From: Eledone cirrhosa
Taxonomy: Eukaryota
NCBI GenBank assembly: GCA_964016885.1
Contig: OZ024740.1
Location: 9,548,001 to 9,612,000, forward strand
Length of the DNA stretch: 64,000 nucleotides
Direction of reading: 5' to 3'
Both the position numbers and the translations under genes were made by a program. Every line of letters begins with the position of its first letter. Position 1 is the stretch's first letter. A model generated the notes under the pieces. That model did no database searches. It was not told the origin of the DNA and worked only from the letters and a program-made list of their open reading frames with translations. This document shows positions 1-64,000 of this stretch, piece after piece.

Positions 1-3000
1 TTGGTATGTCAGTTTCTATTGGTATATCAGTTTCGATTAGTATGTTAGTTTCTATTGGTATGTCAGTTTCGATTAGTATATCAGTTTCTATTGGTAATGT
101 TAGTTTCGACGGGTATGTTAGTCCTCGATTTGTATGTCAGTTTCCATTGGTATGTCAGTTTCTATTGGTATATCAGTTTCTATTGGTATGTCAGTTTCTA
201 TTGGTATGTCAGTTTCGATTGGTATATCAGATTCGATTAGTATGTCAGTTTCTATTGGTATATCAGTTTCCATTGGTATATCAGTTTCGATTGGTATATC
301 AGTTTCTATTGGTAAATCAATTTCTATTGGTATGTCAGTTTCTATTGGTATGTCAGTTTCTATTGGTATATCAGTTTCGATTGGTATATCAGTTTCGATT
401 GGTATGTCAGTTTTGATCGGTATGTCAGTTTCTAATTGTATATCAATTTCAATTGTTATGTTAGTTTCTATTGGTATGTTAGTTTCTATTGGTATATCAG
501 TTTCAATTGGTGTATCAGTTTCGATTGGTATATCAGTTTCGATTGGTATGTCAGTTTTGATCGGCATGTCAGTTTCGATTGGTATATAAGTTTCGATTGT
601 TATGTTAGTTTCTATTGGTATGTCAGTTTCTATTGGTATATCAGTTTCGATTGGTATATCAGTTTCGATTGGTATGTCAGTTTTGATCGGTATGTCAGTT
701 TCTATTTGTATATCAGTTTCGATTGTTATGTTAGTTTCTATTGGTATATCAATATCTATTGGTATGTCAGTTTCTATTGGTATGTCAGTTTCGATTGGTA
801 TATCAGATTCGATTAGTATATCAGTTTCTATTGGTATATCAGTTTGCATTGGTATATCAGTTTCGATTGGTATATCAGTTTCTATTGGTATATCAGTTTC
901 TATTGGTATGTCAGTTTCTATTGGTATGTCAGTTTCAATTGGTATATCAGATTCGATTAGTATGTCATTTTCTATTGGTATATCAGTTTCCATTGGTATA
1001 TCAGTTTTGATTGGTATATCAGGTTCTATTGGTATGTCAGTTTCTATTGGTATATCAGTTTCGATTGGTATATCATTTTCGATTGGTATGTCAGTTTTAT
1101 TGGTATGTCAATTTTGATTGGTATGTTACTCCTCGATTTGTATGTCAGTTTCTATTGGTATATTAGTATCGATTGGAACGTCAGTTTCAATTAGTATGTC
1201 AGTTTCAATTCGTATATCAGTTTCGATTGGTATGTCAGTTTTATTGGTATGTCAATTTCGATTGGTATATCAGTTTCGGTTGGTATATCAGTTTCAATTG
1301 GTATGTGTAGTTTCTATTGGTATACGAGTTTCGATTGGTATGTCAGTTTCGATTAGTATATCAGTTTCTATTGGTATGTCAGTTTCGATTGGTATGTTAG
1401 TCCTCGATTTGTATGTCAGTTTCTATTGGTATATCAGTTTCGATTGGTATGTCAGTTTCGACTGGTATGTCAGTTTCGATTTGTATGTCAGTTTCTGTTG
1501 GTATATCAGTTTCAATTGGTATGTCAGTTTTGATTAGCATATCAGTTTCTATTTGTATGTCTGTTTCTATTGGTATATCAGTTTCAATTGGTATATCAGT
1601 TTCGATTGTTATGTCAATTTCGATTGGTATGTCAGTTTCTATTGGTATATCAGTTTCCATTGGTATATCAGTTTAGATTGGTATGTCAGTTTCTATTGGT
1701 ATATCAGTTTTGATCGGTATGTCAGTTTCTATTTGTATATCAGTTTCGATTGTTATGTTAGTTTCTATTGGTATGTCAGTTTCTATTGGTATATCAGTTT
1801 CAATTGGTGTATCAGTTTCGATTGGTATATCAGTTTCGATTGGTATGTCAGTTTTGATCGGTATGTCTGTTTTGATCGGTATGTCAGTTTCGATTGGAAT
1901 ATCAGTTTCGATTGTTAGGTTAGTTTCTATTGGTATATCAGTTTCAATTGGTGTATCAGTTTCGATTGGTATGTCAGTTTCAATTTGTATATCAGTTTCG
2001 AATGGTATGTCAGTTTCGATTGGTATATCAGTTTCGATTGGTATGTCAGTTTCGATTTGTATGTCAGTTTCTGTTGGTATATCAGTTTCAATTGGTATGT
2101 CAGTTTTGATTAGCATATCAGTTTCTATTTGTATGTCTGTTTCTATTGGTATATCAGTTTCAATTGGTATATCAGTTTCGATTGTTATGTCAATTTCGAT
2201 TGGTATGTTAGTTTCTATTGGTATATCAGTTTCCATTGGTATATCAGTTTAGATTGGTATGTCAGTTTCTATTGGTATATCAGTTTCTGTTCGTATCTCA
2301 GTTTCGATTGGTATGTCAGTTTCTATTGGTATATCAGTTTTGATTAGTATGTTAGTTTCTATTGGTATGTCAGTTTCGATTAGTATATCAGTTTCTATTG
2401 GTATGTCAGTTTCGATTGGTATGTTAGTCCTCGATTTGTATGTCAGTTTCCATTGGTATATCAGTTTCCATTGGTATGTCAGTTTCCATTGGTGTGTCAG
2501 TTTCTATTGGTATATCAGTTTCGATAGGTATATCAGTTTCGATTGGTATGTCAGTTTTGATCGGTATGTCCATTTCGATTGGTATATTAGTTTCGATTGG
2601 TATGTCAGTTTCTATTGGTATATCAGTTTCCATTGGTATATCAGGTTAGATTGGTATGTCAGTTTCTATTGGTATATCAGTTTCTATTTGTATCTCAGTT
2701 TCGATTGGTATGTCAGTTTCTATTGGTATATCAATTTCTATTGGTATGTCAGTTTCTATTGGTATGTCAGTTTCGATTGGTATATCAGATTCGATTCGTA
2801 TATCAGTTTCTATTGGTATATCAGTTTGCATTGGTATATCAGTTTCTATTGGTATATCAGTTTCTATTGGTATGTCAGTTTCTATTGGTATGTCAGTTTC
2901 AAATGGTATATCAGATTCGATTAGTATGTCATTTTCTATTGGTATATCAGTTTCCATTAGTATATCAGTTTCGAGTGGTATATCAGTTTCTATCGGTATA

Positions 3001-6000
3001 TCAGTTTCTATTGGTATGTCAGTTTCTATTGGTATGTCAGTTTCTATTGGTATATCAGTTTCGATTGGTATATGAGTTTCGATTGGTATGTCAGTTTTAT
3101 TGGTATGTCAATTTTGATTGGTATATCAGTTTCGGTTGGTATGTCAGTTTCAATTGGTATGTGTAGTTTCTATTGGTATACGAGTTTCGATTAGTATATC
3201 AGTTTCTATTGGTGTGTCAGTTTCGATTGGTATGTTAGTCCTCGATTTGTATGTCAGTTTCTATAGGTATATTAGTATCGATTGGTATATCAGTTTCGAT
3301 TGTTATGTCAGTTTTGATTGGTATGTCAGTTTCGATTGGTATATCAGTTACTATTGATATGTCAGTTTCGATTGGGATGTTAGTTTCGATTGGTATGTCA
3401 GTTTCTATTGGTATATCAGTTTCGATTAGTATGTTAGTTTCTATTGGTATGTCAGTTTCGATTAGTATATCAGTTTCTATTGGTATGTTAGTTTCGACTG
3501 GTATATTAGTCCTCGATTTGTATGTCAGTTTCCATTGGTATATTAGTTTCGATTGGTATGTCAGTCTCGATTGGTATGTCAATTTCTATTGGTATATCAG
3601 TTTCTATTGGTATGTCAGTTTCTATTAGTTTGTCAGTTTCTATTGTTATATCAGTTTCGATTGGTATATCAGTTTCGATTGGTATGTCAGTTTTGATCGG
3701 TATGTCAGTTTCGATTGGTATATCAGTTTCCATTGTAATGTTAGTTTCTATTGGTATGTCAGTTTCTATTGGTATATCAGTTTCAATTGGTGTATCAGTT
3801 TCGATTTGTATGTCAGTTTCAATTTGTATATCAGTTTCGATTGGTATGTCAGTTTCTATTGGTATGTCAGTTTCTATTGGTATGCTAGTCCTCGATTTGT
3901 ATGTCAGTTTCTGTTGGTATATCAGTTTCAATTCGTATGTCAGTTTTGATTAGCATATCAGTTTCTATTTGTATGTCAGTTTCTATTGGTATATCAGTTT
4001 CGATTGGTATATCAGTTTCCAATGGTATATCAGTTTAGATTGGTATGTCAGTTTCGATTGGTATGTCAGTTTCTATTGGTATATCAATTTCTATTTGTAT
4101 GTCAGTTTCTACTGGTATGACAGTTTCGATTGGTATATCAGATTCGATTAGTATATCAGTTTCTATTGGTATATCAGTTTGCATTGGTATATCAGTTTCG
4201 ATTGGTATATCAGTTTCGATTGGTATGTCTGTTTTGATTGGTATGTCAGTTTCGATTGGCATATCAGTTTCGATTGTTATGTTAGTTTCGATTGGTATGT
4301 CAGTTTCAATTTGTATATCAGTTTCGATTGGTATGTCAGTTTTATTGGTATGTCAATTTTGATTGGTATATCAGTTTCGGTTGGTATGTCAGTTTCAATT
4401 GGTATGTGTAGTTTCTATTGGTATACGAGTTTCGATTGGTATGTCAGTTTCTATTTGTATATCAGTTTCGATTAGTATATCAGTTTCTATTGGTATATCA
4501 GTTTCTATTGGTATGTCAGTTTCTATTGGTATGTCAGTTTCAATTGGTATATCAGATTCGATTAGTATGTCATTTTCTATTGGTATATCAGTTTCCATTG
4601 GTATATCAGTTTCGAGTGGTATATCAGTTTCGATTGGTATATCAGTTTCTATTGGTATGTCAGTTTCTATTGGTATGTCAGTTTCTATTGGTATATCAGT
4701 TTCGATTGGTATCTCAGTTTCGATTGGTATGTCAGTTTTATTGGTATGTCAATTTTGATTGGTATATCAGTTTCGGTTGGTATGTCAGTTTCAATTGGTA
4801 TGTGTAGTTTCTATTGGTATACGAGTTTCGATTGGTATGTCAGTTTCTATTGGTATGTCAGTTTCGATTAGTATATCAGTTTCCATTGGTGTGTCAGTTT
4901 CGATTGGTATGTTAGTCCTCGATTTGTATGTTAGTTTCTATTGGTATATTAGTATCGATTGGTACGTCAGTTTCAATTAGTATGTCAGTTTCAATTTGTA
5001 TATCAGTTTCGATTGGTATGTCAGTTTTATTGGTATGTCAATTTCGATTGGTATATCAGTTTCGGTTGGTATATCAGTTTCAATTGGTATGTGTAGTTTC
5101 TATTGGTATACGAGTTTCGATTGGTATGTCAGTTTCTATTGGTATGTCAGTTTCGATTAGTATATATCAGTTTCTATTGGTATGTCAGTTTCGATTGGTA
5201 TGTTAGTCCTCGATTTGTATGTCAGTTTCTATTGGTATATCAGTTTCGATTGGTATGTCAGTTTCGATTGGTATGTCAGTTTCGATTAGTATATCAGTTT
5301 CGAATGGTATGTCAGTTTGGATTGGTATATCAGTTTCGATTGGTATGTCAGTTTCGATTTGTATGTCAGTTTCTGTTGGTATATCAGTTTCAATTAGTAT
5401 GACAGTTTTGATTAGCATATCAGTTTCTATTTGTATGTCTGTTTCTATTGGTATATCAGTTTCAATTGGTATATCAGTTTCGATTGTTATGTCAATTTCG
5501 ATTGGTATGTCAGTTTCTATTGGTATATCAGTTTCCATTGGTATATCAGTTTAGATTGGTATGTCAGTTTCTATTGGTATATCAGTTTCTGTTCGTATCT
5601 CAGTTTCGATTTGTATGTCAGTTTCTATTGGTATATCAGTTTCGATTAGTATGTTAGTTTCTATTGGTATGTCAGTTTCGATTATTATATCAGTTTCTAT
5701 CGGTACGTCAGTTTCGATTGGTATGTTAGTCCTCGATTTGTATGTCAGTTTCTATTGGTATATCAGTTTCGATTGGTATGTCAGTTTCGATTGGTATGTC
5801 AGTTTCTATTCGTATATCAGTTTCTATTGGTATGTCAGTTTCTATTGGTATGTCAGTTTCTATTGGTATATCAGTTTCAATTGGTGTATCAGTTTCGATT
5901 GGTATGTCAGTTTCAATTTGTATATCAGTTTCGATTGGTATGACAGTTTCGATTGGTATATCAGTTACTATTGATATGTCAGTTTCGATTGGGATGTCAG

Positions 6001-9000
6001 TTTCAATTGGTATGTCAGTTTCTATTGGTATGTCAGTTTCGATTAGTATATCAGTTTCTATTGGTATGTTAGTCCTCGATTTGTATGTCAGTTTCTATTG
6101 GTATATCAGTTTCGATTGGTATGTCAGTTTCGATTGGTATGTCAGTTTCTATTGGTATATCAGTTTCTATTGGTATGTCAGTTTCTATTGGTATGTCAGT
6201 TTCAATTGGTATATCAGATTCGATTAGTATGTCGTTTTCTATTGGTATATCAGTTTCCATTGGTATATCAGTTTCGATTGGTATATCAGTTTCTATTGGT
6301 ATATCAGTTTCTATTGGTATATCAGTTTCGATTGGTATATCAGTTTCGATTGGTATGTCAGTTTTGATCGGTATGTCAGTTTCGATTGGTATATCAGTTT
6401 CGATTGTTATGTTAGTTTCTATTGGTATATCAGTTTCTATTGGTATATCAGTTTCAATTGGTGTATCAGTTTCGATTGGTATGTCAGTTTCAATTTCTAT
6501 ATCAGTTTCGATTGGTATGTCAGTTTTATTGGTATGTCAATTTCGATTGGTATATCAGTTTAGGTTGGTACGTCAGTTTCGATTGGTATGTCAGTTTCTA
6601 TTGGTATACGAGTTTCGATTGGTATATCAGTTTCGATTGGTATGTCTGTTTTGATTGGTATGTCAGTTTCGATTGGTATGTCAGTTTCTATTGGTATATC
6701 AGTTTCGATTAGTATGTTAGTTTCTATTGGTATGTCAATTTCGATTAGTATATCAGTTTCTATTGGTAATGTTAGTTTCGACGGGTATGTTAGTCCTCGA
6801 TTTGTATGTCAGTTTCCATTGGTATATTAGTTTCGATTGGTATGTCAGTTTCGATTGGTATGTCAGTTTCTATTGGTATATCAGTTTCTATTGGTATGTC
6901 AGTTTCTATTGGTATGTCAGTTTCGATTGGTATATCAGATTCGATTAGTATGTCAGTTTCTATTGGTATATCAGTTTCCATTGGTATATCAGTTTCGATT
7001 GGTATATCAGTTTCTATTGGTATATCAGTTTCTATTGGTATGCCAGTTTCTATTGGTATGTCAGTTTCTATTGGTATATCAGTTTCGATTGGTATATCAG
7101 TTTCGATTGGTATGTCAGTTTTGATCGGTATGTCAGTTTCTATTTGTATATCAATTTCCATTGTTATGTTAGTTTCTATTGGTATGTCAGTTTCTATTGG
7201 TATATCAGTTTCAATTGGTGTATCAGTTACGATTGGTATATCAGTTTCGATTGGTATATCAGTTTCGATTGTTATGTTAGTTTCTATTGGTTTGTCAGTT
7301 TCTATTGGTATATCAGTTTCGATTGGTATATCAGTTTTGATCGGTATTTCAGTTTTGATCGGTATGTCAGTTTCGATTGGTATATCAGTTTCGATTGTTA
7401 TGTTAGTTTCTATTGGTATATCAGTTTCAATTGGTGTATCAGTTTCGAATTGTATGTCAGTTTTGATTGGTATGTCAGTTTAGGTTGGTATGTCAGTTTC
7501 GATTGGTATGTCAGTTTCTATTGGTTTACGAGTTTCTATTGGTATATCAGTTTCGATTGGTATGTCAGTTTTGATTGGTATGTCAGTTTCGATTGGTATA
7601 TCAGTTACTATTGATATGTCAGTTTCGATTGGGATGTCAGTTTCGATTGGTATGTCAGTTTCTATTGGTATATCAGTTTCGATTAGTATGTTAGTTTCTA
7701 TTGGTATGTCAGTTTCGATTAGTATATCAGTTTCTATTGGTATTGTTAGTTTCGACTGGTATGTTAGTCCTCGATTTGTATGTCAGTTTCCATTGGTATA
7801 TTAGTTTCGATTGGTATGTCAGTTTCGATTGGTATGTCAGTTTCTATTGGTATATCAGTTTCTATTGGTATGTCAGTTTCTATTGGTATGTCAGTTTCGA
7901 TTGGTATATCAGATTCGATTAGTATGTCAGTTTCTATTGGTATATCAGTTTCCATTGGTATATCAGTTTCGATTGGTATATCAGTTTCTATTGGTTTATC
8001 AGTTTCTATTGGTATGTCAGTTTCTACTGGTATGTCAGTTTCTATTGGTATATCAGTTTCGATTGGTATATCAGTTTCGATTGGTATGTCAGTTTTGATC
8101 GGTATGTTAGTTTCTATTTGTATATCAGTTTCAATTAGTGTATCAGTTTCGATTGGTATGTCAGTTTCAATTTGTATATCAGTTTCGATTGGTATGTCAG
8201 TTTCTATTGGTATGTCAGTTTCTATTGGTATGTTAGTCCTCGATTTGTATGTCAGTTTCTGTTGGTATATCAGTTTCAATTGGTATGTCAGTTTTGATTA
8301 GCATATCAGTTTCTATTTGTATGTCAGTTTCTATTGGTATGTCAGTTTCGATTGGTATGTCAGTTTCTATTGGTATATCAGTTTCTATTGGTATGTCAGT
8401 TTCTATTGGTATGTCAGTTTCGATTGGTATATCAGATTCGATTAGTATGTCAGTTTCTATTGTTATATCAGTTTCCATTGGTATATCAGTTTCGATTGGT
8501 ATATCAGTTTCTATTGGTTTATCAGTTTCTATTGGTATGTCAGTTTCTACTGGTACGTCAGTTTCTATTGGTATATCAGTTTCGATTGGTATATCAGTTT
8601 CGATTGGTATGTCAGTTTTGTCGGTATGTTAGTTTCTATTTGTATATCAGTTTCGATTGTTATGTTAGTTTCTATTTGTATGTCAGTTTCTATTGGTATA
8701 TCAGTTTCAATTGGTGTATCAGTTTCGATTGGTATGTCAGTTTCAATTTGTATATCAGTTTCGATTGGTATGTCAGTTTCTATTGGTATGTCAGTTTCTA
8801 TTGGTATGTTAGTCCTCGATTTGTATGTCAGTTTCTGTTGGTATATCAGTTTTAATTGGTATGTCAGTTTTGATTAGCATATCAGTTTCTATTTGTATGT
8901 CAGTTTCTATTGGTATATCAGTTTCGATTGGTATATCAGTTTCGATTGTTATGTCAATTTCGATTGGTATGTCAGTTTCTATTGGTATATCAGTTTCCAT

Positions 9001-9696
9001 TGGTATGTCAGTTTCGATTGGTATGTCAGTTTCTATTGGTATATCAGTTTTCTATTGGTATGTCAGTTTCTATTGGTATGTCAGTTTGGATTGGTATATC
9101 AGTTTCGATTGGTATGTCAGTTTCAATTTGTATGTCAGTTTCTGTTGGTATATCAGTTTCAATTGGTATGTCAATTTTGATTAGCATATCAGTTTCTATT
9201 TGTATGTCAGTTTCTATTGGCATATCAGTTTTAATTGGTATATCAGTTTCGATTGTTATGTCAATTTCGATTGGTATGTCAGTATCTATTGGTATATCAG
9301 TTTCCATTGGTATATCAGTTTAGATTGGTATGTCAGTTTCTATTGGTATATCAGTTTCTGTTCGTATCTCAGTTTCGATTGGTATGTCAGTTTCTATTGG
9401 TATATCAGTTTTGATTAGTATGTTAGTTTCTATTGGTATGTCAGTTTCGATTAGTATATCAGTTTCTATTGGTATGTCAGTTTCTATTGGTATGTTAGTC
9501 CTCGATTTGTATGTCAGTTTCTATTGGTATATCAGTTTCGATTGGTATGTCAGTTTCGATTGGTATGTCAGTTTCTATTCGTATATCAGTTTCTATTGGT
9601 ATGTCAGTTTCTATTTGTATTTCAGTTTCGATTGTTATATCAGATTCGATTAGTATGTCAGTTTCTATTGGTATATCAGTTTCCATTGGTATATCA
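1..9696. repeat. 18-bp satellite array, segment 1 (runs off the left edge)
   Basis: Continuous tandem GGTAT[A/G]TCAGTTTC[G/T]ATT. Recurrent 19-bp (GGTATGTTAGTCCTCGATT) and 17-bp variant monomers shift the phase. Confidence 0.98.
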
Positions 9697-10702
9697 AGCT
9701 TACTTAAGAATGTAGGATTCACATGCAGCAGCTGTGCTGAAACAGCAAGCAGCAAACAGCCACAGGAAACAAGTACCACCAATCTCTGGGAGGGCCCTGT
9801 AGAAACAGTAGACAGCTTCTGCTACCTAGGTGACCGAATTAGCAACGGAGGTGGGTGTTCAGAAATTACAATAACTAGGGTAAGAACGGGATGGAAGAAG
9901 TTTAGGGAACTACTACCACTGCTAGCTGCAAAAGGCTTCTCCCTCAGAATGAAAGGCAGACTGTATGATGCGTGTATCCGAACAGCGATGTTGCATGGTA
10001 GTGAGACCTGGGCGCTGAAGGTGGAAGACTTACGTAGAATAGAGAGAAACGAAGCCTGCATGCTCCGATGGATGTGTAACAGTAATATACGTGAACGACA
10101 AAGCATTAATGAATTGAGAGAGAGACTGAGCATAAGAGGAATCAAATGCTGTGTACAGGAGAGGTGGTTGCGCTGGTATGAATATGTGATGCGTATGAAG
10201 GATGACAGCTGCATAAAAAGGTGCAGAGCACTAGAAGTTGATGGAAACCGCGGAGTGGGGAGACCCAAGATGACCTGGGATGAGGTGATAAAAGCCGACC
10301 TTACCCAATTACACCTCTCAAAGACAATGACACACGACCGTGACTTCTGGCGTCACGCAGTAATACAGAATACCCGACCTCCCATGGGTACATGCTGAAG
10401 TATATAAACAATATGCCCCCACACCCCCCACCGCAAGGTGGTCGTGGAGGTGGCATGGCAAAAAAGCACCAGACCACACTGTAAAGTGGACGTGTAGGCG
10501 CCACGAAAAAGCACCCAGCATTCACTGTAAATGAGGTTGGTGTTAGGAAGGGCATCCAGCTGTAGAAATCAAGCCAGATCAGTTCCTGTATGAGCAAGGC
10601 ATGGTCAGCCGACCAGACACTGCCCACAACAGAACAACCCGTCTAACCCATGCTAGCGTGGAAGAACGGACGTAAAACGGTGATGATGATGATGATGATG
10701 AT
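9697..10702 (+). mobile_element. 5'-truncated RTE-clade LINE, family A
   Basis: RTE C-terminal ORF (FCYLG...RVRTGWKKFREL...LHGSETW...RWY...GRPKMTW), 3' UTR and (GAT)n tail. Near-identical to 13743-14741. Confidence 0.95.
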
Positions 10703-11666
10703 ATCAGTTTCTATTGGTATATGAGTTTCTATTCGTATGTCAGTTTCTATTGGTTTGTCAGTTTCTATTGGTATGTCAGTTTCGATTGGTATATCAGTTT
10801 CGATTGGTATGTCAGTTTCGATTGGTATGTCAGTTTCGATTGGTATGTCAGTTTCGATTGTTATATTAGTTTCTATTGGTATGTCAGTTTCTATTGGTAC
10901 ATCAGTTTCAATTGGTGTATCAGTTTCAATTGGTATGTCAGTTTCAATTTGTATATCAGTTTCGATTGGTATGTCAGTTTTATTGGTATGTCAATTTCTA
11001 TTGGTATACGAGTTTCAATTGGTATGTCAGTTTCGATTAGTATATCAGTTTCTATTGGTATGTCAGTTTCTATTGGTATATCAGTTTCTTTTGGTATATC
11101 AGTTTTGATTGATATGTCAGTTTCGATTGGTATGTCAATTTCGATTAGTATATCAGTTTCGAATGGTATGTCAGTTTGGATTGTTATATCGGTTTCGATT
11201 AGTATATCAGTCTCAATTGGTATGTCAGTTTCGATTGGCATATCAGTTTTGATTCGTATGTCAGTTTCTATTGGTATATCAGTTTCCATTGGTATATCAG
11301 TTTTGATTAGTATGTCAGTTTCTATTGGTATGTCAGTTTCGATTGGTATGTTAGTCCTCGATTTGTATGTCAGTTTCTGTTGGTATATCAGTTTCAATTG
11401 GTATATCAGTTTCTATTGGTATGTCAGTTTATATTGGTATATCAGTTTCGATCGGTATATCAGTGTCGATTAGTATGTCAGTTTCTATTGGTATGTCAGT
11501 TTCGATTGGTATGTTAGTCCTCGATTTGTATGTCAGTTTCTGTTGGTATATCAGTTTCAATTGGTATGTCAGTTTTGATTAGCATATCAGTTTCTATTTG
11601 TATGTCAGTTTCTATTGGTATATCAGTTTCGATTGGTATATCAGTTTCTATTGGTATATCAGTTTC
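10703..11666. repeat. 18-bp satellite array, segment 2
   Basis: Same 18-mer. Confidence 0.97.
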
Positions 11667-14600
11667 ATTAAACTCAGACTAGTCCTGAATAAGACAATTA
11701 CCACAACAATATCAACTTACGCACCCCAATCGGGGCTGCCAGACGAACTTAAGGATAGGTTTTACGAGTCCCTAATACACACTACTGCTCTAACAGACGA
11801 CAAGGACTTCCTAATCATTGCAGGAGATTTTAACGGACACGTAGGTAAACACTGTGACGGCTTCAATAGAGTACATGGAGGCCATCGAGTTGGCACAAGG
11901 AATGAGGAAGGATTCAGACTTCTAGAATTCTGCGACGCCAATGACATGTCGATATGTAACACAAACTTTAAAAAACCCGACAACCACCTGATCACCTATA
12001 GATCAGGGGAGCACTCTAGTCAGTTAGATTTTATCCTCATCAGAGGACGTGACAGATGGACGGTCGTAAACACAAAAGCCTTCCCTAGTGAGGATTGTAC
12101 ATCCCAACATAGCTTAGTTGTCAGCGACCTCACGGTTAGAACTAGACGAACCCGGAAACAGAGGCCAACCTGGAGAAGAAAGATCTGGAAGCTGAAAGTC
12201 CCCTCAACCAGTAACAGATTTAAAGATATTTTACTCAACGCCTACGTCAGTAAAGAATAACAGATAGAGACATTTAACGTAGAAGAGAACTGGGAGTTCC
12301 TAAAAAATAACTTACTAGAGGCGACGGATGAGGTTTGTGGCTGGAGTAAGACCTCAAGCAGGAGGAGAGTGACTTGGTGGTGGAACAATAAGGTAGATGA
12401 AGCAGTCAAGGCCAAGAGACAGGCATGGAAAGAATGGAAGAACGGGGGGAGCAGGGTACATTACATAGAGACCAAGAGGGAAGCTAGGCGACAAGTATAC
12501 TTAGCTAGGAGGGAAGCAGAGGATAGAAAATTCAAGGATGTTTTACAACGTGAGGACCAGAAACAGGAGGTATTCAAGATTGCGAGGCAGTGTGTCAGAG
12601 ATAGTTGTGATGTCATTGGAGAGAAGTGTATCCGGAATGATAAAGGTGAACTTGCCCTCACAATTGCTGAGAAGAAAGATGCATGGAAGAGTCATTATGA
12701 TAGATTACTAAATGAGGAGAATGCATGGGAAGAAGAGACCCTACCCCATGTAGACCCTATAGAGGGACCAGCAGTACAAGTCAGCGGCAGCGTAGTAAGT
12801 AAGGCAATCAGAGATATGAAGATGGGGAAGGCAACCGGTCCATCGGGTATAGCTGCCGAGATGCTGAAGGCATCTGGGTCTGTAGGTCACACTATAACCA
12901 CACGTATCGTTAACCAGGTAATACTAGAAGGGGCCATACCAAAAGATTGGTGCAGTAGCATCATTGTCAACTGCTACAACGGTAAAGGCGATGCACTAGA
13001 TAGAGGAAACTATAGAGGTATGAAGTTGATGGACCAGGTCATGAAAGTAACAGAAAGAGTTATAGCACAGCTGATTAGGGACCGGGTGAATATAGACGAG
13101 ATGCAATTTGGGTTTGTACCAGGGAAAGGCACCACTGATGCCCTCTTCCTTGTGAGGCAATTACAGGAAAAGTACCTAGCTAAAAGTAAGCCACTCTACT
13201 TGGCATTTGTCGACCTTGAGAAAGCCTTTGACAGAGTTCCACGTGCGGTAATCTGGTGGGCTCTTAGAAAACTAGGAGTAGATGAATGGCTTGTGAAAGC
13301 GGTACAAGCCATGTATAGGGGAGCAGTCAGCAAAGTTAGGATTAGCAATGAGTATAGCGAGGAATTTAGCGTACAGGTTGGGGTCCATCAGGGCTCTGTT
13401 CTTTGCCCTCTCCTGTTCATCATAGTCCTGCAGGCAATAACGGAGGAGTTTAAGACCGGATGCCCATGGGAACTCCTGTATGCTGATGACCTCACACTCA
13501 TACCTGAATCTATGGTAGAACTAGAGAATAAATTCCAAACCTGGAAGCAGGGACTAGAGAGAAAGGGCCTCAAAGTCAACGTGACAAAGACTAAGGTCCT
13601 TGTAAGTAGACGAGAAAACAGAACCCAGATCCCCTCAGGGAAATGGCCTTGCTCAGTATGTAGGAAAGGTGTAGGTAGGAACTCCATTCTCTGCCCCAAA
13701 TGCAAACAATGGGTACACAAGAGATGTAGCGGGATCTCAGGAAGCTTAATTAAGAATGTAGGATTCACATGCAGCAGCTGTGCTGAAACAGCAAGCAGCA
13801 AACAGCCACAGGAAACAAGTACCACCAATCTCTGGGAGGGCCCTGTAGAAACAGTAGACAGCTTCTGCTACCTAGGTGACCGAATTAGCAACGGAGGTGG
13901 GTGTTCAGAAAGTACAATAACTAGGGTAAGAACGGGATGGAAGAAGTTTAGGGAACTACTACCACTGCTAGCTGCAAAAGGCTTCTTCCTCAGAATGAAA
14001 GGCAGACTGTATGATGCGTGTATCCGAACATCGATGTTGCATGGTAGTGAGACCTGGGCGCTGAAGGTGGAAGACTTACGTAGATTAGAGAGAAACGAAG
14101 CCTGCATGTTCCGATGGATGTGTAACAGTAATATACGTGAACGACAAAGCATAAAGGAATTGAGAGAGAGACTGAGCATAAGAGGAATCAAATGCTGCGT
14201 GCAGGTGAGGCGGTTACGCTGGTATGGACATGTGATGCGTATGAAGGATGACAGCTGCATAAAAAGGTGCAGAGCACTAGAAGTTGATGGAAACTGCGGA
14301 GTGGGGAGACCCAAGATGACTTGGGATGAGGTGATAAAAGCCGACCTTACCCAACTACACCTCTCAAAGACAATGACACACGACCGTGACTTCTGGCGTC
14401 ACGCACGCAGTAATACAGGGTACCCGACCTCCCATGGGTACATGCTAAAGCATATAAACAATATGCCCCCACTCCCCCCACCGCAAGGTGGTCGTGGAGG
14501 TGCCACGGCAAAAAAGCACCCAGCCCACACTGTAAAGTGGACGTGTAGGCGCCACGAAAAAGCACCCAGCACTCACTGTAAATGAGGTTGGTGTTAGGAA

Positions 14601-14741
14601 GGGCATCCAGCTGTAGAAATCAAGCAAGATCAGTTCCTGTATGAGCAAGGCAAGGTCAGCCGACCAGACACAGCCCACAACAGGACAACCCGTCTAAACC
14701 ATGTTAGCGTGGAAGAACGGACGTAAAACGGTGATGATGAT
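11667..14741 (+). mobile_element. 5'-truncated RTE-clade LINE, family A (defective)
   Basis: Partial APE (YAPQ, GDFNG, LDFIL), RT (DLEKAFD, GVHQGS, YADD), Cys/His finger and (GAT)n tail. In-frame TAA at 12258-12260 and a 4-bp duplication near 14401. Confidence 0.96.
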
Positions 14742-16263
14742 ATCAGTTTAGATTGGTATGTCAGTTTCTATTTGTATCTCAGTTTCGATTGGTATGTCAG
14801 TTTCTATTGGTATATCAGTTTCGATTGGTATGTCAGTTTCGATTGGTATGTCAGTTTCTATTGGTATATCAGTTTCTATTGGTGTGTCAGTTTCTATTGG
14901 TATGTCAGTTTCGATTGGTATATCAGATTCGATTAGTATGTCAGTTTCTATTGGTATATCAGTTTCCATTGGTATATCAGTTTCGATTGGTATATCAGTT
15001 TCTATTGGTATATCAGTTTCTATTGGTATGTCAGTTTCGATTGGTATATCAGTTTCGATTGGTATATCAGTTTCGATTGGTATGTCAGTTTCGATGGGTA
15101 TGTCAGTTTCGATTGGTATATCAGTTTCGATTGTTATGTTAGTTTCTATTGGTATGTCAGTTTTATCGGTATGTCAATTTCGATTGGTATATCAGTTTAG
15201 GTTGGTATGTCAGTTTCGATTGGTATACGAGTTTCGATTGGTATATCAGTTTCGATTGGTATGTCAGTTTCGATTGGGATGTCAGTTTCGATTGGTATAT
15301 CAGCTTCTATTGGTATATCAGTTTCGATTGGTATGTCAGTTTCGATTAGTATATCAGTTTCTATTGGTATGTGAGTTTCTATTGGTATATCAGTTTCGAT
15401 TAACATATCAGTTTCGATTAGTATGTCAGTTTCTATTGGTATGTCAGTTTTGACTGGTACATTAGTCCTCGATTTGTATGTCAGTTTCTATTGGTATATT
15501 AGTATCGATTGGTATGTCAGTTTCTATTTGTATGTCAGTTTCTATTGGTATATCAGTTTCTATTGGTATATCAGTTTCGATTGATATGTCAGTTTCGATT
15601 GGTATGTCGGTTTCGATTAGTATATCAGTTTCTATTGGTATGTGAGTTTCTATTGGTAAATCAGTTTCGATTGCTATATCAGTTTCGATTGGTAAGTCAG
15701 TTTTGATTGGTATGTCAATTTCGATTGGTATGTCAGTTTGGATTGGTATATCAGTTTCAATTGGTACGTCAGTTTCGATTGGTATATCAGTTTCGATTAG
15801 TATGTCAGTTTCTATTGGTATATCAGTTTCCATTGGTATATCAGTTTCGATTGGTATGTCAGTTTGTATTGGTATCTCAGTTTGTATTGGTATGTCAGTT
15901 TCTATTGGTATATCAGTTTCGATTGGTATATCAGTTTCGATTGGTATGTCAGTTTCGATTGGTATGTCAGTTTCGATTGGTATATCAGTTTCGATTGTTA
16001 TGTCAGTTTCTATTGGTATATCAGTTTCGATTGACATATCAGTTTCGATTAGTATGTCAGTTTCTATTGGTATGTCAGTTTTGACTGGTACATTAGTCCT
16101 CGATTTGTATGTCAGTTTCTATTGGTATATGAGTATCGATTGGTATGTCAGTTTCGATTAGTATATCAGTTTCATATGGTATGTCAGTTTTGATTGGTAT
16201 GTCAGTTTGGATTGGTATATCAGTTTCGATTAGTATGTCAATATTTTCGATTAGTATGTCAGT
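14742..16263. repeat. 18-bp satellite array, segment 3
   Basis: Same 18-mer. Confidence 0.97.
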
Positions 16264-19200
16264 ATTTTAAATATATTTGTTATTATTTCAAACCCTTAAT
16301 TCCCGCTCCCTAATATCGTCTCCACCACACTCTACAACATGCGGTCAACCCCCCCGTCTCTCTCTCTCTCTCTATCCATATACATATATAAGATAAAGTA
16401 ACTCACTTTCGCCAATTCATGGCAGATTCTCTTTCATGGTAAAATGTAACGTACTCATTTTTCTAGCTTTCTAACATCCGCTTATTCCATAGTCCTTCCA
16501 AACCTATTTCCTCCTGTATTTTCCAAAACAAATCTCTTGTATTTTGTCCTGATTGTAAAATACGGAAGTTTTTGGCGTATCTTGCTAAACAAATCTTGTA
16601 TTTTTGTTTACGTTCGTAAAATACTAGGATCTAACTTAAAACTATTCTTCTCGCTAACAACTCAACACCCCTCCCTCCCGCCCCCACGCACCACCATTAT
16701 TATCACGTGGACCAATCATAAGCCAGAGGCCTATACTATCGCTTACCTGGTCGCCTTCGGTATGTAGGATGGAAGGACTACGGAGTTCCGGAGAGTTGAA
16801 GAGAGAAAAATCTGGACGCTCAGCGACAATGCCAAAGTTAAAGACAAACACACCTCGTGGACGAGAATGCGAGCATGCCTCTTTGTTTCGGCCGCGGATG
16901 GCTAACACAACCCCATCTCCCCCCTCTCTCCACCTTTCCCACCCCCCAAACGCAATCCAAAACTTCAGATTTGGTACCTTGAATGTAGGCACCTTAAAGG
17001 GTCGCTCTAACGAGGTTGTAGAAATGCTTGAACGTAAGGAGGTCGATGTTTGTTGTATTCAAGAGACCAGGTGGAGGGGTGGATCTGCTAGATTCATTGT
17101 GGGTAGAAAACGATGCTATAAGCTTTTCTGGGTGGGAAATGACAATGGGCTGGGTGGGGTAGGAATCATGGTAGCAGAAAAGTGGGCAGATAAGATAATA
17201 GACGTAAATAGAGTGAACGACAGAATAGTTAAAATAAGACTTGTCCTCAATAGAACCACGGTGACAGTAATATCCGCGTACGCACCCCAATCCGGACTGC
17301 CCAGCACTATAAAAGACAGATTCTATGAGACACTGATGCTCACTACCTCCCAAATAACCGACAGTGACTATATAATTATTGCAGGCGACCTAAATGGTCA
17401 CGTTGGACAACATTGTAACGGCTACGACGAAATCCATGGAGGCTATGGGTTTGGTACTAGAAATGAGGAAGGCTCCAGAATCCTGGAATTCTGTGACGCA
17501 AATAACCTAACTATCTGCAACACTAACTTAAAAAAACGAGACAATCACTTGATCACCTACAGATCAGGGGAACATACCAGCCAGGTAGATTATATCCTTA
17601 CCAGAAGATGTGACAAAGTGACTGTTGTAAACACTAAATCCCTCCCCCATGAAGAATGCACCTCCCAACATAGACTGATAATTAACGACCTAATAGGCAG
17701 GACGAGACGTACTAGGCAACAGAAGAGGACTACCCTCAGGAGAAAAATATGGAAGCTAAAGGACCCCACAGCCAAAAATAAATTCCAAAGCATATTACTT
17801 GATGCTTTCGACAGTAAGGAAGAGCAAATAGAGTCGTACAAGGTAGAGGAACAGTGGGAATTCCTGAAAGCAAACCTGCTGACGGCGACAGACGAAGTCT
17901 GTGGCTGGAGCAGGCCTGTAGGCAGGAGGAGAGTAACATGGTGGTGGAACAGTAAGGTGGAGGGGTCAATTAAGGCCAAAAAGCAGGCTTGGAAAGTATG
18001 GCGGGATGGGGGAAGCAGAGAAGACTATCAAGTGGCCAGGAGGGAAGCTAGGAGACAAGTGTACTTCGCAAGAAGGGAAGCAGAGGAAAGAAAGTTCAAG
18101 CATGTTCTACAACGTGAGGACCAAAAACGTGAGGTGTTCAGGATTGCTAGGCAATGTGTCAAGGAAAACAGTGATATTGTCGGGGAGAAGTGTGTACTTA
18201 ATGATGACGGCGTACTTGCCATCACCGACGCCGATAAGAAGGTAGCTTGGAAGTGTCACTATGAAAGGCTACTCAATGAGGAGAATAAATGGGAGAAAGA
18301 CAGTCTCCCCCACATCGACCCAATAGAGGGACCAGCAGTGTCAGTCGAGGGTAGTAAAATAAGTAAGGCAATCAAAGATATGAAGACAGGCAAGGCGGCT
18401 GGGCATTCGGAAATAGTTGCCGAGATGCTGAAGGCATCTGGTACGGTGGGACACACCATGGTCACCCGGATAGTCAACCAAGTCATACAGAATGGGGTTG
18501 TTCCGAAGGACTGGCGTAGCAGCATTATCGTTAACTGTTATAAGGGTAAAGGAGATGCCCTAGATAGGAGTAACTATAGAGGCATTAAATTAATCGACCA
18601 GGTCATGAAGGTCACGGAAAAAGTAATAGCGCAACTAATCAGAGAGCGAATTGATCTAGATGAAATGCAGTTCGGGTTTGTGTCAGGAAAAAGTACCACA
18701 GACGCTCTTTTCATTGTACGACAACTACAGGAGAAGTACCTAGCTAAAAGTAAACCCCTATACTTAGCTTTCGTCGACTTGGAGAAGGCCTTCGACAGAG
18801 TCCCCCGTTCCATTATCTGGTGGGCTCTTAGAAAACTAGGTGTCGATGAATGGCTTGTGAGAGCTATACAAGCCATGTATAAAGAAACAGTCAGCAAGGT
18901 TAGAATTAACAACGAATATAGTGAAGAGTTTAGTGTAAAAGTTGGTGTTCATCAGGGCTCTGTTCTTAGCCCCCTACTATTTATTATTGCCCTCCAGGCT
19001 ATAACAGTGGAGTTCAAGACCGGCTGCCCATGGGAACTCCTATACGCAGATGATCTAACACTCATAGCTGAATCAATGGCCGAGCTAGAGAAGAAATTCC
19101 AAACATGGAAGCACGGGCTAGAATCAAAAGGCCTTAAAATTAACCTGGCTAAGACAAAAGTTCTAGTTTGTAAGAAAGAAAATAAGGCGGCGGTTCCCTC

Positions 19201-20370
19201 CGGGAAGTGGCCATGCGCAGAGTGTAGGAAAGGCGTAGGTAGAAATTCCATTTTGTGTCCCAAATGCAAAGTTTGGGTTCATAAAAGATGTAGTGGGATC
19301 ACAGGTAAGCTAACTAAGAACATAGATTTTACATGTGGCCGGTGTTCTGGGGCAATGAGTAGCAGCAAGTGCCCACAAAATACTAGCTCTTTCAACTGCG
19401 CAGAGGGTTCTATAGAAATAGTGGACAGCTTCCGTTACCTGGGTGACAAAACCAGCAGTGGGGGAGGGTGCTCTGAAAGTACAGTAGCTAGAGTCAGAAC
19501 TGGGTGGAAAAAGTTCAGAGAGCTTATACCACTATTAGCCGCTAAAGGGTTCTCCCTAAAAATGAAAGGCAGGCTGTACGATGCCTGCATACGAACAGCA
19601 ATGTTGCATGGCAGTGAGACCTGGGCATTGTGTGCAGAGGATATACGCAGTCTAGAGAGAAATGAAGCTTGCATGCTCCGCTGGATGTGTAATAGTAATA
19701 TACGTGAACGACAAAGCATAAACGAAATAAGAAAAAGATTAGAAATAAGAGGGATCAGATGTTGTTTACTTGAGAGAAGGCTACGTTGGTATGGTCACGT
19801 GATGCGCATGAAGGACGATAGCTGTATAACAAAGTGCAGGGCAATAAAGATAGACGGTAGCCACGGAATAGGCAGACCTAGAAAAACTTGGGACGAGCTG
19901 ATAAACTCCGACCTCACACACTTACACCTCTCCAAGACAATGTCACTGGACCGAGTCCTTTGGCGGTACTCAGTAATAGAGAAGACCCGCCTTACCTAAA
20001 TACAAAGTAAAAACCTACTATAGTCAGTAGGCATCTCTATCAACCCCCCCCCCCGTCCCACAACCTCCACCCCATCCCCACCGCCCCTTCCAATGTAAAG
20101 TTATGTTGGTCCCACAACATCCAGGCCGAAACAAATGAGATCGTGTAGGCGTCACGACAAAAAAACACACAGTTCACGCTGTAATGTGGCCGTGTAGGCA
20201 ACACGGTAAAAACCTCCCAGACCCACACTGTAAATGTGGTTGGTGTTAGGAAGGGCATCCAACTGTAGAAAACCTGCCAGACAGTCCTATGCGAGCAAGA
20301 CAATCACTCTTGCCTCAAGTGGGAAAACCCCCGTCCAAACCCATGCAAGCGTGGAACACGGACGTTAAAC

Positions 20371-20400
<30 letters not shown>
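16264..20400 (+). mobile_element. Apparently full-length RTE-clade LINE, family B
   Basis: About 500 bp of 5' leader, one long ORF, a 3' UTR and a (GAT)10 tail, flanked on both sides by satellite. Confidence 0.95.
16769..19999 (+). CDS. RTE retrotransposon ORF: APE endonuclease + reverse transcriptase + PHD-like zinc finger
   Basis: Uninterrupted 1076 aa. APE motifs: GTLNVGTL, CIQETRW, YAPQ, GDLNG, VDYIL, SQH. RT motifs: DLEKAFD, QGSVLSP, YADD. Finger: CAEC..CPKC....H..C..CGRC. Confidence 0.95.
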   Translation: MEGLRSSGELKREKSGRSATMPKLKTNTPRGRECEHASLFRPRMANTTPSPPSLHLSHPPNAIQNFRFGTLNVGTLKGRSNEVVEMLERKEVDVCCIQETRWRGGSARFIVGRKRCYKLFWVGNDNGLGGVGIMVAEKWADKIIDVNRVNDRIVKIRLVLNRTTVTVISAYAPQSGLPSTIKDRFYETLMLTTSQITDSDYIIIAGDLNGHVGQHCNGYDEIHGGYGFGTRNEEGSRILEFCDANNLTICNTNLKKRDNHLITYRSGEHTSQVDYILTRRCDKVTVVNTKSLPHEECTSQHRLIINDLIGRTRRTRQQKRTTLRRKIWKLKDPTAKNKFQSILLDAFDSKEEQIESYKVEEQWEFLKANLLTATDEVCGWSRPVGRRRVTWWWNSKVEGSIKAKKQAWKVWRDGGSREDYQVARREARRQVYFARREAEERKFKHVLQREDQKREVFRIARQCVKENSDIVGEKCVLNDDGVLAITDADKKVAWKCHYERLLNEENKWEKDSLPHIDPIEGPAVSVEGSKISKAIKDMKTGKAAGHSEIVAEMLKASGTVGHTMVTRIVNQVIQNGVVPKDWRSSIIVNCYKGKGDALDRSNYRGIKLIDQVMKVTEKVIAQLIRERIDLDEMQFGFVSGKSTTDALFIVRQLQEKYLAKSKPLYLAFVDLEKAFDRVPRSIIWWALRKLGVDEWLVRAIQAMYKETVSKVRINNEYSEEFSVKVGVHQGSVLSPLLFIIALQAITVEFKTGCPWELLYADDLTLIAESMAELEKKFQTWKHGLESKGLKINLAKTKVLVCKKENKAAVPSGKWPCAECRKGVGRNSILCPKCKVWVHKRCSGITGKLTKNIDFTCGRCSGAMSSSKCPQNTSSFNCAEGSIEIVDSFRYLGDKTSSGGGCSESTVARVRTGWKKFRELIPLLAAKGFSLKMKGRLYDACIRTAMLHGSETWALCAEDIRSLERNEACMLRWMCNSNIRERQSINEIRKRLEIRGIRCCLLERRLRWYGHVMRMKDDSCITKCRAIKIDGSHGIGRPRKTWDELINSDLTHLHLSKTMSLDRVLWRYSVIEKTRLT

Positions 20401-20401
<1 letters not shown>

Positions 20402-21942
20402 TCAGTTTCTATTGGTATATCGGTTTCAATTGGTATATCAGTTTCGATTAGTATATCAGTTTCGAATGGTATGTCAGTTTTGATTGGTATGTCAGTTTGG
20501 ATTGGTATATCAGTTTCGATTAGTATGTCAGTTTCTATTGGTATATCGGTTTCCATTGGTATATCAGTTTCTATTGGTATATCAGTTTCGATTGGTATAT
20601 CCGTTTCGATTGGTATGTCTATTTCTATTGGTATGTCAGTTTTATTGGTATTTCAGTTTCGATTGGTATATCAGTTTCGGTTGGTATGTCAGTTTCGATT
20701 GGTATATCAGTTTCTATTGGTATATCAGTTTCGATTGGTATGTCAGTTTCTATTTGTATGTTAGTCCTCGATTTGTATGTCAGTTTCTATTGGTACATCA
20801 GTTTCGATTGGTATATCAGTTTCAATTGGTATATTAGTTTCGATTGTTATGTCAGTTTCTATTGGTATATCAGTTTCGATTGACATGTCAGTTTCGATTA
20901 GTATGTCAGTTTCTATTGGTATGTCAGTTTTGACTGGTACATTAGTCCTTGATTTGTATGTCAGTTTCTATTGGTATATCAGTATCGATTGGTATGTCAG
21001 TTTCGATTAGTATATCAGTTTCATATGGTATGTCAGTTTTGATTGGTATGTCAGTTTGGATTGGTATATCAGTTTCGATTAGTATGTCAGTTTCTATTGG
21101 TATATCGGTTTCAATTGGTATATCAGTTTCAATTGGTATGTCACTTTCTAGTGGTATATCAGTTTCTATTGGTATGTCAGTTTTTATTAGTATATCAGTT
21201 TCTATTGATATGTCAGTTTCGATTGGTATGTCAGTTTCTATTGGTATATCAGTTTCGATTGGTATATCCGTTTCGATTGGTATGTCTATTTCTATTGGTA
21301 TGTCAGTTTTATTGGTATGTCAGTTTCGATTGGTATATCAGTTACGGTTGGTATGTTAGTTTCGATTGGTATATCAGTTTCTATTGGTATATCAGTTTCG
21401 ATTGGTATGTCAGGTTCTATTTGTATGTCAGTTTCGATTGGTATATCAGTTTCGATTGGTATGTCAGTTTCGATTGGTCTATCAGTTTCGATTGGTATGT
21501 CAGTTTCGATTGGTATGTCAGTTTCGATTAGTATATCAGTTTCTATTGGTATGTCAGTTTATATTGGTATATCAGTTTCGATTGATATATCAGTATCGAT
21601 TGATATATCAGTTTCTATTGGTATGCCAGTTTCGATTGGTATGTCAATTTCGATTGGTATGTCAGTTTCTATTGGTATATGAGTTTCTATTGGTATGTCA
21701 GTTTCTATTGGTATATGAGTTTCTATTGGTATGTCAGTTTCTATTGGTATGTCAGTTTCTATTGGTATATCAGTTTCTATTGGTATGTCAGTTTCTATTG
21801 GTATGTCAGTTTCTATTGGTATATCAGTTTCTATTGGTATGTCAGTTTCTATTGGTATGTCAGTTTTGATTAGTATGTCAGTTTCTATTGGTATATCAGT
21901 TTCGATTGGTATGTCAGTTTCTATTTGTCTGTCAGTTTCTAT
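20401..21942. repeat. 18-bp satellite array, segment 4 (start of higher-order repeat)
   Basis: Same 18-mer; its rare variants recur at 24.1-25.0 kb and 26.8-27.6 kb. Confidence 0.96.
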
Positions 21943-22396
21943 TGGGGAGACCCAAGATGACTTGGGATGAGGTGATAAAAGCCGACCTTACCCAACTACA
22001 CCTCTCAAAGTCAATGACACACGACCGTGACTTCTGGCGTCACGCAGTAATACAGGGTACCCGACCTCCCATGGGTACATGCTGAAGCATATAAACAATA
22101 TGCCCCCCCCCCCCCCCCCCCCACCGCAAGGTGGTCGTGGAGGTGCCACGGCAAAAAAGCACCCAGCCCACACTGTAAAGTGGACGTGTAGGCGCCACGA
22201 AAAAGCACCCAGCACTCACTGTAAATGAGGTTGGTGTTAGGAAGGGCATCCAGCTGTAGAAATCAAGCCAGATCAGTTCCTGTATGAGCAAGGCATGGTC
22301 AGCCGACCAGACACTGCCCACAACAGGACAACCCGTCTAACCCATGCTAGCGTGGAAGAACGGACGTAAAACGGTGATGATGATGATGATGATGAT
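21943..22396 (+). mobile_element. Short 5'-truncated RTE family A
   Basis: GRPKMTW...PMGTC* followed by the family A 3' UTR and (GAT)n; TGG microhomology at the 5' junction. Confidence 0.95.
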
Positions 22397-25300
22397 ATCA
22401 GTTTCGATTGGTATGTCAGTATTGATAGGTATATCAGCTTCGATTAGTATGTCAGTTTCAATTGGTATGTCAGTTTCTATTGGTATATGAGTTTCTATTG
22501 GTATGTGAGTTTCTATTGGTATGTCAGTTTCTATTGGTATATCAGTTTCTATTGGTATATCAGTTTAGATTGGTATATCAGTTTCGATTAGTATGTCAGT
22601 TTCTATTGGTATATCAGTTTCGATTGGTATGACAGTTTCTATTGGTATGTCAGTTTCTATTGGTATGTCAGTTTCTATTGGTATATCAGTTTCTATTGGT
22701 ATGTCACTTTCTATTGGTATGTCAGTTTCGATTGGTATGTCAGTTTCGATTAGTATATCAGTTTCTATTGGTATGTCAATTTCGATTGGTATGTCAGTTT
22801 CGATTGGTATATCAGTTTCTATTGGTATGTCAGTTTATATTTGTATATCAGTTGCAATTGGTATGTCAGTTTCGATTAGTATATCAGTTTCTATTGGTAT
22901 GTCAGTTTCTATTGGTATGTCAGTTTCTATTGGTATATCAGTTTCTATTGGTATGTCAGTTTTGATTAGTATGTCAGTTTCTATTGGTATATCAGTTTTG
23001 ATTGGTATGTCAGTTTCTATTTGTCTGTCAGTTTCTATTGGTATATCAGTTTCGATTGGTATGTCAGATTCGATAGGTATATCAGTTTCGATTAGTATGT
23101 CAGTTTCAATTGGTATGTCAGTTTCTATTGGTATATGAGTTTCTATTGGTATGTGAGTTTCTATTGGTATGTCAGTTTCTATTGGTATATCAGTTTCTAT
23201 TGGTATGTCAGTTTAGATTGGCATGTCAGTTTCGATTAGTATATCAGTTTCTATTGGTAAGTCAGTTTGTATTGGTATATCAGTTTCGAATGGTATATCA
23301 GTTTCGATTAGTATGTCAGTTTCTATTGGTATATCAGTTTCCATTTGTATATCAGTTTCGATTGGTATGTCAGTTTCTATTGGTATGTCAGTTTCTATTG
23401 GTATGTCAGTTTCTATTGGTATATCAGTTTCGATTGGTATGTCACTTTCTATTGGTATGTCAGTTTCTATTGGGATATTAGTTTCTATTGGTATGTCAGT
23501 TTCGATTGGTATGTCAGTTTCGATTAGTATATCAGTTTCTATTGGTATGTCAATTTCGATTGGTAAGTCAGTTTCGATTGGTATATCAGTTTCTATTTGT
23601 ATGTCAGTTCATATTTGTATATCAGTTGCGATTGGTATGTCAGTTTCGATTGGTATATCAGTTTCAATTCGTATGTCAGTTTCGATTGGTATGTCAATTT
23701 CGATTGGTATATCAGTTTCGGTTGGTATGTCAGTTTCGATTGGTATGTCAGTTTCTATTGGTATACGAGTTTCGATTGGTATATCAGTTTCAATTGGTAT
23801 GTCAGTTTCGATTGGTATGTCAGTTTCTATTGGTATACGAGTTTCGATTGGTATATCAGTTTCGGTTGGTATGTCAGTTTCGATTGGTATATCAGTTTCT
23901 ATTGGTATATCAGTTTCGATTGGTATGTCAGTTTCTATTTGTATGTTAGTCCTCGATTTGTATGTCAGTTTCTATTGGTACATCAGTTTCGATTGGTATA
24001 TCAGTTTCAATTGGTATATTAGTTTCGATTGTTATGTCAGTTTCTATTGGTATATCAGTTTCGATTGACATATCAGTTTCGATTAGTATGTCAGTTTCTA
24101 TTGGTATGTCAGTTTTGACTGGTACATTAGTCCTTGATTTGTATGTCAGTTTCTATTGGTATATCAGTATCGATTGGTATGTCAGTTTCGATTAGTATAT
24201 CAGTTTCATATGGTATGTCAGTTTTGATTGGTATGTCAGTTTGGATTGGTATATCAGTTTCGATTAGTATGTCAGTTTCTATTGGTATATCGGTTTCAAT
24301 TGGTATATCAGTTTCAATTGGTATGTCACTTTCTAGTGGTATATCAGTTTCTATTGGTATGTCAGTTTCTATTAGTATATCAGTTTCTATTGATATGTCA
24401 GTTTCGATTGGTATGTCAGTTTCTATTGGTATATCAGTTTCGATTGGTATATCCGTTTCGATTGGTATGTCTATTTCTATTGGTATGTCAGTTTTATTGG
24501 TATGTCAGTTTCGATTGGTATATCAGTTACGGTTGGTATGTTAGTTTCGATTGGTATATCAGTTTCTATTGGTATATCAGTTTCGATTGGTATGTCAGGT
24601 TCTATTTGTATGTCAGTTTCGATTGGTATATCAGTTTCGATTGGTATGTCAGTTTCGATTGGTCTATCAGTTTCGATTGGTATGTCAGTTTCGATTGGTA
24701 TGTCAGTTTCGATTAGTATATCAGTTTCTATTGGTATGTCAGTTTATATTGGTATATCAGTTTCGATTGATATATCAGTATCGATTGATATATCAGTTTC
24801 TATTGGTATGCCAGTTTCGATTGGTATGTCAGGTTCTATTTGTATGTCAGTTTCTATTGGTATATCAGTTTCTATTGGTATATCAGTTTCTATTGGTATG
24901 TCAGTTTTGATTAGTATGTCAGTTTCTATTGGTATATCAGTTTCGATTGGTATGTCAGTTTCTATTTGTCTGTCAGTTTCTATTGGTATATCAGTTTCGA
25001 TTGGTATGTCAGTATTGATAGGTATATCAGCTTCGATTAGTATGTCAGTTTCAATTGGTATGTCAGTTTCTATTGGTATATGAGTTTCTATGGGTATGTG
25101 AGTTTCTATTGGTATGTCAGTTTCTATTGGTATATCAGTTTCTATTGGTATATCAGTTTAGATTGGTATATCAGTTTCGATTAGTATGTCAGTTTCTATT
25201 GGTATATCAGTTTCGATTGGTATGACAGTTTCTATTGGTATGTCAGTTTCTATTGGTATGTCAGTTTCTATTGGTATATCAGTTTCTATTGGTATGTCAC

Positions 25301-28300
25301 TTTCTATTGGTATGTCAGTTTCTATTGGGATATCAGTTTCTATTGGTATGTCAGTTTCGATTGGTATGTCAGTTTCGATTAGTATATCAGTTTCTATTGG
25401 TATGTCAATTTCGATTGGTATGTCAGTTTCGATTGGTATATCAGTTTCTATTGGTATGTCAGTTTATATTTGTATATCAGTTGCAATTGGTATGTCAGTT
25501 TCGATTAGTATATCAGTTTCTATTGGTATGTCAGTTTCTATTGGTATGTCAGTTTCTATTGGTATATCAGTTTCTATTGGTATGTCAGTTTTGATTAGTA
25601 TGTCAGTTTCTATTGGTATATCAGTTTTGATTGTTATGTCAGTTTCTATTTGTCTGTCAGTTTCTATTGGTATATCAGTTTCGATTGGTATGTCAGATTC
25701 GATAGGTATATCAGTTTCGATTAGTATGTCAGTTTCAATTGGTATGTCAGTTTCTATTGGTATATGAGTTTCTATTGGTATGTGAGTTTCTATTGGTATG
25801 TCAGTTTCTATTGGTATATCAGTTTCTATTGGTATGTCAGTTTAAATTGGCATGTCAGTTTCGATTAGTATATCAGTTTCTATTGGTAAGTCAGTTTGTA
25901 TTGGTATATCAGTTTCGAATGGTATATCAGTTTCGATTTGTATGTCAGTTTCTATTGGTATATCAGTTTCCATTTGTATATCAGTTTCGATTGGTATGTC
26001 AGTTTCTATTGGTATGTCAGTTTCTATTGGTATGTCAGTTTCTATTGGTATATCAGTTTCGATTGGTATGTCACTTTCTATTGGTATGTCAGTTTCTATT
26101 GGGATATTAGTTTCTATTGGTATGTCAGTTTCGATTGGTATGTCAGTTTCGATTAGTATATCAGTTTCTATTGGTATGTCAATTTCGATTGGTAAGTCAG
26201 TTTCGATTGGTATATCAGTTTCTATTTGTATGTCAGTTTATATTTGTATATCAGTTGCGATTGGTATGTCAGTTTCGATTGGTATATCAGTTTCAATTCG
26301 TATGTCAGTTTCGATTGGTATGTCAATTTCGATTGGTATATCAGTTTCGGTTGGTATGTCAGTTTCGATTGGTATGTCAGTTTCTATTGATATACGAGTT
26401 TCGATTGGTATATCAGTTTCAATTGGTATGTCAGTTTCGATTGGTATGTCAGTTTCTATTGGTATACGAGTTTCGATTGGTATATCAGTTTCGGTTGGTA
26501 TGTCAGTTTCGATTGGTATATCAGTTTCTATTGGTATATCAGTTTCGATTGGTATGTCAGTTTCTATTTGTATGTTAGTCCTCGATTTGTATGTCAGTTT
26601 CTATTGGTACATCAGTTTCGATTGGTCTATCAGTTTCAATTGGTATATTAGTTTCGATTGTTATGTCAGTTTCTATTGGTATATCAGTTTCGATTGACAT
26701 ATCAGTTTCGATTAGTATGTCAGTTTCTATTGGTATGTCAGTTTTGACTGGTACATTAGTCCTTGATTTGTATGTCAGTTTCTATTGGTATATCAGTATC
26801 GATTGGTATGTCAGTTTCGATTAGTATATCAGTTTCATATGGTATGTCAGTTTTGATTGGTATGTCAGTTTGGATTGGTATATCAGTTTCGATTAGTATG
26901 TCAGTTTCTATTGGTATATCGGTTTCAATTGGTATATCAGTTTCAATTGGTATGTCACTTTCTAGTGGTATATCAGTTTCTATTGGTATGTCAGTTTCTA
27001 TTAGTATATCAGTTTCTATTGATATGTCAGTTTCGATTGGTATGTCAGTTTCTATTGGTATATCAGTTTCGATTGGTATATCCGTTTCGATTGGTATGTC
27101 TATTTCTATTGGTATGTCAGTTTTATTGGTATGTCAGTTTCGATTGGTATATCAGTTACGGTTGGTATGTTAGTTTCGATTGGTATATCAGTTTCTATTG
27201 GTATATCAGTTTCGATTGGTATGTCAGGTTCTATTTGTATGTCAGTTTCGATTGGTATATCAGTTTCGATTGGTATGTCAGTTTCGATTGGTCTATCAGT
27301 TTCGATTGGTATGTCAGTTTCGATTGGTATGTCAGTTTCGATTAGTATATCAGTTTCTATTGGTATGTCAGTTTATATTGGTATATCAGTTTCGATTGAT
27401 ATATCAGTATCGATTGATATATCAGTTTCTATTGGTATGCCAGTTTCGATTGGTATGTCAATTTCGATTGGTATGTCAGTTTCTATTGGTATATGAGTTT
27501 CTATTGGTATGTCAGTTTCTATTGGTATATGAGTTTCTATTGGTATGTCAGTTTCTATTGGTATGTCAGTTTCTATTGGTATATCAGTTTCTATTGGTAT
27601 GTCAGTTTCTATTGGTATGTCAGTTTCTATTGGTATATCTGTTTCTATTGGTATGTCAGTTTCTATTGGTATGTCAGTTTTGATTAGTATGTCAGTTTCT
27701 ATTGGTATATCAGTTTCGATTGGTATGACAGTTTCTATTGGTATGTCAGTTTCTATTGGTATGTCAGTTTCTATTGGTATATCAGTTTCTATTGGTATGT
27801 CACTTTCTATTGGTATGTCAGTTTCTATTGGGATATCAGTTTCTATTGGTATGTCAGTTTCGATTGGTATGTCAGTTTCGATTAGTATATCAGTTTCTAT
27901 TGGTATGTCAATTTCGATTGGTATGTCAGTTTCGATTGGTATATCAGTTTCTATTGGTATGTCAGTTTATATTTGTATATCAGTTGCAATTGGTATGTCA
28001 GTTTCGATTAGTATATCAGTTTCTATTGGTATGTCAGTTTCTATTGGTATGTCAGTTTCTATTGGTATATCAGTTTCTATTGGTATGTCAGTTTTGATTA
28101 GTATGTCAGTTTCTATTGGTATATCAGTTTTGATTGGTATGTCAGTTTCTATTTGTCTGTCAGTTTCTATTGGTATATCAGTTTCGATTGGTATGTCAGA
28201 TTCGATAGGTATATCAGTTTCGATTAGTATGTCAGTTTCAATTGGTATGTCAGTTTCTATTGGTATATGAGTTTCTATTGGTATGTGAGTTTCTATTGGT

Positions 28301-29299
28301 ATGTCAGTTTCTATTGGTATATCAGTTTCTATTGGTATGTCAGTTTAGATTGGCATGTCAGTTTCGATTAGTATATCAGTTTCTATTGGTAAGTCAGTTT
28401 GTATTGGTATATCAGTTTCGAATGGTATATCAGTTTCGATTAGTATGTCAGTTTCTATTGGTATATCAGTTTCCATTTGTATATCAGTTTCGATTGGTAT
28501 GTCAGTTTCTATTGGTATGTCAGTTTCTATTGGTATGTCAGTTTCTATTGGTATATCAGTTTCGATTGGTATGTCACTTTCTATTGGTATGTCAGTTTCT
28601 ATTGGGATATTAGTTTCTATTGGTATGTCAGTTTCGATTGGTATGTCAGTTTCGATTAGTATATCAGTTTCTATTGGTATGTCAATTTCGATTGGTAAGT
28701 CAGTTTCGATTGGTATATCAGTTTCTATTTGTATGTCAGTTTATATTTGTATATCAGTTGCGATTGGTATGTCAGTTTCGATTGGTATATCAGTTTCAAT
28801 TCGTATGTCAGTTTCGATTGGTATGTCAATTTCGATTGGTATATCAGTTTCGGTTGGTATGTCAGTTTCGATTGGTATGTCAGTTTCTATTGGTATACGA
28901 GTTTCGATTGGTATATCAGTTTCGATTGGTATGTCAGCTTCTATTGGTATATCAGTTTCTATTGGTATATCAGTTTCTATTGGTATGTCAGTTTCGATGG
29001 TTATGTCAGTTTCCATTGGTATATCAGTTTCGATTGATATATCAGTTTCGATTAGTATGTCAGTTTCTATTGGTATGTCAGTTTCGATTGTTATGTTAGT
29101 CCTCGATTTGTATGTCAGTTTCTGTTGGTATATCAGTTTCAATTGGTATGTCAGTTTTGATTAGCATATCAGTTTCTATTTGTATGTCAATTTCGATTGG
29201 TATATCAGTTTCGGTTGGTATGTCAGTTTCGATTGGTATGTCAGTTTCTATTGGTATACGAGTTTCGATTGGTATATCAGTTTCAATTGGTATGTCAGT
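22397..29299. repeat. 18-bp satellite array, segment 5, with ~2.5-2.7 kb higher-order repeat
   Basis: Near-identical pseudo-ORFs recur at 23223/25852/28355 and at 20949/24134/26763 (offsets 2629, 2503, 3185). Confidence 0.93.
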
Positions 29300-31560
29300 A
29301 AGCAGAGGATAGAAAATTCAAGCAAGCAGAGGATACAAAATTCAAGTATGTTTTACAACGTGAGGACCAGAAACAGGAGGTATTCAAGATTGCGATGCAG
29401 TGTGTCAGAGATAGTTGTGATGTCATTGGAGAGAAGTGTATCCGGAATGATAAAGGTGAGCTTGCCCTCACAAGTGCTGAGAAGAAAGATGCATGGAAGA
29501 GTCATTATGATAGATTACTAAATGAGGAGAATGCATGGGAAGAAGAGACCCTACCCCATGTAGACCCTATAGAGGGACCAGCAGTACAAGTCAGCGGCAG
29601 CGTAGTAAGTAAGGCAATCAGAGATATGAAGATAGGGAAGGCAACCGGTCCATCGGGTATAGCTGCCGAGATGCTGAAGGCATCTGGGTCTGTAGGTCAC
29701 ACTATAACCACATGTATCGTTAACCAGGTAATACTAGAGGGGGCCATAACCAAAAGATTGGTGCAGTAGCATCATTGTCAACTGCTACAAAGGTAAAGGC
29801 GATGCACTAGATAGAGGAAACTATAGAGGTATAAAGTTGATGGACCAGGTCATGAAAGTAAAAGAAAGAGTTATAGCAGAGTTGATTAGGGACCGGGTGA
29901 ATATAGACGAGATGCAATTTGGGTTTGTACCAGGGAAAGGCACCACTGATGCCCTCTTCCTTGTGAGGCAATTACAGGAAAAGTACCTAGCTAAAAGTAA
30001 GCCACTCTACTTGGCATTTGTCGACCTTGAGAAAGCCTTTGACAGAGTTCCACGTGCGGTAATCTGGTGGGCTCTTAGAAAACTAGGAGTAGATGAATGG
30101 CTTGTGAAAGCGGTACAAGCCATGTATAGGGGAGCAGTCAGCAAAGTTAGGATTAGCAATGAGTATAGCGAGGAATTTAGCGTACAGGTTGGGGTCCACC
30201 AGGGCTCTGTTCTTAGCCCTCTCCTGTTCATCATAGTCCTGCAGGCAATAACGGAGGAGTTTAAGACCGGATGCCCATGGGAACTCCTGTATGCTGATGA
30301 CCTCGCACTCATAGCTGAATCTATGATAGAACTAGAGAATAAATTCCAAACCTGGAAGCAGGGACTAGAGAGAAAGGGCCTCAAAGTCAACATGACAAAG
30401 ATTAAGGTCCTTATAAGTAGATGAGAAAACAGAACCCAGATCCCCTCAGGGAAATGGCCTTGCTCAGTATGTAGGAAAGGTGTAGGTAGGAACTCCATTC
30501 TCTGCCCCAAATGCAAACAATGGGTACACAAGAGATGTAGCGGGATCTCAGGAAGCTTAATTAAGAATGTAGGATTCACATGCAGCATCTGTGCTGAAAC
30601 AGCAAGCAGCAAACAGCCACAGGAAACAAGTACCACCAATCTCTGGGAGGGCCCTGTAGAAACAGTAGACAGCTCCTGCTACCTAGGTGACCGAATTAGC
30701 AATGGAGGTGGGTGCTCAGAAAGTACAATAACTAGGGTAAGAACGGGATGGAAGAAGTTTAGGGAACTACTACCACTGCTAGCTGCAAAAGGCTTCTCCC
30801 TCAGAATGAAAGGCAGACTGTATGATGCGTGTATCCGAACAGCGATGTTGCATGGTAGTGAGACCTGGGCGCTGAAGGTGGAAGACTTACGTAGAATAGA
30901 GAGAAACGAAGCCTGCATGTTCCGATGGATGTGTAACAGTAATATACGTGAACGACAAAGCATAAAGGAATTGAGAGAGAGACTGAGCATAAGAGGAATC
31001 AAATGCTGCGTGCAGGAGAGGCGGTTACGCTGGTATGGACATGTGATGCGTATGAAGGATGACAGCTGCATAAAAAGGTGCAGAGCACTAGAAGTTGATG
31101 GAAACCGCGGAGTGGGGAGACCCAAGATGACTTGGGATGAGGTGATAAAAGCCGACCTTACCCAACTACACCTCTCAAAGACAATGACACACGACCGTGA
31201 CTTCTGGCGTCACGCAGTAATACAGGGTACCCGACCTCCCATGGGTACATGCTGAAGCATATAAATAATATGCCCCCACTCCCCCCACCGCAAGGTGGTC
31301 GTGGAGGTGCCACGGCAAAAAAGCACCCAGCCCACACTGTAAAGTGGACGTGTAGGCGCCACGAAAAATCACCCAGCACTCACTGTAAATTTGGTTGGTG
31401 TTAGGAAGGGCATCCAGCTGTAGAAATCAAGCCAGATCAGTTCCTGTATGAGCAAGGCATGGTCAGCCGACCAGACACTGCCCACAACAGGACAACCCAT
31501 CTAACCCATGCTAGCGTGGAAGAACGGACGTAAAACGGTGATGATGATGATGATGATGAT
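29300..31560 (+). mobile_element. 5'-truncated RTE family A (defective)
   Basis: RT region near-identical to 12514-14741. +1 frameshift near 29748, CGA>TGA at 30422, (GAT)n tail. Confidence 0.96.
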
Positions 31561-34500
31561 ATCAGTTTCTATTGCTTTGTCAGTTTCGATTGGTATATCA
31601 GTTTTGAATTGTATGTCAGTTTCGAATTGTATGTCAGTTTCGATTGGTATATCAGTTTTGAATTGTATGTCAGTTTCGAATGGTATGTCAGTTTCGATTG
31701 GTATATCAGTTTTGAATTGTATGTCAGTTTCGAATTGTATGTCAGTTTCGATTGGTATATCAGTTTTGAATTGTATGTCAGTTTCGAATGGTATGTCAGT
31801 TTCGATTGGTATATCAGTTTCGAATGGTATGTCAGTTTCGAATGGTATATCAGTATCCATTGGAATATCCGTTTCGATTGGTATGTCAGTTTCTATTGGT
31901 ATATCTGTTTCGATTGGTATGTCAGTTTCTATTGGTATGTCAAGTTCTATTGGTATGTAAGTTTCTATTGGTATGTCAGTTTCGATTAGTATGTCAGTTT
32001 CGATTGGTATGTCAGTTTCGATTGGTATATCAGTTTCTATTGGTATATCTGTTTCTATTGGTATGTCAGCTTCGATTGGTAAGTCATTTTCTATTGGGAT
32101 GTCAGTTTCGATTGGTATGTCAGTTTCGATTGGTATATCAGTTACTATTGGTATATCTGTTTCTATTGGTATGTCAGCTTCGATTGGTAAGTCATTTTCT
32201 ATTGGGATGTCAGTTTCGATTAGTATGTCAGTATCGATTAGTATATCAGTTTCGATTGGTATATCAGTTTCGATTGGTATGTCAGTTTCGATTGATTTGT
32301 CAGATTCGATTGGTATGTCAGTTTCTATTAGTATATCAGTTTCGATTGGTATGTAAGTTTCTATTGGTATGTCAATTTCGATTGCTATATCAGTTTCGAC
32401 TGGTATATCAGTTTCTATTGCTATATCAGTTTCTATCGGTATGTTCAGTTTCGATTGGTATGTCAGTTTCTATTAGTATATCAGTTTCGATTGGTATGTT
32501 TGTTTCTATTGGTATGTCAGTTTCTATTAGTATATCAGTTACTATTGGGATGTCAGTTTCGTTTGGTATGTCAGTTTCTATTGTTAAATCAATTTCGATT
32601 GGTGTATCAGTTTCTATTAGTATGTCAGTTTCTATTGGTATATCAGTTTCTATTGGTATATCAGTTTCCATTGGTATATCAGTTTCGATTATTATATCAG
32701 TTTCTATTGGTATATCAGTTTCGATTGATATGTCAGTTTCAATTGGTATATCAGTTGTGATCGATATATCAGTTTCGATTGGAATATCAGTTACGATTGG
32801 TACGTCAGATTCTATTGGTTTATCAATTTCGATTGGTATGTCAGTATCGATTAGTATATGAGTTTCTATTTGTATGTCAGTTTCTATTGGTATATCAGTT
32901 TTGATTGGCATATCAGCTTCGATTAGTATGTCAATGTCGATAGGTATGTCAGTTTCGATTGGTATATCAGTTTTGAATTGTATGTCAGTTTCGAATGGTA
33001 TGTCAGTTTCGATTGCTATATCAGTTTTGAATTGTATGTCAGTTTCGATTGGAATATCCGTTTCGATTGGTATGTCAGTTTCTATTAGTATATCAGTTTC
33101 GATTGGTATGTCAGTTTCTATTAGTACGTCAGTTTCGATTAGTATATCTGTTACTATTGGTATGTCAGTTTCGATTGGTATGTCAGTTTCTATTGGTATG
33201 TCAATTTCGATTGGTGTATCAGTTTCTATTAGTGTGTCAGTTTCTATTGGTATATCAGTTTCTATTGGTATATCAGTTTCGATTGGTATGTCAGTTTCTA
33301 TTGGTATATCAGTTTCGATTGGTATAACAGTTTCGATTGGTATGTCAGTTTCGATTAGTATGTCATTTTCGAATGGTATGTCAGTTTCGATTGGTATGTC
33401 AGTTTCGATTGGTATGTCAGTTTCGATTGGTAAATCATTTTCGATTAGTATATTAGTTTAGATTGATATGTCAGTTTCGATTGGTATATCAGTTTCTATT
33501 GGTATGTTAGTTTCAATTAGTATGTCAGTCTTAATTGGTTTATCAGTTTCGATTGGTATATCAGTTTCTATTGGTATGTCAGTTTCGATTGGTATGTCAG
33601 TTTCAATTGGTATATCAGTTTCGATTGGTATGTCAGTTTCAGTTGGTATATCAGTTTCGATTAGTATGTCCGTTTCGATTGGTATGTCAGTTTTGATTAG
33701 TATATCAGTTTCGATTAGTATATCAGTTTTGATTGGTATGTCAGTTTCGATTGTTATATCAGTTTCTATTGGTATATCAGTTTCTATTAGTATATGAGTT
33801 TCGATTAGTATATCAGTTTCGATTAGTATATCAGTTTCGATTGTTATATCAGTTTCTATTGTTATATCAGTTTTGATTAGTATATCAATTTCTATTAGTA
33901 TATCAGTTTCGATTAGTATATCTGTTTCGATTAGTATATCAGTTTCTATTGGTATATCAGTTTCTATTGGTATATCAGTTTCTATTGGTATGTCAGTTTC
34001 GATTAGTATATCAGTTTCGATTACTATATCATTTTCGAGTAGTATATCAATTTCGATTGGTATATCAGTTTCGATTAGTATGTCAGTTTCGATTAGTATG
34101 TCAGTTTCGATTGATATGTCAGTTTCGATTAGTATATCAGTTTCGATTGTTATATCAGTTTCGATTAGTATATCAGTTTCTATTGGTATATCAGTTTCTA
34201 TTGGTATGTCAGTTTTGATTAGTATATCAGTTTCGATTACTATATCATTTTCAAGTAGTATATCAATTTCGATTGGTATATCAGTTTCGATTAGTATGTC
34301 AGTTTCGATTGATATGTCAGTTTCGATTAGTATATCAGTTTTGATTGGTATGTCAGTTTCGATTGCTATATCAGTTTCTATTGGTTTGTCAGTTTCGATT
34401 GGTATGTAAGTTTCGATTATTATGTTGATTGGTATATAAGATTTTGATTGGTATATCTGTTTCGATTAGTATGTCTGTATCGATTGGTATATCAGTTTCT

Positions 34501-35975
34501 ATTACTATGTCAGTTTCGATTAGCCTATCAGTTTCGATAAGTATGTTAGTTTCTATTGGTATATCAGTTTCGATTGGTATGTCATTTTCGATTGGTATAT
34601 CAGTTTCTATTTGTATATCAGTTTCGATTGGTATGTCAGTTTCGAATTGTATGTCAGTTTCCCTAGGTATATCAGTTTCGATTAGCATGTCAGTTTCGAT
34701 TGGTATATCAGTTTCGATTGGTATGTCAGTTTCGAATCGTATGTCGGTTTCCCTTGGTATATCAGTTTCGATTAGTATGTCAGTTTCAATTGTTATATCA
34801 GTCTTGATTGGTATATCAGTTTCGATTGGTATATCAGTTTCGATTGGTATAACAGTTTCGATTGGTTTGTCAGTTACGATTGGTATATCCGTTTCTATTG
34901 GTATGTCAGTTTCGATTTGTATATCAGTTTCTATTGGTATGTCGGTTCCGATTAGTATGACATTTTAGAATGGCATGTCAGTTTCGATTGGTATGTCAGT
35001 TTCGATTGGTATATCAGTTTCGATTGGTATGTCAGTTTCTATTAGTATGTCAGTTTCTATTGGTATGTTATTTTCGATAGGTATGTCATTTTCGATTGGT
35101 ATATCAGTTTCTATTCGTATATCAGTTTCGCTTAGTATGTCAGTTTCGATTGGTATATCAGTTGATGATGATGATGATGATGATGATGATATCAATTTCG
35201 ATTTGTTATATCAGTTTCTATTGGTATCTCAGTTTTGATTAGTATGTCATTTTCGAATGGTATGTCAGTTTCGATTGGTATGTCAGTTTTGATTGGTATA
35301 TCAGTTTCGATTGGTATATCAGTTTAGATTGATATGTCAGTTTCGATTGGTATATCAGTTTCGATTGGTATATCAGTTTCGATTATTATGTCAGTTTCGA
35401 TTAGTATGTCAGTTTCGATTGCTATATCAGTTTCTATTGGTATGTTAGTTTCAATTAGTATGTCAGTCTTAATTGGTATATCAGTTTCGATTGGTATATC
35501 AGTTTCTATTGGTATGTTAGTTTCGATTGGTATGTCAGTTTCAATTAGTATATCAGTTTCGATTGGTATGTCAGTTTCGATTGGTATATCAGTTTCTATT
35601 GGTATATCAGTTTCGATTAGTATGTCCGTTTCGATTGGTATGTCAGATTTGATTAGTATATCAGTTTCGATTAGTATATCAGTTCTATTGTTATGTCAGA
35701 TTCTATTGGTATGTCCGTTTCGATTAGCATATCAGTTTCGATTACTGTATCAGTTTCGAGTAGTATATCAATTTCGATTGGTATATCAGTTTCGATTAGT
35801 ATATCAGTTTCGATTAGTATGTCAGTTTCGATTGATATGTCAGTTTCGATTGTTATATCAGTTTCGATTGTTATATCAATTTCTATTAGTATGTCAGTTC
35901 CGATTAGTATATCAATTTCGATTACTATATCATTTTCGAGTAGTATATTAATTTCGATTGGTATATCAGTTTCGA
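31561..35975. repeat. 18-bp satellite array, segment 6 (diverged monomeric domain)
   Basis: Same 18-mer but richer in ATTAGT/GAATTGT variants, and the 19-bp marker monomer was not seen. Contains an orphan (GAT)9 at 35164-35190. Confidence 0.95.
35164..35190 (+). mobile_element. Tail-only RTE insertion, (GAT)9
   Basis: GGTATATCAGTT-(GAT)9-ATCAATTTCG: same junction phase as the RTE tails. Confidence 0.6.
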
Positions 35976-36853
35976 TAGAGTCAGAACTGGTTGGAAAAAG
36001 TTCAGAGAGCTTATACCACTATTAGCTGCTAAAGGGTTCTCCCTAAAAATGAAAGGCAGGTTGTACGATGCCTGCATACGAACAGCAATGTTGCATGGTA
36101 GTGAGACCTGGGCATTGTGTGCAGAGGATATACGCAGACTAGAGAGGAACGAAGCTTGCATGCTCCGCTGGATGTGTAACAGTAATATACGTGAACGGCA
36201 AAGCATAAACGAACTAAGGAAAAAATTAGAGATAAGAGGGATCAGATGTTGTTTACTCGAGAGAAGGCTGCGTTGGTATGGACACGTGATGCGCATGAAA
36301 GTCGATAGCTGTATTACAAAGTGCAGGGCAATAAAGATAGACGGTAGCCACGGAATAGGCAGACCTAGAAAAACATGGGATGAGCTGATAAACTCCGACC
36401 TCACACACTTACACCTCTCCAAGACAATGTCACTGGACCGTGACCTTTGGCGGTACTCAGTAACAGAGAAGACCCGCCTTGCCAGTAGGCATCTCTAACA
36501 AAATACACCCCTCCCGCCGCCACCCCCACCCCATCCACACCACCCCGTTCTATGTAAAGTTATGTTGGTGCCGCGCCATCCAGGCCGAAACAAATGAGAT
36601 CGTGTAGGTGTCACGACAAAAAAACACACAGTCCACGCTGTAATGTGGCCGTGTAGGCAACACGGTAAAAACCTCCCAGACCCACACTGTAAATGTGGTT
36701 GGTGTTAGGAAGGGCATCCAACTGTAGAAAACCTGCCAGACAGTCCTATGCGAGCAAGACAATCACTCTTGCCTCAAGTGGGACTACCCCCGTCCAAACC
36801 CATGCAAGCGTGGAACACGGACGTTAAACGTTGATGATGATGATGATGATGAT
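35976..36853 (+). mobile_element. 5'-truncated RTE family B
   Basis: Matches 19489-20400; (GAT)n tail followed by GTCAGTTTCG. Confidence 0.95.
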
Positions 36854-37188
36854 GTCAGTTTCGATTAGTATTTCAGTTTCGTTTCGTATATCAGTTTCGA
36901 TTGGTATGTCAGTTTCGATTAGTATGTCAGTTTCGATTAGTATGTCAGTTTCGATTGGTATATAAGATTTTGATTGGTATATCCGTTTCGATTGGTATGT
37001 CAGTTTCTATTGGTATATCAGTTTCTATTGGTATGTCAGTTTCGATTGGTATATCAGTTTCGATTAGTATGTCAGTTTCGATTAGTATGTCAGTTTCGAT
37101 TAGTATGTCATTTTCGATTGGTATATAAGATTTTGATTGGTATATCCGTCTCGATAAGTATGTCAGTTTCAATTGGTATATCAGTTAC

Positions 37189-37304
37189 ATGAGAAAACCC
37201 GCCAGACAGTCCTATGTGAGCAAGACAACCACTCTAGCCTCAACTGGGAAAACTCCCGTCCAAACCCATGCGAGCGTGGAATATGGACGTTGAACGATGA
37301 TGAT
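37189..37304 (+). mobile_element. Tiny diverged 3' end of RTE family B
   Basis: Matches the family B terminal ~110 nt. The rare variant TCAGTTAC lies on both sides, consistent with a target-site duplication. Confidence 0.9.
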
Positions 37305-37486
37305 GTCAGTTACGATTGGTATATCATTTTCGATTGGTATGTCAGTTTCTATTGGTATATCAGTTTCTATTGGTATATCAGTTTCTATTGGTATATCAGT
37401 TTCTATTGGTATATCAGTTTCGATTGGTATATTAGTTTCGATTTGTATATCAGTTTCTATTGTTATGTCAGTTTCAATTAGTATGT

Positions 37487-37838
37487 GCGTGAACGACCCA
37501 GCATAAATGTGTTGAGAGAGAAACTGTGTCTGAGAGGAATAGAATGTAGTGTACGGGAGAGGAGACTGTGGTGGTATGGACATGTGATGCGCATGGAGGA
37601 TGACCGATGGGTGAAGAAGTGCCAGGAAATGCCAGTTGAGGGACGACGTGGTAGAGGTAGACCACGAAAAACATGGGCGGAGGTGGTGAGAACAGACCTC
37701 AGATCATTGAAGCTCACGGTGGAGATGACGAGGGACCGTGACGAGTGGAGAGATGCTGTGCTGAATAAGACCCGTCCCACCCTTGCAAGCAGGGAAAAGC
37801 AGACGTAAAATGATGATGATGATGATGATGATGATGAT
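37487..37838 (+). mobile_element. 5'-truncated RTE, third family (C)
   Basis: RERRLWWYGHVMRM...GRGRPRKTW...KTRP. The stop codon is followed almost directly by (GAT)n, and the sequence is distinct from A and B. Confidence 0.9.
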
Positions 37839-38016
37839 GTCAGTTTCGATTGGTATCTCAGTTTCGATTGGTATATCAGTTTTGATTAGTATATCAGTTT
37901 AGATTGATATGTCAGTTTCAATTGTTATATCAGTTTCGATTAGTATGTCAGTTTCGATTAGTATATCAGTTTCGATCAGTATATCAGTTTCGATTGGTAT
38001 TTCAGTTTCGATTGGT

Positions 38017-39265
38017 ATCATCATCATCATCATCGTTTAACGTCCATGTTCCACGCTTGCATGGATTTGGACGGGAGTTTTCCCACTTGAGGCAAGAGTG
38101 GTTGTCTTGCTCTCATACGACTGTTTGGCAGGTTTTCTACAGCTTGATGATGCCCTTCGTAACACCAACCACATTTACAGTGTGGGACTGGGAGGTTTTT
38201 ACCGTGTTGCCTACACGGCCACATTACAGCGTGGACTGTGTGTTTTCTTGTCGTGACACCTACACTATCTCATTTGTTTCGGCCTGGATGTTGTGGCACC
38301 AACGTAACTTTACATTGAAAGGGGCGGTGTGGATGGGGTGGTGGTGGTGTGATGGGGGCGTATTTTGTTAGAGATGCCTACTGACTGTAGTAGGTTTACT
38401 TTGTATTTAGGCAAGGCGGGTCTTCTCTATTACTGAGTACCGCCAAAGCTCTCGGTCCAGTGACATTGTCTTGGAGAGGTGTAAGTGTGTGAGGTCGGAA
38501 TTTATCAGCTCGTCCCAGGTTTTTCTGGGTCTGCCTACTCCGTGGCTACCGTCTATCTTTATTGCCCTGCACTTTTTTATACAGCTGTCGTCTTTCATGC
38601 GCATCACGTGACCATACCAACGTAGCCTTCTCTCAAGTAAACAACATCTGATCCCTCTTATTTCTAATTTTTCCCTTAGTTCGTTTATGCTTTGCCGTTC
38701 ACGTATATTACTATTACACATTCAGCGGAGCATGCATGCTTCGTTCCTCTCTAGTCTGCGTATATCCTCTGCACACAATGCCCAGGTCTCACTGCCATGC
38801 AACATTGCTGTTCGTATGCAGGCATCATACAACCTGCCTTTCATTTTTAGAGAGAACCCTTTAGCGGCTAATAGTGGTATAAGCTCTCTGAACTTTTTCC
38901 ATCCAGTTCTGACTCTAGCTACTGTACTTTCAGAGCACCCTCCCCCACTGCTGATTTTGTCACCCAGGTAACGGAAGCTGTCCACTATTTCTATAGAACC
39001 CTCTGCGCAATTGAAAGAGCTAATATTATTAGTGTGAACTTGCTGCTACTTATTGCACCAGAGCACCGGCCATATGTAAAATCTATGTTCTTAGTTAGCT
39101 TACCTGTGATCCCACTACATCTTTTATGCACCCATACTTTGCATTTGGGACATAAAATGAAGTTTCTACCTACGCCTTTCCTACACACTGAGCATGGCCA
39201 TTTCCCAGAAGGGACCGGCGCCTTATTTTCTTTCCTACAAACTAGAACTTTAGTCTTAGCCAGGT
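38017..39265 (-). mobile_element. 5'-truncated RTE family B in reverse orientation
   Basis: (ATC)n at left, reverse-complement match to ~19143-20400, TGG>TGA stop at 38722, GGT microhomology at the right junction. Confidence 0.95.
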
Positions 39266-39784
39266 ATATCAGTTTCTATTGGTATGTCAGTTTCTATTGG
39301 TATGTCCGTTTCGATTGGTATGTCAGTTTCGATTGGTATATCAGTTTCGATTGGTATATCAGTTTCGATTAGTATATCAGTTTCGATTAGTATGTCAGTT
39401 TCGATTGGTATATAAGATTTCAATTGGTATATCCGTTTCGATTGGTATGTCAGTTTCAATTAGTATGTCAGTTTCGATTAGTATGTCAGTTTCTATTAGT
39501 ATGTCAGTTTCTATTGGTATATCAGTTTCTATTGGTATGTCAGTTTCAATTAGTATGTCAGTTTCGATTAGTATGTCAGTTTCTATTAGTATGTCAGTTT
39601 CGATTGGTATATCAGTTTTGATTAGTATGTCAGTGTCGATTAGTATGTCAGTTTCGATTGGTATGTCAGTTTCTATTGGTATATCAGTTCCTATTGGTAT
39701 GTCAGTTTCGATTAGTATGTCAGTTTTGATTAGTATATCAGTTTGTATTGGTATATCAGTTTCGAATAGTATGTCAGCTTTATT
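39266..39784. repeat. 18-bp satellite array, terminal segment
   Basis: The last monomers decay into unique sequence at ~39780. Confidence 0.93.
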
Positions 39785-39935
39785 AAATATTAAAGAAAGT
39801 TTCTTCCTACATTCTATGGCAGTTAAAACGTGAATTTTCCCTCAAAATCTCTTCTCATGTATATGAAGGTGGGGTGGTGGAAGGCGGTTCAATAGATCAG
39901 GGTTCAACTGATTAACTCACACGTCTATCTATCCA

Positions 39936-40433
39936 ACTTCCTTCACACACCAAAGAGGGGCGGTTTTCCTCTCTACAGTGGCTATGGTGAAAGAAGTTTT
40001 ATGGTGGACGAGATTGAGAGGACTGAGGACAGATGCCTTTCTCTCCAGACAACAACACATTCCCTTCTTTAGGTACCACTTTAGAAGGAGAATCAGAGTG
40101 GGGAGAGAGGTACTGCACCCCAGTAAATTTACTGAAAGGTGGGTGAATCTGGCAAAAATGGTCCGAGTGATTGGGCCTTCTCTGTTTATAAACCTGTAGG
40201 TTAAAGAAGAGAGCAAAGGGAAGAAAGGAGCACTTGCACAACACGCTCCTGGAGTTGAGGGTCGTTCTATCGACGGGGTATAAAACAACCCATTTGTGGC
40301 GCCTCCCCCCTATTGGGGATTTCGATTGTTATAATTGTTTGCTTCATATTTTTACACGGCTGTATGTAAAATCCCCGGCATGTCTTTGTTTTGTCCCCTT
40401 TTCTTGTGCGCCCTTGTTTCAAATAAAGAAATA
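39936..40433 (+). mobile_element. 5'-truncated Tx1-like LINE 3' end
   Basis: AMVKEVLWWTRL...INL* is homologous to 53460-53677. Ends AATAAAGAAA like the full copy and is flanked by a TATCTATCCA direct repeat (39926-39935 / 40434-40443). Confidence 0.85.
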
Positions 40434-40780
40434 TATCTATCCATCTCCTCTCGCTTTCTCTTTCTCTCTCTCTCTCTCCACACACACACACACACACACG
40501 CACACACATACAGACACACACACACACGTGCATATAATATTGTTGTGGTCGTGTTTTCATTGGCAATCGTCTGTTTACGACAGTACAGCGCGGCTCTACT
40601 TTATTTAACTGAGATAAAACTTATATGAGCATGAACAGTAGATCTTTACGCATCTTTTGGCTTAAAAATCTAGAAATTTGGTCCAGCGGGAAAAAGTTTA
40701 TAATCAAAGTTTGATGATAAATCTTGTGTTCAAGTGAGTCAGTAGTAAGCGTGACGCTAGGGGAGGTAATCCAGAAATGA

Positions 40781-40966
40781 CGACGTTTGGAAAAGTTTAA
40801 TTACTGCATGAAAGAAATGATTCAAAAATTGAACTTGCCCAATCTTCACAACATTGAAAATTGGTCAAAATTTGACAAATCTGACTTCAAACCAGATATG
40901 ATTCATTTGAACAATGTTGGAAATCTTAAATTGACACAAATTTTTGCCAATGTTTTTGCCACCTGA
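40781..40966 (+). pseudogene. C-terminal fragment of SGNH/GDSL esterase-like domain
   Basis: Manual translation RRLEKFNYCMKEMIQKLNLPNLHNIENWSKFDKSDFKPDMIHLNNVGNLKLTQIFANVFAT*; DxxHLNxxG resembles SGNH block V. Confidence 0.5.
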
Positions 40967-40991
40967 TCCTTGTTCTATGGCTGACTGACTA

Positions 40992-42109
40992 AGATAGAAA
41001 AATGCGTACAGCAAAAAAAAGTAATATTGTTGGAATATAAACCTTTAAAAATACAGGACAAGAAACTAAAATAAAACTTTAAAAGGGACAAGAAACTAAG
41101 ATAAAACTTTAAAAGAATAGGACAAGAAACTAAGATAAAACTTTAAAGAATTGGACAAGAAATAAAAAATTTTACAATAATATTAGTGGCAAAATTTTTT
41201 TATTCGTTTCCTGTGCTATGTCCCAGTATCTTCTTGATTAGTGCATAATAATTGTCATGCTCTCATTGTGCGTTGCCCCTGAGCGGTTGGTTCTGGTTGG
41301 GGTTGGTTGGCTGAGCAGTTCTGCTCCGTCAGAATGACCATTGCAAGAAGAATTGGCCGATGCAGCTGCAGGTCTCCTCCAAGAATGCACTTCTGGTCCC
41401 GCAACACCAGACGACGATGGAGAAGACGACCGGGACAAGATGTCGACTCTGACCACCGCCTACGGCACCTCCCTCAACCACCGGTCCTCCCTCCCTCTGT
41501 CCCGGCATCCCTCCAGTCCTCCTGCTCCCCCTTCCTGTACCAGAAAGCTGTGGCACGCATTCATCTGGACTGCCGGACTTGAACTCAAGGACAAGATGCA
41601 AGGAGAAGATGGACGGGTTGGTCAAGATCAAGGATGAGCGGGACAACAAGACCGTCCGCTGCTGCTCAAGATCTGTGCTCATGGGCCCATGGGTCCATTC
41701 ACATTATGCATGACACATGAGGCGTGTCGCCGAATGATGAAATAGGGGTATGGTTATGGCCCAATTGGTGTTCAAACCAAGATCAAATGATTCCCCCGGT
41801 CTGACGACGACCTCTGAATGTGGAACCCAGAGCCTATGAATGTGGAACTCGATTTTTTACCAATAAAAATTTTGCCACTAATATTATTGTAACATTTTTT
41901 ATTTCTTGTCCAATTCTTTAAAGTTTTATCTTAGTTTCTTGTCCTATTCTTTTAAAGTTTTATCTTAGTTTCTTGTCCTATTCTTTTAAAGTTTTATCTT
42001 AGTTTCTTATCCTATTCTTTTAAAGTTTTATTTTAGTTTCTTGTTGTGTATTTTAAAGGTTTATATTCCAACAATATTACTTTTTTTTGCTGTACGCATT
42101 TTTCTATCT
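40992..42109. mobile_element. Fold-back element with long inverted arms and GC-rich internal segment
   Basis: Arms 40992-41204 and 41862-42109 are reverse complements containing ~33-bp subrepeats (GGACAAGAAACTAAGATAAAACTTTAAAAGAATA). No TSD seen. Confidence 0.7.
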
Positions 42110-42184
42110 GGTATATATAGTTCAAGGAAACAACAAACAAACAAACACACACACACACATACACACACATACACACACATACAG

Positions 42185-42286
<102 letters not shown>

Positions 42287-42338
42287 CTATATGAAGTAAG
42301 AATATTTTCGAAACAGCGAGCGAGTTTGAAATTATAAA

Positions 42339-42544
42339 TGTAAGCTATCGCCGTATTTTGACTAAATAAATTAAAGAAAATTATTTAGTCTGATAGTGGG
42401 GTTAAGAACCCCCGGAGAAATGGAAAAAGATGAGTATTGATGTCAATACTGATCTTTTTCCATTTCTCCGAGGGTTCTTAACCCCACTATAAGGCTAAAT
42501 AATTTTCTTTAATTTATTTAGTCAAAATACGGCGATAGCTTACA
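42339..42544. repeat. ~205-bp near-perfect palindrome between CA/TA microsatellites
   Basis: TGTAAGCTATCGCCG...TATTGA TG TCAATA...CGGCGATAGCTTACA. Confidence 0.9.
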
Positions 42545-42563
42545 CACACACACACACACACAC

Positions 42564-42800
<237 letters not shown>

Positions 42801-43326
42801 ATATATAATATATATATTCAGTTTTATTCATTTACCTGTGTAGAGGAATGGAAACTAATGCCAGTCTGATTAGAACTGGCGTATTAATGTCTGTTCCTAT
42901 TACAGACTTCCATAAACAGACGACAGTTAACAATTGAAGTTTAACTAGATGTACTCATGTTGTTCTCTCGGGATTTGCTCATTTATACTCCTCCATCATT
43001 AATTGAATTTCAAAGTAAGTATTTGGATGTGTTCAACAAGAGTTGCCGGAAACACTTGTATTGTGACGGCCATAAACCAAGAGAGATAATATGTCCATGG
43101 TCATACACCAAAGAAGATGTAATAAAATACTTTCACTCACTGCCTCCGTCTCTCTCACTCTCCCCCATCTCTCACTACTATAAGCAAATGGGGGTCCACA
43201 CGCTGGCCGCCCCACGGCCCCAGTGGGCAGAAAAGAGAAGGTGTTTCCTCGGAGGATGGTAAGGGAGACGTGTTGGAAGAGCAGCCATTCCAGCTGGCGA
43301 GGTTCACACCTGTGGGTGGCCAACTC

Positions 43327-43455
43327 TGTACCGATGGTGGTGAATAGGGAGTTGGTCTTAGAGCCAAGGACACCAGAAGTCTTCACAGTTACGGTGTACC
43401 GATTGTGGTGAGTAGGGAGTTGGTCCTAGGGCCAAGGACACCAGAAGTCTCCACA
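43327..43455. repeat. Two-copy ~68-bp tandem duplication
   Basis: TGTACCGAT...GGAGTTGGTC...GCCAAGGACACCAGAAGTCT occurs twice. Confidence 0.8.
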
Positions 43456-44019
43456 TCCTGACAAACTATTCCATTCGCCAAAAACTCTTGCAGAGAAATC
43501 TATTGTTTTGATTTTGTCTCACGTCACATTTTAATCCCCAGCCACACCCCCACACCCCCAAAAAATAAAATAAAACAAACAATTAAATATCCGCTTCTCT
43601 AAAAAAAACCTTGATCAAAGTTTGTATATCATATAATATATGGCCTATATATATCCCATTGTGATGACGTCCCCCCCCCTTCCCCGCAAAAAAAAAAACA
43701 CTATTACATCCCACTATGAAAAACATTGTTTTAAACTAGGGTTTCCCAATCTGGGTGATACAGCCACCGATTTCAACTGTTGGGTGGGTGATAAGCAACA
43801 GAAAATGGTGGCCGGTTGGAAATTTTAGTGGGTGATATAGGATTTTGAGTTTTAAGAAGATATTTCAACATATGATACCTTGAATAAAAATATTCAAAGA
43901 ATATATGTAAAGAACCTGTATAAAATACTAGACCAAACAGGAGGCTAGATGGGAATAACAAAACACTAACAAATTTTACCAAATATTTTAGGTATGTTTT
44001 TTGAATATTTTCTATACAG

Positions 44020-44317
44020 GCAGAGCTTCTTCTTCTCCGAATTGACAGAACACAGCTCCGATACTGTGGCATGTGGTTAGAATGTCTCAGGAAAGAATCA
44101 CAGGACAGATTTTATGGATAAAAACCAACCAAGAGGAGACCCAAGGGGAGACCTTGAGCAAGATGGTTGACCCTCCTTGGCTGGGTCCCACTTGGGGATC
44201 CAGCCGGATCGGTTGGAGATGGTTGCTTCTGACAGGACCTGCTGGAAGGAGTGGTTGAGGACTCTGACCCCACGATTCCCTCCGGAATAAGTGGAAGAAG
44301 AAGAAGAAGAAGAAGAA
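44020..44317 (+). mobile_element. Old RTE-like LINE 3' relic with (GAA)n tail
   Basis: LLLRIDRTQLRYCG/VVRMSQERI...PKGRP resembles an RTE C-terminus (frameshifted); ends in (GAA)n. Confidence 0.6.
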
Positions 44318-44564
44318 AGTGGTAGTGCTGGTGTCACTATAAAAGGCACCCAGGCCACACAGTAAGTGTGTTTGGTGTTAGGAAGGGCATCCAGTCGTTG
44401 ACAATAAACCAAAACAGTTCTGTATAAGCAAGACATAGTCATCCGACTTAGATTTGCCTCACAACATCAGGACAACCCGACTAAGCCATGCTAGTGTGGA
44501 AAATGGACGTTAAACAATGATGATGGTGATGATGATAATGATGATGGTGATGGTGTTGATGATT

Positions 44565-44597
<33 letters not shown>

Positions 44598-44723
44598 GTG
44601 ATAATGATGGTGATGATGATAGTGATAATGACGGCGATGATGATGGTGATGGTGATGATGATGGTGATAGTGATGATGATGGTGATGATGATGGTGATGG
44701 TGATGGTGATGGTGATGATGATG
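44318..44723 (+). mobile_element. RTE-tail-bearing short element/SINE with expanded (GAT/GGT)n tail
   Basis: GGTGTTAGGAAGGGCATCCAG and the CCATGCTAGTGTGG...GGACGTTAAAC terminus are shared with RTE A/B. Confidence 0.7.
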
Positions 44724-44813
44724 CACTGGAAAATTTTGTTAGAAACTTTTTCTTTTTTCTTTTATGAAAATTTGAAATTCTTTTTCTCTTATTTTTCTCT
44801 TTTCCATTTATAG

Positions 44814-45476
44814 ATTATTGCAGCACAATCTGGAATCGATGTCTTGATCAATAATGCTGGATTAGGACTGAGTCCATTTAAATTAACCAAACAAGGTTAC
44901 GACTATGTATTTGGTGTCAACCATGTGGGACCATTTCTACTAACACATCTACTGTTAGATCTACTGAAGAAATCTTCCCCCAGCCGAGTTATCAATATTA
45001 TTCCATGTGGGGATACCTACCTCAAAGAAAAACCTGACTTTTCCCGGCGACTCACACCCGAATCGGACATCAAATATCCAAACCTTTTCGGATATAACAT
45101 CAGTAAGCTTGCTCAGATTTGGCACGCTAAAATATTGAGTGAAAAACTGAAGGATTATCATGTGAGTACAATTAGTGTTCACATTGGTTTTAAGAGTTCC
45201 ACCTATCGCAATTCAAAAGGCATGGCGCCACCAGTTAAAACGGCATACCGCTTTTTCGATTTTCTATCAGAAAAATTTAACATACTACCCCAAGATGTCA
45301 CCATGACTGCTGTTTATCTGGCTATGGATCCGCACATTAAGAACAAATCTGGTCAATATTTTGAAAACACGGGAATTTCTCAAAATTTGAGTTCTTACGC
45401 AAAAGACAAACAGCTAGCCCAGAAAATGTGGGAGATTTCCATGGAGATGTGTGGTCTTTGTAAAAAAAAAGAGTAG
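44814..45476 (+). CDS. Terminal exon of short-chain dehydrogenase/reductase (retinol dehydrogenase 11-14-like)
   Basis: Polypyrimidine tract and TAG acceptor at 44811-44813. IDVLINNAG, FGVNHVGPFLLT.LLLDLLKKS.PSRVIN, YNISK (YxxxK), SGQYF and LAQKMWEIS are present; the N-terminal TGxxxGIG is not in this exon. Confidence 0.85.
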   Translation: MIAAQSGIDVLINNAGLGLSPFKLTKQGYDYVFGVNHVGPFLLTHLLLDLLKKSSPSRVINIIPCGDTYLKEKPDFSRRLTPESDIKYPNLFGYNISKLAQIWHAKILSEKLKDYHVSTISVHIGFKSSTYRNSKGMAPPVKTAYRFFDFLSEKFNILPQDVTMTAVYLAMDPHIKNKSGQYFENTGISQNLSSYAKDKQLAQKMWEISMEMCGLCKKKE

Positions 45477-45578
45477 ACGTTTATTTTTCATGGGTCGTCG
45501 TTTTGCGTTTTGATTTACTTTGAAACAAGTTTCACTTGTATTATTATTATTACCACCACCACCACCACCACCACCACT

Positions 45579-45610
<32 letters not shown>

Positions 45611-45644
45611 AATCATCATTATTATTATTATTATTATTATTATT

Positions 45645-45849
45645 GGTGGTGGATTGGCAGTATCAGTAGAGGGTCGGACACCATGCTTGACGCATAGAGT
45701 TATGGCCCTTGCCATTCTGAGTTCAAATTCCGCCGAGGTTAACTTTACCTTTCATCCTACGGGGTCGATAAAATAAAGTACCAGTAATACACTGGGTAAT
45801 TGCTGGCCTTGTGCCAAAAGTAGAAACAATTATTATTATTATTATTATT
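45645..45849 (+). mobile_element. tRNA-derived SINE
   Basis: A-box-like TGGCAGTATCAGTAG, B-box GAGTTCAAATTCC, body GGGGTCGATAAAATAAAGTACCAGT, (ATT)n tail. Confidence 0.8.
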
Positions 45850-46022
45850 TGAAACTTCCTCTGAATTTTGCTTCTTTCCCAAATCTTGCCGTGTGTCAAC
45901 CTGCCAAGTGTCAACCTGACACCTGAGACAAAATGTGATACTACACACAGTTTACAATCAAGCAAATGATACCAGAAGGGCACAAACAACAGTAAATGTT
46001 TTTGAAAATGTTTATAAATTAA

Positions 46023-46362
46023 TAATACTACCCTTCTCAGGACAGGGACAGTACCAGCCAGCACTAGTAACTCTGTAACTAATACTACCCTTCTCAGGAC
46101 AGGGACAGTACCAGTCAGCACTACTAACTCTGTAACTAATACTACCCTTCTCAGGACAGGGACTACCAGTCAGCACTAGTAACTCTGTAACTAATACTAC
46201 CCTTCTCAGGACAGGGACAGTACCAGTCAGCACTACTAACTCTGTAACTAATACTACCCTTCTCAGGACAGGGACAGTACCAGTCAGCACTAGTAACTCT
46301 GTAACTAATACTACCCTTCTCAGGACAGGGACAGTACCAGTCAGCACTAGTAACTCTGTAAC
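46023..46362. repeat. 57-bp minisatellite, ~6 copies
   Basis: TAATACTACCCTTCTCAGGACAGGGACAGTACCAGTCAGCACTAGTAACTCTGTAAC; one copy carries a 4-bp deletion. Confidence 0.95.
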
Positions 46363-46640
46363 TCTTGCAGAGATGGCTTTCCTGGTATTCGATCCAAATA
46401 TTTTTCAGTACTCTTTTTTACCATTCCAAGTGCGCCGACTATCACAGACTTTAAGATGCCACATTTTCTCAATTCAATTGATATATCTTGATACTTGCTG
46501 AGCTTTCCGAACTCTTTCGGAGAGAGGTTACGATCTGATGGAATGCTCATGAACATGTTTTCTCTTTATGGTTCTTTACAATTATATCAGGTCTAATGAT
46601 CTTGATTGTTCTGTCAGTATTTTCAAGGAAATCCCATTAT
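46305..46640 (-). mobile_element. Relic of R4/Dong-type (restriction-like endonuclease) non-LTR element C-terminus
   Basis: RPDIIV..K.KTC / MSIPSDRN..KE..KLSKY.D...E / VIVGALGMV / IPG.PSLQELQ / LTGT..LRRV: PD-(D/E)xK RLE-type ending. Confidence 0.7.
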
Positions 46641-46650
46641 TGTTATTATT

Positions 46651-46872
46651 GGTGGATTGGCAGTATCGGTAGAGCGTCGGACAACATGCTTTGTGGCATA
46701 GAGTTACAGTTCTTTACGTTCTGAATTAAAATACCGCCGAGGTTAGCTTTGCCTCTCATCTCTACGGGGTCGATAATATAAAGTACCAGTAACGAATTGA
46801 GGTTATTATAATCGACTTTCCCCTCCCGCAAAATTGTTGGCATGGTGCCTGTAGTAGTCATCCTTATTATAA
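46651..46872 (+). mobile_element. tRNA-derived SINE (same family as 45645)
   Basis: Shared head GGTGGATTGGCAGTATCGGTAGAG and body. Confidence 0.75.
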
Positions 46873-46981
46873 TCCCCCCCCCACCATCATTATTACAATC
46901 CACACCACCACCACCACCATCATCATTATTATCATTATTATCATTATTATCATCATCATCATTATCATCCTCTTTCTTCTT

Positions 46982-47183
46982 GTGGATTGGCAGTATCGGT
47001 AGAGGGTCGGACGCCATGCTTTGACGTATAGTTTTACGGCCCTTGCCATTCTGAGTTCAAATCACGCCGAGGTTAACTTTGCCTTTCATCCTTATGGGGT
47101 CGATAAAATAAAGTACCAGTAATGTACTGGGTAATTGCTGGCCTTGTGCCAAAAGTAGAAACATTTATTATTATTAATATTAT
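46982..47183 (+). mobile_element. tRNA-derived SINE (near-identical to 45645 copy)
   Basis: Shared head, B-box GAGTTCAAATC, body and tail. Confidence 0.8.
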
Positions 47184-47307
47184 TGCGTGGTGTTTCTCAA
47201 TTACCGAGCACAGCTATGTGGACCTTGGCTATGTGCAGTGTTGTTTTTGGTGTGGTTGTTTCTATTATATTGAAAGTATTCTTCATAATATGTGTGCAGG
47301 ACCCAAA

Positions 47308-47515
47308 GGATTAGCAGAATTGGTAGAGCATCAGGCATAATGAATGCCATTCCTGTATTTGTTCTGTCTCTTTACAATCTAACTTCATACCCCACCAAGA
47401 TCAAACTTTGCCTTTGATCTTTCCAGGGTCGACAAAATAAAGTACCAGTCAAGTACCATGGATTGATTTAATCAACTTTGCCCCTCCCTCAAATTTGCTG
47501 GCCTTGTGGTGTCTA
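47308..47515 (+). mobile_element. Diverged SINE of the same family
   Basis: TAGCAGAATTGGTAGAGC head; GGGTCGACAAAATAAAGTACCAGT; TTGCTGGCCTTGTG. Confidence 0.6.
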
Positions 47516-47920
47516 AATTGTGCAACCCAGAAAAGTAAATTCTTGTTAAAATCTGGTATTACCAAGTTTAATTGAAAAACAAAAGAAAATAAATCTTCTC
47601 TAGTTACTAACGAAGACGCGATTCCTCTTTGTTATATATTGTTTTGTTTTTTATGGATTAGCCAAAAAGTAAAGTATTATTTTGAAGACGTGAGTGTATA
47701 CCTCCGAACACAAAGGAACCAAACTCCCACTGTCATTGCCTCCATCTCTCACTATAGGTTAAATAGCCTTCCCAACCATAATTAGCCCAGTGTCCTGAGT
47801 ACGGCTACCCCGCTGACATGACCAGAACCAAAGAGAAAGCGGTGGAAGTCAACCAGGGAGGAGTTTCTTCAGCGTGAGTGAGAAGCTTCTAGACAGGATT
47901 AGATTGGTTTAACCCTTTAG

Positions 47921-48271
47921 CATTTACATTACTCTATATTTACTATTGTATTTTCACGGTAAAGGCTTTACCTCACATAATATCTCACATAAGATTTACA
48001 TTACTCTATATATACTATTGTATTTTCATGGTAAAGGCTTTACCTCACATAACATTTACATTACTCTATATATACTATTGTATTTTCACAGTAAAGGCTT
48101 TACCTCACATAATATCTCACATAACATTTGCATTACTCTATATATACTATTATATTTTCATGGTAAAGGCTTTACCTCACATAATACCTCACATAACATT
48201 TACATTACTCTATATATACTAATATATTTTCACACGAAAGGCTTTACCTCACATAATATCTCACATAACAT
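47921..48271. repeat. ~57-69-bp AT-rich minisatellite, left part
   Basis: CATTTACATTACTCTATATATACTATTGTATTTTCACAGTAAAGGCTTTACCTCACATAATATCTCACATAA units. Confidence 0.9.
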
Positions 48272-48480
48272 CTCGTATACGAGAGACGTGTGTTGACGTG
48301 TGAACAAACTCGGCTACCGAGTTGGATTTACTTACTTAAAAGTGAGTTTTGATTAATTTTTTTATACTGTAATATACGTTAACCCCTTGCCTTGGTCGTC
48401 AAACTTTGAGTTTATTTATTTTCGCCCCTTTTTGGGGCGAATTTATCCAGTTAAAAATTTATTACGGCAAACTAATAGAA

Positions 48481-50222
48481 ATGGACGGAATTTTCACATC
48501 TCATCCTAACGAGAAAGCCACGCCCCCTAAGAAAGGTGATACAGAGAAGCTAGAAGCACAAGGCTCTAAGTCTTCCCTCCTCACTTCTGCAAAAGAAACA
48601 TGGAACACGGAATTAAAAGAAAAATTTGTAAAAATGGGTGAAAACCCAGAAAGTCACATAAACGCAGACAAAAACAACAATGACAATAACAGCAATAGTC
48701 ACAACACTAACCAAGGAGAAAATAACGATAACACCAAACAAAGCGAACCCACTACTGGTGCTTCCTTTGCACAGGCGGTCCGGAAAACACAGACCTGCAA
48801 GCAACTGGACATTACAACTCTGAGAGAAAAGATGAAGGAAGCAAAACAGTATGTAACTTTCAAAGAAGGAGGAGACTTCACAATCACCTCCCCACAAGAA
48901 ATCAAAAGAGACACGACACTAAGAACGATATCTTTCAGTACAATTTCCAACATAACAAGGAAACCAGCTCAATTATCCCCAAAAGAAATTGACCTGGTCC
49001 TAAAAAATGTGTGGAGTGATATATCGTTCATACAAAAAGGGCCACTCTATGGGAATATAACGGTGCTAATGAAGGATCAATTGACGGCCAGGAAATACTC
49101 TGTAGCGCCAATTGTTTCCAAGCTACACACATTTTTCCCCACATATTTAGGGAAAAGAACGCAGAAAATAAAAGTCTCCGGAATCCGGCCAAATGCATGC
49201 ATTTCCTGGGTACTAACAGGATTTTTAGAAGACGAGGACGGAATCCTCTCAGTAGGAGAAGTCACCACAGACGTTTTCGGCGGTTTGAGCGTGGAGGTTC
49301 TGGTCCAAATGAGACCAGAACGAATAGCTAGAATACGACAGAGGGTGTCCCTCGATGGAGAAACATTTATATACATTTCAGCCGAGGGTAGGAGGCCCAT
49401 ATGTTACTACTGTTCAAGCAGGGGTCATCTAAGGGCTGCCTGTCCTCAATTGACAAAAAAAAGGCTCTTTTGCCTACACCCCACACATCACCACCGCCAC
49501 CACCACCACCACCTCCACCACCACCACCACCACCACAACAACAACAAAAACAACATGGAAAAATAACACAAGACACGGCCCCACCCAAAACAACTCCCAA
49601 AACACACACAAACACAACAAAACCCCAAAATACACCACTACCCGACAGCACGGACGAAGACCCAGCTGAAACGGCACCTAGTGACGAAGAGGGGGGACCC
49701 TTTCAACCTGTAAAAAGGAAAAAAAGAAAGCACCACTCGAACATAAACGAAACAAACACACAACCACCAACAAAAACAAAACAAACAGAACAAACAAAAT
49801 CCGCCCCACCCCAAAACATAACACATACAACAAAACGTAAGCACACACAAGAACAACAAACAAACACAACACAAATTAAACAGTATACATACATTAACAC
49901 AAATAACAAAGAACTAGTAAAAACAATATACAAAGACCCTTCGGTGGAAACTGAAGGGCAATTCTTTGCAAGCGCGGCCAACAAACCGCATTTAAAAATG
50001 ATAAGACTCCCAATGGACACCTATGCAAAACTAAGAGAGAACTTTCCTGAGGACGTGGTGAAAACATGTACTCGACCCTATAACCGCGTCCTCTTGAAAC
50101 GTTTCCCCACCCACACCTCACCAAACACCCCCACTCCACCACAGAACAACACCCCACCAAACAACCCCTCCAATACGCCCATGAATATTGTGCAACCTGC
50201 TCCTCAGGAGCCGAACAGGTAG
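48481..50222 (+). CDS. Tx1-like ORF1 (gag-like, CCHC zinc knuckle), frameshifted
   Basis: CYYCSSRGHLRAAC. The frame changes at the A-run near 49455, joining track ORFs 48406-49566 and 49401-50222. Confidence 0.75.
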
Positions 50223-50243
50223 GTCCTTCCTCTTTTAACCAAC

Positions 50244-53200
50244 ATGGCTGATATAAGAGTTGGGTGTCTGAATGTACGCGGCCTGGGACTGTCTTGGAAA
50301 CAAGGCAAACTTTTAAACGATCTCAGGTCGCATAGAATGGATGTAATGGCTATTTGCGAGTCCAGGATCAGCAGCGAGCACCAACTGGCGCCCCTCTTCG
50401 ACGACTTTGAGATCTTCGCATCTCTCTGTCAACCGGTGGGTGGGGGTGGAGTTGTCGTTCTGCTGCGAAAACACCTGGGCCTCGCCATACAGAAGGTGCA
50501 CCTGGACCCGGAGGGTCGACTGGTGGTTTTAGACGTCGGCAGTAGTGAAAGTGGAGCCCTTAGACTAATAGCTGTGTACGCCCCTTTTTGGGCAGCGCGG
50601 CCGGAATACTTCCAACGTCTGGAAACTTTTCTGGGAACGTCCCGCTCCTTGCTTTCAGTGGGGGACTGGAATGGTATCCTGGATGCACGTTGGGACTATG
50701 TAGGGGCATGTGCCAATAGAGGGGGGTGTAAAAGCCTCAAAAGGTTAATCGGCCGATTTGACCTGGCCGATAGATATCGACTAGATTTTCCGACTGTACC
50801 ACTATGGACGTGGACCAATCGCAGCGGAACATCTAGGTCGTACCTAGATAGGGTCCTAGTTAGAGAGAAGGATAGGGACTCATTTAGCTGTCCAAAAATG
50901 TTCATGGTTGACTATTCGGATCACAAGTTAGTGACCTGCATAGCCAACCTTGATAGAACCCATAGACAGGGACCCGGTTACTGGAAGCTGAACTTCTCCT
51001 TACCGACAAGCAAAGCTTACAGTAAACGGATTAGCACGTTAGTTAAGCAGAGTTTGACAGGGGCAATTGTCAACAACACGTGGTGGAGCTCTCTTAAGAG
51101 AGCAATTAGAATAGAATCGATAGGTTTTAGTCAGGAATTAGCAAGGGATAGGAACAAGACGGAAAGGGAATTAGTAGATAGAGTAGAAGAGGCGATTAGG
51201 AATGGCAATGTAGCCGGCGTGCTGGCATCAAGAATGGCCTTAGACCAGTTCTTTGAGGTGAAGCATGAAGGCTGCGTTGTCAGGAGTAAAATACGTGCTC
51301 TGGGTAATGAGGGAGCCAAAGCTGTGAGCTGGGCCCGAGTGACAGAGGCAAAAAGTGGGAACAAGTCCACGATTCGGTCTTTGAAGGACCAGGATGGGCG
51401 TGTGATCCTTGAACCTGGCCAGATGTGTGCGGCCTTTCAGCGGCACTTTGCACGACTGTTCGAGAGGGGCGGCGCGCCGGGTGATACTATGGATTTCAAT
51501 CCATACCTCGACGGTCTGCCGCGCCTCTCGGACGCGGAGGCGAAGTCCTGCGAAAGGACGATTTCAGCTGCTGAGATAGGGGCGGCGCTGAGCCAATGCG
51601 GCAAACGCAAATCCCCGTGTCTCGATGGTCTACCATACGAGCTATATGTAGCGATGCCGGACTTGTTCTCCGATATCCTCGAAGCGGTCTACTGCAACTG
51701 GCAGCAGAACGGGAGAATTCCCAGTTCTGTGACCAAGGGCGTAGTTACGCTGGTGAGGAAGGATGAGAACAATGGCGATGACATAAGTAACTTCAGGCCT
51801 ATAACTCTGCTAAATACAGAGTTAAAGATTTTGGCCAAGGTGTTAGCGAAGAGGTTGGCGCTTGTCGTGGGCAACCTGGTGGGAGAAGCGCAGACATGCG
51901 CAATCCCGTCCAGGTCCATTCACGACAATCTCCACCTTATGCGATACATCATAGAGAGGGTAGGGAATGAACCCGGCTTTGGTGGGGCCCTGATCAACTT
52001 GGATCAATCTAAAGCTTTCGATAGGGTTGACCATCGTTACCTGGATGCGGTGCTCGCGGCGGCAGGCTTCGGCCCCGTTTTCAGGGGTTGGATTGCTGCG
52101 ATGCACAGCAGCAACGTCTGCTCAAGGGTCAAGGTGAACGGCCACCTCTCGGAGCCGTTCCAAATCATGCGATCCATCCGACAGGGATGCCCTCTCTCCT
52201 CCCTTCTGTATGTGCTGGCTCTTGAGCCACTACTGCGGAAGTTGGAGCGGTTGCAGGGCATCCCTTTGGAACCGGAATTGCAGAAAGCGGCGTCGGCCTA
52301 CGCCGATGACGTGACAGTAATGGTGTCGAGAACCTTGCAAATCGGTGAGATCGGCACCTTACTGGAGGAATATGAAAGGTTTACAGGAGCCAAGCTGAAC
52401 CGGGACAAGTCTGTCGGTTTGCAACTCGGAACATGGAGAGGCAAACCGATGCCCTCCAACGACGTCGTCGGACGCTGGACGGAGGGCCCGGTGAAGCTGC
52501 TTGGGGTCTGGTCCAAACCAGACCTCCAGGTGGAGAAAAACTGGAACGAAGTAACGGCCAGGGTGTTTGCACTCGCCCAGAAGTGGGCCCAGTGCAAACT
52601 ATCCCTGAAAGGTCGAGCGGAGGTGGCGAACGCTTATATAGCATCCGTCATCTACTACCGCTTGACCGTCCTGCCTTGCTCAGTGAAAAGACTCGCGAAA
52701 ATGGAGTGCGCGCTGTTCCAATTTCTTTGGAACAAGCGGACCCCTTTGGTGAGGAGATCCATCTGCTGTCAACACCCTTCGAAAGGAGGGCTGGGGATGC
52801 CGTGGCTACAGATGCGTAAACACGCATTAAGGCTACGGCACCTCCAGGTATTCTTCACCGGTCAACCGGTGTTGGCCCCGTTTGTGAGGCGAGCCTTTCC
52901 CAGACTCGTCTCGCTCACCGAGCTTCAATCCTGGGTCAAGCAAAGACCGAGAAAAGTGGGCGACTGGCACATTGAATGTGCCCAGGCGCTCACGGCCCTC
53001 TGGAAAGCGGACCCGGCAATCAGTGGAGACTCCACCTCGACATTCTATAGAGGGTTGGTACGCAGCAGGTGCGACGATGCTCTCGGAGAAGCTCTAGGCT
53101 TGGAGGAAGATGAACTGGCCAGTCTGTTCGGTAGGACGTTTGGCCCTGGACCGATGGACAACTTCCAAAAGTCCCTGGCTTGTCAGTGCTACCGAGGGGC

Positions 53201-53677
53201 TCTACCCGTTCGAGACAAGCTCCACAGGCATGGGAGCCTGGGTAGGGATCCTTTGAATAAGATCTGTCCGAGATGCGTGCATGACGACGAAACCGTTGCG
53301 CGCGCATTCGTACACTGCCCAGGCATTGCTGACCTGTGGGGCTATGTGGAACGACTACTGTTGAGGGTGGGACCAATCCGGTTGACCACCGCGTCCATTG
53401 TCACGATCAAACCCCCCCCCCCCTTTCAAAAACGAAGGCGGTTTTTCTCTGTGTGATAGCCATGGCTAAAGAAGTTGTATGGTGGACGAGGCTGAAACGG
53501 CTGAGGTCAGACACCTTTTTCTCCGGCCAACAACTGGTCCCCTTTTTCAAATACCATTTTAAAAGAAGGATCAGAATGGAGAGAGAGGTGCTCTACCCCA
53601 GCAAGTTTTATGAAAGGTGGGTGAAAGAAGGGAGAATGGCCAGAGTGATTGGGTCTTCTCTCTATATCAGCCTGTAG
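50244..53677 (+). CDS. Tx1-like ORF2 (APE + RT + C-terminal zinc finger), frameshifted near end
   Basis: GCLNVRG, ICESR, GDWNG, YLDRV, SDH; DQSKAFD, QGCPLS, YADD; CPRC...ET...C. Frame shifts in the C-run at ~53412-53423. Confidence 0.9.
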
Positions 53678-53915
53678 GTGAAAGAAGAGGAAAAAGAGGA
53701 GACGAGGGAAGCACCTACTCTTTGTGCTCCTGAGGAGAAGGGTTGCACATTTTTTCCGGGGTGTGTGCGACCCATGTTAATGCCCCCTCCCTATTGAGGA
53801 CTTCGTTTGTTGTTGTTATTTCATTGTTATATTTTTGTACTCGTTTATTTATATATGTAAACTTCCCCCCTTGTATCTGTCCCTACCTTTTGTGCCCTGG
53901 TGGCAAATAAAGAAA

Positions 53916-54460
53916 TTACTCTATAGATACTATTGTATTTTCACAGTAAAGTTTTTATCTCACATAATATCTCACATACCATTTACATTACTCTATATAT
54001 ATTATTGTATTTTCACAGTAAAGGCTTTCCCTCACATAATATCTCACATAACATCTACATTACTCCATATATACTATTGTATTTTCACAGTAAATGCTTT
54101 ACCTCACATAACATTTACATTACTCTATATATACTATTGTATTTTCATGGTAAAGTTTTTATCTCACATAATATCTCACATAACATTTACATTACTCTAT
54201 ATATACTATTGTATTTTCACAGTAAAGGCTTTACCTCCCATATCTCACATAACATTTACATTACTGTATATATACTATTGTATTTTCACAGGAAGGGCTT
54301 TATCTCACATAATATCTCACATAACATTTACATTACTCTATATTTACTATTGTATTTTCACAGTAAAGGCTTTATCTCACATAATATCTCACATAACATT
54401 TACATTACTCTATATTTACTATTGTATTTTCACAGTAAAGGCTTTATCTCACATAATATC
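53916..54460. repeat. AT-rich minisatellite, right part
   Basis: Same unit as 47921-48271. Confidence 0.9.
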
Positions 54461-54735
54461 GAATCTATGAAATTTTGATGTTATTTATTTTGAGAACAAT
54501 ACCTTAACATCAGTATGAGTGGCCAGTTAGGGTCAGTTTGAACAGAATGAAGGGAGATAATTCTGGCTGGATACGGCCGGTTTAAATGCTAAAGAGTTAA
54601 CGTGTATTATTTTTATTTTAGTTAACGTCGATCATAATAACTGATTATTCAATTACTCTTTCTTGTTTTCCTCTTTTCCTGTCGAATGATTCACACCTTA
54701 TTTTCCTCCACCCACCCACCATAATAATGTGTGAA

Positions 54736-54880
54736 GGCACATGGCTTAGTGGTTACAGCATTGGGCTAGCAATCGAAAGGTTGTGAGTTCAATTCTCGGA
54801 CCAGGTGATGTGTGGTTTCCTTGAGCTAGACACTTTATTTCACATTTATTTCCAGTTTACTCAGCTGTAGAAATGAGACT
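54736..54880 (+). mobile_element. tRNA-derived SINE, second family
   Basis: A-box TGGCTTAGTGG, B-box GAGTTCAATTC, core-like CCTTGAGCTAGACACTTT. Confidence 0.65.
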
Positions 54881-55319
54881 GGGGTCCTATCATTAAATTA
54901 CCCAAGACACCTCCAACGAGATATATCTTGGAGGAGGCCAGCTAAACCTACATTGGTGTGAGCTGCCACACACCCGCCACAATTAACCCCAACTTGACCG
55001 ACATCACTGTCAAGTTAAGAACATATGGCGGAACCTTAAATACGTAATAATCATTCCAAACACCATCTTAATAATGAGAAATTTAATTATATTAATTACT
55101 AAATTCCAACAAGTCCTTTCTTATTTTGAAAATGATGTGAAAATCCCAGACAGTGCCTCTTATTAGAAAGGTGCCAATGAAAGGGTTAACAATATTTTCG
55201 TCCTAACTATTATATTTATTCACAGTCAGCATCACACTTCTCCTCCTGGCTGCGGAAGTCATCATTTCTATATAAAATAAAAGATGCCTATACTCTACAA
55301 TGTGGAATCCAACCATAAT

Positions 55320-55361
<42 letters not shown>

Positions 55362-55371
55362 AATGAAGAAA

Positions 55372-55738
55372 TTCAGTCGGAAAGGTACAGGAAAAAAGAG
55401 TGCTCTATGTCGGTTACAGTTGTTGTTTATTACATAACTATATATATATATATTTAGTTATGTAATAAACAACATAAGACAATTATTCCATTTACCAAAG
55501 GTTTCACGAAGATAGACGAGCTCGATACAGACATCTGAAATCGGTCATCAGAATGAAAAACTTTTTAATATGGGCGTTTTCATTCTGAGGAGCGATTTCA
55601 GCCGTCTGTGTCGAGCTCGTCTGTCTTCGTGAAACCTTTTGTAAATGGAAGAATTGTCTTATGTTGTTTATTACATAACTAAATAGCTCTGTAGCTTACA
55701 TAGAGCACTCTCCTTTCCTTAACCTTTCCTACGGAAAT
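55372..55738. repeat. Nested inverted repeat, probably Penelope-derived
   Basis: Arms mirror around ~55561-55576, with a smaller internal palindrome at 55421-55473; flanked by TA/TG microsatellites. Confidence 0.8.
55486..55559 (-). ncRNA. Minimal type I hammerhead ribozyme-like motif (mirror copy at 55578-55650, +)
   Basis: Minus strand TTTCATT-CTGATGA-[stem II]-GAAACC-TTT-GGTA^AATGGAA. Stems I and III pair; the first pair of stem II is imperfect. Confidence 0.55.
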
Positions 55739-55778
55739 ATATTATATATATATCATATATATATATATATATATATAT

Positions 55779-55905
<127 letters not shown>

Positions 55906-55999
55906 GGTAAACAGAAATAACAAAATAACAACACAATCGGTACAGTATATGGAAGGGATATATTAGGTTAACGCTTGATATATATATATATATATATAT

Positions 56000-56479
56000 T
56001 GCAGAGCACTAGAAGTCGATGGAAACCGCGGAGTGGGGAGACCCAAGATGACCTGGGATGAGATGATAAAAGCCGACCTTACCCAATTACACCTCTCAAA
56101 GGCAATGACACACGACCGTGACCTCTGGCGTCACGCAGTAATACAGAGTACCCGACCACCCATGGGTACAAGCTGAAGCATATAGACAATATGCCCCCCC
56201 CCCCCACCGCAAGGTGGTTGTGGAGGTGCCACGGCAAAAAAGCACCCAGCCCACACTGTAAAGTGGACGTGTAGGCGCCACGAAAAAGCACCCAGCACTC
56301 ACTGTAAATGAGGTTGGTGCTAGGAAGAGCATCCAGCTGTAGAAATCAAGCCAAATCAGTTCCTGTATGAGCAAGGCATGGTCAGCCGACCAGACACTGC
56401 CCACAACAGGACAACCCGTCTAACCCATGCTAGCGTGGAAGAACGGACGTAAAACGGTGATGATGATGATGATGATGAT
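56000..56479 (+). mobile_element. 5'-truncated RTE family A inserted in (TA)n
   Basis: Matches the family A 3' end; (GAT)n tail followed by ATATATA. Confidence 0.95.
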
Positions 56480-56781
56480 ATATATAATTGTTAGACAATC
56501 GCCACGGACGAATGTGAGAAAGTGCTCCAGGAAAGTTAACCAGGAATCTTTAAAAACCTTCCCCCGAAGTTAACAAACAACTTACTAGATTTACAAAACC
56601 AAATTGTAAAATCATAATATAAAATTAAATTATTTAAAACTACAAGTTCTAAACAATTTTTAAACTATACCTAACTGTACCAAGGATCTGACACATTTTC
56701 ATATTTATATATTTATATGCACGCAGATATACATATACACACATATTCATATACACACTTCTCTCTCTCTCTCTCTCTCTC

Positions 56782-56882
<101 letters not shown>

Positions 56883-57056
56883 GATAACAATGATCGTTAT
56901 AGGTAATCCAGTTGACCATATTATTCTTCACTCTTTCACTATATATATATTTCGTTGACAAATATATCAATATGCCCAGACATGTAGATATATTGCCCTT
57001 GGTATGACAGTGTGGGTTTAGCTCAATGTAGGATAACTAGTATACTACAGAGCCAT

Positions 57057-57910
57057 TATAGTTATAGGAATAACCAAAGAGTGCTTAGAAATACATTGTT
57101 TTATTAGCTAACGGTATTTCATCCATACACCATGGCAGGAATCTTCAGAGCCTATAAACATGAGTATATCAGTAGTTGCATGCTCCATCGAGCTGCGTCA
57201 CCAGAACAAGGTTAAAGGACCAGCAGGGGGTCCCGAGGCCAGCGCTATATGGAAAAAGGCAGAATACATGATGTACTTAATGTCATAAAATGGCTTAAAA
57301 ATTTTTAAATTAAAAATTACACAAAAAATGTATCACTTATATGGTGCAATAGATGATAAAGAGGTTGGGAGAGGGTAGCAAGGGATGAGTGAGGGTATTA
57401 CTCAGCATAATCAGAAACAATCAGAAAATATAAGAAAATAACAAAAAAATAATAAAAAAGTACAAAAATACAGGGATAAGAAAAGAGATAAATACAAAAA
57501 TACAAAACAATAAATGAACAAAAAGCCCGGACTCCCCCCCCCCAAAAAAAAAATGATCATGCTGAGTAATACCCTCACTCATCCCTTGCTACCCTCTCCC
57601 AACCTCTTTATCATCTATTGCACCATATAAGTGATAAATTTTTGATGTAATTTTTAATTTTTAAATTTTTAAGACATTTTATGACATTAAGTACATCATG
57701 TATTATGTCTTTTTCCATATAGCGCTGGCCTCGGGACCCCCTGCTGGTCATTTAACCTTGTTCTGGTGACGCAGCTCGATGGAGCATGCAACTACTGATA
57801 TACTCATGTTTATAGGCTCTGAAGATTCCTGCCATTGTGTATGGATGAAACACCGTTAGCTAATAAAACAATGTACTTCTAAGCACTCTTTGGTTATTCC
57901 TATAACTATA
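57057..57910. repeat. Long inverted repeat (~355-bp arms), probably Penelope-derived
   Basis: 57057-57413 mirrors 57554-57910; ends in TA tracts. Confidence 0.88.
57814..57862 (+). ncRNA. Minimal hammerhead ribozyme-like motif
   Basis: GGCT-CTGAAGA-TTCC...GGAT-GAAAC-ACC-GTT^AGCT; the stem II closing pair is non-canonical. Confidence 0.45.
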
Positions 57911-57920
57911 TATATATATA

Positions 57921-60841
57921 TAAACGTTTGTATATGTATAATAAAGCCAAAACAATGCAGGTATGGACATAGAATAAAGAATGCAAATGCAAAAGATATT
58001 GTTGACAATTAGTCTTTTACCTTAGATTTATTTAAATGTCCTTAATTTTCGAGATAATATCTCTTCTTCGGAGGGAAGTAAAGCGGTTAAACCAGTGTTC
58101 TAAATAGCTTGCCAAGTCATGCTGACAGGAAATGGTATAGAGTATCTGTTCTATCTCTAATGTCAAAGAGTTAAGGTTAGGTGGATAAAGAGTAGTCTCC
58201 CTTTAAAAGGTTTTTTTTTGTACATGCCTGTTTAAGTGTGTGGGAGAATGTATGAAGGTGTAAGTATGTGAGTGTGTGTGTGTGAGTGTGAGAAGATATG
58301 TCTATACGTAAATGTGGGGGATAGATGTTATCTCGTGTTAGAACTGGTCTTTGTGTGTGTACGTGTGTGTGTGACAGAGAATAAGTGGTGGTGTAAGCGT
58401 GGGGGGGGGGGGGGGGTAAATATGGGGCTAGAAGCTCTATCAAGTTTTAAATTAGGTGTTGAGTTCTAGTCTATTATTGATTGGTGGTTGTGTTTTATCT
58501 ATAATTAGTGCTTTCTTAATTCTAAGATTGCCGAGGTTTCTTTCCTTAGTTTCTATCCTAACTGTTATTGTTTTGTCGGTGTTTTTGCATTTAACTAGGT
58601 GTTTCTTAAATGAGGAAGCGTCAGTATTGAGGTGTTCTTTTATTCTTATGTGGAGTGGTCTGGTGGTGCTATCTACGTAGAAGTTGCTGCATTTGTCACA
58701 CTCTAGTCTGTATACGACGTAAGCCTGGTGGCATAGGTCTGTGTCGTTGATGGGGCAGTTGGCTAGCCTGCAGCAGTTGTCATGTCTGGTGGAGTGTCTT
58801 TTGGTTAGTTGTCCGCGTAGAGAAGGACCTGAGTGGGCCAGTTGGATATCTAGTCCCTCTCGTCTGATAGCTCTGCGGATGACTGTTGTTGTTTCGTCAC
58901 TGAAGTGTGGGAGCTTCAGGAAGCAAGTGTTAGTGCCTCGGGTGTGGTGTCTTCTGTTCTTTCTGGCACGGTTTGTGGTGGATGTCGTGTATCCGTTCAG
59001 TTTGAGTACTTCCAGGAAATGTGTGGTATGTGTGTCGCGGTCTCTAGCGTCGGTGCATTTGTTCCGGATACGTGTTAGTTCGTTCCTTATGTATCCGAAC
59101 TTAGCGCCGGCTGGGAGGGCCGATCTGAAATGTACGAACAGGTCCCTGCTGGCAGCTTTTTTATAGAAGCAGGTGTGGATGTTTCCTTCCTCTGTTACCC
59201 TGAGTTGGAAGTCCAGTAGGGATAGGGATCCGCGGTCATCGGGGTGTTCCATGATGAACTTTATACTGGCGTCCATGCTGGAGAATGTTGTGTATATTTT
59301 ATCTGCTTCCTCACGGGATGATGTAAGGACGAGTATGTCATCTACATATCGGGTGAAGAATGTATGCGAATGGCAGGTGTTGAGGGTTCGGCATTCTAGC
59401 TGGTTCATATAGGTGATGGCCAGCAGGCCCGATAGGCTGGATCCCATGGGTAATCCTGTTGTCTGTCTGTATGTGTGGTGGTGGAAGGTGAAGTACGTGT
59501 TGTCTACTGTGAAGGACAAAAGCTGGTGCATGTCCGCCGGATGGAGGTCGTAGCAGTGGATCTCCTCTGCTACCACGCAGTCCGTCAATAAATCGACAGC
59601 TGGATGAGCGGGGACTGTAGTGTAGAGGGAGACAACGTCGAGGCTAAAGGCGTATCTATTTAGTTTAAGTTGTTCTGGCTGGAGTTGGTGTAGTCTACGT
59701 ATAACTTCGTCGGAGCTACTGACATGCCCGGGAAAGGTGGAGAGTAGAGGTTTGAGGACCTGGGAGAGGACCCAGGAAATTTTGTATAGGGGTCCTTCTA
59801 TGCTAGAGACGATGGGTCTTATTTGCGTCTTAGTACTATTCTTGTGGGTCTTGATGAGGTGGTAGAAAGTGGGCAGTATGCTATTTCTAGTGGTGTAGTT
59901 GAGCTTAACTTTATTTGGGAGTTGTCTTCTCTTACAGATATCGAACCAGATGGAGTTGGTCTGTTTTTCGATCTGGGCTGCAGTCATGTCCGGGATCTCT
60001 GTATATAATTCATTGTCGCTTAGGTGTTCAAAGGCTAGGTTGTTGTATGTGGCTTGAGAGATGACGCAAAACTCTTTACCTTTGTCGGATGGTAAGTATA
60101 TAAGTTCCCTATTCCGTAGGTTCTTCAGGGCGAGTTGTGGTGTCCTGGAGAGGTTTGGGGCTATCTTCTTCTGTTTCCGTAAGATGTTAAATACGGAATG
60201 TTTTAGCCTCGAGGGTTTTTCTTCAAGCTCGCGGTTGGCAGGCGGTGGACAGAGTGGGCGATCCAGTTGGTATATCGGGAATCTGGGTTTGTTAGATTCC
60301 GTGGTGTTGTTGCCGAGAGTCGATATCCATTTTAGTTGGTAGGCAGCCCGACAGAAATTCGTTTCTATGTCGAGCCATAATTTGTCGTCCAGTCTCTGTT
60401 TCAATATGAACTTGGGACCCAGGCTGAGGAGGTCTAATTCCTCTCGGGAGAGGGATCCTGTCAAGTCTGTGACGAGGTGTTTTGCGTCAGGTGTGTTGTT
60501 GGTCGGGGCGCCGCTAGGTTCGGTGTTGGTACCATCTTGTTCGCCTCTGTTGGTACTTAGAGTTGGGATGTTGTTAAGACGGTTAGCCATTTCCTGTCAG
60601 CATGACTTGGCAAGCTATTTAGAACACTGGTTTAACCGCTTTACTTCCCTCCGAAGAAGAGATATTATCTCGAAAATTAAGAACATTTAAATAAATCTAA
60701 GGTAAAAGACTAATTGTCAACAATATCTTTTGCATTTGCATTCTTTATTCTATGTCCATACTTGCATTGTTTTGGCTTTATTATACATATACAAACGTTT
60801 ATACCTCATTACACAATGCTTCAAGTGAACTATAACCTCCT

Positions 60842-60844
<3 letters not shown>
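57921..60844 (-). mobile_element. Penelope-like retroelement 1 with inverted terminal (pLTR) copy
   Basis: 57921-58135 mirrors 60586-60801 and encloses an RT + GIY-YIG ORF; bounded by (TA)n. Confidence 0.9.
58452..60590 (-). CDS. Penelope-like RT + GIY-YIG endonuclease
   Basis: SDKG, LIKTHK, RPIVS, SLDVVSLYT, GLPMGSSLS, RYVDD, LLDF; VVYRLEC..C..FYVDST..L..RIKEH (Gly of YIG replaced by Asp). Confidence 0.88.
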   Translation of the reverse strand: MANRLNNIPTLSTNRGEQDGTNTEPSGAPTNNTPDAKHLVTDLTGSLSREELDLLSLGPKFILKQRLDDKLWLDIETNFCRAAYQLKWISTLGNNTTESNKPRFPIYQLDRPLCPPPANRELEEKPSRLKHSVFNILRKQKKIAPNLSRTPQLALKNLRNRELIYLPSDKGKEFCVISQATYNNLAFEHLSDNELYTEIPDMTAAQIEKQTNSIWFDICKRRQLPNKVKLNYTTRNSILPTFYHLIKTHKNSTKTQIRPIVSSIEGPLYKISWVLSQVLKPLLSTFPGHVSSSDEVIRRLHQLQPEQLKLNRYAFSLDVVSLYTTVPAHPAVDLLTDCVVAEEIHCYDLHPADMHQLLSFTVDNTYFTFHHHTYRQTTGLPMGSSLSGLLAITYMNQLECRTLNTCHSHTFFTRYVDDILVLTSSREEADKIYTTFSSMDASIKFIMEHPDDRGSLSLLDFQLRVTEEGNIHTCFYKKAASRDLFVHFRSALPAGAKFGYIRNELTRIRNKCTDARDRDTHTTHFLEVLKLNGYTTSTTNRARKNRRHHTRGTNTCFLKLPHFSDETTTVIRRAIRREGLDIQLAHSGPSLRGQLTKRHSTRHDNCCRLANCPINDTDLCHQAYVVYRLECDKCSNFYVDSTTRPLHIRIKEHLNTDASSFKKHLVKCKNTDKTITVRIETKERNLGNLRIKKALIIDKTQPPINNRLELNT

Positions 60845-60878
<34 letters not shown>

Positions 60879-60969
60879 CGAAGGAAATGTGGTAAGGAAC
60901 CAGGTGGACCATAACGCACCAAAGTACTCAATACTTAGGGTAGTAGAGTGGGTAATAGGAACAAGTAAG

Positions 60970-61063
60970 ACCCCGACGGCTGAGCTCAAGCCGTTTCGAC
61001 GGCTAATTCTGTACTGAATGAAAATTTATTCTGGTATTTAAATAGCCGAACTTATCAAGGGGT
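60970..61063 (-). ncRNA. Type I hammerhead ribozyme in Penelope-like 3' region
   Basis: ACCCC-TTGATAA-G..CGGCTA[loop]TAGCCG.C-GAAA-CGGCT-TGAGCTC-AGCCG-TC^GGGGT: three pairing stems, GUC site, U3/A8 core. Confidence 0.75.
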
Positions 61064-62326
61064 AATTCCATATATGGTCAAAGAGATAATCACCAGGATT
61101 GGTCACATCACAAGTTAGTAGTAAATCTGTGATGGCATGTTGGTGGGGGAGGGGGTAGCTAAGCCTGCCGGTAGGAGAAAAAGGGAGAGGGGGTGGAGTA
61201 GACCCATTCATGCGTTGGTAGTGCCAGCTACAGCTGGGTGTGAGGTCAAAGAGGATACTGGGGAGGGGGAGGGGGAGGAGGTCGAAACGGTAAGTAGAAC
61301 AATGAAAGGTAAAACTATAAAAGGTACTGAGAGAGAAAAAAAATAAGCCAAATCTGGTTACTAAGACTTAAGTCTCTCGCTATTGCTAGGCTAAAGAAAT
61401 ACATAAATAAATAAATAAACAAATAAGTGAATAAAAGAATAGATAAATAAATTTTAAAAAAAATAAAAAAAACTATATATATATATATATAACGTAGAAT
61501 AAAAAAATAAATAATAATAATAGAAATAAACTAGGTGGGACGGAAATAAGGGGACCCTTATACGAGGTATAAGTGCGTGTATCGTACGGTGGCGGGTCAA
61601 CAAAGGGGGGGGGGGGGGGGCATGAATACTAAAAAGACTACCACGAAAATAATAAAGGTTTCTACCCCAATCACAGGGCCAGCAACCACCCAGTGCAAGA
61701 AAGTAAACTAGTACGAGAATATAATTCAGGGTCCCGCAAAAAAATACTAGTGCTAACTCTAAGGGTACCGCCACGAAACAAAAAGTCTTATACAAGCTAC
61801 ATGAAAGATCGTATGAAGTAAAAGTAAGCTACGGAAAGTTAATACAGGAACACACACCCCCCCTCCCCCCCCTCCCCCCCCAACAAAAAAAAAGGGAAAG
61901 AAGAAGAAAGAAATACTAGATAAACGAGAAATTAAAGCAAAGATGCCACTAAGAGATATAGAAGGCACGGAAAAAAGGGACAGCGGTCGGAGAGGGGGCG
62001 AGTATCCGAAGTCTAACACCTCTGCTATAAAAAGCGGAGTCAGCCAAATCTATCATAGAATAGGGGAGGGGTGGGGGTGCTGAAGCTACAAGGGACCGAT
62101 GGGCTACCTCGGGTGGGCGAGAAAAAGACGACGACAAAGAAAATGAAGGGATGGGGGAAGGAGGAAATATAGAGGAAGCGATAAAAGAATGTAAAAGAAG
62201 ATCTTACGTCTCCATTGGCAAGCGGGGGTTACCCATTACAAAATAGGCAAGTGGGGTGTTATAGCCCTAGTCTACCCCCCACCCCGGGTCATTATGGGGT
62301 TTGAGGGCGAGGTAAGTCCTACGTAA

Positions 62327-63799
62327 TCAGTGTTTACATGCAGTAACCAGTTCATCTTTCTTTAGGAGTTGGTCCGTCGAAAACAGCATTTGTAATGTTT
62401 CCTCCGAGCATAAATTGCACGGACGGCGTCCTCCCGTGTAAGAGTTGGCTCTGGACAGTAATTTCCAAGTGAGATCAGATCATAGTTAGTTGATGTTGTC
62501 CTTGAGATCCCATATGTGGACCGAAAGTGTAGTGGCGTGACGCCGGGCCGGGTTTCGGAAGGTATGTCTGTGTTGGTATAGCCGGGTCTTGAAGTCGCAT
62601 GCGGTTAATCCTATATAAGATTTATTGGAGGTGTCCGTGCTCACGTTGCACTGGTAGATCACATTACGGTCTCTGCATCTGTTGTCGAGGGGGCAACTGG
62701 ATCTATCAGGACAGTTGCACCTCCTGGTCGGCACTCCACTGCTATTTAGGTTGTTTCTTCCATCGGGGTTGAGTTTTTTGTTGTTGGAGGAGACGATGTT
62801 TTGTGCGAAGTTAGGTGTAGTGCTGTAAGAGAGTTTGATGGTATTTTTGTTAATTATGTTGTGGTAGCGGTGTTGTGGTGGGAAGTGTTTTTCAATGAGC
62901 CTAAAGAAAATTTTCCCGATGGGAGTTGTCACCTCGGCGTTGTGGGGGAGGATTGAACCATGTTACATTGCGTGAGTAGCGGTGTCGCCTGCTGGTTCCG
63001 CTAATGGGAGCTGGACAGTAGGATATTTCCTCCCGGAAACCACTCCGCTTGAGGGCCTGGTTGTAGTAAGGCGCATGTTCATCGAATATCTTCTCATTAG
63101 CTGACAAACGGGATATACGGAGGGAGATGTTTTTGACCAGGTTGTTGGTGATGTTCCTAGGATGGTTAGATCGGCGGTGGATGTAGTGCAGGTTGTCATT
63201 GGGTTTCCTGTATGGGTAGTACAGGTCATTATTGAGATCGAGGGTAACGTCCAGGAAATTAACTCGGGTCAGGGACGTTTGTAGGGTTATTTTAAATCCC
63301 CAGTCGCGGAAGAAGCTGATTAATTGTTTACGGACCCGATCTGTACTACTGGGGTTGTACCCTTTAAGGGTAAGGAGCCCATCATCACGGTACAATCCAC
63401 CACCGAAAGCAGGAAACATATCGGTGAATTTGGCTATAAGGAATAATCCTATAAGATCTGTGACCTCCGCCGAATCAGTAGCGCCCATGCTGACGTCGAA
63501 GGGTGAGTCGGGAGCTCTTTTTATCCATTTGGAGTTGTCAAAGAGTAAGACTGTCTTCCTGGCGTGGAGGATGATTTTTCTTTCCTGGTCGGTGATGGGC
63601 ACAAGTGCTTCGGCGAAGTCCAAGGCGGCAGTAAGTAGCGGTAAAGTGATTGAAGCATAGTAGCTCTCTATGTCGAACTGGATAAATTTAGTGTCTCGTT
63701 TATCCTCCAAATTGCTGAACCATGAGATAACTTCCTGGGTGTTGATCCATAGGCTAAGTCGGGCGTGTTGCTTGACTTTTGGTATCACGCGGTCTAGGA
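62327..63799 (-). pseudogene. Penelope-like RT + Cys-rich linker + GIY-YIG, disrupted
   Basis: FDIESYY, MGA...E, LYRDDGL, NFLDV, WFNPP; CNC....CPL...C; VIYQC...YIGLT; CNLC. Frameshift near 62945 and stops near 62486. Confidence 0.85.
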
Positions 63800-64000
63800 T
63801 TTTTTTTTTTTTAATTTATTTATCTATTCTTTTATTCACTTATTTGTTTATTTATTTATTTATGTATTTCTTTAGCCTAGCAATAGCGAGAGACTTAAGT
63901 CTTAGTAACCAGATTTTGCTTGTTTTTTTTCTCTCTCAGTACATTTTATAGTTTTACTTTTCATTGTTCTACTTACCGTTTCGACTTCCTCCCCCTCCCC

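Follow-up and report, generated by a model that had tools for sequence, protein, structure and literature searches.

The ten insertions found in an 18-bp satellite array of Eledone cirrhosa are best read as independent integrations of three (GAT)n-tailed LINE families encoding an APE endonuclease and a reverse transcriptase (RT), which likely share one phase because the satellite monomer carries Tn-TA, the split RTE target signature in which T^A cleavage follows a T-stretch at a distance of about one helical turn (PMC6007223, PMC13295347), exactly once and on one strand only. A probability of roughly 0.7 is given to this reading. The window, i.e. the whole stretch of 64,000 nucleotides that was analysed, contains the following array:

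1..39777, plus strand, 18-bp satellite TCAGTTTC[G/T]ATTGGTAT[G/A], the left end continuing beyond the window

A parse of the array gives 26,227 bp of satellite repeat between the insertions, corresponding to about 1,400-1,460 monomers, each with one Tn-TA site on the plus strand. The array also holds near-perfect internal duplications of 2.5-5.8 kb. Masking of the satellite left ten long interruptions, of which nine have an element body and one is a bare (GAT)9 tract. Ten insertions had been proposed in the initial annotation of this DNA, and all were recovered within a few bases of where it had placed them. The insertions, the empty counterpart of one of them and the two copies lying outside the satellite are as follows:

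9697..10702, plus strand, i1: 5'-truncated copy of family A, 5' joint with 1-nt microhomology, (GAT)n tail running into ATCAG
11667..14741, plus strand, i2: longest family A copy, beginning within the endonuclease, stop at 12258-12260
16264..20400, plus strand, i3: nearly full-length family B copy of 4.1 kb with a single ORF
21945..22396, plus strand, i4: family A, short
24860..25110, plus strand: empty-site paralogue of i4 in a duplicated array block, P1 at 24988
29300..31560, plus strand, i5: family A copy whose 5' end bears a 24-bp tandem duplication
35163..35190, plus strand, i6: (GAT)9 tract alone, in phase with the other plus-strand tails, without an element body
35977..36853, plus strand, i7: family B
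37189..37304, plus strand, i8: family B, 116 bp
37487..37838, plus strand, i9: family C
38017..39262, minus strand, i10: family B, the sole minus-strand copy, tail joining T^ATACC
44316..44545, plus strand: off-array 3' end from a related family with a (GAT) tail, running into a degenerate GAT-type microsatellite
56000..56479, plus strand: off-array copy of family A with 95% identity, placed in an (AT)n tract, its tail joining GAT-ATATATAAT

The i3 copy comprises a 5' region of about 0.5 kb, a 3' stem-loop and a (GAT)10 tail joined to GTCAG, and i6 is likely a tail-only insertion, to which no family is assigned. A profile search of the 24 kb beside the array yielded no copies beyond those at 56000 and 44316. 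An exon at 44814-45476 is 75% identical to retinol dehydrogenase 14 of Octopus bimaculoides, which points to an octopod host.

Mutual identity is 95.6-97.9% within family A (i1, i2, i4 and i5) and 88.5-93.3% within family B (i3, i7, i8 and i10), the two families being about 75-78% identical to each other, and the one family C copy (i9) is 66-76% identical to A and B in the coding part, in agreement with the at least three families first suggested. A (GAT)3-10 tail is present on all copies, i.e. a microsatellite 3' end and not poly(A). The nine plus-strand tails all end in (GAT)n-[A/G]TCA[G/A]TT, as originally described, and all nine plus-strand junctions fall at one T^AT[A/G]TCA site, the position of the nick being ambiguous by 2 nt in A-ending monomers (GGT^ATATCAG or GGTAT^ATCAG). 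The chance of one shared phase in 18 is about 1e-10. When T^AT sites alone serve as the null, nine of ten insertions in the used class give p=0.0014, and T^A alone is therefore rejected as the cause of the phase. One nested hairpin is common to the 3' ends of A, B and C, with z-scores of only -1.5 to -0.07, and is absent from the copy at 44316.

Pairing between tail and target does not by itself account for the phase either. A GAT (TTTC-GAT-TGG) said to occur in most monomers and to offer the tail its best microhomology was found in only about half of them (monomer position 9 is G in 51.7% of 1401 parsed monomers), and the ATG at the used site is an equally long match of 3 nt, available at 640 places versus 628 for GATT[G/A]. 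The best match to the tail, TGAT (4 nt, 548 places), lies on the minus strand and is unused, so that tail microhomology alone is rejected as the cause.

The ten insertions are separate events with differing flanks. Their right flanks agree over only 3-19 bp from the junction, and the 5' joints show 1-3 nt of microhomology, three extra bases (i8) or the 24-bp duplication (i5), the left and right flanks of i5 coming from different parts of the array. A search for empty sites of the ten insertions was clear for i4, suggestive for i7 and uninformative for the rest; in a tandem array, target duplication and deletion are ambiguous modulo 18 for most copies. The empty site of i4 at 24988 differs by 1 mismatch in 120 bp on either side and reads TTTCTATTGGT^ATATCAG, which places the insertion of i4 after an array duplication and reveals, without any target duplication, a 1-bp target deletion (one T; up to 4 bp with TGG microhomology). 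The weaker paralogue of i7 (8 mismatches in 120) likely indicates a 4-bp target deletion. The rare variant TCAGTTAC, with 13 occurrences in the array, stands on both sides of i8, which points to a true target duplication of 8 bp, or of 11 bp with one mismatch. This mismatch beside the tail needs no special mechanism, the copy being about 9% diverged from its relatives.

In the published description of Tn-TA, T stands at P-1, A at P1 and TTT near P-10, and the tail influences the first base (PMC6007223, PMC13295347). The signature has been published for plant and reptile/ruminant RTEs in the same two papers, PMC13295347 leaving its taxonomic range open. In the monomer studied here, TTT occupies P-11..-9 relative to the used T^A, as it does in the empty site of i4, with T at P-1 and A at P1. 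Counted over the array, Tn-TA sites number 1289 on the plus strand and 0 on the minus strand, and under four other window definitions 1242-2089 versus 0-86; once the window is widened, TAT^ATC at a distance of 2 nt is counted as well, and the family A junctions fit both. A T^A with TTT about 10 nt upstream was used by nine of the ten array insertions, i10 having the T^A without the upstream T-stretch. Among T^AT sites free of a T-stretch, the 547 minus-strand GAT^ATACC took one of the ten insertions and the 539 TCT^ATTGG none. The restriction of Tn-TA to the plus strand thus predicts the 9:1 strand bias (two-sided p=0.021). As the nine plus-strand sites copy one motif, they represent one Tn-TA match and not nine, and other features of the motif, e.g. 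[G/A]GT^AT[A/G]TCA, fit equally well. Outside the array no readable Tn-TA is present at the copy at 56000 (an AT tract) or at 44316 (degenerate microsatellite).

These data support independent, target-primed insertions of RTE-type LINEs, in which the 3' junction is set by an endonuclease preference for T^A. The initial annotation was right that the target-primed nick fixes the 3' junction, which here reflects endonuclease preference at T^A and not tail pairing alone. Its premise that RTE elements are non-specific is not supported, in view of the Tn-TA signature published for RTEs of plants and of reptiles/ruminants, to which the satellite conforms exactly.

The coding capacity of these elements is preserved in the near full-length family B copy:

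16769..19999, plus strand, intact 1076-aa ORF of i3, with Exo_endo_phos and RVT_1 domains

The predicted protein consists of an APE endonuclease (aa 70-305; catalytic N72, E99, Y171, D207, N209, D274 and H301, together with Q300 and a 4-residue hairpin), a reverse transcriptase (aa 600-800, YADD at 759) and a C4HC3 PHD-like finger (aa 816-859), the hairpin and the finger being assigned from sequence. Each of the seven catalytic endonuclease residues is conserved in 97-99 of 99 aligned rows. The PHD score of i3 is 23.2 bits, just under the Pfam cut-off of 24, and that of i2 is above it at 26.1 bits. The 0.5 kb upstream in i3 contains no further ORF of at least 150 aa, and the 5' end of this copy is putative. 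The elements thus show the RTE feature of a single ORF with endonuclease and RT and without an ORF1. The family B endonuclease carries TYRSGEHTSQVD and TSQH, and the same pattern is found in family A. The short hairpin (4 residues; 2 shorter than L1 in the alignment) recurs in 108 of 120 homologues, the other 12 falling outside the pattern, and Q replaces D229 in 97 of 99 aligned rows; among the named plant hits the short loop is present in 6/6 and the Q in 5/6. Of the top 120 homologues, 115 retain an intact C4HC3 pattern. The architecture as a whole is widespread, with 916 of 8000 scored candidates passing E 0.001 and the best showing 43-53% identity.

Matches to the endonuclease are either plant proteins, at 41-46%, or proteins named craniofacial development protein 2-like (Octopus, Mercenaria and Vanessa), a name which we take to mark RTE-type endonucleases. 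In an endonuclease-only tree of 31 rows, built without a labelled RTE reference and with a very long branch as its sole outgroup, families A and B group with the Octopus hits (100/100). Membership of families A, B and C in the RTE clade is likely on the basis of the single ORF, the microsatellite tail and the named endonuclease hits; short-repeat 3' ends in place of poly(A) are an RTE trait (PMC5850137). No description of a PHD finger in an RTE ORF was found in the searchable literature (mostly open-access, with Repbase outside its scope), and a look-up of the term in the available parts of PMC11203168, PMC5850137 and PMC10294476 returned no PHD.

The lineage to which these families belong is very abundant and diverse. 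When 841 bp of the family B 3' end, with positions 20364-20440 (tail and flank) left out, served as the reference, run X6 contributed 31,342 contigs out of 16.5 million and run X12 378,198 reads out of 12.5 million; the mapping covered four of 14 listed runs, which may come from this species or a relative, and its depths are neither copy numbers nor informative on location. Among 59 loci of other organisms, 17 have a matching ORF upstream, defined by a same-strand tblastn match upstream of the tail (three further loci have matches that are not tied to the tail, and the others have none), and these 17 have 17 different flanks, of which two run on as degenerate GAT microsatellite, four have short repeats of 2-4 copies and one comprises only 10 bp. 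No match to the satellite occurs among the 59 loci, and no target-site duplication (TSD) of at least 9 bp in 39 tail matches of 38 metagenome loci; three TSD hits in a wider locus set were rejected as chance matches in non-LINE DNA. A protein scan of genome contigs gave no relative, and no description of this satellite in octopus was found in the searched literature (mostly open-access, without Repbase). Cephalopods are reported to carry greatly expanded sets of RTE-BovB-type LINEs (PMC10294476, PMC13282606).

The closest counterparts among known systems are the Tn-TA RTEs (legume RTE-1_GM and RTE1_MT, Bov-B and the Sauria SINE; PMC6007223, PMC13295347), in which T^A is likewise preceded by TTT about 10 nt upstream, and which share with the families described here a single APE+RT ORF of about 1,000-1,100 aa and a microsatellite tail. 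The short endonuclease hairpin and Q229 are further shared with plant RTEs, and in PMC6007223 these two features are reported only there. Unlike the Tn-TA RTEs of PMC6007223 and PMC13295347, the present families have an invertebrate host, a (GAT)n tail and a PHD-like finger after the RT. Published RTE target duplications measure 7-15 bp, whereas here only that of i8 (8-11 bp) is well supported and i4 made a deletion.

Octopus RTEs (RTE-2_OV and an O. bimaculoides RTE; PMC9115989) likely come from the same group of hosts and resemble the present elements in their single ORF, endonuclease, RT, zinc finger and high copy number; RTE-2_OV, compared by description, differs in having a finger of the C2H2 type and a 3' UTR made up mostly of microsatellite. 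The polymorphic O. bimaculoides RTE, which is not equated here with families A, B or C, is intronic in 24 of 54 PASS rows (of 55) and spread over many scaffolds, as recorded by a caller that would miss insertions in repeats, and its 18 split-read calls comprise nine duplications of 1-11 bp, six deletions and three blunt joints (PMC9115989). In the satellite CUS-TR24 of Cuscuta europaea (PMC8091179), many independent and diverse LINEs of the L1-CS group also occupy fixed monomer positions, which are explained by the ordinary cleavage consensus in the monomer. L1-CS differs from the present case in its L1 clade, its plant host and the use of two sites per monomer, and 91% of its elements are satellite-associated genome-wide, compared with a single window here; the RTEs of C. 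europaea are dispersed, 14% being satellite-associated (PMC8091179).

A more stringent form of phase-locking is found in SART/TRAS, R1 and Tx1, two-ORF elements that insert at a fixed phase of a tandem repeat via their APE endonuclease and are confined to their target. The elements in Eledone differ in having one ORF and same-family copies outside the repeat, and such confinement is not seen in the window, where the family A copy at 56000-56479 and the relative at 44316 both lie outside the array. Ten insertions in 26.2 kb of satellite versus two in about 23-24 kb of adjacent DNA do amount to an excess per bp (p=0.031, or p=0.050 without the bare tail i6). Together with the LINE share of one third of the array span (13,550 bp), the finger kept in 115/120 homologues and the precedent of L1-CS in CUS-TR24 (PMC8091179), this could be taken to mean that the satellite is preferred beyond its motif density, either through a longer endonuclease site or through a PHD-like finger reading satellite chromatin. 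We consider such true targeting quite improbable. The excess vanishes when counted per Tn-TA site (p=0.58; five site definitions give 0.23-0.88), the Tn-TA density of the array being 3.8 times that of adjacent DNA, in a test which comprises 12 insertions in one window, only two of them outside, and which is weak in both directions. The family A copy outside the array is 95% identical, relatives elsewhere have unrelated flanks, and the use of one site by three families that are 66-78% identical fits a clade-wide rule; the finger, in turn, is lineage-wide and not bound to this satellite. Within the array, whose first 9.7 kb is free of insertions, five of the ten lie in the last 4.6 kb, at the edge that is more diverged, a distribution that suggests accumulation with age. 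The satellite-specific, safe-harbour lineage of the initial annotation consequently finds no support, as copies occur outside the array and the local excess is matched by Tn-TA density. Satellite-specific targeting is likely superfluous, a known RTE insertion rule being read out by a periodic target. The specific idea that the PHD finger reads satellite heterochromatin and thereby steers widespread animal RTE families to the array beyond its Tn-TA density, with Tn-TA setting the phase, is equally doubtful; no description of such chromatin-guided, Tn-TA-phased safe-harbour RTE integration was found in the searched literature.

Two further explanations concern the phase itself. A compact local motif of the type GT^AT[A/G], with the register given by tail pairing and the TTT at P-10 a coincidence, would accommodate i10 and the copy at 56000, both joined at T^ATA without a clear T-stretch, and the ATG that allows 3-nt pairing in about half of the monomers. 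This is somewhat less improbable than true targeting and still unlikely, as T^AT alone leaves nine of ten insertions in one class at p=0.0014, the TTT is spaced exactly as published and the features of Tn-TA RTEs are found in the endonuclease. Turnover of the array, in which one or two old insertions would have spread within it by copying or conversion and then been truncated, is the least credible of the alternatives and has very little probability left. The 2.5-5.8 kb duplications, the unlike flanks joined by i5 and the base after the tail would be in keeping with it, the latter being A in 4/4 copies of family A and G in 4/4 plus-strand copies of B and C (Fisher p=0.029, post hoc; p=0.048 with i10 included). 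This association may be due to chance or to a 2-nt difference in nick choice. Against turnover stand right flanks that agree over only 3-19 bp, three families on both strands, the empty twin of i4 and the true duplication of a rare variant at i8, so that it is largely refuted for i4, i8 and i10. Duplication of one event is rejected. The possibility of segmental duplicates had already been raised and argued against in the initial annotation, and the differing flanks, the three families and the empty site at 24988 strengthen that judgement.

Under the preferred reading of independent, Tn-TA-phased insertions, and following published RTE work, the ORF protein would bind the T-stretch (TTT at P-11..-9) and the bottom strand would be nicked one helical turn from there, opposite T^A. 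The 3' end released in this way could then pair over 2-3 nt (AT or ATG) with the RNA's (GAU)n tail and prime reverse transcription, and the 5' end would be joined via 1-3 nt of microhomology, with a short duplication or with a small deletion. The satellite would in this process act as a dense supply of ordinary preferred sites, about four times that of adjacent DNA, in which insertions are probably also tolerated.

The phenomenon is thus likely a case of Tn-TA RTE behaviour and not the mark of a new sequence-specific lineage, and it cautions that phase-locking in a satellite is in itself no proof of sequence-specific targeting. The array constitutes a natural experiment, as T^A sites with a T-stretch and without one occur in a single monomer, together with tail matches of 2-4 nt, and the site with the T-stretch was chosen nine times out of ten. 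With the intact 1076-aa ORF and an 18-mer as substrate, the proposed Tn-TA mechanism could be tested directly. No description of Tn-TA or of an RTE target preference in molluscs or cephalopods was found in the searched literature (mostly open-access, without Repbase). The finding likely extends the Tn-TA rule of RTE elements to a mollusc, and it shows the short hairpin and Q229 to be present throughout an animal lineage, beyond the plant RTEs.

In the 18-bp array, the base immediately 3' of the tail differs between families among junctions i1-i9 of the (GAT)n-tailed LINE insertions, being A in all four copies of family A and G in all four plus-strand copies of families B and C, an association with a Fisher p of 0.029 that was recognised post hoc. 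The array itself carries near-perfect higher-order duplications of the satellite between positions 20655 and 29299 (offsets of 2503, 2593, 2629, 3185, 5132 and 5814 bp), and a 19-bp variant monomer recurs across its left 29 kb.

The intact 1076-aa ORF of insertion i3 (family B) encodes, at aa 816-859 (window 19214-19345), a C4HC3 PHD-like finger which adjoins the RT core on its C-terminal side. The finger is intact in 115 of the best 120 homologues, and no description of a PHD-like finger in an RTE ORF was found in the literature searched. Approximately 95,000 reads of the sequencing run X12 match family B only as far as positions 19731-19741 and then continue into mixed, AT-rich sequence (agreement 0.34-0.51); these reads may come from other families or from a short, non-autonomous derivative. 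This animal LINE also has relatives in records that carry the label of bacterial or archaeal bins (the related proteins P0013 and P0074, and the fetched loci L039-L056), which likely reflects host contamination.

To the right of the array, the window contains the following other features:

40992-42109: foldback or MITE-like element with terminal inverted repeats of about 210 bp
44814-45476 (+): long exon of a short-chain dehydrogenase resembling retinol dehydrogenase 14, with 75% identity to the O. bimaculoides protein of that name
46023-46363: 57-bp tandem repeat, six units
about 45646, 46650, 46985 and 47300: copies of a SINE-like repeat, with (ATT)/(ATC) tracts in front
58452-60596 (-): decayed element 1, with an RT match, Penelope-like in our reading
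62486-63815 (-): decayed element 2, also read as Penelope-like, with no Pfam match

The terminal inverted repeats of the foldback or MITE-like element contain 34-bp tandem units, and their pieces are 97-100% complementary. By eye, the segment at about 39860-40430, immediately 3' of the 18-bp array, resembles the LINE 3' end at 53500-53914. The stretch at about 44020-44318, directly 5' of the (GAT)-tailed copy at 44316, likewise looks by eye like a LINE 3' end, in this case one that carries a (GAA)n tail.

A further LINE, with two ORFs, lies within another tandem repeat:

47921-48271 and 53915-54460: 72-bp minisatellite, on both flanks of the LINE
48272-53914 (+): two-ORF LINE, the upstream ORF encoding 397 aa
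50223-53456 (+): its APE+RT ORF, 1077 aa

We read this element as Tx1/L1-like. Target specificity is frequent among Tx1-type elements, and as a candidate for repeat targeting the two-ORF LINE in the 72-bp minisatellite may therefore surpass the LINEs in the 18-bp array.
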